Shown: piece after piece, positions 1-64,000 of the stretch
How the letters are laid out: each line of letters starts with the position of its first letter
How positions within the stretch are numbered: position 1 is the stretch's first letter
Assembly: GCA_051294375.1 (NCBI GenBank)
Contig: JBJCIZ010000016.1
Location: 1 to 64,000, forward strand
Direction: 5' to 3'
Source: Paraspadella gotoi
Lineage: Eukaryota > Animalia > Chaetognatha
Length of the DNA stretch: 64,000 nt
Notes under the pieces: generated by a model
What the model was told of the DNA's origin: nothing
Databases searched by the model: none
Seen by the model: only the letters and a program-made list of their open reading frames with translations
Translations under genes and position numbers: made by a program

Positions 1-171
1 TCCAGTCCATTTTTAAAACTCTGAACAAAAAATTTCATTTATTAAAAAAATAAATTTTGGGAATGGTTGGGGCTAGAAGGCAGGGGTTTAAACAGGGGAT
101 TTAGATTTTCGTTGCGTATCAGTCCGTTGCGTACTCATTGCGTACTCGTTGCGTACTCATTAAGAAATTCT

Positions 172-1503
172 AGGATTTGTGAATCATAATTTTACTAAAA
201 TTTTAGGATTTGTGAATCATAATTTTAGGATTTGTGAATCATAATTTTAGGATTTGTGAATCATAAATTTCGGATTTGTGAATCATAATTTTAGGATTTG
301 CGAATCATAAATTTATGATTTGAGAATCATAAATTTAGGATTTGCGAATCATAAATTTAGGATTTGTGAATCATAAATTTAGGATTTGTGAATCATAAAT
401 TTACAGATTTGTGAATCATAAATTTAGGATTGTGAATCATAAATTTAGGATTGGGACTTAATTTATTTGTGAATCATAAATTTAGGATTTGTGAATCTAT
501 AATTTTCGGAATTTAGTGAATCAAATTTTGGATTTGTGAATCATAAATTTAGGATTTGTTAATCATAAATTTATGGATTGTAATCATAAATTTTAGGATT
601 TGTTAATCATAAATTTCGGATTTGTGAATCATAAATTTAGATTTGTGAATCATAATTTTAACATTTGCGAATCATAAATTTCGGATTTGTGTTAAAGTAG
701 CAGGATAAAATATAAAACAATTTGAGAATGGTTGGGGCTAGAAGTCAGGGTTTAATAGGGGATTTAGATAATCTTGCATACTCGTTGCATACTCAGTAAG
801 AAATTTTAGGATTTGTGAATCATAATTTTAGGATTTGTGAATCATAAATTTGGATTTGTGAATCTTTAAATTTCGGATTGTGAATCATAATTTTTGGATT
901 TGTGAATCATATTTTTAGGATTTGTGAATCATAAATTTCGGATTTGTGAATCATAATTTTAGGATTTGTAAATCAGGAAAAAACAGTTTTTTTTTGACAA
1001 CGAGGTTATTTGACACAATTTTAGTCAGACATGTTTCGGCTCATTCATTTAGAGCCTCATCAAACACTGATGAAGGCTCTAAATGAATGAGCCGAAACTA
1101 TGTCTGACTAAATTGTGGTCAAATAAATCGTTGTCAAACAAAAACTGTTTTTTCTAATACCTCAAACAACGAAAAGGAGAGTATATATCATAATGATTTG
1201 TAAATCATAACTTTGGATTTGTTTTGAATCATAATTTCGGATTTGTGAATCATAATTTTAGGATTGTAAATCATAATTTTCGGATTGTGTAATCATAATT
1301 TTGATTTGTAAATCATAATTTTCGGATTTGTGAATCATAATTTGGATTTGTGAATCATAATTTTCGGATTTGTGAATCATAATTTTCGATTTGTGAATCA
1401 TAATTTTCGGATTTGTAAATCATTAAATTCGGATTTGGTAAATCATTAATTTCGGATTTGTGAATCATAATTTTAGAATTGCGAATCATAAATCTCGGAT
1501 TTG
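172..1503. repeat. 22-bp tandem satellite (GGATTTGTGAATCATAA[A/T]TTTA), two blocks
   Basis: Dozens of tandem copies. Interrupted at ~692-800 by a second copy of the GAATGGTTGGGGCTAGAAG motif block and at 976-1194 by an insertion. Confidence 0.95.
976..1194 (+). mobile_element. Penelope-like (PLE) terminus: inverted pLTR fragment with minimal type-I hammerhead ribozyme
   Basis: Inverted arms ~978-1061 and 1067-1154. Core CTGATGA-A-GGCTC..GAGCC-GAAA-C(T)ATGTC at 1067-1104. Family tail CAACGAAAAGGAG. GATTTGTAAATCA is duplicated on both sides (likely TSD). Confidence 0.8.
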
Positions 1504-2077
1504 TGTTATTAGTAACAAGGATAAATATAAATAAATAATACATAAATATTCTTATCTATCAAAAAATATTCAGTTTTAATAATTTTAATTTTTTCTAAAT
1601 TGTCAATCTGAATTTGGTCATAGTTTACTATGATTCCATAATTCAGATTATCGTTCTTTAACTAAAATTCATAATTCTTTAACCCAAAATATTTCTGATA
1701 TTTATCTTGATAGAATAATTTCTTTATTTAAAGATCCTATTATCTCATTTTCTTTTTGCTAACCTAATCCTCTGAGCAGAAATCATAAATCTGATAAATT
1801 TTAAATCATTTCTTAACCAAATTATAGTTTTGTACAGATGTAAAGTTTGAATAAAGATTTTAAATATCTAAAAATCAATTTCTAATCAACATTTTACTTT
1901 CAAAAGAAAAATACATTCAAGATTTAAAGCTTTATATTTTTTTAAAAAGAAAACATAGATTTATATTTCCAGAAACATATACAAGTTGATGAAAACCACC
2001 TGTAGTACATCTCTTATATATCAGTTATTTTATTAAAATAGGATTGTTACATTCTTGGCTATTTTGATAATAATTAA

Positions 2078-3451
2078 CTAAAGATGAAAACCGACACCAC
2101 TATCGTCATTAGAAAAACAGCTAAAAGCTTGTATATATTGGACTGAAAAAAAATTATCAATTTCTTCAGAATCATTAAAAAAAATTGAAAATCTATCCCC
2201 ATTATTATCAGCAAATGTTTGTACAAAATTATGAGTGGGAAACATAAAATCGGGATTATCACATTTGTGGCAAACAGGTTTGTCCATAACCGTTAATAAC
2301 TTCTCATATTCACAAACCGTATCTTCTAAAAAGTGGCCATAAAATTGGCATGCTCTTTTCAATGGTCGACATTGATGACACTTGAATAATATTTGATGAT
2401 AGCGGTCTTCATTCTTTTTGTAAGTTGGTATCCATTGACAGGTAATTCTGAAAATATCTTCATCTGAAAATAAACAATTTCAGAATTAAAGAAGTATACA
2501 AAAAGAAGCTTTTCAAGTTCTTACCAGGTTCCATAGATTCTATTTCTTCAGCGATACTTATGGTTTCTGAAAAACTGCTGCGAAACCAATCAAATAAAAA
2601 ACGACATTGGTTTTTAACATAATCAATGTGGTGATTAAGCAAAATCGATTTTTCATTTGTAAAAAATTCAGTATTATACAATCCTTGGTAAATCCAAGTG
2701 GTACAAAGGTTGGCTTGAGCCTGCATCCTGGACTTACCCCATTTATCTAAAAGAAAAATATTAATCATCAAATGGATTTAAGAAAAATTAGTTTCATAAT
2801 CATTAACTTACCTGTCCAAAGAATTATTTTAATATTATGTAAATATAAAAAATCCCCAATGTCTTTAATGGGAGGAAGATTTTCAATTGTTGGAGCAAAA
2901 TAATTGACAATCAATTGACGTGATTTGGGCGAATTAAAATTTCCACAAGAGTCATCTGCAAATGATAATTTTTTTTAATATTTAACCATTTTGATAAGTG
3001 AAGCTCATGGAAACAAAAATTTCGATTGAGTTCATTAAAAATGATAATTATACGAGAAATAGGATGATTATTCAGTAAAAAAAATATTTTGATAATATTG
3101 TTTGCTGAACCGAACCGGAGAATATGATCTTTTTATAATAACATCCTTATAAAATTTAAAAATTTTATAATATGTTTTGGTTACCTTGAAGTGTGAGCAA
3201 TAAATGTCCAGTTTTATATTTAGTATATTTAGGGCCGACAATATCTTTGCACAATATTCCATGAATATTAGTTATCATTCCTTCTTGCAAACTATTTATT
3301 GAAGTTACTTGTAAATTTATATAGCTTTGATTTGGTAAATATTTATACATTTTTTCTAAAAAAATATAAACAATTTATTAAGAATAATCGAATAAGGTAC
3401 AAATGCAATATTTTTTTTACCATTATTTCGATTTTTTAACACATCTTTCAT
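2078..3451 (-). CDS. POT1: POT1-like telomeric ssDNA-binding OB-fold protein (5 exons: 3451-3421, 3355-3185, 2955-2812, 2746-2525, 2463-2078; true C-terminus may extend to ~1942 across indels)
   Basis: All introns are GT-AG and phase-compatible. TSINSLQEGMITNIHGIL..LLTLQDDS..LIVNYFAPTIENLPPIKDIGDFLYLHNIKI..QAQ..FLFDW resembles POT1 OB1 ([45 protein letters not shown]). IFRITCQW..CHQC..CHKC..FVQTFADNNG..IDNFF resembles the POT1 C-terminal Zn/OB domain. Similarity was judged by eye. Confidence 0.75.
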
Positions 3452-3554
3452 GGTAAGCAAAATAATGTAACAAGGACAAAAGTGTACCCATCTCGTACCC
3501 AAAGTGTACTCAATGAAAAAAATTAAGTAAAAAAAAAGAGGGAAAAATTAACCC

Positions 3555-3895
3555 TGGGAATGGTTGAGGGCTAAAAGGCAGGGGTTTAAAGGGGGATTTG
3601 CTTCGTGGGTACTCCTTGGGACTACTTGGTACAAAATATTCTTGAGTACACCTGGGTATCGTGTTTATTATTAACCTTGGTACTACTTGGGTACTCATTG
3701 GGATACTCATTGGGTACAATTCGTGAATGATTTCTTGGGTACACTCTGGGTACTACTTGGGACAAATATTCTTGAGTACCACTTTGGGTACCGTGTTTAT
3801 TATTAACCTTGGATACTATCTGGGTACTACTTGGGTACTCATTGGGTACAATTTGTGAATGATTTCTGAGTACTCTGGGTACTACGAGAGTACTA
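3555..3895. promoter_or_regulatory. Repeated upstream module: GAATGGTTG(A/G)GGGCTARAAGGCAGGGGTTTAA motif followed by GGGTACTACTTGGG repeats
   Basis: The same motif occurs at 61-100 and 726-765. This copy lies ~110 bp upstream of the POT1-like ATG. A regulatory role is inferred. Confidence 0.35.
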
Positions 3896-3907
3896 TCAAA
3901 AAAATTA

Positions 3908-4138
3908 TTGATTCACTAATCATAAAATCATGATTCGCGAATCATAAAATCCTGATTCGCGAATCATAAAATCCTGATTTCGCGAATCATAAAATCCTGA
4001 TTCGCGAATAATAAAATCCTGATTCGCCGAATCATAAAATCATGATTCGCGAAATCATAAAATCATGATTCGCGAATCATAAAAATCATGATTCGCGAAT
4101 CATAAAATCATGATTCGCGAATCATAAACATCATGAAT
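3908..4138. repeat. 22-bp satellite with palindromic core TGATTCGCGAATCA
   Basis: ~10 tandem copies of (C/A)TGATTCGCGAATCATAAAATC. Confidence 0.95.
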
Positions 4139-4139
4139 T

Positions 4140-4506
4140 TCGAGAGAGTACCCAGTAGTACCCACCAGTACCCAAGGAAAAAAAATGCTATATAGAGATA
4201 TTTTTTCGAGAGAGTACCCAAGTAGTACCCAACCGAGTACCAAGGAAAAAAAATGCTATATAGAGATATTTTTCTTGAGAGAGTACCCAAGTAGTACCCA
4301 ACCAGTTACCCAAGGAAAAAAAAATGCTATATAGAGATATTTTTTCGAGAGGTACCCAAGTAGTACCCAACCAGTACCCAAGGAAAAAAAATGCTATATA
4401 GAGATATTTTTTCGAGAGAGTACCCAAGTAGTACCAACAGTANNNNNNNNNNNNNNNNNNNNNNNNNTACCCAAGGAAAAAAAATGCTATATAGAGATAT
4501 TTTTTC
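4140..4506. repeat. ~66-bp tandem repeat (GAGAGTACCCAAGTAGTACCCAACCAGTACCCAAGGAAAAAAAATGCTATATAGAGATATTTTTTTC)
   Basis: ~5 copies spanning a 25-N gap. Its GTACCC motifs are the reverse complement of those at 3605-3895. Confidence 0.9.
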
Positions 4507-5062
4507 GTTACAATATAGTCGCAAACGCTAAGCAACGAAAACAATCTTTTAAAAATAAAGAAAAAGCAATTGAGTGATAACTTACCCAAGGTTAATTTCA
4601 AAGCTTTTTCACATCAAAGTTTTTTTCCTTATAGCATCGTGTTAAAGCAGAATAATATAAACTCTTACAATAATATTTTATATGATTTTTTTATTTTTAT
4701 CATAAAATTGTTTTGGTTTTGAGACAATTTTTAAAAAATTGTTGTTTTTTAATATTTATTATTAAAATACCATATTTAGCAACAATTAAAAAAATATTTT
4801 TATAAAAAAATATTTAAAGCTACCTCGTGTCTTCTTTTTTTGCGATTAACCAAAAAGTGAGAGTTGCTCCTTGAGTATTCCGGCACAACTAAAAGGAGTA
4901 TGACCAAGATGCAAAAATAATACATTATCTCGCTCAAGCATGAAAGGCTGGTAACATAAAATGAAAGTTAAATTCAAAAATGAGATAGAAAGTGATCCTC
5001 GTAGTCAATATCCCAGAAATGAAGTTATTGTGGCGAATCCTATATTTGCCTCCCGTATAGCT

Positions 5063-5240
5063 TGGTGAAACTCAGCTCGTCCCATTGGCTTGTCCAATGG
5101 ACAGCTAAGTACTCGTTGACCAACCGTGAGTTCCGGGTTCAATCCCCTCACGGTCACGCTGGTTAAAGTTTGATGGTGAAGTGACCGAGAGGAGAGAGGG
5201 TTACCATGCCTCTCTGTGAGTATGAACACTGAACAGCCCC
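5063..5240 (+). mobile_element. tRNA-derived SINE-like element
   Basis: B-box GGGTTCAATCCC at ~5135-5146 within a GC-richer tRNA-like head. A-box is degenerate. Confidence 0.45.
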
Positions 5241-5442
5241 CACACTTAGTGTGCCCAGTAGGTCTGGGAGATTTTTCTGTCAGTTGCTCTGCTTTCCGGA
5301 ACTTCAGATCCGGCAGTAGGCTTGCTACCGGTGGTTTAACCACCCCGTCACTCTTTTTGCAAGAACTGTTCCGACCAGGGCTAGAACCCGTGACCATTGG
5401 GTTCGGAAATGGAGCATTAGCCCATTGCGCTATTACGCCGCT
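5241..5442 (-). mobile_element. tRNA-derived SINE-like element
   Basis: Minus strand reads GGCGTAATAGCGCAATGGGCTAATGC..GTCACGGGTTCTAGCCCTGGTCGG: A-box and B-box at tRNA spacing, no proper acceptor stem, followed by a non-tRNA body. Confidence 0.6.
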
Positions 5443-5532
5443 GATAGAAGGAACAGTCGTATCCAACAGGTAGTGATATTATATCACTACAATGGTGTCG
5501 GCATAAACTCGCCAGTAACATGGGGTGGTCAC

Positions 5533-6264
5533 TAAGGCGTAGCGAAAGTTGCAGATCAAAATTCGAATAGTTGATCGTGAACAGTTTTGTACTAAAGAAC
5601 ATTGATATATAAAAAAAAATATTTTTAATTTCTTAATTTTCGCATACGCCCATATTTATACTTAGTACTTACTATAGAAAATGTCAAAATTTTAAAATAG
5701 TTTTTTTTAGTTTTGATTCGATTCAAATTCCTCATAAAAAGTTGATAAAAGTAAAAAACTCTTTTTAGAAAATTATTTCATTAAGCGGGTCAAAATCCTA
5801 GAAAACTTATCGTTAATTTATAATTCAATTTTAGTAGAAAAAATTTTTTTTTTGATTTTTAGCTAAATTAATGAAAGAATTTTTGATTAAGACTTATATT
5901 TTCTTTTAAGTTAGCTAAAAATCAAAAAAATATATTTTTTATACTAAAATTAAATTATAAGTTAACGATAACAGTTTTTTTAGGATTTTGACCCACTAAA
6001 TAAAATAATTTTCTAAAAAGAGTTATATTTACTTTTATTTACTTTTCGTGAAGAATTCGAATCTTTTTTCAAAAAAAAGAAAAAAACATTTTAAAATTTT
6101 AACATTTTCTATGGTGAGTACTATGTATAATTATGGGCTTTTGCGAAAATTGAAAAATAAAAAATATTTTTTTTTATATATCAATGTTCTTTAGTACAAG
6201 AATGTTCATGAACAACTATTCGAATTTTGATTCAACTCGATTTTAATATTTTTGCTACGCTTTA
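5533..6264. mobile_element. hAT-type foldback MITE
   Basis: TIR TAAGGCGTAGC / GCTACGCTTTA, long internal inverted arms, 8-bp TSD GTGGTCAC. Confidence 0.9.
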
Positions 6265-6615
6265 GTGGTCACTGCAGGTCCAAAGCCCTGAGCGTCAGCT
6301 GTCGGAAGATGCCTCACACCCCGGGCATCACACATGTCCTCCTGATGCCATATCGTCATATAAAGCTGTGGCGATGAGCTACAAAGTGTTTTGTAAAAAT
6401 AAAAAGTTAAATTTCACCAATAATTATTTGTTATTGAATCTGAAAAAAGAACCAAAACAGAGCTATTAAAGCTTATGCAACAATTTTTTTGTTGACAAAA
6501 AATGAAAAATACAAAGCCAAAATCAGTAACTAATAAACCAAAAAATGAGTTGGGTACGCCAAATGAAATAAACAGCCAAAAAAGGTTCTTCTTTGAAGAC
6601 CAAGCAGACATCAAA

Positions 6616-9420
6616 CTACTTAAAAAGAAGCGCTTTACCCGGATGCTTATTCAGTATATGCTTATTAATATCGGAGCGATTTATGGACTTCATTCGTTCA
6701 CAATACGGGCATTCAAGTTTGTTACCAGCTTTACTATGATAGACACGAAAATGTCGAAGCATATTACATCTTGAAGAAAAAAGTTGTTTGCATTCAACGT
6801 TTTCACAAGGAATTGAGCTGTTGGCCCTTTTCTTCTTGGGCTGGGTCTCGAAGTCCGAATCGAAAGTTTCGTGGTTTTCAGACGAGGTTCCACTTTCTTC
6901 TTTTACTTCTTTTTTAAACTTTTTACCTGAAAAAGAAATAGTAAAAAAAATTTTACTATAAAAAAAATCATTAAATAAACTTTTAGCAATGACAATTAAT
7001 TTTTTTATTTATAAAAAATATTTAATTAAATAACCAATAAAAATATAAAACTTTAACACAGCCGAAATGTATCAATTACAAAAAGAGATGATTAAAAATA
7101 TTATTCTAAAACTGGTACAACTAATATTAAATTTTTTTATTTTATAAATACTTAATGATATATAAAAATAATAAAATAAAATAATAAATAATGTAAAATC
7201 CTTTAGCTGTAACGAATCATAAATAACCATAATCCCATAACCAATAAGGCGTAGTGAAAGTTACATACAAAAATTCTAAAAGTCAATTATGAACAACATA
7301 CCATCAGTGAACATTAATTTGTAAAAAAAATTAATTTTATGTTTTTTAATTTTCGCAGTAGGCTATATTTATATGTAGTACTATCCTTATAAAATCGAAA
7401 AATTGCAAAATAGGCTTTTCTTAATTTTTATTGCAGATTTGAATTCCTCGTCAAAAGTTGATAAAAGAAAATATAAATCATTTTAAAAAATTCTTTCATT
7501 AAGTGGGTTAAAAATTAAAAAAACTGTATTTAATAAATAAAAAGTTGATTTTCAGTTTAAAATATAGCTTTTTTAAATTTTTAACCCACTTAATGAAGGA
7601 ATTTTTCAAAAAGAGTTGTATTTCTTTTTATCAACTTTTTATGACGAATCCAAATCTGCAAAAAAATCTTAGAAAAAACTGTTTTGAAATTTTAACTATT
7701 TATTATAAATTTTTTTATTACATAAATGTTCATAAGTATAATGTTGTTCGTTCTTTACCTTTAGAATTTTAATTAAAGTTAAACTTAAGAATTTTACTAC
7801 GCCTTAATAACCAATTATACCCTCCACCCGTTTCTGTTCAGACATATTTTTTAATGAATGACTTTCTAACGAGAATGATTATTAAAAAAACTAGGGCAGA
7901 AATAATTTTTAACTTTGTGTTGCATAGATGCTCCCTCTATTTTTGGAAGACAATAATAACATCCCTCTCCCCAAATAAAATATGAAATAAATAATAATTA
8001 AATCTATTATTTGAAATATATTAAACTTTTATATTCGTTTTATGTCTGTTCGCGAGTGACACCAAAATTGGATTGCATTAAAGAAAAGTTTTATCAATGG
8101 CATATCTGAATTATAGTAATGTTGTAAAAATTTTGAGTTATGATTTTTTATTTATTTTTTTACATTTGTAAATCTTAAGTTTTCTTTGTGCTGTCCTGAC
8201 CATGTTCTTGACTTAATAATTTTATATCATAAAGAATAAGGATTCCCAGTTAATGCTTCATTTAATGTTGTAAATGAATTTCAATAATTTTAAGTAAGTA
8301 ATGAGTAATTATTAATTAATTTATAATGATTTTCTTTTTTTAAAAGATTCAGTTTTTTTCTACTGAAGATGAAAATGGATGACGTTTAAAAAAAGGTTTT
8401 ACATAAGTAAATTATTAAATTAAATTTATGAAATTAAAATTTAATAAACGTCCAGCTATAGAATGAGAGAAGAAAATTTAAAAAATATTCATCCAATGAT
8501 AAATGGTATACATTTTTTTGGTGTCACTCACTCACGAACACAAGTACATAATCTTACAAATTTTTATAAATATTATTGGGGGGATATTAATATAATCTTC
8601 CGGAAATAGCGGGATATTCTAAACAACACAAATTTAAAACATTTTAAGCATTAGTTTTCTAGAAAGTTATTAATAAAAATCTAAAAATAAAGGTCGAAAA
8701 AGTTTTTTTTCAATACCATGTTTGTAATAAAACTGTCAAAAAAAATTAAGAGACAAAACTAGAGAGCAAAGAATTTAATTGTTTACAACAACGATTTTTT
8801 ATTATGATAGAAAGACGGACATGTTTCGGTTCGCATTTGAACCTTCATCAGCGCAAACAGATTTGTGAATTTGTGAAATTATTAGTACTTAAAGAAGGGT
8901 GTGAGAGAGAGAGAAAGAGGGCAAAGTTTTCCAACACAGAGTTGAGAAAGGACAGTGGTCAAAGGTAAGAACAGGCTAAGTTAGGGACATATAGAGTTAG
9001 ATTGTGAAAGGAAATTTAAGCACTAATAATTTCACAAATTCACAAATCTGTTTGCGCTGATGAAGGTTCAAATGCGAACCGAAACATGTCCCTCTTTCGA
9101 TCATAATGAAAAATCGTTGTTGTAAACAATTAAATTCTTTGCTCTCTAATCTGAAACACAACGAAAAAGAAAGGAACTAAATATAAGGGACATTCTAAAA
9201 AAGTTTTATAAGGGGACTTTTATATTTTTAATGCTATTTTAAAGTTTGTTAGTTAAGATTATATTTTCAAATACTTTTTACTTTATATATTTTTTAATAC
9301 CTTCTTCTTTCGCCATAAATGCTTGCAGTCTTGAAAGCATATCAGGATTTTCGTCCATTTTGATTTGTATCTTTTTCACCATTTCCTCAAAATCAAGTTT
9401 TTCAGTCCGGGTACGACATT
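6616..9420 (-). CDS. Small tandem C2H2 zinc-finger protein (exons 9420-9301 and 6926-6616; start uncertain; one T missing in a homopolymer at ~6777)
   Basis: A phase-1 GT-AG join gives ..MAKEE/GKKFKKE..PKKKRA (NLS-like)..CENVECKQLFSSRCNMLRHFRVYH..CPYCERMKSINRSDINKHILNKH after a single frameshift correction. Confidence 0.7.
7245..7806. mobile_element. hAT-type foldback MITE (same family as 5533-6264)
   Basis: TIR TAAGGCGTAGT / ACTACGCCTTA, 8-bp TSD ATAACCAA. Confidence 0.9.
8761..9183 (+). mobile_element. PLE inverted pLTR with two mirror-image hammerheads
   Basis: HHR on - at 8817-8853 and on + at 9057-9090 (CTGATGA-A-GGTTC..GAACC-GAAA-CATGTC). ~125-bp inverted arms. Tail ACAACGAAAAAGAAAGG. 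Confidence 0.8.
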
Positions 9421-10711
9421 CTGAAAATAAAAGATTTTTTAATAATTAATTTCGACCCAACATTTTCATTTCAATAATTTTCAAATATGAATAATAAACG
9501 CTAACTAGCATAACAGATGAATGAAACCCGGAAACAGAGGAAAAGATTAAGGNNNNNNNNNNNNNNNNNNNNNNNNNTTATTAAGGAAGAGGATTTCCGG
9601 AAAGGAAGAAGATTCTGGAATGATTTCGAACGGGATTTTGGAGGCCAATCAAAAAGGAAAAAAAAAAAAAGAAAGAAAAAGAAAAAAAAGAGAAAAAGAG
9701 AGAAGAGCGATGAGAAAGAGGGAGATTTGTACAAAAAACTTCGATAAATAATATAAATAATAATAATAATAAATAATAATAATAAGTAAATAATAATAAT
9801 AAGTAAATAATAATAGTAAATAATAATAAGTAAAATGTAATAATAATAATTAAATAATAATAAATAATAATAATAATATAATAATAATAAAAAAATATAA
9901 ATAAGTAAATATAATAATAAATAAATAATAAATAATAATAAATATAATATTAAATAAATAATTAAACAAAGTAATTAAACAAAGTAATTAAATAAATTAA
10001 TAAATATAATAATTAATAAATTAATAATAAAAGTAAATGAATAAATAATTATTTAATGAATAATAAATAGAGAGAGAAGAACGGGAAGAAACAACAATAG
10101 TAACATGATAACAGACGCGACTGCGATCCCTAATATGAGTTCAATCCTTGGACAATTTTTTTTTAATAAAAACGAAAAGAAAGCAAGATAGAGAGAGAGA
10201 GAGAAAGAGAAATAAATAAAAATAAAGAGAATGACGAGAAGAAAGAACGAAAAAAAACCGATGTTGCGATAGCAAAATGATAACATGCACGAATGCAATG
10301 CTTAATTTTACGAGTTCAATCCTAATTCAATTTTTTTTAAAATAAAAACGCAGAGAGAGAGGAGAGAAAGAGAGAGAGAGAGAGCGAAGCCAAATCGTTT
10401 TCGGGATGAATCAGCAGAATCAGAGACTGGGGAAAAGAGAGAGAGCGAGCTACATATAATTAAAAAGAGAGAAAAAGAGAGAGAAGGAGACACAAAAAAA
10501 AATTCAAAGGCAGCAGCAGAATCATCAGGAGAAAAGAGAGAAAAAGAAAGAAAACCCCTGCAGAGCTTAAATCGCAGTTGCAGATTCTTTTTTTTCCCTT
10601 TGAATCAATAATAGTAAATTTATATAACATAATATTAAAATAAAATTAAATAATATTAATATGGTAATAGTATTAACAAGAATTTTATAATTAAATTAAA
10701 AATAAAAATAG

Positions 10712-11025
10712 AATTCAATCATAAAAATATGATTCGAATCATAAAATATGATTCGAATCATAAAAATATGATTCGATTCATTAAAATATATTCGATCATT
10801 AAAAATTGTTCGAATCAAATATTCAATTATAAAAATATGATTCGAATTATAAAAATATTATTCGAATTATAATAAATTATGATTCAAATCATAAAAATAT
10901 TGATTCAAATCAATAAATATGATTCAAATCAGATAAATATGATTCAAATCATAAAATATGATTCAAATCATAAAAAATATGATTCAAATCATATAAATAT
11001 GATTCAAATCATAAAAATATGATTC
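10712..11025. repeat. 20-bp satellite with palindrome TATGATTCGAATCATA
   Basis: Tandem AAAATATGATTC(G/A)AATCAT units. Cleaner copies at 15770-16052 and 19655-19820. Confidence 0.9.
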
Positions 11026-11352
11026 TGAACCATATTTTTAGATATTTTATAGATAAAAATCATACTTTATGATTCGAATCTTATTTTTATGATGTAAAAC
11101 TAAAAATCATTACAATATATAGTATTAGAAAAATCTCGACTACTATTCCTAAAAATTACCTGATGATTATATGTTTGTAACTTATTGGTTCTATTTCAAA
11201 TTTTTATGATTATAAGCTTTAACTCATTTATGGTCCTATTAATTTGAATCATATCTTTTTTTACTGTATTCAATTCTTATAATATTTATTACTTAACTAA
11301 ATAAATTTGGAATGATATTGCATTTAAAATTCAGAAAGATATATTAATTATT

Positions 11353-13508
11353 TTATATGACATCAATACCTATTTCTATTACCCCAAATACATTATTACC
11401 ATAAAAATCGTTTGCTTTTTTTAAATACGAACCTAAAAAAATGATATCTTCGTCAGTTTCGCTGCTGTTATCCCGTGAAGGTTCCTGCTTCACCAAGGTC
11501 ACCCATTCCTTTGGGTTTGCCCTGACAGGAAGTACGATGGGAACAATGTCTTGCTCTGCAACCTGAACACCCATTTGCCGTCAACATCCTCCTCCACAAC
11601 TTCGACGCCTTCCTTCCCTATCTTTGGACTGACTGCCGCATTCCTCCATCTCCGCTTGGTCCACCGCAATCCGTCGCACAAGTCGCTCCGCCGCCGTCCG
11701 CCAAAGGCCTCCTCCGCCGACCGCCAAAACCTCCTCGCCGCCCGCCAAAGCCTGGTCGCCGCCCGCCAAAGCCTTCGTCGCCGCCTTGCCAAAGCCTCGT
11801 CGCCGCCCGCCCAAAGCCTCGTGCCGCCCGCCAAAGCCTTCGTCCGCCGCCAAGCCCTCCGCCGCCAAAGCCTCGTCCGCCGCCCGCCAAAGCTTCCTCG
11901 CCCCCGCCAAAGCTCCTCGCCGCCGCCAAAGCCTCGTCGGGCCGCCCGCCAAAGCCTCGTCGCCGCCCGCCAAAGCCTCGTCGCCGCCCGCAAAACCTCC
12001 TGGTCGCCGCCCACCAAAAGCCTCGTCGCCGCCCGCCAAAGCCTCGTCCCGCCGCCAAAGCTCGTCGCCGCCGCCAAAGCCTCGTCGCCGCCGCGCAAAG
12101 CTTCGTCGCCGCCCGCCAAAGCTTCCTCGCCGCCCGCCAAAGCCTCCTCGCCGCCGCCCAAGCCTCCTCGCCGCCCGCCAAAAGCCTCCTCGCCGCCCGC
12201 CAAAGCCCCTCGCGCCCGCCCAAAGCCTCCTCGCCGCCGCCAAAGCCTCCTTGCTCCCGCCGATCCTTTCCGTTGCCGTCACCCGCTGTTCGACGCCCTC
12301 TGCCTGTCCATCCCTCCGTCGCCTGTCCATCTTCCATCTCCCTTCTGCCAGCGTTTCCCGTCTGTTTGCCAATCTCCATCGCACCATCTGCCTTTCCGCT
12401 TTCCTCCATGTTTCATTGCTTTTCCATCATCCTCTTTCATCAGTCCACCGCCTTTCATTATCGACGCCGCTTCTCCTCCACCCTCGACCGCCATCACCAT
12501 CGACCTGCCCCTCTCCTTCTGGCTGTCGTTGTCTTCAATTGATGCTAACTGCCCGTCATTCTCCTTCATTGCAGGACCGGCACCGTCGTCTTCATCGTAG
12601 AAAATTATCGGACGTTTACGAGGACGTCCTCGACGTTTAGGCTCTGGTGTTTCAGAAAAAAAATTATTACAAGTTTTATTTAGCAAAAATACTCACGAAA
12701 TTCAATTTTAGAGAAAAAATTTTTTATGTCACAAACAACATTTTTTTAAAACAATGATTGAGTCCATCATTTGCGCAACCATGAAGTCAAAACATGTCTG
12801 TTTTTTGAGACTAAAAAAAAATGTTTGTTGTGAAACAATAAAAACTTTTTCTCTAAATTTTGAATGCAACAAAAAGAGAGCCAAAATACAAAGTCTTAAA
12901 AGAATTAACATGAAATGAAAAATAAATAAACTTTTAATTTTTTTAATATTCAAAAGTATTCAATTATTATTCTTTCTATTTCATGAATTTATTGTTCATA
13001 ATTTTAATAATAATAAATGGAGAAGGTGAAGAATTGTAACCGATGTAAGGATGTAACAGACCATGACATGACTTACAATAACTTTTTTAGCCTGTGTATT
13101 TATGACACGCAATGCATTAGAATTCCGTCGTTTATTCTTTTTAGTTTGAGGATTTCTGTTCTTTAAAAAGGCAACTGACTGACCGACCGAAAATTAACTT
13201 AAAGTTGCTCGCGAGTATTTGCGGCAAAACAAACGGTTTTAGAAATAATACCTAACTAACCTGCAGCTAGTTGAGTTTTCTCAACATTCCTCTTCCTCAT
13301 CTTCACAAATAACTAGTTTATCCTCGTCACTATCGTCTTTGGAAGAAAGACTTGAAGTTGCCTAAAAGAAAGGATAAGATTAAATTAGAAATGATATTCA
13401 AATTCAAATTTTAAAATTTTTATTAAATATTTACTTTCGGAGGTGATCCTCCAAAGGACGTGGCTTTGTAGCTCGTTTCTTTCCGATAGGGTTTCCTCTC
13501 AGGTTCAA
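11353..13508 (-). pseudogene. Duplicated 3' exons of the AT-hook gene with expanded 21-bp GC-rich minisatellite (~27 units), frameshifted
   Basis: Same exons as 18104-16423, with many single-base indels. The overlapping GC-rich ORFs in the track come from the CCTCCTCGCCGCCCGCCAAAG repeat. Confidence 0.7.
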
Positions 13509-13619
13509 CTAAAAAAAATTTTTTAAAAATAATCAATATTACCACCGTCTTTATATTTCATTATTTTTAGGAAAGTAACCTAAATGTTATACATATATTT
13601 CAATATATACATATTCTTA

Positions 13620-13962
13620 ACAATTTTTAGTTAAAACCATTTCAATTTCCTATTCACAACTAAAATCTCTATTAGTCCTCATTCTTAACCTGTCTCACCA
13701 CTTGACCACTATTCTTTTTCTCAACTCTGTGTTGGGAAACTTTGCCCTGTCTCTCTCTTCTCTCTCTCCCTCTCTCCCTTCTTTCACACAAAAAACTGTC
13801 CAAAATTCACAAATTGTTTGACGCTGAGAAGGCTTGCAACTAAAAGCCGAAACATGTCCGTTTTTTCTATGAAAAAAAAAAAAAAAAAAAATTCCGTTGT
13901 TTAAACAAAAACCATTTTGCCCTCAATACATAGACCAACGAAAAGAAAGGTTATTACCAATA
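13620..13962 (+). mobile_element. PLE pLTR with hammerhead (duplicate of 18215-18550)
   Basis: CTGAGA-A-GGCTT..AAGCC-GAAA-CATGTC at 13824-13858. Conserved pLTR block CTCAACTCTGTGTTGG(G)AAACTTTGCCC. Confidence 0.7.
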
Positions 13963-16422
13963 TAGTTAAATATAAAAAAATATGACTGAGCAAACAATAC
14001 CGGATCTTGCTCACGATTTATTAGCGTTTAGGAGCTGATCGGTTTATTTATAATTATTTATTTAATTACTTTTCATTAAAGCAGCTTAATTGCTGATTAA
14101 TTAATTAATTATTTAATTGTTGTAGTCGCTTCAGCTAGAAAAGTAAAAAAAACGAGAGAAAAGAACGGGCTTTTTTTTAATTCAAACTCATTTCCGGTTG
14201 AAACAATTCCATCAAATTTTGATTCGAACATCAGAAGTATTGGCATTCAAAGCTAAGAGGGATCATACTGCCTGATTTTCTAAAAAAAACCTCCAGGTTA
14301 ACGCCCTGCTCCTTCCTCTCTCCCTATCTTCATACACACATCCTGATCTTCTAAAAAAACTCCAGTTAACGCCCTGCTCCTACCTCTCCTCTCCCTTAAT
14401 TTAAAAAATTTTAAAAATTAAAAAAAACCCATTGATTTTTACCAGCGGTGATAAACCTGGTTAAATGAGTGACAAAGAGAAAAAATGTTTTTGTCCATTT
14501 TTTTCAATAGAAAATACATAAACTATGTTAAAGAAAAATTATATAACATATACATATAAAAAAATGACACTTGTCCTTATACACATATCCAAGGGGAAAC
14601 AATCAGCTTACGATCGCCGTATCATTTTATGCAATTGACCATAGTATAAAAAATGGCAGTTGGTCAAAGAAAAATAATTTATTTTAGAGGAGTAAAGAAA
14701 AAGTCAAAAGAAAAGAAAAAGATTACGAATTTTTAACGATATTTTCTGGTCAAAAGCACGCAAGACCATCTACTTATCAGTTAACCTTACAAAATCGAAA
14801 TCGATGACATGACTTCTTTTGCTTTATCTTGAAATTTTTTTCTCCTGGAGGTCTGAGCACCGTGGGGATGGACAGACATTTCGTTTTTTTTACCGGACAA
14901 GATTGTATTGGTGGACCGACGGACCAACAAAGTGAACAGCCAGAATCTGCTATAAGCAGATCCGGTTTAAAAATATTGATTTGAATTATAAAAACATGAT
15001 TTTAATTAAAAAAATATTAAAACCATAAAATATGATTCTAATTATTTTTACGTTCACATTTTTATGATTCAAATTATATTTTAATCTCTCTCTTTAATAA
15101 GTAAATAATAATAAGTAAATAATAATAAGTAAATGATAATAATAATAATAAATAATAATAATAAATAATAATATTAAATAAATAATTAAACAAAGTAATT
15201 AAACAAAGTAATTAAATAAATTAATAAATAATAAATAATTAATAAATTAATAAATAAAAGTAAATGAATAAATAATTATTTAAATGAATAAATAAATAGA
15301 GAGAGAAGAACGGGAAGAAACAACAATAGTAACATGATAACAGACGCGACTGCGATCCCTAATATGAGTTCAATCCTTGGACAATTTTTTTTTAATAAAA
15401 ACGAAAAGAAAGCAAGATAGAGAGAGAGAGAGAGAGAGAGCGAAGCCAAATCGTTTTCGGATGAATCAGCAGAATCAGAGACTGGGGAAAAGAGAGAGAG
15501 CGAGCTACATATAATTAAAAAGAGAAAAGAGAGAGAAGGAGACACAAAAATAAAAATCCAAAGGCAGCAGCAGAATCATCAGGAGAAAAGAGAGAAAAAG
15601 AAAGAAAACCCCTGCAGAGCTTAAATCGCAGCTGCAGATTCTTTTTTTTCCCTTTGAATCAATAATAGTAAATTTATATAACAATAATATTAAAAATAAA
15701 ATTAATATAATATTAATATTGGTAATAGTATTAACAAGAATTTATTATAATATTAAAAATAAAAATAGAATTCAAATCATAAAAATATGATTCGAATCAT
15801 AAAAATATGATTCGAATCATAAAAATATGATTCGAATCATAAAAATATGATTCGAATCATAAAAATATGATTCGAATTATAAAAATATTATTCGAATTAT
15901 AAAAATATGATTCAAATCATAAAAATATGATTCAAATCATATAAATATGATTCAAATCAGATAAATATGATTCAAATCATAAAAATATGATTCAAATCAT
16001 AAAAATATGATTCAAATCATATAAATATGATTCAAATCATAAAAATATGATTCTGACCATATTTTTAGATATTTTATAGATAAAAATCATACTTTTATGA
16101 TTCGAATCTTATTTTTATGATGTAAAACTAAAAATCATTACAATATATAGTATTAGAAAATCTCGACTACTATTCCTAAAAATACCTATGATTATATGTT
16201 TGTAATTATTGGTTCTATTTCAAATTTTTATGATTATAAGCTTTAACTCATTTATGGTCCTATAATTTGAATCATATCTTTTTTTACTGTATTCAATTCT
16301 TATAATATTTTATACTTAACTAAATAAATTTTTGGAATGATATTGCATTTAAAATTCAGAAAGATAATATTAATTATTTAATTATGACATCAATACCTAT
16401 TTCTATTACCCCAAATACATTA

Positions 16423-19400
16423 TTACCATAAAAATCGTTTTGCTTTTTTTAAATACGAACCTAAAAAAATGATATCTTCGTCAGTTTCGCTGCTGTTATC
16501 CCGTGAAGGTCCTGCTTCACCAAGGTCACCCATTCCTTTGGAGTTTGCCCTGACAGGAAGTACGATGGGAACAATGTCTTGCTCTGCAACCTGAACACCC
16601 ATTTGACCGTCAACATCCTCCTCCACAACTTCGACGCCTTCTTCCCTATCTTTGGACTGACTGCCGCATTCCTCCATCTCCGCCTGTCCACCGCAATCCG
16701 TCGCACAAGTCGCTCCGCCGCCGTCCGCCAAAGCCTCCTCGCCGCCCGCCAAAACCTCCTCGCCGCCCGCCAAAGCCTCCTCGCCGCCCGCCAAAGCCTC
16801 CTCGCCGCCCGCCAAAGCCTCCTCGCCGCCCGCCAAAGCCTCCTTGCTGCCCGCCGATTCCTTTCCGTTGCCGTCACCCGCCTGTTCGACGCCCTCTGCC
16901 TGTCCATCCTCCGTCGCCTGTCCATCTTCCATCTCCCTTCTGCCAGCGTTTCCCGTCTGTTTGCCAATCTCCATCGCACCATCTGCCTTTCCGCTTTCCT
17001 CCATCGTTTCCATTGCTTTTCCATCATCCTCTTTCATCAGTCCACCGCCTTTCATTATCGACGCCGCTTCTCCTCCACCCTCGACCGCCATCACCATCGA
17101 CCTGCCCCTCTCCTTCTGGCTGTCGTTGTCTTCAATTGATGCTAACTGCCCGTCATTCTCCTTCATTGCAGGACCGGCACCGTCGTCTTCATCGTAGAAA
17201 ATTATCGGACGTTTACGAGGACGTCCTCGACGTTTAGGCTCTGGTGTTTCAGAAAAAAAATTATTACAAGTTTATTTAGCAAAAATACTCACGAAATTCA
17301 ATTTTTAGAGAAAAAGTTTTTATTGTTCACAAACAAACATTTTTTTAAACAATGATTGAGTCCATCATTTGCGCAACCATGAAGTCAAAACATGTCTGTT
17401 TTTTGAGACTAAAAAAAATGTTTGTTTGTGAACAATAAAAACTTTTTCTCTAAATTTTGAATGCAACAAAAAGAGAGCCAAAATACAAAGTCTTAAAATG
17501 AATTAACATGAAATGAAAATAAATTAAACTTTTAATTTTTTTAATATTCAAAAGTATTCAATTATTATTCTTTCTATTTCATGAATTTATTGTTCATAAT
17601 TTTAATAATAATAATAAAAGTGAGAAGGTGAAGAATTGTAACGATGTAAGATGTAACAAGACATGACATGACTACAATAACTTTTTTAGCCTGTGTATTT
17701 ATGACACGCAATGCATTAGAATTCCGTCGTTTATTCTTTTTAGTTTGAGGATTTCTGTCTTAAAAAGGCAACTGACTGACCGACCGAAAATTAACTTAAA
17801 GTTGCTCCGCGAGTATTTGCGGCAAAACAAACGGTTTTAGAAATAATACATAACTAACCTGCAGCTAGTTGAGTTTTCTCAACATTCCTCTTCTCATCTT
17901 CACAAATAACTAAATTATCCTCGTCACTATCGTCTTTGGAAGAAAGACTTGAAGTTGCCTAAAAGAAAGGATAAGATTAAATTAGAAATGATATTCAAAT
18001 TCAAATTTAAAATTTTTATTAAATATTTACTTTCGGAGGTGATCCTCCAAAGGACGTGGCTTTGTAGCTCGTTCTTTTCCGATAGGGTTTCCTCTCAGGT
18101 TCAACTAAAAAAAATTTTTTAAAAATAATCAATATTACACCCGTCTTTTATTTCATTATTTTTAGGAAAAGTAACCTAAATTATACATATATTTCAATAT
18201 ATATATATTCTAACAATTTTTAGTTAAACCATTTCATTTCCTATTCACAACTAAAATCTCTATTAGTCCTCATTCTTAACCTGTCCTCACCACTTGACCA
18301 CTATTCTTTTCTCAACTCTGTGTTGGAAACTTTGCCCTGTCTCTCTCTCTCTCTCTCCCTCTCTCCCTTCTTTCACACAAAAAACTGTCCAAAATTCACA
18401 AATTGTTTGACGCTGAAGAAGGCTTGCAACTAAAGCCGAAACATGTCCGTTTTTTTCTATGAAAAAAAAAAAAAAAAAATTCGTTGTAAAACAAAAACCA
18501 TTTTGCCTCAATACATAGACCAACGAAAAGAAAGGTTATTACCAATATAGTTAAATATAAAAATATGACTGAGCAAACAATACCGGATCTGCTCACGATT
18601 ATTAGCGTTTAGGAGCTGATCGGTTTATTAATTAATTATTTATTTAATTACTTTTCATTAAAGCAGCTTAATTGCTGATTAATTAATTAATTATTTAATT
18701 GTTGTAGTCGCTTCAGCTAGAAAAGTAAAAAAAACAGAGAAACGGGCTTTTTTTAATTCAAACTCATTTCCGGTTGAACAATTCCATCAAATTTTGATTT
18801 CGAACATCAGAAGTAATTGGCATTCAAAGCTAAGAGGGGATCACACTGCCTGATTTTCTAAAAAAAACCTCCAGGTTAACGCCCTGCTCCTTCCTCTCTC
18901 CCTATCTCATACACACATCCTGATCTTCTAAAAAAACCTCCAGGTTAACGCCCTGCTCCTTCCTCTCTCTCCCTTAATTTAAAAAATTTTAAAAATTAAA
19001 AAAAAACCCATTGATTTTACCAGCGGTGATAAACCTGGTTAAATGAGTGACAAAGTAAAAAAAATGTTTTTGTCATTTTTTTCAATAGAAAATACATAAA
19101 CTATGTTAAAGAAAAATTATATAACATTATACATATAAAAAAATGACACTTGTCCTTATACACATATCCAAGGGGAAACAATCAGCTTACGATCGCCGTA
19201 TCATTTTATGCAATTGACCATAGTATAAGAAAATGGCAGTTGGTCAAAGAAAAAAATAATTTATTTTAGAGGAGTAAAAGAAAAGTCAAAAGAAAAGAAC
19301 AAAAGATTACGAATTTTAACGATATTTTCTGGTCAAAAGCACGCAAGACCATCTACTTATCAGTTAACCTTACAAAATCGAAATCGATGACATGACTTCT

Positions 19401-21775
19401 TTTGCTTTATCTTGAAATTTTTTTCTCCTGGAGGTCTGAGGCACCGTGGGGATGGACAGACATCGTTTTTTTACCGACAAGATTGTATTGGTGGACCGAC
19501 GGACCAACAAAGTGAACAGCCAGAATCTGCTATAAGCAGATCCGGTTAAAAATATGATTTGAATTATAAAAACATGATTTTAATAAAAAAATATAAAACC
19601 ATAAAAATATGATTCTAATTATTTTACGATTCACATTTTTATGATTCAAATTATATTTTTATGATTCGAATCATAAAAATATGATTCGAATCATAAAAAT
19701 ATGATTCGAATCATAAAAATATGATTTGAATCATAAAATTATGATTCGAATCATAAAATTTAGATTCGAATCATAAAATTTAGATTCGAATCATAAAATT
19801 TAGATTCGAATCATAAAAATATCTTTCACACCTTTTATCTCAAATTTTAATATATTAACAATTACTTTGATATCGTTTGAATATATAGAATAATAATTTA
19901 TAAGGAATAATTATATTTTTTCTTTTCAAACCTGTTCAAAATATATTTCTGAAACAAATTTATATCATTATTATAGGTCTTTTTTAAGTAATTTTTTTCA
20001 CATTTTTTCAGAACAAATCATATCTTAATCGTTCAAATGATATCATGATTCAAATCATATTTTCTCGTTTTGAACCATATTTTGCTATTTTTTAACCAAA
20101 ATATTGTTAAAATATATAATATTATACTTAATTAAAACTAAAGTTATCTATATTATCATTCCTCCAAATACTTTTTAATATTTTTAAACAGAAATTTGAA
20201 CATCAATATAAGCACTGACCTGTGGATGAAATAAATTTTGCTTTTTTGATTTTGGCTCTGTCAGCCGTATCCAAACGAGAAAACGAGAAATCATCAACTA
20301 AAAAAAATTTAAGTTTAAAAACAAAATTTCAATAACTAATTATTAATATTTTTTACTATTTATATGGTTAACACTATTCATTTATATAACATAACATAAT
20401 TTAACTTAATAACACTATTTTCTTACCTTTCGAAAGAGGGATGTGTGGGAGGAAACTACGAGAAATCGTCTCATATTTGTCCGCCCACTTTGAACTTAGG
20501 AGAGTTGCTAAAGCGGTGTTTAATGCAACGTCTCCCTGTATACGGAAGTCGTTCCAATTCTTGATGACTCGTTTAAGCGTCGTAAGAGATCTAAAAATTA
20601 AAAAAAATAAATTCAAAATATTAAAAATATCAACATATGGAGAATCCAGTATAACCATTCTCACCCCATACATTGTAGGGCCTACAATATTCACAAATAT
20701 GCTTAAAGTAAACAATATTAAAATATAACTATTGCAATCTTAAAATATATTGTACTAAGTAAAAAAGTTTTTCTTTAACAAAAACTATTAACTTAATAAA
20801 ATTCTTATTATATATTTGAATATTTCAAAAATTTTTTTTTAAAGATATGGTAAAACAAATAATCTTTTAAATTTCATACCATATTTATTAACTTACTCTT
20901 CAAGTTTCCGCAAAATTGTTTCTTGTTCCGTTGGTAAAAATTTAGTGGACGACTTGGGGCAAGGCAATCGTGAAAATAACTTTATTGTTTCTTCAGCTTG
21001 TGAAGATATGGTTCCCAGCAGCTGACGAATCATCCTCCCGTCACTCTCCTTCTGCTTTAACATCTTGTCTGAAAATGTATGAATAGTTTATTAGAAGAAT
21101 ATATGTAAATCTTTTTAGGATATTAATAAAAAAATTTAAAATAATGTGTAAAAAATTAAATATCAAAGTTACTTTCATAAAAAATAATTTGGGTTAATTT
21201 TACTTTCGCTGATCGGTGTAAGGGGGGGTTTAGGTTTAAGGTTAACAGGGTTTAGGTATAGGTAATTAGGTAATAATTTTTAATTTTTTTTTAAATAAGT
21301 ATTTTTAAGTTATTTTTCAAAAGACGCCAAAAATCTGGTCGGCGAAAGTAAAATTTTACCAATAATTTTTCCTAAATGGGGAGATAGAAGAGAGCAAAAA
21401 AGAAGGTGAAAGAATTTTTATAAATTTTACAAAAAATTATTATTCACTGAAGTACATAAAATAAAAATAAAATAATAATTTGTCCATTTTTAAGAAAATT
21501 AGAAAAACCAATATAAGTATATCAAAATTTTAAATTCAGTCAGTGAAGGTGTCATGCTACAATCCTACTACACAACAAAAATAAAGTTTATAACATAATG
21601 CTATTTTTATACAAAACTTACTGCGACATTCCAGCATTGAGTAATGAGCCTTTTTGAATCTCGGAGCGCATTCGGATTTGTTGTGAAAGTTTGAACATGC
21701 CGACTTAGCTTCATCCACCAAATTGTTTGCATGGACATTAAAATCCTTCTTTAAATTGTCAAAAATTGTCTCCAT
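16423..21775 (-). CDS. ~519-aa AT-hook / acidic low-complexity protein (7 exons: 21775-21622, 21068-20897, 20590-20427, 20297-20220, 18104-18031, 17958-17859, 17240-16423)
   Basis: All six introns are GT-AG and phase-consistent, total 1560 nt. AT-hook PKRRGRPRKRP, (EEALAGG)n repeat, SIM-like DEDNLVICED and DEDIIFL. No recognisable catalytic domain. Confidence 0.7.
18215..18550 (+). mobile_element. PLE pLTR with hammerhead, intronic
   Basis: GACG-CTGAAGA-A-GGCTT-GCAACTA-AAGCC-GAAA-CATG-TC-CGTT at 18409-18451, with stem I GACG/CGTT. Confidence 0.8.
21191..21360. mobile_element. Short TIR MITE (Merlin/hAT-like) containing degenerate TTAGGG-like repeats
   Basis: TIR GGTTAATTTTACTTTCGC / GCGAAAGTAAAATTTTACC, 8-bp TSD AATAATTT. 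Related copies at ~50015-50195 and ~60645-60787. Confidence 0.75.
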
Positions 21776-22319
21776 GATAAAAATACCTATGCTATAAAAA
21801 CGATAAAAATTTTGTATAATTTTGTAAATTCGATATCAATTCAAAGATCAAAACAAAGCTTGTATAAATAACTTTTTGTAAAATAAATTTTTTTTACTAT
21901 GTTAACTTAACCTTCTCAAATACTAACGAACATAAATGTGACCAAACTTTAAACTGCTTTACTTTCTATTTTCAAGTAAATACAACATTCAAAAAACATT
22001 TTGTAAAACAAAAATGCAATATATTTCAACGACTTTTCGATCCAATTTTTATTAATCTAGCATTCGGAAAAACAGGTATAACGCATTGCAAACAACTTCA
22101 ATATTTCTAAACTAAAAATCATAGAATTTGAAAAAAAAATTAGTAACATTAAAAATTTTACGAGTATATAAAAGCTACTACGATTTTAAAAATAATAACA
22201 AAAAGTAAAAAAAATAAATAATGCTTTACAATATTTAAAGTTAAAAATTTTAGAAGATAAAATAAATTAAATGTGAGAGGTAAAATGTAAAAGAATATAA
22301 AGTTTAAATATCATTAAGA

Positions 22320-22975
22320 TTGTACTAAGAAAATTTGTACTAAGAAAATTTGTACTAAGAAAATTTGTACTAAGAAAATTTGTACTAAGTTAAATATAAA
22401 ATTTCATGAGTGTGTTCAAACGATTTTAATTAAAACTAAACTTGTATGAAGAAAATTTGTACAAAGAAAATAAAAAATCTTAAGGCATAAGGATCGTCGC
22501 AATCGCATAAGAAAAATCTGGATTGATGACAAATTTTGATACCAAAAAAAATGAAAATTGAGAAAAGAAAATTAATTTATAAACAGAAAGAAAAAGAAGA
22601 AAAGAATAAATATAAAGAAAGAATAGAAAGGAAGAAAGAATAAAGGAAGAAAGAATAAAGGAAGAAAGAATAGAAAGGAAAGAAAAAATAGAAAGGAAAG
22701 AAAAAATAAAAAGGAAAGAAAAAATAAAAAGGAAAAAAAGAATAGAAAGGAAAGAAAGAATAGAAAGGAAAGAAAGAATAGAAAGGAAAGAAAGAATAGA
22801 AAGGAAAGAAAGAATAGAAAGGAAAGAAAGAATAGAAAGGAAAGAAAGAATAGAAAGGAAAGAAAGAATAGAAAGGAAAGAAAGAATAGAAAAGAATGAA
22901 AGAATAGAAATAATAGAAAGGAAAAATAGAAAGGAAAAAAAGAATAGAAAGGAAAGAAAGAAAAATAAAAATAAA
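22320..22975. repeat. 15-bp (AAAATTTGTACTAAG) and 18-bp purine (AAAGAATAGAAAGGAAAG) minisatellites
   Basis: Direct tandem repeats at 22320-22390 and 22600-22975. Confidence 0.9.
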
Positions 22976-23062
22976 GAACGAAATAAAAACCCGATGTTGC
23001 GATAGCAAAATGATAACATGCACGAATGCGATGCCTAATCTTACGAGTTCAATCCTAATTAA

Positions 23063-23640
23063 CGGTAGCCGACCAAATTCAAATTTTAATGAGAACAGTA
23101 TTAAACTAATCCATTATTGCTATTAATTATTGTATTAAAATATTTTTTTGCAAAAATGTTCTAAACCATGAGTAATTCGCTAATTAATATTATTATATTG
23201 CTATATAATGTCAAAAAATTTTTTTGGATATTTTAAGTTTTTTTAATTGATTCTGATAGAGCTTAAAAAGTTAAGCAAAAAATATAATAACGTTTTAAAA
23301 TTTTGATATTTTATTACTAAAAATTAGTAAAAACTGTTAAAATCATGATTTTTTAAGGTTTTTCCCAATTTTGACCAAAATATTGAAAAAAGAATTATAC
23401 TTTGTGTAGACAACTGTTTATAAGCTATCTGAATCTGCTTATAAAAATACAAATTTAAAAAAAAAATTTTGACATTTCCTATCTATAAATAAATATTTAA
23501 AAAATTAATTACTAATGCTTCTAGCCATTTTAGAAAATTTTGATCCATTGAAAGTTTTCTCAGAAATGTATGAAGTTTCATTTGGAAAGATTCCCAAATC
23601 AAACTTCTGACCCACCCCATTGACAAAGTTTGGCTCTATC
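23063..23640. mobile_element. hAT-like MITE
   Basis: 8-bp TSD CTAATTAA. The empty site is visible in the paralogous sequence at ~10310-10350. Imperfect TIRs. Confidence 0.75.
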
Positions 23641-24099
23641 CTAATTAAATTTTTTTAAAATAAAAACGCAGAGAGAGAGAGAGAAAAAGAGAGAGAGAGC
23701 GCGAAGCCAAATAGTTTTCGGACAAATCAGCAGAGGCAGCAGCACAGGCAGCCAGAAAAGAAAGAAAAAGAAATCCCGCCACTGCAGACTCGTTTTTTTT
23801 CGATGAAGCATAAAAAGCAGTGACTGGGGAAAAGAGAGAGAGCGAGCTACATATAATTAAAAAAGAAAAGAGAGAGAGAGAAAGAAACAAAAATAAAAGT
23901 AGAGCAAATTTGTTTGTTTTGATAAAATGTAAACAAAACATATTTAATAACTGTCCTCACCCAATTTTAGGGACCTCGATGATGAGAAGCTGTATATAAA
24001 TTTTCAGCATCATACTATGAAATTTAATCATGAAAAAGGCGATCGATAAGTTAAAACGCCGACGACACAGACGACAACGACGACGACGACGCCACTTAA

Positions 24100-25790
24100 G
24101 TGAAAAATCACAGCAAAATCGTCGCAAACTCAAAGCGATTAATTATAACATTAATACATTCATAAACCAAATTATGCAAGCAGCTGAAGCAACAACTTTT
24201 GGTGACAATTGGTTTACTTGCTCCTTTCCTCAAAAAAAAGTTATTTCCAAGGTTGTGGCAGACACAAATGGTTGACAGAAGGCTTTAAAAACCCTTGGCC
24301 ATTTTTGGAGCAGAAACATAATTTTGCAGTTTGCTCGATTTTTTCCTATCCACAATAACCATGGAATGGAACTGCCTGGAAAAACATCCGTTTGTCTAAT
24401 CGCAATTTGAAAAAAAAATTCTTTTATTTAATAACACTATCATATTATTAGTTCTATAATCTATCAATAGAGGGAGTCATAAATTGTTATTATCGATATA
24501 AAGATTTTATTAATTTAAGCCTTATAAGGTAAAGAATAATTAAAAAATTCTTATATGATAATTTTTTTTAAATCTAAAAAAATTAATGGCTTTGGATAGA
24601 GCTCGCAAACCTGCAGAGCTTAATTAATAACTTTTTAATTTAGATGTTTGTTGAATGATAATTTTTAAAATCAAATGGTTATTAAATATAATAATTGATA
24701 CAAACAATATAATAATTATCATTTATTTAATTTAACTTTTTTACATTTTAAAAGAATCTTCTTAAACAAAAAATGATACAAATAAAGGAATATAATTTTT
24801 TTAGGGTTATTCGCGTTAGGATAAGGAATAAAAAGCAAATTTATTCCAGTGAAGAATCGAGTTTGTTACGCTTCAAAAATGGTTAACGCTGGGGTGACGA
24901 TTTCAATAAAAAATAGAGGAAAGATCCAGACTCCTCGCAGATGGATAACCGTGAGAGTTAAATACTTGAGCGCTGAGGAAATTCCAATCGAATCAAGTAT
25001 GTTGAATGCCGCGGATCAAGTATGTTGAATATATTTGAAGGCGTTACAAAGAATGGATGAAATTTACGTGGACTATCCTAAAATCCTTAACGCCAATAAA
25101 ATTTATAATATCGGAAGTATATCCGATATAAACGGGATTCAAATGGGAGTTAAATGAAAAAAATTAAATATTGTGGCCGAATTATTATTTATACATAGTG
25201 CCCTAAAATTTTGCATCCTGGAAAAGAAATTCCCAATATTTTTTTCTTTAACTTCTTTAACTTCCAGCTTGTTTTCTTTTTTATGAGCTTACTAAAGTCA
25301 TTGTGAATTTTATAAAAAGTAAATCCTTGCATTTAAAGAGGACCTTAATAGTTAAAAAATATATTTAAAAAAAAACAATAAAAATCGTTGTTGACCTTTA
25401 AAAACTGTTTTTTCCTAATTTATAAACACAAAACATAAATTCACCCTTCCTATAAGTTGCCTGTTAACGACTGAAGATGTCATGGGGTGAACTCCATAAA
25501 GAAAAAACCGTCGGAGTTTTGAAACGAATAAAATTTTCAAATCATAAATCATAACAACTTTTCAATTCACTCCCATTTAAAATCCGTAATCGAGAATAAC
25601 CTATTGACAAAAATTATTATTTGTTTTTCCCTGTTAGAATTGGTCTAAATACAGGAAGGTCCAACTCTTTTTGGAAAAAGTTGAAGTACAGCTCAAGAGC
25701 GGATTAAGATGGAAAAAAATCAAGAAACTGGACGCTTTTGTCTTTCGATCGATACCCAATATGACCAGAAAATCGCCCCATAACTGTTTA
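24100..25790 (-). pseudogene. Decayed Penelope-like retroelement (RT and GIY-YIG linker fragments)
   Basis: Minus-strand peptides in the expected PLE order: LPVFRPILTG (~25650), FNSHLNPVYIGYTSDIINFIGV (~25120), VFNSHGYP (~24950), KNRANCKI and SCLHNLVY (~24330-24170). Many stops and shifts. Confidence 0.55.
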
Positions 25791-25960
25791 TTAGTCGGAT
25801 CTGCTTATCAGCAGATTCCGACTCTATAATCCACCTTGTCGGTCCACCCCCACGATCTTGTTGGTCATTCACTTAGATCATGTCAGAACATCAAATTATG
25901 ATAAATTATGCCAAAAAAAGTGATGTCCCTCCATCCGTCAGTCCACTAGGGTGGAGTGAT
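25780..25960. mobile_element. DINE-1/HINE (Helentron)-like dispersed repeat
   Basis: Hairpin GTCGGATCTGCTTATCAGCAGATTCCGAC plus a GTCC/GTCT microsatellite tract. Copies at ~14860-14968(-), ~19440-19547(-), ~28340-29100 and ~31745-32510. Confidence 0.5.
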
Positions 25961-26864
25961 GAAAAGATTGAGCGATGGAACATATTTTTTGCTGCCTTTG
26001 TATATGTAATAAAAAATAATTAAGATATTTTTCAAAAAAAATTGCATAACAGTATCATTAATTGAATTTTCTTTATAGTAATATCTTATAAAATAATAAA
26101 ATTTTTAAATCATATTTTTTTAATTTAAGAACGTTGGATTCGCCGGAAAAAACTGAAAAACTTATGTAATATATGTTACATTATATTTTTAGGTTAAAGC
26201 TGCGAAAAATGACCAAAATGTTTCAACATATAATAGTTTCTACTACAAAATGTGAAAAAGTGGAGAAATTGACCTTTTTTTAGCATTTTTGAGGCTGAAG
26301 ACATTGAAATTTTTAATAACATACTTTATATTTTTGATCTAACTTTTTATGAAGAATCAGAATCTTTAATAAAAATTTTTTAAAAAAAGTGTGTGATTGA
26401 GCGGAATATAAAGTTTCAATGCAATCGTGCAAGAGGAAAAAAGTTTAACATTGAAAAAGAATTTATATAAATGTGAACATTGTTCTATTTAAAGTTCCTT
26501 TTTCTCCCTCTCTTAGTTAAAATGATTGATTGGCTGATTGATCAGTTGATTGCAAGATTGATATATTCTTTTATTGATTTATTAAGAAATCCGTTATAAT
26601 TTTTATTTGTCTCTCTTTCTCCCTCTCTCTCTCTCGCTATTGCTCTCTCGAATCAATCAATTAACAAAAGTTGCATTCCTGCATCTTAAATTGTGAACTG
26701 ACGAATGTTAATTATAGATTTTTAATTAAAAATTTGAAATTAAAAAAATTGATAATTTCACATTTTAAATAGAAAAAATAAAATAAAAAGAAGTCTGATG
26801 ATAAAACTTTTAGCTATAATTATGTTCGTTTATAAAAATAAATCGTGATTTATACTTTTATATC

Positions 26865-26911
26865 AGGCACCAGTCTCTTCGGAGGCGTGGGTTTGAATCT
26901 AACTGCTGTCA
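26865..26911 (+). pseudogene. 3' half of a tRNA-Leu gene
   Basis: AGGCACCAGTCTCTTCGGAGGCGTGGGTTTGAATCTAACTGCTGTCA shows the class II variable arm and T-arm typical of eukaryotic tRNA-Leu. The 5' half is absent and the T-arm is mutated. Confidence 0.75.
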
Positions 26912-27516
26912 CATTTAAGTTGACAGGGATTTCAACATGAAACCAAAGTAGATTTTATTCTGATATATAAGACAAAAAAAGACGGTGTAAGAATTTGAGG
27001 CAGAATGAATCAGTACCGAAATAAGTATTTATATAGAGCAAAGGGATCATTGACACGGGCTAGTTTACCCGATGGCATGAAGCTCATCTTGTGATTGGTC
27101 GGTTCACTTGGTGGTTCTTCCACTGAGAGAGTCGAATCCAGATTCCGGTGGATTCTACCCGAGTCACGGATCCGATTCCATTCTTGTTCTGATTCCATTT
27201 GTGATGGTATAAAAATTAAAATTTTGAAAATTAAATATAGATGGTTTCATTAGAATAAAATTACAATTTTAAATAACCCTAATAACGAATAATCATATCT
27301 AAATTTTCACCTTCATAAAAAATTTTGAAAATATTTAGTTGTATAAAAATAAATTATCTTGCTCAAGCCTCAACAGTTGGTATATTAAAAATCTTGGAAT
27401 ACCATGAGACCAAAAATGAATTATAATTGCTGTACCAAAAATAAACCAAAAAATAAAAAAAAATTTAAGAACACTATTCAGAGGGATGTTAAATTTAGAA
27501 ACTAAACATAAAAAAT

Positions 27517-31180
<3,664 letters not shown>

Positions 31181-32925
31181 TATATAACTAAACAAAATTT
31201 TTTAAAGAAATATAAAAAAATTTGAATTCAATCCAAAACTGGTCAAAAAGAACAAATATATATAACATATATAATATATATAACATGATCCAAGCTCTAT
31301 TATGAGCGCAAAATATTATAAGTATCATATAATATTTGTTGTAATATTTATGATATTATTATAAATAACAAAAAAAAGGTAAACGGACAGCAAAAAAATT
31401 ATTCTAGTTCAATAATGAATTTTAATACACAAAAAAATTTGCATTACAGTTTTATTTTATAAAATTGTGATAATGTAAGCAAATGTTTAGGAGAAAAATA
31501 ATAACCCAAGCTTTATGAAATTAGTACAACCAATAGAAAAATTATCCATTCGGTCATTCTCAGGCTTTGGTGGTTTAAGGCCTCCATCACTTTAAAAAGA
31601 TAATGACATAGCAGGTTCCTGCAAGCTTACAATACTCTCTCATAGTCTTGTTTATTCACTCCCAGAGTACCTCGCTTCCCTATAGATTATAAATTTATTC
31701 CCTATATATTTCTGAAAAATTTTAAGTTTTTTATAACTAATTAATTTTTATTCGGATCTGCTTATCAGCAGATTCTGACTATAATTCACTTTGTCGGTCC
31801 GTCGGTCCAACCCCAAAATCAAATTTTTTTTATCATATCAGAACATTGAATTATAATAAATTATGCAAAAAAATTATGTCTGTCTGTCCATCCTCCCTTA
31901 GCATTAAACTCCAATTACTCGTGTTTGGTTGGATGGAATGGAATGATATTTTGTGTGTGGGTAGGAGAAAGTGTGTGATTGAGCTGGATATAAATTTTCA
32001 ATGGAATCGTGCTAGTAGAAGTGAGTTTAAATAGAAAAAACAAAAGTCATATTTACTTGAAGTATTTTTACTTACATTTATTCATAATTATTTTATTTAT
32101 TAAAAATTGGATAGATGAAATGAAATTTAGTGTGTGGGTAAGAAAGTATGTGGATTAAGCTGAATATTAATTTTTGATGGAATTGTATGAGTGGAAAAAA
32201 GTTGAATATAAAACTAAAAGACAATTATTTGAATATTTTAAAGTTTTTCTTCTCTCTATCTCTCTGATTGATTGATTGATCGATTGTTTGACCAAATTAT
32301 GCCAGTTGACAAAATTATGCCCGTTGACCAAATTATGCCCGTTGACCAAGTTAAGCGCAGCTACTCAAAATGTTTTTTTATAGATTTATTAAGAAGTCAG
32401 TTATGATTTGTTATGTTACAATTTGTTATGATCTGTTAAGATCACAAATTGAAAGTCAGAAAAAATTACTGTGACTTATCAAGCAGATCCGATGTTTGCT
32501 CAAACTTATTTATTATTTATTTATAAATAAAAATTAAAATATTTTTTCAACAGTTATTTATTATTATTAAAAACAGATTCATAGAGCGCATAAAAGTAAG
32601 CTTTAAAATTCTAATTTATTTTATATTTTAATATTAAGCCATTTAAAAATATAAAAAAAATCTAATTATAATACAATCATATTTATGATTTTTTAGTTCT
32701 TATCTACAAAAAATTTTAAATTGATTAAATTCAATTAAAAAAATTTAATTAGCTTATTATTGTTAGCTAAAAGCAAAACATTTTTTTAACAAATTTAATA
32801 ATTAATTTTAATTTTTTAATTATTCTTAATTGTAACTAGAATACAAAACATAAGCACATTAAAACATAAAATTGGTATTAATAAAGAATATACAGCTTTT
32901 AACCAAACTTTCTTGCATGTTCAAT

Positions 32926-35900
32926 TTAACAATCTTCATCACAATCACGAAATTGAGAAACAGTATTAGTCTCATTTTTTCTTTGCTGAGCTTTGATACG
33001 ATTGCGACATTTGTTTAAGCGTACATTTCTTTGACGAGCTGTTTCTTTAGCTTGTGGTACAATGTATTCTACATTATAATCTTCACACAAAGTTTTAATT
33101 TTTAATTCTGTTTCGTCCATTTTTCTAACTCTCTTTTTTTTCATAAAATAATTAATACGGTCAGTAAATGACTTTTGACCACTTCCAAACTGTTGAGAAG
33201 ACTTAAAATCAGATAAATCATCATCATTATCAACAGAATCAAACTCTTCAGAATGTGTAGTGTCACCGTGCTCTTGCACGTTTTTTAATTCTCGTTTTCT
33301 TTTATTAGGTCTTGAAATAAGAGAATTAACAAAAACTCCTGCAGTTTTTGAAATATCTGATGTAGTTAACCTATAACTTTCTTCCGCGCAGATTTCAGAG
33401 TGCTGCATGTGTTCAGTAACTGAATGCATCGTTAGATTAGCTTTGGCAGCATGTGGATCAATTAGGCAAGCTGCTAATTGCCTTTCTTTAGAGACAGTCT
33501 CAACATAAATTCTCCAAAATGAGGGTGAAAAAGTAATGCAGAGTGCTTCACAAGCAGTTTTCAAAGACATTTCTAATTCTTTCCTCAAAGGAGCTTTCCC
33601 AACACTATTGACAAAAAAAACCGATTCATTTATGATCAAACCATTTCGTTTCAATTTCATTTTCAGATTTTGCAACCCAATTAAATAATTTTTTAAAAAT
33701 GAAAGTTTAAAAACTGGCCATATTATGCATGTTGCGCGAAAATGACTGGTAACTTCTTTTTTCCTAGGCCGGATAAAATGGGTATTTTTATTTTGCAGTT
33801 GACCAAAAACTACAATGAATTCATCATCAACGGAAGTTTTTTGTTCAAAATCTTCAATTGCTTTCATGATATCTGGAACACTGATAGAGGTACTGTCAGA
33901 AGATCTTGAGACATTAAAAAATAGAAAAATTAAATAAACAACTCCTACAACTAATGTGACGAACGGCTTGTAATCATCCAAATCATCAAAATTTTGATTG
34001 GCCCAAATTCTACCAACTTCATCGAACTCATCGCCATGAAATAACAAAGAATATTCTTCAGTAGAGAAATTTTCTATTTGTTGGGCTCTACTGTTTTTTT
34101 TTGCTGCATTATGATCAGCGTAAAACTGGGTTATGGGATGAAAAAGAGTTTTCAACTCAATGAAATTTTCTTCAAATTTACTAGATTTTGGTAACCATTT
34201 ACCAGCCATTAAAAAAGTATTAAATTTTCTTAGACAAGATATGTTGGAAAAATAGCTATGCTTCTTTCTACCATTTTTGACAAGGACAAGTAAAAATTCA
34301 GAAATCATCGATAAATCTTCAACTGCTGATAAAATATCCATTGTCTGATGATTGGCAAAGCCTTTTGATGTACAAACAAAAGATAAAAAACGAGCAACAT
34401 TATTTATTGTGTAGTTTGTTCTGACTTGTATATGAGCAATTTTTTTAGCATCTGTAATCAGGTTACTTTGATTGACACGCCAATATTGTTTTAAATGATA
34501 AGAAAAAGATACTGGAAAACCGAGAGCTGATTGATATCTGAGATCCAAAATCAATTCTTTTAGACTTTCATCTATTTTTAGTATTTGATTAATCCCCTTC
34601 TCAATAGGTTTATATTGAGTTCCGGACACCTCATCCCAAAGCTCATCAAGCTCATCAATATTATTTGGTCTAAAAAATCCACTTAATTCATTAAAGTTAA
34701 TATCTTGGTCTCTATTAACTTCTTCTCGAACTATCACTTCTTTAAGAAGTTGATTTAAAGCTTCATTACAAACGGGATTAGTCATTTTCATTTCTTTGAT
34801 TTCAGAATAAACAGTTTGGGCTTGTTCCTCAATAGGAAAACTTGTGTTCATCTCTTTATTCATTGGTAATGTTTTTTGCAATTTTTTATTAGTGCCACTA
34901 ATGTTATTTTGTGAAACAATTTTGGGGGAAGAATTCGCATCTAGTTTAGCAATATCAAAATCTAAAGAAGTAAAAGAACCATCGCCAAAAACAGTAATAT
35001 TTTCAATTATTATTTCATCAGAAGAATCATCCTTTTCTTCTGCTTGATTCTTTTTGGTTTTTTTGACAATTAACCTTTTTTGAGAGGAATGTGAAGCAAG
35101 CAAATCTTTAGAAGAACAAGATGCAATTGCTACAGAATCACTAACAACAAAATCATTGTTGTTTTTTTCAATATTTGAGTCAAGTGAAGAACAAACTTTA
35201 GAATGAGTTTCGGAAGTGAAAAAATCTGATGTGTTTGGCAAGTCATGTTCCAAAACTGTTTCAAGGACAGTTTCAGTCAAATTATCGAAATTTAATGTTT
35301 TTGTACTAACTTGGGGATTTTTTAAATCAACAGCATGTAAAATTTGTGAGGAACAATTTTCTTTTATTCCATCTATTATAATTGATAGTTTCTCTTGTGA
35401 TACACGTTTACTTTTGGCAGTAATTTTGGGACATTCGATTAAGTTTTTTAATCGCACATTGAAAAACGTTACAAATTTATTTCCCATCTTTGGTGGACAT
35501 TCAAGAGAATTTTTAATTTCACCAACAGATTTGTCATAAATGTCTTCTTTTCCAATTATTGTTATCGGAAATAATGAATCAAAGTGAGAACGATATTCAA
35601 TTGCAGAATCATCACCTCCGGTTTGGAGCAAAAATATGGGATGTAATGCTTTTTTCTCCAAACATTGATGATATATTTCGTGCAAAGATACTTCGTTGGT
35701 GACCGATATTCTTATGATTATAAAACGAACCATAAGCACAATGCTAAGAGCAACGAAATCTAATTCTGATATTTCTAAAGCAGAAAATTTTTCCACATAG
35801 TTCTTTTTAATATCAATCCCTGCAACACCCAAATGTGGATAATCTACAAGCAGTTGCGACTCAATCATACCGTTCCAATGACCCAAATTAAACGTTTTGA

Positions 35901-38900
35901 CTGCTAATCTTAAATCAATGACCCTTTGAATGTAGAACTCTGAATCTGGTTCGATCTGAGGAGTAAAATGTTTTATAATTGAATGATAACCACAATGTCC
36001 ATCTTTATTGCAAGAAAGAATTACAAATGGAAATTTTATATCATTTATTATTAACAGATTAACATTTTTATAACAGAATAATGATCTTTCATTCAGAGAT
36101 TCCATGCGCTCTTTATCTTTTAAAATTGTAGTTATTATGTCCTGACAATTTTGTATAATGTTAGGACTTAGGCTCAATGTGTCTATATTTTCTAAATCCT
36201 TTGGAGTAGAGGTTGGAATATGTTTAATTGGAGTTAGTGTCAAATCATCAGAAGGATCTGGAAATGAGCGAATCCCATCAATTTCATATTTTTCAACCAA
36301 CCTTTTCAAATAAGTTTTAAAAGTGCTTTTAATTATTTTTTTTGGAACTAAATTTATGCTAGTTAAAATTTGATTGCCATCAGATATTAATAATTTAGTG
36401 ACCTCACTGTTGCAGGTTAGTTCAATTTCGTCATCAACTTTGCTAAATTTCAGAACTGCAGGGTTTTCCTTTAGCAATAATTTTTTTGCAATTGACCAAT
36501 GGCGGTTTAAAAAAAATTCTTTTAAAAAATTGCTTTCTCGTAATGACTTTGCTAAAAAAATCTTTTCATAGTGTGATTGAAAAGCAGTTGTTGCATGTAA
36601 AATTGGTTCATTTTCATCATCAGTACTACCTTTGCCTACTGGTTCTACTGTTTCTACGTTACTTTCATTCACGGGATTGGGTTGACTATCTTCTTCAACA
36701 TCAGAATCAACCAACATTTCTCCAGATTTTGATGTTGGAAGTTTAAATGGATATTGAAATTGGCCCAAAACATTTACCATTTTAACTTTACGACTATCCA
36801 TTTCATTGTCACATAGATGCTTTTGCAAATACTCTTTTGCAAACAATTTTTCCATACCACAAGTAATAGAGATTGAATTGGATTCGACAAAGCTGCATTA
36901 AAAAATAAGCCCCAGTAAACAAAATATTTTTAAAAAACGAAAATAATAATCTATGATTATAAATTTATGATTCAAAAGATACTATTCTATAATTTGAAAA
37001 TGAAATAATAATCATATTTTTAAGCTTTAATTCTATTTTTATAATTAATTCAAAAATGAAATTTTATGACGGAAAATATAACAATTTTAAATTCTCCCCC
37101 AAAAAATATATTATCATTTTAATAACATTATTATGATTCCAAATATAACACATACAATCTCAAAAATATAATTCGATGATATTAAAAATTTAATATAGTA
37201 AATTCTAAATTATGATTTTAAAAATATGATTTTATGATTTAAAAAAAATGATTTTATGATTTAAAAAAAATGATTTTATGATTTGAAATAAGAGAATAAT
37301 ATTTAATAGGTTTTCAAAGCATAAAATCATATTTTTCAAAGCATAAAATCATATTTTTCAAAGCATAAAATCATATTTTTCAAATCAAAATCATATTTTT
37401 CAAATCAAAATCATATTTTTCAAATCAAAATCATATTTTTCAAATCAAAATCATATTTTTCAATAACATTATATTTATTAACATAGAATTGTATTTGTGT
37501 TATCATGAAAAGTTTTTTGTAAGATATTATATTGATATGTTGATATTACATAGTCATATATTTTTATTATTAATTAGTACTATTTAATGTTGGTCTCAAA
37601 GAATCAAAACGGTTTTTTGAAAGTTACAATTATATTTTTAAAATCAATCATATTTTTTTAATAAGAGAATAATATTAATATGTTTTAAAATAATAAATCA
37701 TTTTTAAAGTCATATTTTTAAAATTATAGAATCATATTTTTAAAATTATAGAGTCATATTTTTATAATTATAAAATCATATTTTTCAAATCATAAAATCA
37801 TATTTTTCAAATCATAAAATCATATTTTTCAATAACAAAATTATAAAAAATAGAATTGTATTTATGTTATCATGAAAAGTTTTTTTTAAGATATTATATT
37901 TTTTTCAAGCCACATGATATTACATAGTCAAATATTTTTGTTATTAAATAGTACTATTTAACGTTTACCTCAAAGAATCAAAACGGGTTTTTGAAGCTTA
38001 CAATTATATTTTTCAAATCATAAAATCGTATTTTTCAAATCGTATTTTTCAAATCGTATTTTNNNNNNNNNNNNNNNNNNNNNNNNNCAAAAAAACCGTT
38101 TTGATTTTTTGAACAGATATTAAATAGCACTATTTAATTAAAAAATATATGACTATGTAATATCATTTTGGTTTCAAAAAAATATAATATTTACAAAAAA
38201 CTTTTCATGATAACAAAATACAATTCTATGTTAATAATTATTATGTTATTGAAAATATGATTTTATGATTTGAAAAATATGATTTTGATTTGAAAAATAT
38301 GATTTTGATTTGAAAAATATGATTTTATAATTTTTACAATATGATTTTATAATTTGAAAAATATGATTTTATAATTTTTATATTATGATTTTATAATTTT
38401 AAAAATATGATTTTATGTTTTAAAAATATGATTTTTAAAAATATAATTATAACTTCAGAAAAACCGTTTTGATTCTTTTGAGACCAACATTAAATAGTAC
38501 TATTTAATAATAAAATATGACTATGTAATATTATTTTGGCTTCAAAAAAATATAATATCTTACAAAAAAGTTTTAATTATAACATAAATACAATTCTATA
38601 TTAATAATTAAAATGTTATTGAAAATCTGATTTTATGATTAAAAATATTATTTGAAAAATATGATTTTATAATTTGAAAAAATATGATTTTATAATTTGA
38701 AAAATATGATTTATAATTTGAAAAATATGATTTTATAATTTGAAAAATATGATTTTATAATTTGAAAATATGATTTTATAATTTTGAAAAATATGATTTT
38801 ATAATTTGAAATATATTTTATATATTTATAGTTTTAAAAATAGGATTTTATAATTTGAAAAAATATGGTTTTTATGATTTGAAAAATATGATTTTATGAA

Positions 38901-41900
38901 TATTAAAACCTATTAAATAGTATTCTTTTATTTAAAAAATATTGTGATTTAAAAAATATGATTATGATTTTAAAAGTATAATTTATAACCTTCAAAAAAC
39001 CGTTTTGATTCCTTGAAACCAACATTAAATAGCACTATTTAATAATAAAAATATATGATTATGTAATATCATTTGGTTTCAAGAAAATATAATATCTTAA
39101 AAAAAACCTTTCATGAAAACATAAATACAATTCTATGTTAATATTTATAATGTTATTAAAAAATATGAATTTATGATTTGAAAAATATGATTTTATGATT
39201 GAAAACCTATTAAATATTTATTCTCTTATTAAATGAATATGATTATGATTTTAAAAATATAATTGTAATCTTCAAAAAACCGTTTTGATTCTTTGAGACC
39301 AACATTAAATAATACTATTTAATTATAAAAATATATTATTATGTAATATCATTTTGGCTTCAAAAAATATAATATCTTTATAATATCTTTCATGATAACA
39401 TAAATACAATTCTATGTTAATAATTATAATGTTATTGAAAAATATAATTTTATGATTTGAAAAATAGGATTTTATGATTTGAAAATAGGATTTTATGATT
39501 TGAAAAAATAGGGAGTGGTCTTTTCATACAATTGAAACATTCTTTGAAATATTATACCACTTCATTGATAGGGAAGCCAGGTTCACTGGAGTGAATAAAT
39601 GAGACTGTGAAAGAGTCTTGATTGAAAGCTTGCAGAAACCTGCTATGTTATTATCTTGTAAGTGTGATGGAGGCCTTAAACCACCAAAGCCTGTCCAAAG
39701 TCAGGGACAAGATAGCTTATTTATTAAATGAATGGATAATTTTTATATTTGGTTGTACCAATTTCATAGGATTTTATGATTTGAAAAATAGGATTTTATG
39801 ATTTGAAAAATAGGATTTTATGATTTGAAAATATGATTTTATGATTTGAAAAATATGATTTTATGATTTGAAAAATATGATTTTATGATTTGAAAAATAT
39901 GATTTTTTATGATATTAAAACCTATTAAATAATATTTTTTTATTAAAAAAATATTGTGATTTAAAAATATATGATTATGATCTTTAAAAAGTATAATGTG
40001 TAACTTCAATAAAATAAAACCCGTTTTGGTTCCTTGAAACCAACATTAAATAGCACTATTTAATAATAAAAATATATGATTATGTAATATCATTTTGGTT
40101 TCAAGAAAATATAATATCTTAAAAAAAACCTTTCATGAAAACATAAATACAATTCTATGTTAATATTTATAATGTTATTAAAAATATGAATTTATGATTT
40201 GAAAAATATGATTTATGATTTGAAAAATAGGATTTTATGATTTGAAAAATATGATTTTTTTATGATATTAAAACCTATTAATAATATCTTTTTAAAAAAA
40301 TATTGTGATTTAAAAAATATGATTATGATTTTAAAAGTATAATTGTAAACCTTCAAAAAACCGTTTTGGTTCCTTGAAACCAACATTAAATAGCACTGTT
40401 TAATTATAAAAATATATTATTATGTAATATCATTTTGGCCTCAAAAAATATAATATCTTTATAATATCTTTCATGATGACATAAATACAATTCTATGTTA
40501 ATAATTATAATGTTATTGAAAAATACGATTTTATGATTTGAAAGATAGGATTTTATGATTTGAAAATATGATTTTTTATTTGAAAACCTAATAAATATTA
40601 TTCTTTTATTAAAAAAATATGATTATGATTTTAAAAATAAAATTGTAACATTCAAAAAACCGTTTTATTCTTTGAGACCAACATTAAATAATACCATTTA
40701 ATAGTAAAAATATATGATTATGTAATATTATTTTGGCCTCAAAAAAATATATCCTACAAAAACTTTTCATGATAGCATAAAATACAATTCTATGTTAATA
40801 ATTATAATGTTATTGAAAAATATGATTTTATGATTTGAAAATTACGATTTTATGATTTAAAAAATATGATTTTATGATTTGAAAAATATGATTTGAAAAA
40901 TATGATTTTATGATTTGAAAAATATGATTTTATGATTTGAAAAATATGATTTTATGATTTGAAAAATATGATTTTATGATTTGAAAAATATGATTTTATG
41001 ATTTGAAAAATATGATTTTATGATTTGAAAAATATGATTTAAAGTTATGATTTTGTAATTTTAAGATGATTTTATCATTTAAGACTTATTAAATATTATT
41101 CTCTATTAAAAAAATATGATTATGATTTTAAAAATATAATTGTAACCTTCAAAAAAACCGTTTTGATTCTTTGAGACCAACGTTAAATAGTACTATTTAA
41201 TAATAAAAATATGACTATGTAATATCATTTTGGCTTCAAAAAAATATATGTTACAAAAAATTTTTATGATAACATAAATACAATTCTATGATAATAATTA
41301 TAATGTAATTGAAAATTATGATTTTATGATTTGAAGAATATGATTTTATGATTTGAAAAATATGATTTTATGATTTCAAAATTATGATTTTATGATTTGA
41401 AAAATATGATTGATTTTATGATTTGAAAAATATGATTTTATGATTGAAAAATATGATTTTATGATTTGAAAAAATATGATTTTATGATTTGAAAAATATG
41501 ATTTTATGATTTGAAAAATGATGATTTTTAATCGATTTGAAAAATATTACGATTTGAAAAATACGATTTGAAAAATACGATTTGAAAAATACGATTGTCA
41601 AATCATAAAATCATATTTTTCAAATCATAAAATCATAATTTTGAAATCATAAAATCATATTTTTCAAATCATAAAATCATATTCTTCAAATCATAAAATC
41701 ATAATTTTCAATTACATTATAATTATTATCATAGAATTGTATTTATGTTATCATAAAAAATTTTTTGTAACATATATTTTTTTGAAGCCAAAATGATATT
41801 ACATAGTCATATTTTTATTATTAAATAGTACTATTTAACGTTGGTCTCAAAGAATCAAAACGGTTTTTTGAAGGTTACAATTATATTTTTAAAATCATAA

Positions 41901-44900
41901 TCATATTTTTTTAATAAGAGAATAATATTTAATAAGTCTTAAAATGATAAAATCATTCTTAAAATTACAAAATCATAACTTTAAAATCATATTTTTCAAA
42001 TCATAAAATCATATTTTTCAAATCATAAAATCATATTTTTCAAATCATAAAATCATATTTTTCAAATCATAAAATCATATTTTTCAAATCATAAAATCAT
42101 ATTTTTCAAATCATAAAATCATATTTTTCAAATCATAAAATCATATTTTTCAAATCATATTTTTCAAATCATAAAATCATATTTTTTAAATCATAAAATC
42201 GTAATTTTCAAATCATAAAATCATATTTTTCAATAACATTATAATTATTAACATAGAATTGTATTTATGCTATCATGAAAAGTTTTTGTAGGATATATTT
42301 TTTTGAGGCCAAAATAATATTACATAATCATATATTTTTACTATTAAATGGTATTATTTAATGTTGGTCTCAAAGAATAAAAACGGTTTTTTGAATGTTA
42401 CAATTTTATTTTTAAAATCATAATCATATTTTTTTAATAAAAGAATAATATTTATTAGGTTTTCAAATAAAAAATCATATTTTTCAAATCATAAAATCCT
42501 ATCTTTCAAATCATAAAATCGTATTTTTCAATAACATTATAATTATTAACATAGAATTGTATTTATGTCATCATGAAAGATATTATAAAGATATTATATT
42601 TTTTGAGGCCAAAATGATATTACATAATAATATATTTTTATAATTAAACAGTGCTATTTAATGTTGGTTTCAAGGAACCAAAACGGTTTTTTGAAGGTTA
42701 CAATTATACTTTTAAAATCATAATCATATTTTTTAAATCACAATATTTTTTTAAAAAGATATTATTAATAGGTTTTAATATCATAAAAAAATCATATTTT
42801 TCAAATCATAAAATCCTATTTTTCAAATCATAAATCATATTTTTCAAATCATAAATTCATATTTTTAATAACATTATAAATATTAACATAGAATTGTATT
42901 TATGTTTTCATGAAAGGTTTTTTTTAAGATATTATATTTTCTTGAAACCAAAATGATATTACATAATCATATATTTTTATTATTAAATAGTGCTATTTAA
43001 TGTTGGTTTCAAGGAACCAAAACGGTCTTTATTGAAGTTACAGATTATACTTTTAAAGATCATAATCATATATTTTTAAATCACAATATTTTTTTAATAA
43101 AAAAATATTATTTAATAGGTTTTAATATCATAAAAAAATCATATTTTTCAAATCATAAAATCATATTTTTCAAATCATAAAATCATATTTTTCAAATCAT
43201 AAAATCATATTTTTCAAATCATAAAATCCTATTTTTCAAATCATAAAATCCTATTTTTCAAATCATAAAATCCTATGAAATTGGTACAACCAAATATAAA
43301 AATTATCCATTCATTTAATAAATAAGCTATCTTGTCCCTGACTTTGGACAGGCTTTGGTGGTTTAAGGCCTCCATCACACTTACAAGATAATAACATAGC
43401 AGGTTTCTGCAAGCTTTCAATCAAGACTCTTTCACAGTCTCATTTATTCACTCCCAGTGAACCTGGCTTCCCTATCAATGAAGTGGTATAATATTTCAAA
43501 GAATGTTTCAATTGTATGAAAAGACCACTCCCTATTTTTCAAAATCATAAAATCCTATTTTTCAAATCATAAAATCCTATTTTTCAAATCATAAAATTAT
43601 ATTTTTCCATAACATTATAATTATTAACATAGAATTGTATTTATGTTATCATGAAAGATATTATAAAGATATTATATTTTTTGAAGCCAAAATGATATTA
43701 CATAATAATATATTTTTATAATTAAATAGTATTATTTAATGTTGGTCTCAAAGAATCAAAACGGTTTTTTGAAGATTACAATTATATTTTTAAAATCATA
43801 ATCATATTCATTTAATAAGAGAATAATATTTAATAGGTTTTCAAATCATAAAATCATATTTTTCAAATCATAAATTCATATTTTTTAATAACATTATAAA
43901 TATTAACATAGAATTGTATTTATGTTTTCATGAAAGGTTTTTTTTAAGATATTATATTTTCTTGAAACCAAAATGATATTACATAATCATATATTTTTAT
44001 TATTAAATAGTGCTATTTAATGTTGGTTTCAAGGAATCAAACGGTTTTTTGAAGGTTATAATTATACTTTTAAAATCATAATCATATTTTTTAAATCACA
44101 ATATTTTTTTAATAAAAGAATACTATTTAATAGGTTTTAATATCATAAAATCATATTTTTCAAATCATAAAACCATATTTTTCAAATTATAAAATCCTAT
44201 TTTTAAAACTATAAAAATATATTTTTAAAATCATATTTTTCAAATTATAAAATCATATTTTTCAAATTATAAAATCATATTTTTCAAATTATAAAATCAT
44301 ATTTTTCAAATTATAAAATCATATTTTTCAAATTATAAAATCATATTTTTCAAATTATAAAATCATATTTTTCAAATTATAAAATCATATTTTTCAAATA
44401 ATATTTTTTAAATCATAAAATCAGATTTTTCAATAACATTTTAATTATTAATATAGAATTGTATTTATGTTATAATTAAAACTTTTTTGTAAGATATTAT
44501 ATTTTTTTGAAGCCAAAATAATATTACATAGTCATATTTTTATTATTAAATAGTACTATTTAATGTTGGTCTCAAAGAATCAAAACGGTTTTCTGAAGTT
44601 ATAATTATATTTTTAAAATCATATTTTTAAAACATAAAATCATATTTTTAAAATTATAAAATCATAATATAAAAATTATAAAATCATATTTTTCAAATTA
44701 TAAAATCATATTGTAAAAATTATAAAATCATATTTTTCAAATCAAAATCATATTTTTCAAATCAAAATCATATTTTTCAAATCATAAAATCATATTTTTC
44801 AATAACATAATAATTATTAACATAGAATTGTATTTTTGTTATCATGAAAAGTTTTTTGTAAAATATTATATTTTTTTGAAACCAAAATGATATTACATAG

Positions 44901-47900
44901 TCATATATTTTTATTATTAAATAGTGCTATTTAATATTGGTCTCAAAAAATCAAAACGGTTTTTTGAAGGTTACAATCATATTTTTAAAATCATGATCAT
45001 ATTTTTTTAAAAAAAGAATAATATTTAATAGGTTTTCAAATCATAAAATCATATATTTCAAATCAGTATTTTTCAAATCATAAAATCATATTTTTTCAAA
45101 ATCATAAAATATCATATTTTTCAAAATCATAAAATCATATTTTTCAAATCATAAAATCCATATTTTCAAATCATAAAATCACTATTTTTCAAAATCATAA
45201 CAATCATATTTTTCAAATCATAAAATCATATTTTTCAAATCATAAATCATATTTTTCAAATAATATAAATCATATTTTTCCAAATCATAAAATCATATTT
45301 TTTCAAATCAATAAAAATCAATCTATTTTCAAATCATAAAATCATATTTTTCAACATCATAAAATCATATTTTTCAAATCATAAATATCAATATTTTTTT
45401 CAAATATCAATAAAATCATATTTTTCAAATCAATTAAAATCATATTTCTCAAATCATAAAATACATATTCTTTTACAAATCATAAAATCATACTTTTTAC
45501 AACATCATAAAAATCATAATTTTTTCAAGGAATCAACTACAATCATATTTCTTCAAATCATATTTTTCAAATCATAAAATCATATTTTTCAAGTAATAAA
45601 ATCATATTTTTCAAATAATAAAATCATATTTCTCAAATCATAAAATCATATTTTTTTAATAACATTATAATTATTAACATAAAATTTTATTTATATTATC
45701 ATAAAAAGTTTTTTGTAAGATATTATATTTTTTGAAGCCAAAATGATATTACATAATTATATATTTTTATTATTAAATAATTTTATTTAATGTTAGTCTC
45801 ATAGAATCAAAATGGTTTTTTGAAGGTTAATTATATTTTTAAAATCAATCATATTTTTTTAAGAGAATAATATTTAATAGGCTCTAAAATATTTTTAAAA
45901 TCATTAAATCATATTCTTAAAATTATAAAATCATTTTTAAAATCATAAAATCTAGAACAAAGTTTTGAAGTGAAACGGACATGTTTCGACTCACATACGA
46001 GTCTTCTTCAGCGCCAATTAAATTTGAGGAGGTTTTTGTGCATAAAGAAAGAGAGAGACAGAGCAAAGTTTCCAACACAGAGTGAGAGAAAGGATAGTGA
46101 TCAATTTTTTTTATTAAGGACAGGTGGAGGTGAGGACAAAGATAGTTTGTAAAAAGATATTGAAATGGAGAGAGAGAGATATTTTTTAATAAGAGAACAA
46201 TATTAAATAGGTTTTAAAATCATAAAATTATATTAAAATCATATTTTTAAAATCATAAAATCATATTTTTAAAATCATAAAATCATATTTTTAAAATCAT
46301 AAAATCATATTTTTAAAATCATAAAATCATATTTTTAAAATCATAAATAGCACTATTTAATAATAAAAATATATGAATATGTAATATCATTTTAGCTTNN
46401 NNNNNNNNAATATCTTACAAAAAACTTTTCATGATAACATAAATACAATTCTATATTAATAATTATGTTTTTGAAAAATATGATTTTATGATTTTAAAAA
46501 TATGATTTTAAAAATATGATTTTATGATTTTAAAAATATGATTTTATTACTTTAAAAATATTTTATTATTTTCAAAAAATGATTTTATTATTTTCAAAAA
46601 ATGATTTTATTATTTTCAAAAAATGATTTTATTATTTTAAAAATATTTGATTATTTTAAAAATATTTTATTATTTTAAAACCTATTAAATATTATTCTTT
46701 TATTAAAAAAATATGATTATGATTTTAAAAATATAATTCTAACCTTCAAAAAACCGTTTTGATTCCTTGAAACCAACATTAAATAGCACTATTTAACAAT
46801 AAAAATATATGACTATGTAATATCATTTTAGCTTTTAAAAAATATAATATTATACAAAAAACTTTTCATGATAACATGAATACAATTTTATGTTAATAAT
46901 TATAATGTTATAATTTTACTACTTTAAAATCCTAAAATAAAAAATATATATGCAGATTTTATAAAATTTAAAAATTCAGACTACATCTTTGAAAACTGTT
47001 TCTAAAACCTACTGAAGCGACTTAAAAATAATTTATTGAATGAAACATACCCGATTTCTTCATTGACATGATCATAAAACATCTGTTCAGATATTGTATT
47101 GATGAGAGGGATAATCGCATTGATCTGTTGAGGTGTCAATTTATGGGCTTTCTTCAGATGAAATTTAATTTTGTCAAAACCACCTAATCCATTAAGCAGT
47201 GCCATTTCAGGTGGATGCATCCACTTCTCAGAGCTATAAAAAAGTTTTAAACAATTTAAGAATTAAAAATTCATAATTTTATAAATTTGAAAAAAATATT
47301 ATTTTATCAACAGAGTAAAACTTACTAACTGCATGGGCCATTTTTACATCCAAAGGGACAAAACATCAATCTAGATCGGTTGCGTGCAATGATGCGATCT
47401 TGGAGGGGACCATGGATAACTCGGTAAAGAACAGATGCAGGAGTAGAAGAGCTGCTTGCACCGGTTTGATTTAAATTTGCTTTCCCACGCCCTGACGATT
47501 CTTCCCTATAAAAATATAGTTATATACTCTAAAACTTAAAGTATTATTAACTTGATAATTATTTCATTTAAAAATGAAGCTTTTACCTTTTCCAACCATA
47601 TTGTAGACATTTGAGAACAACATCTTCAGTTCTTTTAGATTCAAGGTTGAAAAAAAATAACTTTGTCTTTTGTAAGATCTCAAACGATTGTCCTGTAAAA
47701 TAAGAATAATATTAATCTTTAAAATACCTTAAAACAAATTCATATTACAACTAACCTTGTTCATTCAAGCAATTTTTGATGCGGACACACTCGCCCGTAA
47801 TCAAAGGAGGACCATTGTCCACATCAATTTGAAGGTGATGAGATATTTTGCCCTTTGTTCTGGAAGCTTGATCGCATAGTTCTTCTATGGCCGAGTAGTT

Positions 47901-48711
47901 AAGACCTAAAAATTAAATAATCATTAAATATAATTTTATGGATCTATGTATATTAAGGCGTAACAAGGTAAAAACTAAGAGTTCTGTAATATAAATAACA
48001 TTAGAGCATCCCTGTGGGATAACGAAATTTTTCCAAAAATTTAGATTTTATGTATAGTTAATAACATGGAAGCATTTAAAGTTTATCGTATTATTATAAA
48101 TCATGAATAATTTTTTTTTCAAATTCGGAATTTATAAAAACGGATTCGGGTAGAGCTTGAAAAAATAAATAAAAAAATATTATTACAAGATTTCCAAATT
48201 TTTATGTTTTATTGGTTAAAATTAACAAAAACTATAAAAGTTATGGAACAATTATGATGATGATTTTAAAGTTTTTCCCTTATTTGACGTACTTATCATC
48301 GAAATATTAAAAAACGCATTATACTTTATAAATTTTTGCTATCTGAATCCGTTCTTAAAAAATAAAATTTTTACAATTTTTTTTTATTGCTTATGCATTG
48401 ATGAATATTTGAATGCTTCAATGTTATACTGTTAAAACTAGTCAAAAAAGTGATAATAAATATTGATTAAGTATATGATGGACAAATGAATTTTATATTA
48501 TAGAACTCCTAATGATAAAAAGTGATCAATTTTGGCCCGCCTTAATGTATATATATAAATGTAGAAACTTACGAATTCGTTCTATGAATGGATTAGGTTT
48601 GCAGAATGAGTCCCGACATTTAGTTTGATTATCGCAAGATAACCTCACAACAGATTCCGGATCAGTCGATTTTTTCAGCAGAAAATGTTTGAAAGATGGT
48701 GGTAAAACCAT
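32926..48711 (-). CDS. ~1574-aa C2H2-like / OTU protease / tyrosine recombinase protein (exons 48711-48573, 47905-47756, 47692-47587, 47505-47326, 47233-47051, 36892-32926)
   Basis: Phase-consistent GT-AG introns (1,1,2,2,2), total 4725 nt. OTU: NKDGHCGYHSI (Cys ~35993)..SHFDSL (His ~35585). YR: NVSRSSD (R ~33905), QNKN, PSFWR (R ~33512), HMQHS..AEESY (H ~33401, Y ~33374). CPFGC..FHLKKAH in the 5' exons. Confidence 0.8.
39511..39766. mobile_element. ~260-bp dispersed repeat without TIRs (GGGAGTGGTC...GTACCAATTTCA)
   Basis: Inserted in satellite between TA dinucleotides. Other copies at 43276-43532, ~52923-53183, partial ~31513-31690, eroded ~58370-58490. Confidence 0.7.
45955..46180 (-). mobile_element. 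PLE pLTR with hammerhead
   Basis: Reverse strand GCG-CTGAAGA-A-GACTC..GAGTC-GAAA-CATGTC-CG at 45976-46014. Shared pLTR block at 46060-46090. Confidence 0.8.
47954..48544. mobile_element. hAT-type MITE in YR intron 1
   Basis: TAAGGCG / CGCCTTA termini, 8-bp TSD ATGTATAT. Confidence 0.85.
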
Positions 48712-50869
48712 ATTCACATGATTATAGTCTACTGCGTTTGAAGAATTGAATTAACTGACAAAAAAAATCATGTAAATACATCAAATGATTCAATGACTGA
48801 AAAATAATATAACACAAATTTTTAGCAAGCTTTGAATCCTGATAGTTATTATTTAATTTAAATATTTTTGAATATTGAATTAGATTCAGTAATAATTGAA
48901 CAAAATATGATAAAAAAGTTTGAAATAAAACAATTTAATAAAATAAATAATTTAGCAATTTTCATAAAGAAATATTTTATTTTGAAGAAGTTTTCCAATA
49001 AAGGAATTTACACAATAACAATTTATGAAAATATGATTATTATTATTATATATACATTAAACATTTTTACATGCTAGTAAAAAAAATACAAAATTAACTA
49101 TATTAGTACTATCACTAAATAGCTCCCTTAAAAAATTTGATTAATTTCAATGACAAAGCTTTCCTTCATACACACGGCTTTAAATCCTTAACATGTGTCA
49201 GCGGAGACAAAAATAAGTTTACAAAATTACTAAAGCAATTTTAACCATCTAGCGAGAACACAAAATCCGTTATATCAAACTATAAACAGGGTCTTCGAGA
49301 TATTTTTTTAAAAAATTTGGGCCTGTAATACTTGAGAATGGTTAAATGTAGATTAAAACCGAAAACATTTATAGAAACTTTATGATCTTAGTTTTCAATG
49401 GATGCCCAAAAAACTCAAAGGATATTGCGAAGTTAAAGACTTTTGTTGTTAAGATATGTACCAACTAAATGTAGCCATTAATAATGGAATTCGTAAGATC
49501 TTTGGCTGACATAGATGGGAAAGCATCACCTTATAGAATGTTTTGGTTACCCTGACATTTATCATACTTTTTAAAAAAGGTCATGAACGATTAACGAAAA
49601 ATATTTTTTTTATTTCCTTGAAAATATAGAAATAATCTCGTAGATTAGTTTTCCTTCACGTTACCTTTTAATATAATATTATTTGTTTGGTTTATTATGT
49701 TGCTGATGTATGCATTGTATCATTCTGACAAGAAATAAAATTCTCATTAATAGAATAATGGAAATATGGACTTTTATACGCGACACGTCAGTTTTTGTTA
49801 CGCAAAAGTGGTTTATTTGCTCGACCTAAGAAAGCTTTGATGCTTTACAGTTTGCTTAAAATTGATAAATAAAAATAAATACAGTTTGGAAATCTGCTTG
49901 GTCTTAACTTTCAATCGATACCAAATGCTAAAAAATTGATAGGGGAAGGGGAAGCAATATAATTTTTATCCGGATGTATCATTTTTTTAAAGTATGAAAC
50001 CATAAGGCGTAACGCCAAAAGTTTACTTTCGCCTATTGGGTTAGGGGGGTTTAGGGTTAAGAATGGGTTAGGGGGGTTTAGGGTTAAAAGAGTTCATGGT
50101 TAGGGTAATTAGGTAATAATTTTTTTAAAAATAATTATTTTTAGATTATTTTTCAAAAGACGCCAATCCCCGGAAAGCAAAGTTAAATTTTACCCTAGTA
50201 AGTTACTTCGGAACTTACTTAATATAATATAGTAAATCATAAAGCCCTCAAAAAATTGAATCTGCTCGATTTTACTTTTATAATCATACCAATTTTCAAA
50301 AGATTAGTTTATTTTTTACTGCTTCAAATGAATTTTTTAAAAATTCCTAAATAGCTAGAAGACCTGGTAAGTATGCTATTACTACCAAAAACTTCTTAAA
50401 AAACTGAAAGATCATAAAATGTTAATGTCAGACAAGTAGTCAAGAAAAAATAAGTAAAATCTAACTGGTCAAACCTGAAATAATACCTATCACGCGGTCT
50501 CGTTAAAGAAAATATGAAATAAAAAAGGAAAAAAAATATTGTAGTTAATAAAAAATTTAAATATAATTAAAATTAGACTAAAACAAAATTAAAATTAATT
50601 GTTTTGAACGTATTATCATTGAGTTTTAACTCGGGCTAACTACGTAAAATAAGTCACTTGGAATTCGTAGTAAATGGCGCGTCGCCGGTCAAAGAGGCTC
50701 AGTAGTTGATGACAAAGTCTCGACAAATTCAGACGTCGATGAGAAGAGCCGGCCGACGGTCCTCCACTGTGAAGCCCAGCACTTGTGATGAGAATGAAAT
50801 GCAAATTTGTCATTGAGGACGGATTCACGAGATATTGTGTTCCATTTCCCATTGCAGGGGCGGCATCGA

Positions 50870-51440
50870 CCACAGTTGCTGGAATGTATGGGATCCAATA
50901 AAGGGCCTAAATTTAAGAATAAATTAGTAGGAGTGTTGCGGAAGATTTATGAGACCGAAAAAGAATTTTCCATAACTTACTACCCTCAAAAACAAGGTCA
51001 GGTAGAGAGAAAGAATAGAACAATTTTTAGTATGTTGGCTAAACATGAGAAGGCCAGGACAAAGGATAAGGGCAGCATGAGCAATTGAGCATTGATTGCG
51101 CTGGTATTAGGGGGTGCTCTTAAACCGATGAGGTTATATGAGAAAGAAATGGAAAACAAGTTTGACAATATGAGGAGAATGAGAAATGAACAAATGAAAA
51201 AATATCAGGAGAAAATGGTTCGGCAGAGTGTTAAAGGTAAACGTGTTAAAATTTTTCAACAAGGGCAAAAAGACCTAAAATTATTGCCGCGAGAGAAAAG
51301 AGAAACTAATTATCCATTCTTATGGTGAAAAAGGAATTACGTCCTCACGGAGAAGGGAGAGGTAATGCATAGGTGATAGTAAATGATCGCGGGTTTGAAA
51401 AGATTCGCCCTGGATGTGATTTGAAAAAGTTCTTTGAACC
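50870..51440 (+). pseudogene. Degenerate Ty3/Gypsy integrase fragment
   Basis: SNKGPKFKNKL..ITYYPQKQGQVERKNRTI matches the rve core (SDxGxxF..TxYHPQxNGxVERxNRT), with the catalytic D lost. Downstream GPY/F-region-like remnants. Confidence 0.75.
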
Positions 51441-53999
51441 TGAATCATGTAACATGGCGGATGAGAAACAACATCAAATAGAAGCTCATAGTTCATTAGA
51501 TATTTTGAAAGAGGTAATGATAGAGGGCTGTCTCTCTACTGGATTACAATTATGGTTACAGGAAGTCGAAGTGCGAGCGGAAAAGCCAAAACTTACCATG
51601 ACGGAAGAGGTTTACGAATATTTTTCCAATTTTTCTCTCTTGGGAAGACGCTTGCGCTAATGCTGGAGACGATAGCAGCGGTTAGGCCGTCGACGAATAA
51701 CCAAATTCTCTGTCTGAATCGATAATTACGGATAATCAAAGCGATTGATCGGCTGGAACTCGATCTCCAGGAGGAGGTGAGTCGGAGAGCAGGTGACGGG
51801 CCCAGAATTATAAGCCGTCGTCATGACTTTACACAAACAAGTAGCACTGTAGGAGCTGCTAACAGGAGCTTCAAACAGGAGTAAGAAGTCCTTGGCCAAT
51901 AATAACAAAACATTAAATACACACCCAGCAACAAATATATATTACATTTGAAAGTTACTTTACTTACTTGTTTTTCTGAAGCCAAATATAAGAGTGCTTC
52001 TCTCACGTTAAAGTCCACCAATCCAGCGATTTACTAATGTTTGTTTTGAAACAAAAAGGTTTCCGAAGATCTATATTTATTTTAAATAGCATTTGAAAAA
52101 AATAATTGAAACGCATTAAATGACTAACGAGATTCACAGATTCCACGTTGACACACATGTTTGGGAACTGTACAGTCGGCGGAACCAATCAGCGATAGTC
52201 TAAATACCACGTTCAATACGTTACTTAAATATGTACTAAGATATCAAACAAGGTGTGCTAATAATCGCTCAAAATTGGCCTCTTGTGTCAGTAACAAAAG
52301 GAAACAAAAGACGTTGGCTGAAAGTTACGAGAATTGAAGTTGGTACGACGAAATATAAAGTTTGTAAGCAATGATATTAAAAAAAATTTTATATTTAGTT
52401 TTATTACACTAATTAGCGTTATTATTTAATTATTTAAAAAAAAATAGTATTCTATTTATAACAACCGTGTATAATATTATAGTATTTTTATATATATGTT
52501 ATATGTATATGTATATCATCGTATTATTATCATTGCAGAGGAATCAAACTCAAGAATCGAAACCGGATCGGCAACTCGGGTAAAATCCGCTGAAACCAGA
52601 ATGGAACTCTCCTATTGGTCAAGAGACAAATGGCACCGGCCAATGAGCTGATGGGCTTCCTTCCGCCGTGATTTTTTACCCTTACCTCCAATCTGTTCAC
52701 ACTGGTATAAATATAATTCAAATTGTATTTATTCACTCTGCCTGGAAATGTAATACGTAATATTATATTTTTTATTATAGTTAATCATACTATCTCACAT
52801 TGAATATCTTTATTTAATTACCCAAATATTTTTATTATTTATTATTATTATTACTGCTACTTATATACATAAAATATAATAATTAAATTTTAATTATTAT
52901 TATTATTTTTATTATTATTTTATATGAAATTGGTACAACCAATATAAAATTTATCCATTTCATTTAATAAATAAAGCTATCTTGCCCCTTGACTTTGGGA
53001 CAGGCTTTGAGTGGTTAAGGCCTCCATCACTCTTAACAAGATAATGACATAGCAGGTCCCTGCAAGCTTTCAATCAAGACTCCTCTCACAGTCTCGTTTA
53101 TTCTCCCAGAGTACCTGGCGTTCCCTATCAATGAAGTGGAAAATATTTTCAAAGATGTTTCAATTGTATGAAAGACCACTCCCTTAAGTATTAGATCGGG
53201 GAATACTTATTGTACTCCGCACTAGCATCAAAATACAAGGAGCTGAATTTTATGAAATTGTACACCATATAAAAATTATCCATATAGAGTAAATTCGGTT
53301 AAGTACAAGATATATAGTCTTAAAAATTACAGATATTTTTACCAATATATTAGTATCATGAAGATATTCATATTTTATTTTGATAGCATATCGAGTCAGC
53401 TCCGTAAAAAATAGTATATGATGGTCATAAGTCATATCTTAATATATCAATATATAATTATCATTAAATTTTTTTCATGAAAATTTCATCTGATTAGGAT
53501 TTCGATTCAACTACGTAATAATCAGGGATTCAAATCATAAAGGGATTCATGAAGACTGATTATTATTAATTAATTTTTGCAAATATAAAAAAAAAAAAAT
53601 ATAAAAAACTACCTCTCGACCCTAAACGCTCAACCCTAGCCGAATCCCAGCATCATCATCATCATCATCATCATAAACGTCACTATCAGCACCCCGGTCA
53701 ATTTTCAACCGTCATCTTCCCTAACCCAGACGGATGAACCCAAAACGACGACGACGGCGACCACAAAAAAAAAAAAAAAAAGATCGCAACGGCGAACGAA
53801 AATCACAAAATCAGTTGTAATCATATACAACCAGTCGAGCAAAACAAAAGCAGAAAAATCCAGCAAGCAAAAGCAACAACTTTTAAGCAAAATCTTTAAA
53901 AGCGGATCGCCCTCATAACCATTTTCACAATCGCGAATGCAAAACAAAATGACAACGTTTTTGACAGACAGATAACCGTTTACGATGTAACAAACCACG

Positions 54000-55899
54000 G
54001 ACCACGCGCTACGCACTCGACGAGGAACGATGATGAAAAAAAGAAAAAACCATTAAAGAAGACTTCGTCGTCACAAACCTGATTTTCATGCCAGAGAAAC
54101 ACGAACACGATGCCACCGGATGCGATCTCACAACAGCAGCGACCGACAAATCTGCGGCGTGGAACATTCGATACGATAACCTCGACGTCATCGATCATTT
54201 CTCGCTGCCACGAAGAAGTGTGTTTTTCGAATTACACACCGGACTCAGCGTTTCACTCCAGCACTACCCAATTCGGTCACAGACTCAACAGGCGTTCTTC
54301 AACCACTAACCGTGACAGCGAAATGGGAGTTAACATAATCACCCACCACATCGGCACCAACGACGCAGAAGGATATGCACAGGCAGAAAAATTTAAGTTT
54401 ACGATCATGTGTATGAAAAGAGAACGCAAAACTTGTGTCAAACCTAACCTTATATCGAAAACGGATCCGAGTAGGAGACGAGTGATCCTAAAACAGGAAA
54501 ATGCAATCTTGCCTAAACAACAATGTACCTACCGGGCGGATTTTAACATGGAACGACCCAAGATGCCGAGCGGCGGCCGTCTATCGAGCGGAGGCCTACC
54601 AATCAGAAGATGCATCCTGCGCTCCATACACATGAAAGATCGCGAAAATGCCTTAATCGGATGTCGCCTACGAAACAATATCCCCTGCTCCGAGGACCCA
54701 CATTATGAAATGAGGCGCGAATGCGGACCAAGTGCATTGCACTATTCGAACGGAAGAGCACAGAGGACAGCTGGAAAAATGCACAATCATCTGCAACGAT
54801 ATAGCACCGCCCCATTCACCATCCCGACTAACAGGCGAAAGTCAATTCTCCGTGGATGCGGCTTTGTCGGCAAAATCAACGTCACCTCATTTTTCGCCTC
54901 CGGATACCATCATGGCAGGAATGAAACATGACCCCGACGCCTTGCCGCGCTTCACGAAGAAGCATCAAAATTAGCTCAAAAAAACAGGACAAAATCGACA
55001 CGCTCACCGACAGCATATGCCACGAACTCTGCATCACAAGAGCAAAAGAGCGAGCAAGCTGCGCTTGCAGCCCACAAATCTCCAGCAGCCACGACTTTCA
55101 ATCGATCGTGGAAAAGTCGCGGTCCTTCCGAGGCGAACTACTAATGACTGCAATATGTCGAGGAGACCTTAGCACTACGCCGCGAACGAAAGGAGTGCTA
55201 TCAAGACTTAACCAATAAGCTAACGAGGACGCCCAGCCTACCGACACGCAATTTTCATCACGTCATCGACTCTTCACTAACGACGCCGTGCGGACCCACC
55301 ACCAGTCTACGAAGTAAATGGAATCTTCGTCGACTCAAAAGGAAAACCATTCAATGACTACGAAACGCTGGACAACTACACTCCCGAACAAAGATCAACA
55401 CGTATCAGACGAAATAAACATTTACGAAGAAGTCGGAAGTTTATGGACATGCACTCAAAATATACGGGTACGCACAAGAATTCAACCAACGCGTCGAGGA
55501 ACTAACAAATGAGCGCCCTCAACCTTTTTCAGAAATCTGTTCGGAAATGTACCTTACGTAAAAATGGTGGTCACGTTCATGAACGTTGCCCCTACGATCG
55601 CTATCATCGCCATCATAATCATCAGCGGCATCCTTTTCTGCTGCTGCTGCTGCAAAGTGCATGACGACGTACGTAGGAAAGAAGATGGCAGAAGCACCCA
55701 CAGCAGCCGCGTCAGGCGCAGAGAGACTCGACAACATCATCGCTGGGAAGCGAATCGCTCACTAGGCGGTCTAAAACCCGCACGCTCGCCGACTGGAGCG
55801 GGGGAGGCATCAACGATAGTAACAATGCAGCAGGCGGCTGCATCCCCCTCTCACTCCTCCTTCCAGCGGACGCAGGAGCAGCGGGAAGCCGCAGAGTGA
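54000..55899 (+). pseudogene. Frameshifted env/viral glycoprotein-like gene (LTR-retroelement relic)
   Basis: GC-richer coding-like tract. Cys-spaced ectodomain fragments (CMKRERKTCV, GKCNL..C..ILTWNDPRC, SICHELC..GELLMTAIC), followed by TM helix IAIIAIIIISGILF-CCCCC and a basic tail. Confidence 0.5.
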
Positions 55900-58093
55900 A
55901 ACAAAGGACCTCACCATGAAAAGAACCTACCCAAAGCTCAATGGCCTCACTAAAACTACAACCAATGAGAAACTTGTATATGGCCATGAGCTGAAGGAAG
56001 AACCAATAAACAATGAGTGAGGGTTCATAGTGAAGGGATAAAATGGAATACTAAAGGATGCAGAGGAGAAGTTTGGAGTGAAGATTCATTTCTCTCTCAC
56101 GTCGATCTAAAGATCAGACATATTGTCTTAAACTGTCTTTTAGATACTCTGTTCTCTGCCTAATAAAAGGAAACATTATAATTACACCATTTCGTTTAAC
56201 AATTACTATTTGATTATTCACTTTCGTTCCACGATACGGACCGGAGATGTTGCCACCCGTGTTCGACGCGCATGGCGTTCGGCGGGATCACGACGGGGTG
56301 TTCTAAGATATCAGGTGGGGGAATTTGGGGTTCTCCCGAACAGACGGCACAATGTCAATTAAAACAGAGCCCTCAATGATCTCATTTTCCTCAACTTCTT
56401 CGTCTACATACGCGTTATATTCCTCATCAGTAATGATAATGGGACAAGACCTCAATCGCCCGGTACCGAATTAACAAGCCCTCATCAAGCAGTGCTATTA
56501 CGCGATCGGTTCAATACAGGCATGTGCCAACAATGAAAGTGCAAGATCCAGTGAACAATGTCCGGACCGGTCTCCTCGACCGTTCGGCCCGCTGGATAGT
56601 CTGAACCTCCGAAGAAATTTTGGCTTCATTGTATAGTTTTTCGAATTTGTTAATTCAATTACTGTAATTCTTTCACAAACCGTCTAACTCCTCGCTCATT
56701 TTGATTATCTTTTTATTAAAAACCTGGTTTTATGGCCAAAGTTTCTTCGTCGTCATCACGTGACGATGGCATTTTTTTTTTCCAACTCACTTTGCGTAGT
56801 CTTCGGCTCCGGCCCGTACTTAACAGCCCGGTCACAATAGACCGTGCTCAGAGTTAGAAAAAATGGTGGTATCGGCGGGTCCCAGTTAGCGGCCCCATTT
56901 ACTCAGACACCTTTAATCACAGTTCACAGTAAAACGCAATTCAAGGCGTTTGATTTAGACCCAGAACAAGGAAGCCAAGTCCTCCAGCCCCGGGCTGCTT
57001 TGGCTAATTTTATAATTAGTTTGATGACTTTAAGTTTTTAATATTTAGTACTGTCTTAGTTAGCCTCAGCTGGAATTATATCTATCTCCAAAACGCCAAG
57101 TTGATAACGTAATTGTGTTGATGTAATCGTCATTGATGAGGATTGGTGAGTTGATGTGGTTGTTTAAAGAACTTTAACAATTAATTATCATTTTTCAAAT
57201 AATTAATTCCTCACAATCATTTCTTATTTCATACTTAGTAAGCGTCTTCAGGGGAGTGTAGAAAAATATCTTAATATCTTCCATTAACGGCGAAACCTGG
57301 GTTCATTTTGACAGTACTAGCTTTTCTAAATGGTGGCAACGAACTAACAATGATCAGTATTTACATAACGACGCCAAGTATTGCACTGCGTACGACCTCT
57401 CTTTACACCAATACAATATATTTAGTTTAGTGTCTTGCCAAGCGGCTTAGCTATTTCGCTTGTTAAAATTATCCCATTAAAAAGTCCTAAAGCAACTTTT
57501 AGTAGAGGCTTTAATTTGCACCTGAAGACGAGGTTAACTTACCATTATTATTTGACATCTGGATAGTTCAGTGTCTGAACTTTCCAAATCTGGGGGAACA
57601 AAGGCGTAGTTTTCCTGGTTTCATCGTGAAATTTATTATTTAATGGAACTGGTTTCGCTGTTTTCGCTGTTTTTCGCTGTTTTCGTAACTCGTCGCTCCT
57701 CGTCGCTACTAGTCGCTTTTGAAATTTTTCCACCGCCTAATCATCTAATGCGTGATCAGGTCCTCGTTCAAAACCAAATTTCTCGTGTTATCGTGTCTCA
57801 ATATCACTTTTCTAACAGTTGCCATGGAAATTTCGGGACCCTCTTCATTCGCCACGTGTTTTTTTTAATTAATTTTCATTTTCTGCACCGCCAAGGTCGC
57901 CATCGCCGCCATCGACTTGTGAAAAACGTGAAAACATTTGGTGGGGCAAAGCGAGCACCGCTGAAATTAACTTTTTCAACGCCTCTCTGTGGCTCTCTTA
58001 ATTTTCATTTTCCGTGCCGCGATGACCACCGCAGCCGCGACGAAACGAAAAAATCCATCAGAAATTTGACGCTTGTCTAGTGTCACATGTATA

Positions 58094-60187
58094 CCATGAT
58101 GGAAAAAAAAATTGTTACAGCAACTGTTTAACTATTATTTATTTTTTATATATATATATTTTTTTAATATATTTTAATTAAAATAATATTATTAAAAAGA
58201 TTATTATTTTTATTAAAATTGATTAAATGATAAATTTTAATTCATATGTTTAAAAAAGAATGGTATTAAAAATTATAAAATTTAATTTTTTTAAAAATAA
58301 ATATATTTTTATCTTTGGATACATTAATATATTAAAAGTTTTGATTAATAGTTTTTAAGACCTGTTATGTTATTATTTTGTAAGTATGAAAAAGGTTTTA
58401 AACTACTAAAGTCGGTCCAAAATCAGGGATAAAATAGTTTATTTATTAAATAAATGGATAAATTTTATATTGGTTGTATCAATTTTATAAAAAAATAAAA
58501 AAATAATAAAAAATTTAAGATTATATTTTATTGCTTTGTGCAGTAAAGTGGAGCAGTTAAAAATTTTAAAAAATATTTGGGTAATTAAATAAAGATATTT
58601 CAATGTGAGATAGTATGATTAACTATAATAAAAAATATTTTGTTCATATAATCTTGGGAATAAAATAATAAAATTAAAAATATTTTTATAAAATAGTAAA
58701 TTTAAAAAAAAAATTGTTTTAAACTTTTAATAAAGATTTAGATTCTTCTTAAAAAGTTCAATAAAAAAAAAGTGTTATTAAAAATATAAAAAAATTAATA
58801 TTTGGGGGAAATAAAAAATTAGGATTTTTTTATTCTTTCTAATATAAATTTATATATGTTAAAACTTTTATCATTTTTTGTGGTTTAAATATTGAGGCAA
58901 AATAGTTTTTGTTTTACAACGAATTTTTTTATTTTTCATAGAAAAAATGGACATGTTTCGGCTTTAGTTGCAAGCCTTCTTCAGCGTCAAACAATTTGTG
59001 TTTTCACAAATTTTCACAAATTTCACAAATTCACAAATTTCACAAATTGTTTGACGCTGAAGAAGGCTTGCAACTAAAGCCGAAACATGTCCGTTTTTTC
59101 TATAAAAAATAAAAAATTCGTTGTAAAACAAAAACCATTTTGCCTCAATACACAGAACAACGAAAGGAAAGGTTATTACCAATAGGTTTAAATATTAAAA
59201 TATAATATAATATTTTTTTAGCGAGTTTAAATTAGAGCCAAACTTTATCAATGAGGTAAGTCTGAAGTTTGATTTTAAAACCTTCCCAAATAAAACTTTA
59301 TATATTTCTAAAAAAATTTTAATTGGACTAAAATTTTTTAAAATAGCAAGAAGCATTAATAATTAATTTTTAATATTAATTTATAGATAGGAAATATTAA
59401 AAAATTTTTATTTGAATTTTATATTTTTAAAAACAGATTCAGGTAACTTATGGGGTAGTTAAGGTAATTGAGTAATATTTTTTTTATTTTTTTTTCAAAA
59501 TAAGTATTTTCAAATAGTTTTTATTATTGTTATTATTATATTTTAATAATAAGTGGGTTAAAATTAAAAAAAACTTAAAAAAATTATTATCATTATTTTT
59601 ATTAATAAAATATTAATATTTTAAAAAGTTATAATATAATTTTTGTTTAACTTTTTAAGCTTTATTAGAATCAATTAAAAAAATTTAAAATAATTTTTTT
59701 ATATTATATGATTTTATTAAGATATTACTACATAATTTAATTTATTGTACTATTATGTTTAAATTTTTTAAAAAGTATTTAAAGTTTATTAATTATATAT
59801 CCATGGGTAGTAAAAAAATGTTCAATCGCTCAATCTTTTTATAATTCTACCCTATTGTGCAGTAATAATAAATTTTTTATAAAAAATTAATTTTTTTTAT
59901 TATTTTTTAAAAATTATTTTTTATTATAAATCCAATAAAATATCTAATTCTATAAAATATTTTTTATAATTTTTTTATATTAATGATTAAATAATAATTA
60001 TAAAATTATTATAATTAATATAAAAATTATTTTTTCATCTAATAAATAAATTATTTTTTCTTTAATTTTGGATAGGTTTTGGTGGTTTAAAACTTGTATC
60101 ACTTTTATAAAATAATGATATAAGGTTAAAAATAAATTAAGATTAAATTTAAGTTAAGAAACCGTGACAATTTTTTTTCCATCATGG
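58094..60187. mobile_element. Non-autonomous TIR element with TA TSD and very AT-rich nested interior
   Basis: TIR CCATGATGGAAAAAAAAATTGT(T/C)AC at both ends, each flanked by TA. Confidence 0.75.
58894..59184 (+). mobile_element. Young PLE inverted pLTR with two hammerheads
   Basis: HHR on - at 58950-58984 and on + at 59057-59091. Near-perfect inverted arms. 12-bp TSD GGTTTAAATATT. Nearly identical to the 18400-18545 copy. Confidence 0.85.
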
Positions 60188-61853
60188 TAGATAATTTTCC
60201 ATTCTGCCGTCATTACATCGTCTTAGACATTACATCGTGTTCGTGTCATCCTCTCCATTTTAGGACCTTGTTGCAGCATCGTTCTTGGTAAGCATAACTT
60301 CCTTTTGTTTTAAATTTTTTGCATTTTATTTCTATATGTAATCATATTTTCTGGTGAGGCAGTAGAAAAATGTTTTATGCCCCTTCAATGACTCCATTTT
60401 AATCTCAGCCCTTACGTTTTTTTTTTGGTATAGCACAAGGTAAATATAGTTATTTTCTCGGTTACTGTGCCACTTTTTTGAAATTTAGGTTTATTCTCAA
60501 CCTAGTTCTTCGTCACCCTGACTGTCCGTGTCCGCAATGGCGTCTGCCTCGTCGTTCTCATTAGCATTACTGTCTTCCTTGCTATATTAGTTTGGTAAGT
60601 TTTGAAAATTAACACAATTAATTTTATGTAGTAATCGATTTGTGATAGTTTAGGGTTAGGGGTGGTTAAGGTTAAAAGGGTTAGGGATTAGGTAATATTT
60701 TTTTTCATTTTTTTTTGTAAATAAGTACTTTTAAGTGGTTTTTCAAAAGCCGCCAAAACTGCGGTAGGCGAAAGTAAAATTTAGCCTATTATTATTCTCC
60801 TCTTCGATCTTAATGCGGCCCTTTCCCTTTTTAAGTCAGATTTTGTAAAGTGGAGATCCTGATTATTATTATTAGTAAGAAAGTAAATAAAATCGCCGGC
60901 CGAATTCTTTAAAAATTCCAATGCCCGCTAAGAAATATTTTGCTCCCTCTGTGCAAACGCCGGTCGCCAAACGTTACCTTATTTAGAAGTATTTTAAGAA
61001 TTATTTACTTTACAAATGTAAACCAAATTTTCTCTCTCTCGCCGTATAAAAATGAATGCCACTTTGTACAATTAGCCAATTCGATTCCATTCGCTTTTCT
61101 GATTTCAATAAATCGATTCATCTCATTTTGTTTGCCATTTTTATCTCGACCACCTCCACTGTAAATTGTCCTCAAAAAAGGATTATTATTCTCCTCTTCG
61201 ATCTTAATGCAATGTTTTCCATTTTTAAATCAGTTTTTGTAAAGTGAACTAATATTGTACTCAAAATAGAATTATTTATTAATTTATTTTATTAATTTAT
61301 TTTATTAATTTTTTATTTATTAATTTATTAATTCTCTCTCTCCAGAAAATTGGATTATGGAAAGACATCCGCATCATCCGCCAGAGAGTCCGCGCTGTGT
61401 TCCTCGCCTTCTCCCTTGCATTGATGACGGGGTCTCACTCGCGGATGCAATGACGGCGGCCATCGACGTGCATGACCATCAACCAGCACCACATCCTCTT
61501 TGGCCGCCATTTCCGCCTCCTCAACCGGCACCTCCACCTTCTTGGCTGCAACCAACAGTCGCATCCCAGCTGGCGCCGCCATCATTCCCCAGATAGGCGG
61601 CAACGAGACAAAAATCTTACGCGGCGGCCTGCGCTGCGGCGCCAACTTGGAGTCGCCACCCGCCACCGCCACGAACAGAAAAACATGACTGGAGTCCTAG
61701 ACCACGCCCTCCACAACGCCAAGAAGATTGTCCTTCAGACTTTTTTCGGGGGGCGAGGATATGGCGACGAAGGTTTCGTCTCTTAGTCTCTCAACGATTG
61801 AACATGTCTGTCAATAACTATTGTGAAATAAATGTATTTAATTGCTTCTACAT

Positions 61854-62378
61854 TAAAGCGTAGTAAAAATTTTTAATTTAACTTTAATTAAAATTCTAAA
61901 AGTGAGGAACAAACAACATTATACTAATGCACATTTAAGTATAAAAAAAATTTTTAATAAATTTTACAATTTACGTAGTAGGCCATATTTATACTAGTAC
62001 TAATCCAATAAATGTTAAAATTTCAAAATAGTTTTTTGTAAGATTTTTTGGCAGATTTGGATTCGTCATGAAAAGTTGATATAAAGAAATATAACTCTTT
62101 TTTAAAAATTCCATTATTAAGTTGATCAAATATCAGAAAAACCTATATTTTAAGCAGAAAATTATTTTAGCGAAAACAAAGTTTAGAGTTTGTACTACAA
62201 CGATTTTTTATTTAAGTAGTACAAACTCTAAACTTTGTTTTCGCTAAAACACCAAAACACAACGAAACGAAAGGAATACCACATTAAAGCAGAAAATTAA
62301 AATTTCTATGTTAAAACTTAAATATATTTTTTTTAAATTTTTAACCCACTTATTAAAAGAATTTTTAAAAATGATTTA
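61854..62378. mobile_element. Truncated hAT MITE (7245 family) containing a short PLE hairpin insertion at 62165-62286
   Basis: Starts TAAAGCGTAGTAAAA. The insert has inverted arms, the family tail ACAACGAAACGAAAGG and 13-bp TSD AAGCAGAAAATTA. Confidence 0.7.
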
Positions 62379-63214
62379 TGGAGAACGTTTTAGGTCATGT
62401 GGGTCATGTCACTGACCACCGTGGTAACTGGTGGTTGATTTGCCACTGACTTTACACTGAGGACACTAAGGCCAACTTTCGGTTATAAAAGCCGACAAGC
62501 TTACGACGTACAAACAACTCGAAATCTCTTTAATACTTTCTCGTTCACCGTTATAATTGTTAGACATTGTGTATAGAATATCAATTTCGTTGTGTTTTTA
62601 GATTTGATATTAATATCAAATAAAATTTGTTGACAAAAACAAATAAATTGTTTTTTTCCAAATTGTTTATGTTAAACTCTTTGTACATTTTATTAAATGT
62701 ATCTTTGTTTAAACCCGTCTTATTATATCAATTATTCACGTCGCCATAATGGTGATTCCTCGACTTTAAGAATAAATTACTCAACCTTCCCAAAACAAAC
62801 CTTGAAGCAAGAATGACCATTCACCGCAAAGTTCTATTTTTAAATAGTTGTTTTATAAATGATTATAACTGTTTAATGCCTTGATAATTAAAGCTGTTAA
62901 TTTTCTGAGATCCTGTTGGTTATCCGTTTCTTCTGTGCACCCTCAGCAGCAATTGAACACGTCCTGGACTTGCCACTAGGTTTGGGGGTTTTCCAAGCCC
63001 ACCAAAGCAGTTTACTGCCATCCTCATGATTCCCGCCGGGTTGGTACCATTTGAGATCGAATTGGGTACCTCATGATCATGAGGTGATGGTAACACAATG
63101 ATCTACCGGGTCACAACTGAAAGTGTAATGCTTATTGGCGGCTTGAACTTGAAGCAATGCAGATAGTGAAAGTCACCACCCTCGTCCCTCAACCCAATTG
63201 CTGACCGTTTAAAA

Positions 63215-63500
63215 ATTATAACATCAAAATATTGTTTTTCCTTTTATTTCGTTGCGTTATTTGTTTGAGGTGGAAAATGAATATTGTTTACGTACAAGTT
63301 TTATTAAGAAACAAAGTTCGGACACGTTTTGGCTTCAATCAGCTTAAAAATATTGATTTGTGAAACAAATATTTTTACAGACTCTCTCTCTTCAAACTTC
63401 AAATCAATTCATTTTTGCCCTGATGAAGGCTTACATTGAAGCCGAAACATGTCCGAAATTTATGTTTAATTTTTTACCTCAAACATAAAAATAACAATTA
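63215..63500. mobile_element. PLE inverted terminus with hammerhead
   Basis: CTGATGA-A-GGCTT..AAGCC-GAAA-CATGTC at 63420-63453, with a degenerate mirror at ~63320-63345. Confidence 0.7.
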
Positions 63501-63735
63501 AAATAAATTTAAAATAAATATTAATTATTAAATTTAAAAAATTGTATTACTGCACAAAAAGGTGTATATTACTGTGAAAACTGAGACTCGACGGACGAGA
63601 GAAAACAAAATTAAATGGATTAACAAAACACCGACCGCTGGTACCTAAAGTTGGTTGCGGACATCGAATAGTAAAGTTACCCGATTTAATAATCTTTTAA
63701 ATCTTTTATTAAGATGCAGGACAGTTTGAAACAAC

Positions 63736-63990
63736 TGTGGAGGACGGTCGACGACTATTATGGTCGACGATTCGACCGGCCTTTTCGTCCCCGTTGGGTC
63801 ACTTGATATGACCGACGTTTCTCTCTCTTTCTCTCTCTTTCTGACTCATGCTCTCCTCCTTATAAGTTGACCCCGTTGGACGATATTCTCTCTCTAATAA
63901 ACCTTTCATTGTTATGAACTATTCTCACATTGTACATCGTAATAAATGTATATTATCATAAACATCGTCTCCTTTTCCAACGTCGCCATA
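63736..63990 (+). mobile_element. Solo LTR
   Basis: Imperfect terminal inverted ends TGTGGAGGACG...CGTCGCCATA, CAAC duplicated on both sides, internal TATAAG and AATAAA signals. Confidence 0.6.
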
Positions 63991-64000
63991 CAACCTCATT

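Follow-up and report, generated by a model that had tools for sequence, protein, structure and literature searches.

A candidate large DNA element led by an OTU-tyrosine recombinase gene in an animal-type genome

Predicted genes of the block

The window (the whole 64,000-nucleotide stretch that was analysed) contains a gene block of about 48 kb, in which hand-made exon models give four predicted genes, every one on the minus strand and in the order OTU-YR (an OTU-like domain fused to a tyrosine recombinase, YR), RecQ, AT-hook/C2H2 and POT1-like (Table 1). All four predicted spliced frames are stop-free, and GT-AG borders were present at 18/18 predicted introns of the four genes; four genes would share an orientation by chance in 1 case in 8 (p = 1/8). 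The initial annotation had described five spliced minus-strand genes with a YR as the first. Strand, order and the leading position of YR stood, while the count fell to four, as exon 9420-9301 joins the AT-hook and C2H2 parts in one frame. The labels YR, OTU, RecQ and POT1 were borne out by fold, domain and profile comparisons, and the further gene placed beyond the left edge came down to two signs, a stretch resembling an acceptor and, at position 10, an ATG.

Table 1. Coordinates of predicted genes, domains, repeats and the junction in the window
Feature	Position	Strand	Details
OTU-YR gene, predicted 1574 aa	32926..48711	-	Six exons, hand-made spliced model: 48711-48573, 47905-47756, 47692-47587, 47505-47326, 47233-47051, 36892-32926
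OTU-like domain	35521..36060	-	Cys box DGHCG, His box SHFDSL; ESM Atlas, P0136 alignment
YR core-binding and catalytic domains	33300..34803	-	Fold, Foldseek, VIA-align, relatives
BLM-like RecQ gene, predicted 703 aa	27517..31180	-	Exons 31180-29893, 29410-29324, 28253-27517
AT-hook-like gene with two C2H2 fingers, predicted 650 aa	6616..21775	-	Nine exons, spliced model: 21775-21622, 21068-20897, 20590-20427, 20297-20220, 18104-18031, 17958-17859, 17240-16461, 9420-9301, 6926-6616
Compact POT1-like gene, predicted 305 aa	2078..3350	-	Exons 3350-3185, 2955-2812, 2746-2525, 2463-2078
Junction, candidate right end or insertion point	48660..48661		Contigs of runs X1, X4, X6
Palindromic arrays, 21-22 bp	165..1505		Related arrays at 3901-4136, 10702-11093, 15759-16121, 19547-19822
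Module	46..165		Recurs at 721-801 and 3543-3599, upstream of the POT1-like gene; none right of 4.5 kb
Higher-order satellite	37200..46800		22-bp repeats with a spacer of ~200 bp, blocks in both orientations
Palindrome	38090..44965		Arms of 3.34 kb, 9 mismatches, 79 gap positions; begins at N gap
Indel-rich tandem duplicate	most of 9871..15085		Copy of 15095-19662, zinc-finger exons 5-7; beside N gap

BLM orthologues are built of a long N-terminus, a helicase core, an RQC and an HRDC. The predicted RecQ protein, which is ~40% identical to BLM-like proteins, matched DEAD (E 6e-22), Helicase_C and RecQ_Zn_bind (E 0.003) in Pfam, and has a short N-terminus of about 130 aa and a weak RQC. Lacking the long N-terminus and a match to HRDC, it appears on sequence to depart from the orthologue layout, and in the tree its end branch is 2.36 against a median of 0.23. 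POT1 itself combines an OB1-OB2 layout with a C-terminal OB and binds telomeric single-stranded DNA. Exon 2 of the POT1-like gene matched PF02765 at E 7.7e-6 (26.2 bits, below the 29-bit cut-off), and the predicted protein has an N-terminal OB fold and a C-terminal part with two CxxC pairs, which may represent a zinc-ribbon OB of the POT1/RPA type; the length of this protein would leave little room for an OB2, and PDB sequence searches with exons 1, 2 and 4 returned no POT1 and no hit in support of the zinc ribbon. In the AT-hook/C2H2 gene, the C2H2 match (Pfam, E 0.0017) fell under the cut-off, and the exon that presumably carries an AT-hook and a SIM had no Pfam match. To judge from these predicted proteins, the genes neighbouring OTU-YR look like derived copies of DNA-handling genes.

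For the Pfam scan, 17 stretches were picked from 73 ORFs of at least 80 aa. Among the block ORFs scanned, none matched a conserved housekeeping family, and neither a reverse transcriptase nor a DDE transposase was found, so that YR is the sole integrase found. Comparison with PHROGs gave nothing meaningful, and Rfam gave 0 matches at gathering score.

The recombinase and its relatives

The catalytic residues of YR, in spliced numbering, are R1249, K1288, R1380, H1417 and Y1426, the first His of the usual HxxR being replaced in this protein (SFWR). An AlphaFold2 model of YR reached a mean pLDDT of 77, and a single-sequence fold with a pLDDT of 37 was set aside. In VIA-align, proteins of the YR fold filled the first 19 rows with middling Z scores; XerA gave the best row (Z 8.9, rmsd 14.2, 231 aligned), and the Brujita integrase (Z 8.5), the S. 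aureus integrase (Z 8.1, rmsd 4.5, 152 aligned) and Cre (Z 8.0) were among the others, with the core-binding domain at Z 7.5 and an rmsd of 2.9. The best 11 rows of a Foldseek search against the PDB were all YRs, none of them at E 0.001. The modelled structure supports the assignment of a tyrosine-recombinase fold, with the full catalytic set R-K-R-H-Y, to the predicted lead protein.

Conservation of this set was counted in 29 representative relatives, each scored only where the site was covered, and the residues were kept in 10/11 (R), 10/10 (K), 14/14 (R), 11/12 (H) and 12/12 (Y), the H/Y stretch being covered by 12 clusters under 50% identity. All of the relatives looked up (18/18) are unnamed ENA metagenome proteins, and the long ones have N-termini that differ from one another. 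One relative, P0136, retains the OTU+YR layout, with an alignment that begins where the last exon starts and extends across OTU into YR, and with an identity of 32% over 233 aa for the OTU region. This region had no Pfam match and lay at 0.94 to PF02338 clusters in the ESM Atlas, and the OTU part is predicted to be a deubiquitinase. At E 0.05, no match to DUF3435 (PF11917) was obtained in the 1323-aa exon or in the 15/29 relatives scanned, and Pfam gave none to DUF3504 or GCR1_C in the same exon and relatives, a comparison that covers the groups having Pfam models. A word-index search with the whole 1323-aa exon returned nothing. That YR belongs to a new, unnamed eukaryotic family is, in our view, a solid conclusion. 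Because its many divergent, catalytically complete members are unnamed proteins with variable N-termini, the family looks like one of mobile elements.

The ESM Atlas neighbours of both YR (EsV-1-213-like, 0.95) and OTU (0.94) include Nucleocytoviricota clusters, and palindromic arrays, which also occur in the block, recall viral origin regions. Both points would suit a large DNA virus that had integrated and whose remnant was then colonised by introns. We hold such an origin to be highly improbable, however, as an Atlas row from another domain of life does not indicate transfer, the window's scanned ORFs include no capsid, polymerase or packaging ATPase, no viral structure matched at E 0.001, and the search for related loci in viral contigs (IMG/VR) and phages yielded no relative.

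Repeats, gaps and the right-hand junction

The palindromic arrays reported in the initial annotation are real, with units of 20-22 bp, and a search of viral and metagenome contigs for their pattern gave 0 matches. They are absent from ~17 kb within the block (about 20-36.9 kb) and from 47-64 kb. The shared modules said to separate the genes are likewise present, but many of them are not specific to the block, 19 BLAST segments being shared with the DNA to the right. The higher-order satellite fills intron 5 of the YR gene (10.2 kb). Both the palindrome and the tandem duplicate are possibly assembly artefacts; the palindrome was also considered as a protelomerase-type site and rejected, being intronic, with a 165-nt spacer, and starting at a gap.

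Four N gaps occur in the window, two of them in YR intron 5 (38 and 46 kb) and one in zinc-finger intron 7 (~9.5 kb). The gene order could in part be a product of assembly, if unrelated pieces were brought together when long reads were used to fill gaps, either at the N gaps or at 48661. Consistent with this, gaps lie at or close to the starts of the palindrome and the duplicate, whose copies diverge mainly through indels, the run contigs align with many gaps to the DNA right of 48661, and none of the run contigs compared (46950-58200) spans two of the genes. Against it, the frames stay open with matching phases across the gaps at 38, 46 and 9.5 kb, and YR and RecQ share one gap-free stretch, 0.87-0.90 of whose words were found in 4/8 sequencing runs. 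We consider a gene order created in part by assembly decidedly unlikely.

The comparison of run contigs was confined to four of the eight runs (X1, X4, X5 and X6). Contigs of a multi-copy unit on the right depart from the window exactly at 48660/48661 and continue with 486-609 other letters, and the unit right of 48661 has 6-16 times the depth of YR. That a multi-copy unit continues differently at this point fits insertion into a repeated target. The junction may be the right end of an element whose left end lies beyond the window. Beyond A/T arms of 4-5 bp, no terminal repeat, inverted or direct, was found at the junction. The start of the YR gene is uncertain because it lies right of this junction, which the predicted first exon straddles, with its ATG on the multi-copy side. 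An in-frame ATG upstream of the junction would occur by chance at 299/1637 positions (18%), and the continuity of the frame across it is thus weak support.

YR exons 2-5 lie on one contig with 0 differences, at a depth of 22 (X1) and 99 (X4), and the bin depth over them is barely higher, at 26 (X1) and 124 (X4), contig depth being here a rough guide to copy number without a single-copy host control. Nothing in these figures hints at sister copies of 85% likeness. A third sample, from a different study (X5), likewise contains YR exon 4, which was found in 3/3 samples with enough depth. The initial annotation had treated single-copy genes as evidence against a mobile element, and on this point the data count in part against such an element, with YR exons 2-5 seemingly low-copy and exon 4 recovered from three samples. 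In one X5 contig exon 4 is unmethylated at 5/5 CpG, and the repeats right of 49.5 kb are methylated; an unmethylated exon 4 is more in keeping with a host-like or active gene than with a transposon under silencing. Runs X5-X8 hold 0.00-0.02 of the words of 27400-37000. An empty haplotype in these runs was considered and rejected, X5 being bisulfite-like yet containing YR exon 4, and X6 being too low in depth: it has a few percent of the X1 depth on most repeats, and its missing cover is therefore uninformative.

Low copy, four intact frames, the recovery of exon 4 from all three samples and its lack of methylation also speak for a block of mobile origin that the host has since domesticated as a gene cluster, with fixation in the species and a role in programmed rearrangement, DNA elimination or chromosome-end maintenance. 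CpG o/e, which is 0.6-0.7 in most measured YR, RecQ and POT1-like stretches vs 1.05-1.3 in repeats, points the same way, and Crypton YRs are described in the accessible source text as domesticated several times in animals. The YR family, however, comprises many divergent subfamilies rather than one orthologue per species, and 0/18 of the relatives looked up belong to a named genome; we regard domestication as quite unlikely.

Known elements and a proposed route of movement

Starships are giant cargo-carrying YR transposons with short direct repeats at both ends, described from filamentous fungi. In the accessible parts of the sources (PMC9156397; bioRxiv 10.64898/2026.09.21.753150) their YR gene comes first and is read inward, the cargo behind it extends over tens of kb and includes DUF3723, FRE, PLP and NLR genes, and a circular intermediate is the likely route. 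The block resembles them in a YR that comes first among its genes and in the extent of its presumed cargo, and would probably use a similar route. In contrast to Starships, it has an OTU fused to its YR, carries RecQ, POT1-like and zinc-finger genes, and lies in an AT-rich genome that is probably animal. The Starship-like element of the initial annotation is, without a DUF3435 match, not a Starship by definition, and nothing in the present data points to the episomal or telomere-associated stage that had been envisaged for it.

Cryptons end in direct repeats of 4-6 bp. They share with the block a YR as the only integrase and the lack of long terminal repeats, some members are intron-bearing, and certain oomycete families carry a C48 protease, as far as the available text of the sources describes them (PMC3212892; Glomhopper PMC13465315). 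The block differs from them in that its YR has no DUF3504 or GCR1_C match and its protease is an OTU, fused to YR, and it is far larger, with three more genes, whereas the same text describes Cryptons as YR-only or YR plus one gene. This description would favour a narrower origin, in which only OTU-YR is mobile-derived, as a Crypton-like element that would measure no more than about 16 kb with its repeat-filled intron, and lies by chance beside fast-evolving, lineage-specific host paralogues of BLM, POT1 and zinc-finger genes in a repeat-rich region. In its favour, YR and cargo were not seen together at any second locus in the contigs scanned, repeats are shared with the outside, the cargo genes are intron-rich like host genes, and the co-orientation has p = 1/8. 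Yet three DNA-metabolism orphans in a row behind YR, with no recognised housekeeping gene, would be much for chance, and RecQ is a long-branch, truncated copy. We find a mobile origin of OTU-YR alone improbable on balance, if by no means far-fetched.

Helentrons and Helitrons share the toolkit of an OTU-like protease, a single-stranded-DNA-binding OB protein (RPA) and a helicase, but are described in the accessible part of PMC6431247 as moving by an HUH Rep and a helicase of their own, where the block has YR and RecQ. No RepHel protein was found, the only helicase found in the block being of the RecQ type. The helicase of AcademH is RecQ-like, and the element has terminal inverted repeats. AcademH, a DNA transposon of animals and fungi with a DEAD/Helicase_C helicase, uses a DDE transposase according to the available text of PMC10799480, and the block ORFs scanned hold none. 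A full-text literature search, with Repbase reports and most subscription papers outside its scope, found no YR element with OTU, RecQ and POT1-like genes, and the literature searched describes no giant YR transposon with such a gene set from animals.

We tentatively prefer to read the block, with confidence a little short of even, as one resident, low-copy large DNA element that opens with OTU-YR and carries the RecQ, AT-hook/zinc-finger and POT1-like genes as cargo of its own. This reading is favoured because of the YR fold, the catalytic set, the family pattern, the OTU+YR layout of P0136 and the first-gene position, and because the neighbours look derived, no housekeeping family was matched and the junction is sharp in three runs. 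It is weakened because no second locus with the same gene order was found in the viral, metagenome and genome contigs scanned, YR exons 2-5 show no sign of further copies, a terminal repeat was not seen at the junction, the arrays and many of the modules are not specific to the block and co-orientation is at p = 1/8, and also because exon 4 occurs in a third sample and is unmethylated and the first exon straddles the junction. It is conceivable, though doubtful, that the block represents a new family of giant, intron-bearing, cargo-carrying YR transposons in animal-type genomes, comparable to Starships but equipped with a helicase, a single-strand-binding protein and a deubiquitinase, inserted here in a roughly 10-copy repeat at 48660/48661, and that the true start or promoter of YR comes only when the ends join on a circle.

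By analogy with Cryptons and Starships, the recombinase of such an element would cut short sites at both ends, free a circle and reinsert it. RecQ may unwind or branch-migrate recombination or replication intermediates, the POT1-like OB protein may coat single-stranded DNA, the OTU domain could remove ubiquitin either from the complex or from silencing factors of the host, and AT-rich DNA of the element could be bound by the AT-hook/C2H2 protein. If the block moves as a unit, animals as well would have a means, akin to integrative elements, of moving tens of kb of spliced genes, copies of telomere and repair factors among them. The present copy looks long settled, with large introns full of host repeats and no near-identical sister copy, and we think it unlikely that the block is currently mobile. 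Even on a more cautious reading, what emerges is a eukaryotic YR family, as yet without a name and with an OTU fusion, that has at least 12 divergent members with intact His/Tyr stretches and gives a profile for screening assemblies.

An OTU-fused tyrosine recombinase family

The predicted recombinase of the OTU-YR gene, a tyrosine recombinase (YR) joined to a predicted deubiquitinase-type OTU domain, was not recognised by Pfam. HMMER against 1.84 billion representatives recovered 29 relatives with E values of 0.001 or lower, of which the top one shared 38% identity over 485 aa, and an AlphaFold2 model from an alignment of 32 sequences had a mean pLDDT of 77. The top 11 rows of a Foldseek search of this model against the PDB were all YRs, none significant alone. 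VIA-align gave Z scores of 8.9 for XerA, 8.5 for the Brujita integrase, 8.1 for the S. aureus integrase (rmsd 4.5, 152 aligned), 8.0 for Cre and 7.5 for a core-binding domain (rmsd 2.9); the ESM Atlas agreed with the assignment. The catalytic residues were retained among the relatives covering each site: R1249 in 10 of 11, K1288 in 10 of 10, R1380 in 14 of 14, H1417 in 11 of 12 and Y1426 in 12 of 12.

The OTU label was based on an Atlas value of 0.94 to PF02338 together with Cys and His boxes. In one relative, P0136 (1417 aa), four matching stretches followed one another in order, beginning with the last exon, crossing the OTU domain and reaching into the YR; two others, P0121 and P0122, had low-complexity, unrelated N-termini. 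All 18 relatives looked up (of 29) were ENA proteins without names, and most came from short contigs. We conclude that the OTU-fused YR constitutes a new YR family, and the gene very probably derives from a family of mobile elements.

Four predicted genes and their counterparts in known elements

The initial annotation had listed five spliced genes. Hand-built exon models with predicted splicing upheld stop-free minus-strand frames with GT-AG introns (18/18), but gave four genes: the AT-hook and C2H2 genes, listed separately as third and fourth, are one, as exon 17240-16461 joins the C2H2 exon in phase via 9420-9301, for which no usable start of its own was found.

Predicted genes and other features of the window
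Feature	Coordinates	Strand	Remarks
OTU-YR	48711-32926	-	predicted 1574 aa; fifth intron 10.2 kb
RecQ		-	predicted 703 aa
AT-hook/C2H2		-	predicted 650 aa
POT1-like		-	predicted 305 aa
GGEEALA coding repeat (GC-rich, 21 bp)	16719-16855		intact exon; 6.5 copies
GGEEALA coding repeat	11692-12251		duplicate; 27 copies
Degenerate coding-like stretch	49150-49560	+	within multi-copy unit
Broken retroelement-like remnant	50600-56300	+	~7-16x YR depth; CpG-methylated in run X5
Very high-copy short repeat	52923-53184		bin depth ~339,000 in run X1, against 22 for YR exons
Copies of this repeat	31561-31683, 39510-39768, 43274-43533, 58334-58489, 60017-60127
Inverted-repeat (MITE-like) family	5555-6231, 7399-7693, 61851-62249		inside and outside the block
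Hammerhead-like CTGA.GA...GAAAC motifs	1067, 8823, 9057, 18413, 45983, 58955, 59057, 63420
Inverted pairs of these motifs	977-1154, 8760-9148, 58890-59150

The window is AT-rich (GC 13-51% by block), contains four N gaps, and has introns with T-rich acceptors. An acceptor-like stretch lay within ~20 nt before the ATGs of the POT1-like (3350), AT-hook/C2H2 (21775) and RecQ (31180) genes and that of a possible left-edge gene (10); these possibly reflect 5' UTR introns or trans-splicing, the signal being weak in such AT-rich DNA.

The RecQ scored 232 bits to human BLM, its nearest match, and 200 bits to RECQ1; this and the T-rich intron acceptors suggest an animal host. It retained Walker A, DEAH and motif VI, with only ~130 residues ahead of the core and no HRDC match in the predicted protein. 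A tree of 18 rows, sampled thinly and mainly from bacteria through 17 of the fetched proteins, gave the RecQ a long branch of 2.36 against a median of 0.23 and no supported placement. Exon 2 of the POT1-like gene matched PF02765 at E 7.7e-6, under the curated cut-off, and the AT-hook/C2H2 zinc-finger gene had no relative among the fetched proteins. It is quite possible that such neighbours are host paralogues which a lone YR element adjoins. Our preferred, if tentative, reading is that the block, the left ~48 kb carrying all four genes, represents a large, cargo-carrying YR element, resident in the genome at low copy number, in which the RecQ, POT1-like, OTU and zinc-finger proteins would have the roles that their families suggest.

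By analogy with Cryptons (PMC3212892, PMC13465315) and Starships (PMC9156397, 10.64898/2026.09.21.753150), the element would have been excised as a circle and then reinserted, and the block likely works like one or the other. The YR, however, has no match to DUF3435, the Starship captain family, and falls outside the Pfam-modelled Crypton groups. Helentrons carry OTU, as does the block, and RPA (PMC6431247), and AcademH carries a helicase, again as in the block (PMC10799480), but the integrase of each differs from the YR. No element with the set of OTU-YR, RecQ, POT1-like and zinc-finger genes was found in the literature searched; the family could be listed in Repbase or in supplementary transposon catalogues. 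Of the giant Starship-like element first proposed, the observations were confirmed in part and the interpretation was supported in part: the YR family with its OTU fusion is well supported, and the giant-element claim is plausible rather than established. A virus remnant would be a very improbable source of this gene set.

Read depth and methylation around the 48661 junction

Of eight listed sequencing runs, four (two samples of one study) contained 0.87-0.90 of the sequence words in the YR-RecQ stretch; the assembly may itself derive from the sample behind one of these four. Read contigs of runs X1, X4, X5 and X6 were compared over 46950-58200. YR exons 2-5 lay on a single contig with zero differences, whose depth was 22 (X1) or 99 (X4); rightwards of 48661 the longest contigs were 6-10x deeper than these exons in X1 and 9-16x in X4, contig depth being distinct from true copy number and 'low-copy', without a single-copy host control, a relative term. 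The present copy is unlikely still to be mobile, and it is also unlikely that the genes are a domesticated cluster.

The multi-copy contig match ended exactly at 48661 in X1, X4 and X6, followed by 486-609 other letters, and three readings of this junction remain. The YR block may have been inserted into a repeated target, for which there is precedent in Starships, where circularisation lengthens the captain's promoter. Alternatively, the block may belong to a ~10-copy family sharing at least 9 kb upstream, and the element would then extend further right than the 1..48760 first drawn; or the junction may be an assembly product. Since the predicted first exon straddles the junction, the YR start is uncertain.

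Run X5 was bisulfite-like: among eight shown records, the difference count equalled the C count in three, C minus CpG in three, and lay between in two. YR exon 4 was present with all 35 C converted, including five CpG (one contig, depth 3.7), and records at 49542-50127 and 55304-55438 kept every CpG. From this pattern the host appears to methylate repeats, with YR exon 4 unmethylated in a third sample. The shown X5 contigs changed from unmethylated (left) to CpG-methylated (right) at 49474-49542. The retroelement-like remnant further right had no informative Pfam match; we take its fragments to be integrase-like and envelope-like.

Repeats, palindrome and duplicate

Palindromic arrays with a common ATGATT..AATCAT core occurred at seven sites between position 165 and 46.8 kb, but were absent from ~17 kb within the block and likewise from the right flank. 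Right flank and block were joined by 19 BLAST segments; the two of these families lying in the read-covered stretch were high-copy (bins of ~10,000 and 339,000 in X1), and the only module confined to the left end was 46-165 / 721-801 / 3543-3599.

A palindrome with 3.34-kb arms (9 mismatches, 79 gap positions) begins at an N gap, and a duplicate at 9.9-15.1 kb is indel-rich. Palindrome and duplicate are possibly artefacts of long reads, in which case the block would be ~8.5 kb shorter; that the gene order is partly mis-assembled we consider distinctly improbable. Each palindrome arm contains one copy of the very high-copy short repeat. The hammerhead-like pattern had ten matches in the window, with no Rfam match for the motifs and five of six folds not unusual; the motifs often form inverted pairs, which presumably resemble the ends of Penelope-like elements.

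Follow-up and report, generated by a model that had tools for sequence, protein, structure and literature searches.

A minus-strand open reading frame with predicted OTU protease and tyrosine recombinase domains beside a RecQ gene in Paraspadella gotoi

Results

Organization of the locus

The longest reading frame in the window, by which we mean the whole 64-kb stretch of Paraspadella gotoi DNA analysed (contig JBJCIZ010000016.1, positions 1 to 64,000), lies on the minus strand, where it is open from stop to stop over 32926..36897. From an ATG at 36855 it encodes an intron-less product of 1,309 amino acids (P0001; 32926..36855) with no internal stops, which contains, in order, an N-terminal motif, a small alpha/beta domain, an OTU domain, a linker, a tyrosine recombinase (YR) and a basic C-terminal block. 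The probability of 1,309 open codons by chance, computed at the local base composition, is about 1e-48; the 3967-nt stop-free stretch described in the initial annotation is real, and its openness justifies the view taken there that it reflects either selection or recent activity. A poly-T/CAG sequence resembling a splice acceptor lies 37 nt upstream of the ATG, and the next base, 36892, looks like an exon boundary at a putative acceptor. Three relatives (P0007, P0015 and P0020) begin about 10 residues ahead of an N-terminal motif that is also present in P0001, and the ATG at 36855 is therefore a plausible start.

The same strand carries, 1.75 kb further downstream, an intact BLM-like RecQ helicase gene with three exons. 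Exon 1 (29893..31177, with its ATG at 31177) contains Walker A and DEAH motifs, matches the Pfam DEAD and Helicase_C families, and has BLM as its best PDB sequence match (E 1.7e-67); exon 2 (29324..29410) is 87 nt long and flanked on both sides by GT-AG introns; and exon 3 (27517..28253) carries the Zn-binding region and the stop. The spliced coding sequence specifies 702 amino acids with no internal stops. This gene was omitted from the initial annotation, as were the conserved N-terminal domain and C-terminal block of the long ORF.

Diverged repeats, 75–83% alike, occur in the spacer beside the OTU-YR gene and also within intron 2 of RecQ, which suggests that the locus is old. An inverted repeat with 3.4-kb arms is found 1.2 kb upstream of the OTU-YR ATG; it starts where the assembly has a gap, and its centre does not form a clean hairpin. 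No element ends, target duplication or second copy of the OTU-YR gene were found in the window, and no shared 12-mer of at least 25% GC brackets either this gene or the OTU-YR/RecQ pair. No reverse transcriptase was seen among the scanned ORFs, and the gene is overlapped by only two short ORFs; no linked or overlapping RT/RNase H ORF, a trait of DIRS, Ngaro and VIPER elements, was seen in or near it. Nor were viral hallmark genes (capsid, polymerase, packaging) seen in the 64 kb, with 7 of the 21 ORFs of at least 150 amino acids searched against Pfam and the other 14 lying within or beside simple-repeat arrays. The segment at 26864–26909, which we took to be tRNA-Leu-like and thus a candidate att site, has no support from ARAGORN or Rfam; it would also put an element on the far side from the recombinase, and we rejected it.

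The OTU domain

P0001 has no match among the Pfam, PHROGs and NCBIfam profiles or in a single-sequence search of the PDB, and no Pfam family matched either its OTU or its YR domain. The motifs noted initially are nonetheless all present: DGHC at residue 285, HFD at residue 424, R984, K1023, S1112-F-W-R1115, H1152 and Y1161. Within the N-terminal half an OTU-fold cysteine protease domain is predicted at residues ~262–432 (35560..36072), with a predicted triad of C288 (35992–35994), H424 (35584–35586) and D426, and an oxyanion loop at D285-G286. Among the Foldseek matches listed for the structure model all are OTUs, 11 of them at E≤0.001 and the best a nairovirus vOTU (E 2.6e-4, probability 1.00), and in a wide structure search the best 33 rows are OTU-family proteins, with OTUD1 at Z 12.0 (rmsd 2.4 Å, 132 residues aligned) and the best unrelated row at Z 4.1. 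The hallmark DGxC loop (D285-G-H-C288) and HxD/N triad element (H424-F-D426) are kept in relatives: the cysteine is conserved in 9 of the 10 that cover the site and the histidine in 6 of 7, and P0020 has lost both. Fold and conservation together bear out the initial reading of an OTU.

The tyrosine recombinase domain

The YR comprises a SAM-like helical core-binding domain (residues ~762–929; 34069..34572) and a catalytic domain (residues ~930–1190; 33286..34068) in which the expected residues are R984, D987, K1023, S1112 at the His-II position, R1115, H1152 and Y1161 (33373–33375). The core-binding domain resembles isolated integrase core-binding domains (3nrw, 2oxo) at Z 6.1–7.1 and rmsd 2.8–3.0. 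With Foldseek, the best six rows for the YR model are XerD, an integrase, XerA and Cre, at an E-value of only 0.045 and with no match at E≤0.001. In a second look with VIA the first 35 rows belong to the YR family (Cre at Z 9.1, rmsd 7.0, 253 aligned), and in a wide search of 48,161 chains the best 17 are YRs or their core-binding domains, with the best unrelated chain at Z 4.9; these YR scores (Z 8–9, rmsd 7–15 Å) are close to the level that the tool deems common for helical proteins. The model shows the core-binding plus catalytic Int/Cre arrangement (Z 9.1/9.0, the best rows all being YRs), with pLDDT of 52–56 around H1152 and Y1161 and below 50 at the K1023 loop. Topoisomerase IB scores lower in the wide search (Z 4.6–6.0, against 7–9 for YRs), and there are no protelomerases among the 50 rows listed in the YR structure searches.

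The catalytic residues are conserved, with R984 kept in 10 of 11 relatives, D987 in 10 of 11 (the eleventh has Glu), K1023 in 10 of 10, R1115 in 14 of 15, H1152 in 12 of 13 and Y1161 in 13 of 13. Together with the three structure searches this upholds the recombinase assignment, and P0001 is predicted to include a Cre/Xer-fold YR domain. The replacement of the first His of HxxR by Ser, reported earlier for this ORF, is confirmed at residue 1112 but is not peculiar to this copy, as the position is His in only 1 of 14 relatives and is most commonly Arg (7 of 14). Loss of the box-II His is, as judged from the alignment, a family trait and not damage to P0001. The residue is 87% conserved in YRs and not essential in Cre, which survives most substitutions of His289; Arg at this position inactivates Cre, however, and loss of His-II is reported as a feature of topoisomerase IB (PMC2943603).

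Other regions of the protein

A small alpha/beta domain (residues ~96–195; 36271..36570), modelled at pLDDT 83–92 over most of its length, is kept in P0006, P0007, P0015 and P0020 at 25–32% identity and had no credible match in PDB and Pfam searches. The linker (residues 481–740; 34636..35415) is poorly conserved and Ser/Thr/Asn-rich (S/T/N/Q 32%); it was initially called acidic, and is so only mildly, with 43 D+E against 29 K+R. The conserved basic C-terminal block (residues ~1233–1295; 32971..33159) is preceded by NLS-like KRKR/KKKR motifs, and in a phmmer search of the fetched proteins the tail matches P0002 (E 2e-6), P0005 (7e-6) and P0003 (0.02).

Relatives of the OTU-YR protein

An exhaustive protein search yielded 43 relatives, mostly short metagenome fragments in which the catalytic residues are kept; word-index searches returned none of these, so their blanks carry no weight. 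Twelve sequences span 18–58% identity over the box II–Tyr region. Thirty-five of the 43 are shorter than 300 residues and 15 have unalignable ends within a domain, and such fragments may represent exons or the ends of contigs instead of decayed copies. Four blocks of P0006 are collinear with P0001 at 28–35% identity, and among them are the OTU and the beginning of the YR. P0006 belongs to the sole cluster of relatives (P0006/P0045) in which a single chain carries both OTU and YR, and ends ahead of the catalytic domain. Because the same four blocks occur in the same order, the layout of P0001 is, on this alignment, shared and not a one-off. P0002 and P0003 have a YR without an OTU, and their ORFs, which fill most of their short contigs, may be 5′-cut.

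Profile searches of the relatives gave sub-threshold hints to Peptidase_C65 (E 0.0055), OTU (0.052) and Phage_int_SAM_1 (0.027–0.073), and informative gene names were lacking in all 20 relative clusters examined. No match at E≤1 to DUF3504 (CryptonA), GCR1_C (CryptonF) or DUF3435 (Starship Captain) is listed, either for P0001 or for any of the 29 sequences in alignment A3, in searches that filter weak matches. Locus scans of viral contigs, JGI metagenomes, prokaryote genomes and phage records confirmed no relatives, the viral-contig scans using narrow YR and OTU patterns; a RecQ pattern scan of viral contigs also confirmed none.

Discussion

Comparison with known systems

Ubiquitin-type proteases are known on several transposons, including Ginger1, Helitron and CryptonF/S (PMC2836005, PMC3212892). 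P0001 resembles the Cryptons (CryptonF-2_PS, CryptonS; Kojima & Jurka 2011, PMC3212892) in having a YR as its only candidate mobilising enzyme, no reverse transcriptase and no evident TIRs, and some Cryptons also encode a C48/Ulp1 ubiquitin-like protease. It differs in that its protease is an OTU that precedes the YR within a single polypeptide, at the N-terminal side, in having no listed match to GCR1_C or DUF3504, and in the family-wide absence of His-II. Cryptons have multiple copies and defined ends with 4–6-bp terminal direct repeats; repeats of this kind were not located here, and the 64-kb window holds one copy. Ginger1 and animal Helitrons share with P0001 an OTU fused to a transposase, for which manipulation of the ubiquitin pathway has been proposed (PMC2836005, PMC6431247), although the catalytic partner there is a Rep-helicase or a DDE integrase rather than a YR, and the Ginger1 OTU is C-terminal.

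With Cre, XerA/D/H and lambda Int (PDB 1drg, 1kbu, 4a8e, 1a0p) P0001 shares the predicted two-domain fold, the Arg-I, Asp-I, Lys, Arg-II, His-III and Tyr residues (as given in PMC2943603) and a His-to-Tyr spacing of 9. Identity is ~7–16%, however, His-II is replaced, the Arg-II-to-His-III distance is 37 rather than 22–23, and there are ~760 additional N-terminal residues and the conserved C-terminal block. The phaeovirus protein EsV-1-213 is likewise a large, divergent, eukaryote-associated YR (PMC2373305, PMC13236599), and in adintovirus OTU-PolB a DNA enzyme bears an OTU at its N-terminus (PMC8502044); the likeness to both is an Atlas feature score only, no viral genes were seen near P0001, and the passages searched on the phaeoviral YR mention no OTU. 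Helicases as transposon cargo are described for KolobokH (RecQ) and AcademH ("helicase") (PMC9587614, PMC10799480), but these use DDE transposases, and the RecQ next to P0001 is a gene of its own, with three exons, whose linkage to the YR is putative.

Interpretation

We consider it probable that P0001 is the recombinase of a Crypton-like family of DNA transposons that is so far undescribed and carries a deubiquitinase as an accessory, its activities and mobility being predicted. The lack of introns in an ORF surrounded by repeats, the diversity of the family, and short, broken relatives are transposon-like signs; the observed frame, motifs, conservation and block order in P0006 are joined by two predicted folds, and from known YR chemistry we infer how the protein would act. 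The core-binding domain would grip the element ends and Y1161 would form a 3′-phosphotyrosine link, aided by R984, K1023, R1115 and H1152, with two rounds of strand exchange via a Holliday junction excising the element as a circle that is then re-inserted. The box-II His would be dispensed with, as in topoisomerase IB. The OTU, outside recombinase catalysis, would be accessory: tethered in cis, it may remove ubiquitin from the recombinase itself, slowing its degradation or the repair of the covalent DNA adduct, or alternatively act on ubiquitin on nearby chromatin and repair factors. The initial annotation had offered ubiquitin/UBL stripping or self-processing as roles for the protease, and we favour the former.

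A broader and rather unlikely version is that the OTU-YR and BLM-like RecQ genes together constitute a single mobile element, representing a new class in eukaryotes, in which a His-less, topoisomerase-like YR would make a Holliday junction, the captured RecQ would branch-migrate or dissolve it, and the OTU would shield the covalent complex from ubiquitin-driven repair. That the gene is instead the endogenised integrase of a large DNA virus or polinton-like virus, its OTU a viral counter-ubiquitin module, seems to us unlikely. The ESM Atlas neighbours of the YR part include an EsV-1-213-like cluster (0.96), EsV-1-213 being a phaeovirus integrase (PMC2373305), and those of the OTU part a Nucleocytoviricota OTU cluster (0.93). 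The BFVD matches include a protein of a Feldmannia virus (probability 0.87, E 0.084), and the adintovirus PolB offers a precedent for an N-terminal OTU. The best Atlas match of the YR part is, however, a eukaryote cluster (0.98), hallmark genes and confirmed relatives in viral contigs are lacking in the scans described above, and the adjoining RecQ gene has spliceosomal introns. The gene could be a fragment of a larger viral element.

Domestication of such an element as an immobile host gene, encoding a chromatin-bound deubiquitinase or a programmed-rearrangement enzyme beside a resident RecQ, appears quite unlikely. Two adjoining genes are intact while the repeats around them have diverged, and Crypton domestication is well documented (PMC3212892); the similar codon use of P0001 and the RecQ gene (RSCU r 0.92) is a weak point, as non-coding controls give 0.74–0.87. 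The missing intron, the highly diverse and often broken relatives and their uninformative gene names speak against it. Least expected, and highly unlikely, is that the OTU frees the recombinase by self-processing or that the YR is a topoisomerase or telomere resolvase. A vOTU has been proposed to cut the terminal protein from polinton-type pPolB (PMC12721341, citing other work), and the linker is long and non-conserved, but P0001 has a single Gly-Gly, located within its OTU domain, and the five of P0006 all fall at other alignment positions. Loss of His-II and the upstream inverted repeat would suit a topoisomerase or resolvase; against these stand the YR-specific Asp-I, the match of the YR N-terminal domain to integrase core-binding domains, the lower topoisomerase IB scores, and a palindrome that begins at an assembly gap.

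Returning to the preferred reading of a Crypton-like transposon recombinase, neither an OTU-YR fusion nor a YR-RecQ element is described in the main texts of the open-access literature searched (the additional files of the Crypton paper could list such an element). The finding points to a eukaryotic YR family that Pfam, PHROGs and NCBIfam do not name, and which profile-based repeat annotation would therefore miss. It would add the YR class to the transposases that recur in combination with a ubiquitin protease. P0001 would also be an intact single-chain test case for the long-standing conjecture that mobile elements survive repair by the host through editing of ubiquitin marks (PMC2836005). 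The family-wide loss of His-II, mostly to a residue that inactivates Cre, may offer a natural way to probe how catalysis by YRs differs from that by topoisomerase IB.

The OTU-YR gene

A scan of the window for open reading frames identifies one continuous open frame on the minus strand from 36897 to 32926, whose first ATG (36855) begins a protein of 1,309 residues, P0001; the chance expectation for this open frame is ~1e-48. The uninterrupted reading frame described in the initial annotation is borne out, with zero stops from the ATG, and the catalytic motifs lie where they had been placed: D285-G-H-C288 and H424-F-D426 in the N-terminal OTU domain (a predicted ubiquitin-removing cysteine protease), and R984, K1023, S1112-x-x-R1115, H1152 and Y1161 in the tyrosine recombinase (YR), including the Ser that replaces the first His of HxxR (His-II). 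The linker, previously called acidic, proves only mildly so in composition, and the candidate exon boundary proposed at 36892 comes just after a poly-T/CAG located 37 nt 5' of that ATG. Searching P0001 with Pfam gave nothing credible. The OTU-YR observation is real, and it is set in a window of 28.6% GC that is rich in both tandem and dispersed repeats.

Predicted folds and active sites

The OTU assignment can be followed from profile to predicted structure. Searched against the PDB, a 14-sequence OTU profile matched nairovirus vOTUs (E 0.002), and ESM Atlas neighbours of this part carry PF02338. With the AlphaFold model, whose pLDDT averages 70.5 and is mostly 80–96 across the domain, Foldseek found 11 structures at E<=0.001, every listed one an OTU, and a wide structure search of 48,161 chains placed OTUD1 first (Z 12.0, rmsd 2.4, 132 aligned), with rows 1–33 all OTU-family and the best unrelated row at Z 4.1; the expected OTU fold is thus recovered in the model. 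In known OTUs the Cys opens a helix and the His a strand, and in the predicted model a helix begins at C288 and a strand at H424. Among the 13 relatives aligned, and counting those that cover each site, D285 is conserved in 8/10, C288 in 9/10, H424 in 6/7 and D426 in 5/7. Because one relative, P0020, has a dead OTU in which Cys and His are both lost, the domain looks accessory from these sequences.

The YR model (aa 695–1210, 30 sequences, mean pLDDT 77.7) likewise returned the Cre/Int fold that had been anticipated, through YR-family top rows in two structure searches. Foldseek returned zero matches at E<=0.001 for it, but filled its six leading PDB rows with XerD, an integrase, XerA and Cre. 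In the second structure search rows 1–35 are YR-family (Cre at Z 9.1, rmsd 7.0, 253 aligned), and a wide search run independently has YRs or YR core-binding domains in its first 17 rows (best unrelated Z 4.9). Whole-chain rmsd is high, catalytic-domain matches are at 3.5–4.7 Å across 130–152 residues, and the model is poor over the His/Tyr segment (pLDDT 52–56). PMC2943603 tabulates seven YR active-site positions, and P0001 R984, D987, K1023, R1115, H1152 and Y1161 are six of them; conservation among those of the 29 aligned relatives that cover each site is 10/11, 10/11, 10/10, 14/15, 12/13 and 13/13, respectively. Fourteen relatives cover His-II, with Arg in 7, Cys in 2 (one of them, P0023, in an out-of-register tail), Gln in 2, and Thr, Lys and His in 1 apiece. 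Cre accepts most substitutions of the corresponding His289 (PMC2943603), so the Ser of P0001 is compatible with YR activity. The relatives' preference for Arg, a residue that inactivates Cre at this site, suggests a TopIB-like local geometry; PMC10104507 describes this site as variable in Starship captains too.

Relatives of P0001

An exhaustive phmmer search with aa 255–1200 against 1.84 billion representatives gave 43 matches at E<=0.001, nine of them at 1e-30 or better. Sources were looked up for 20 of the 43 (ENA 18, JGI/IMG 1, 'merc' 1), and the sole name among these is 'hypothetical protein'. The relative P0006 (1,417 aa) is collinear with P0001 over four blocks, an N-terminal motif (E 6e-9), a small domain (E 6e-7), the OTU (E 1e-31) and the start of the YR (E 9e-21), and stops short of the YR catalytic domain. 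Three others (P0007, P0015 and P0020) span the stretch from the N-terminus to the OTU and terminate on short contigs. The YR and the C-terminal block are present without the OTU in P0002 and P0003, which may be 5'-cut because their ORFs occupy most of their contigs (4.2 and 5.9 kb). Direct evidence for the fusion beyond the window therefore comes from one cluster. Most relatives (35/43) are shorter than 300 aa and 15/43 have unalignable ends inside a domain, which fits decayed copies; exons or contig ends would fit as well.

The RecQ gene and flanking sequences

An intact RecQ gene, oriented like the YR gene, begins 1,748 nt past the YR stop, with minus-strand exons at 31177–29893, 29410–29324 and 28253–27517 joined by GT-AG introns, which mark the DNA as eukaryotic; the spliced product (27517–31177, minus strand) is 702 aa with one stop, which is terminal. 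Of the proteins with solved structures, exon 1 matches BLM best (E 1.7e-67), ahead of RECQ1 (E 1.3e-58). The protein is far shorter and lacks the long N-terminus that BLM has. The gene is possibly cargo or a host paralogue. Its link to the YR is one of adjacency only, since locus scans for relatives in viral contigs, JGI metagenomes and prokaryote genomes were all negative.

A dispersed repeat of ~400 bp (75–83% identity) occupies the spacer (31761–32183), RecQ intron 2 (28367–28777) and, partly, the downstream side (25804–25944 and 26386–26458). A 22-bp satellite starts within ~350 nt upstream of the YR ATG and extends to ~46.9 kb; its region includes an assembly gap (38063–38087). No terminal repeats bracketing the OTU-YR gene or the YR-RecQ pair were found within the window, and no RT, capsid or polymerase genes were seen among the ORFs inspected (of the 21 with at least 150 aa, 7 were compared with Pfam and the other 14 are in or next to simple-repeat arrays).

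Several other features were recorded. Directly after the N-gap is an inverted repeat (38090–44965) with 3.4-kb arms, 97.4% alike and 99% in the middle, composed of the 22-bp satellite and a 280–340-bp higher-order unit; it may be a fold-back assembly artefact. Arrays of 20–22 bp at 165–1505, 3901–4136, 10702–11034, 15759–16053 and 19631–19818 have an ATGATT/AATCAT core in common with the satellite that lies 5' of the YR gene. A GC-rich stretch at 26864–26909 (plus strand) resembles the 3' half of a tRNA-Leu; ARAGORN and Rfam detected no tRNA there. The segment 50798–51328 (plus strand) is, judging by its motif, a broken LTR-retrotransposon integrase-like remnant, and a 130-aa ORF at 6616–7008 (minus strand), with two C2H2 zinc-finger-like motifs, probably belongs to a host gene as one of its exons. 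A near-perfect hairpin of ~95 nt (62159–62255), scoring weakly against miRNA models and under the gathering score, is probably a MITE-like palindrome.

Proposed role and relation to known elements

We favour as most likely, with moderate confidence, a reading of P0001 as the recombinase of a Crypton-like element. By analogy with YR enzymology, the element would be excised as a circle by phosphotyrosine chemistry and would re-integrate through the same chemistry; for Cryptons themselves, too, excision as a circle is a proposal (PMC3212892, PMC10104507). The OTU could act in cis as a deubiquitinase that protects the recombinase or recombinase-DNA adducts, or alternatively might clear chromatin marks. 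Self-processing, also raised in the initial annotation, is disfavoured because the only Gly-Gly of P0001 lies inside the OTU itself.

A viral origin of the gene would agree with the ESM Atlas neighbours of the YR and OTU parts and with weak BFVD matches, and we consider it unlikely. That the gene is a domesticated host gene is likewise unlikely: the old repeats nearby fit, but the intact catalytic set does not.

No description of an OTU-YR fusion, or of a YR paired with RecQ, was found in the papers searched. General background is provided by PMC13465315, PMC6681497, PMC13236599, PMC12721341, PMC11071296 and PMC10799480, and RecQ is noted in KolobokH (PMC9587614). By predicted fold and residues P0001 is both a YR and an OTU, and could not be placed within a named group of Cryptons, Starships or DIRS elements; as a Crypton-like recombinase, it would work in the same manner as Cryptons. 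Proteases on transposons are already known, with OTUs on Ginger1 and Helitrons (PMC2836005; PMC6431247), Ulp1 next to Crypton YRs (PMC3212892) and an OTU carried by adintovirus PolB (PMC8502044).
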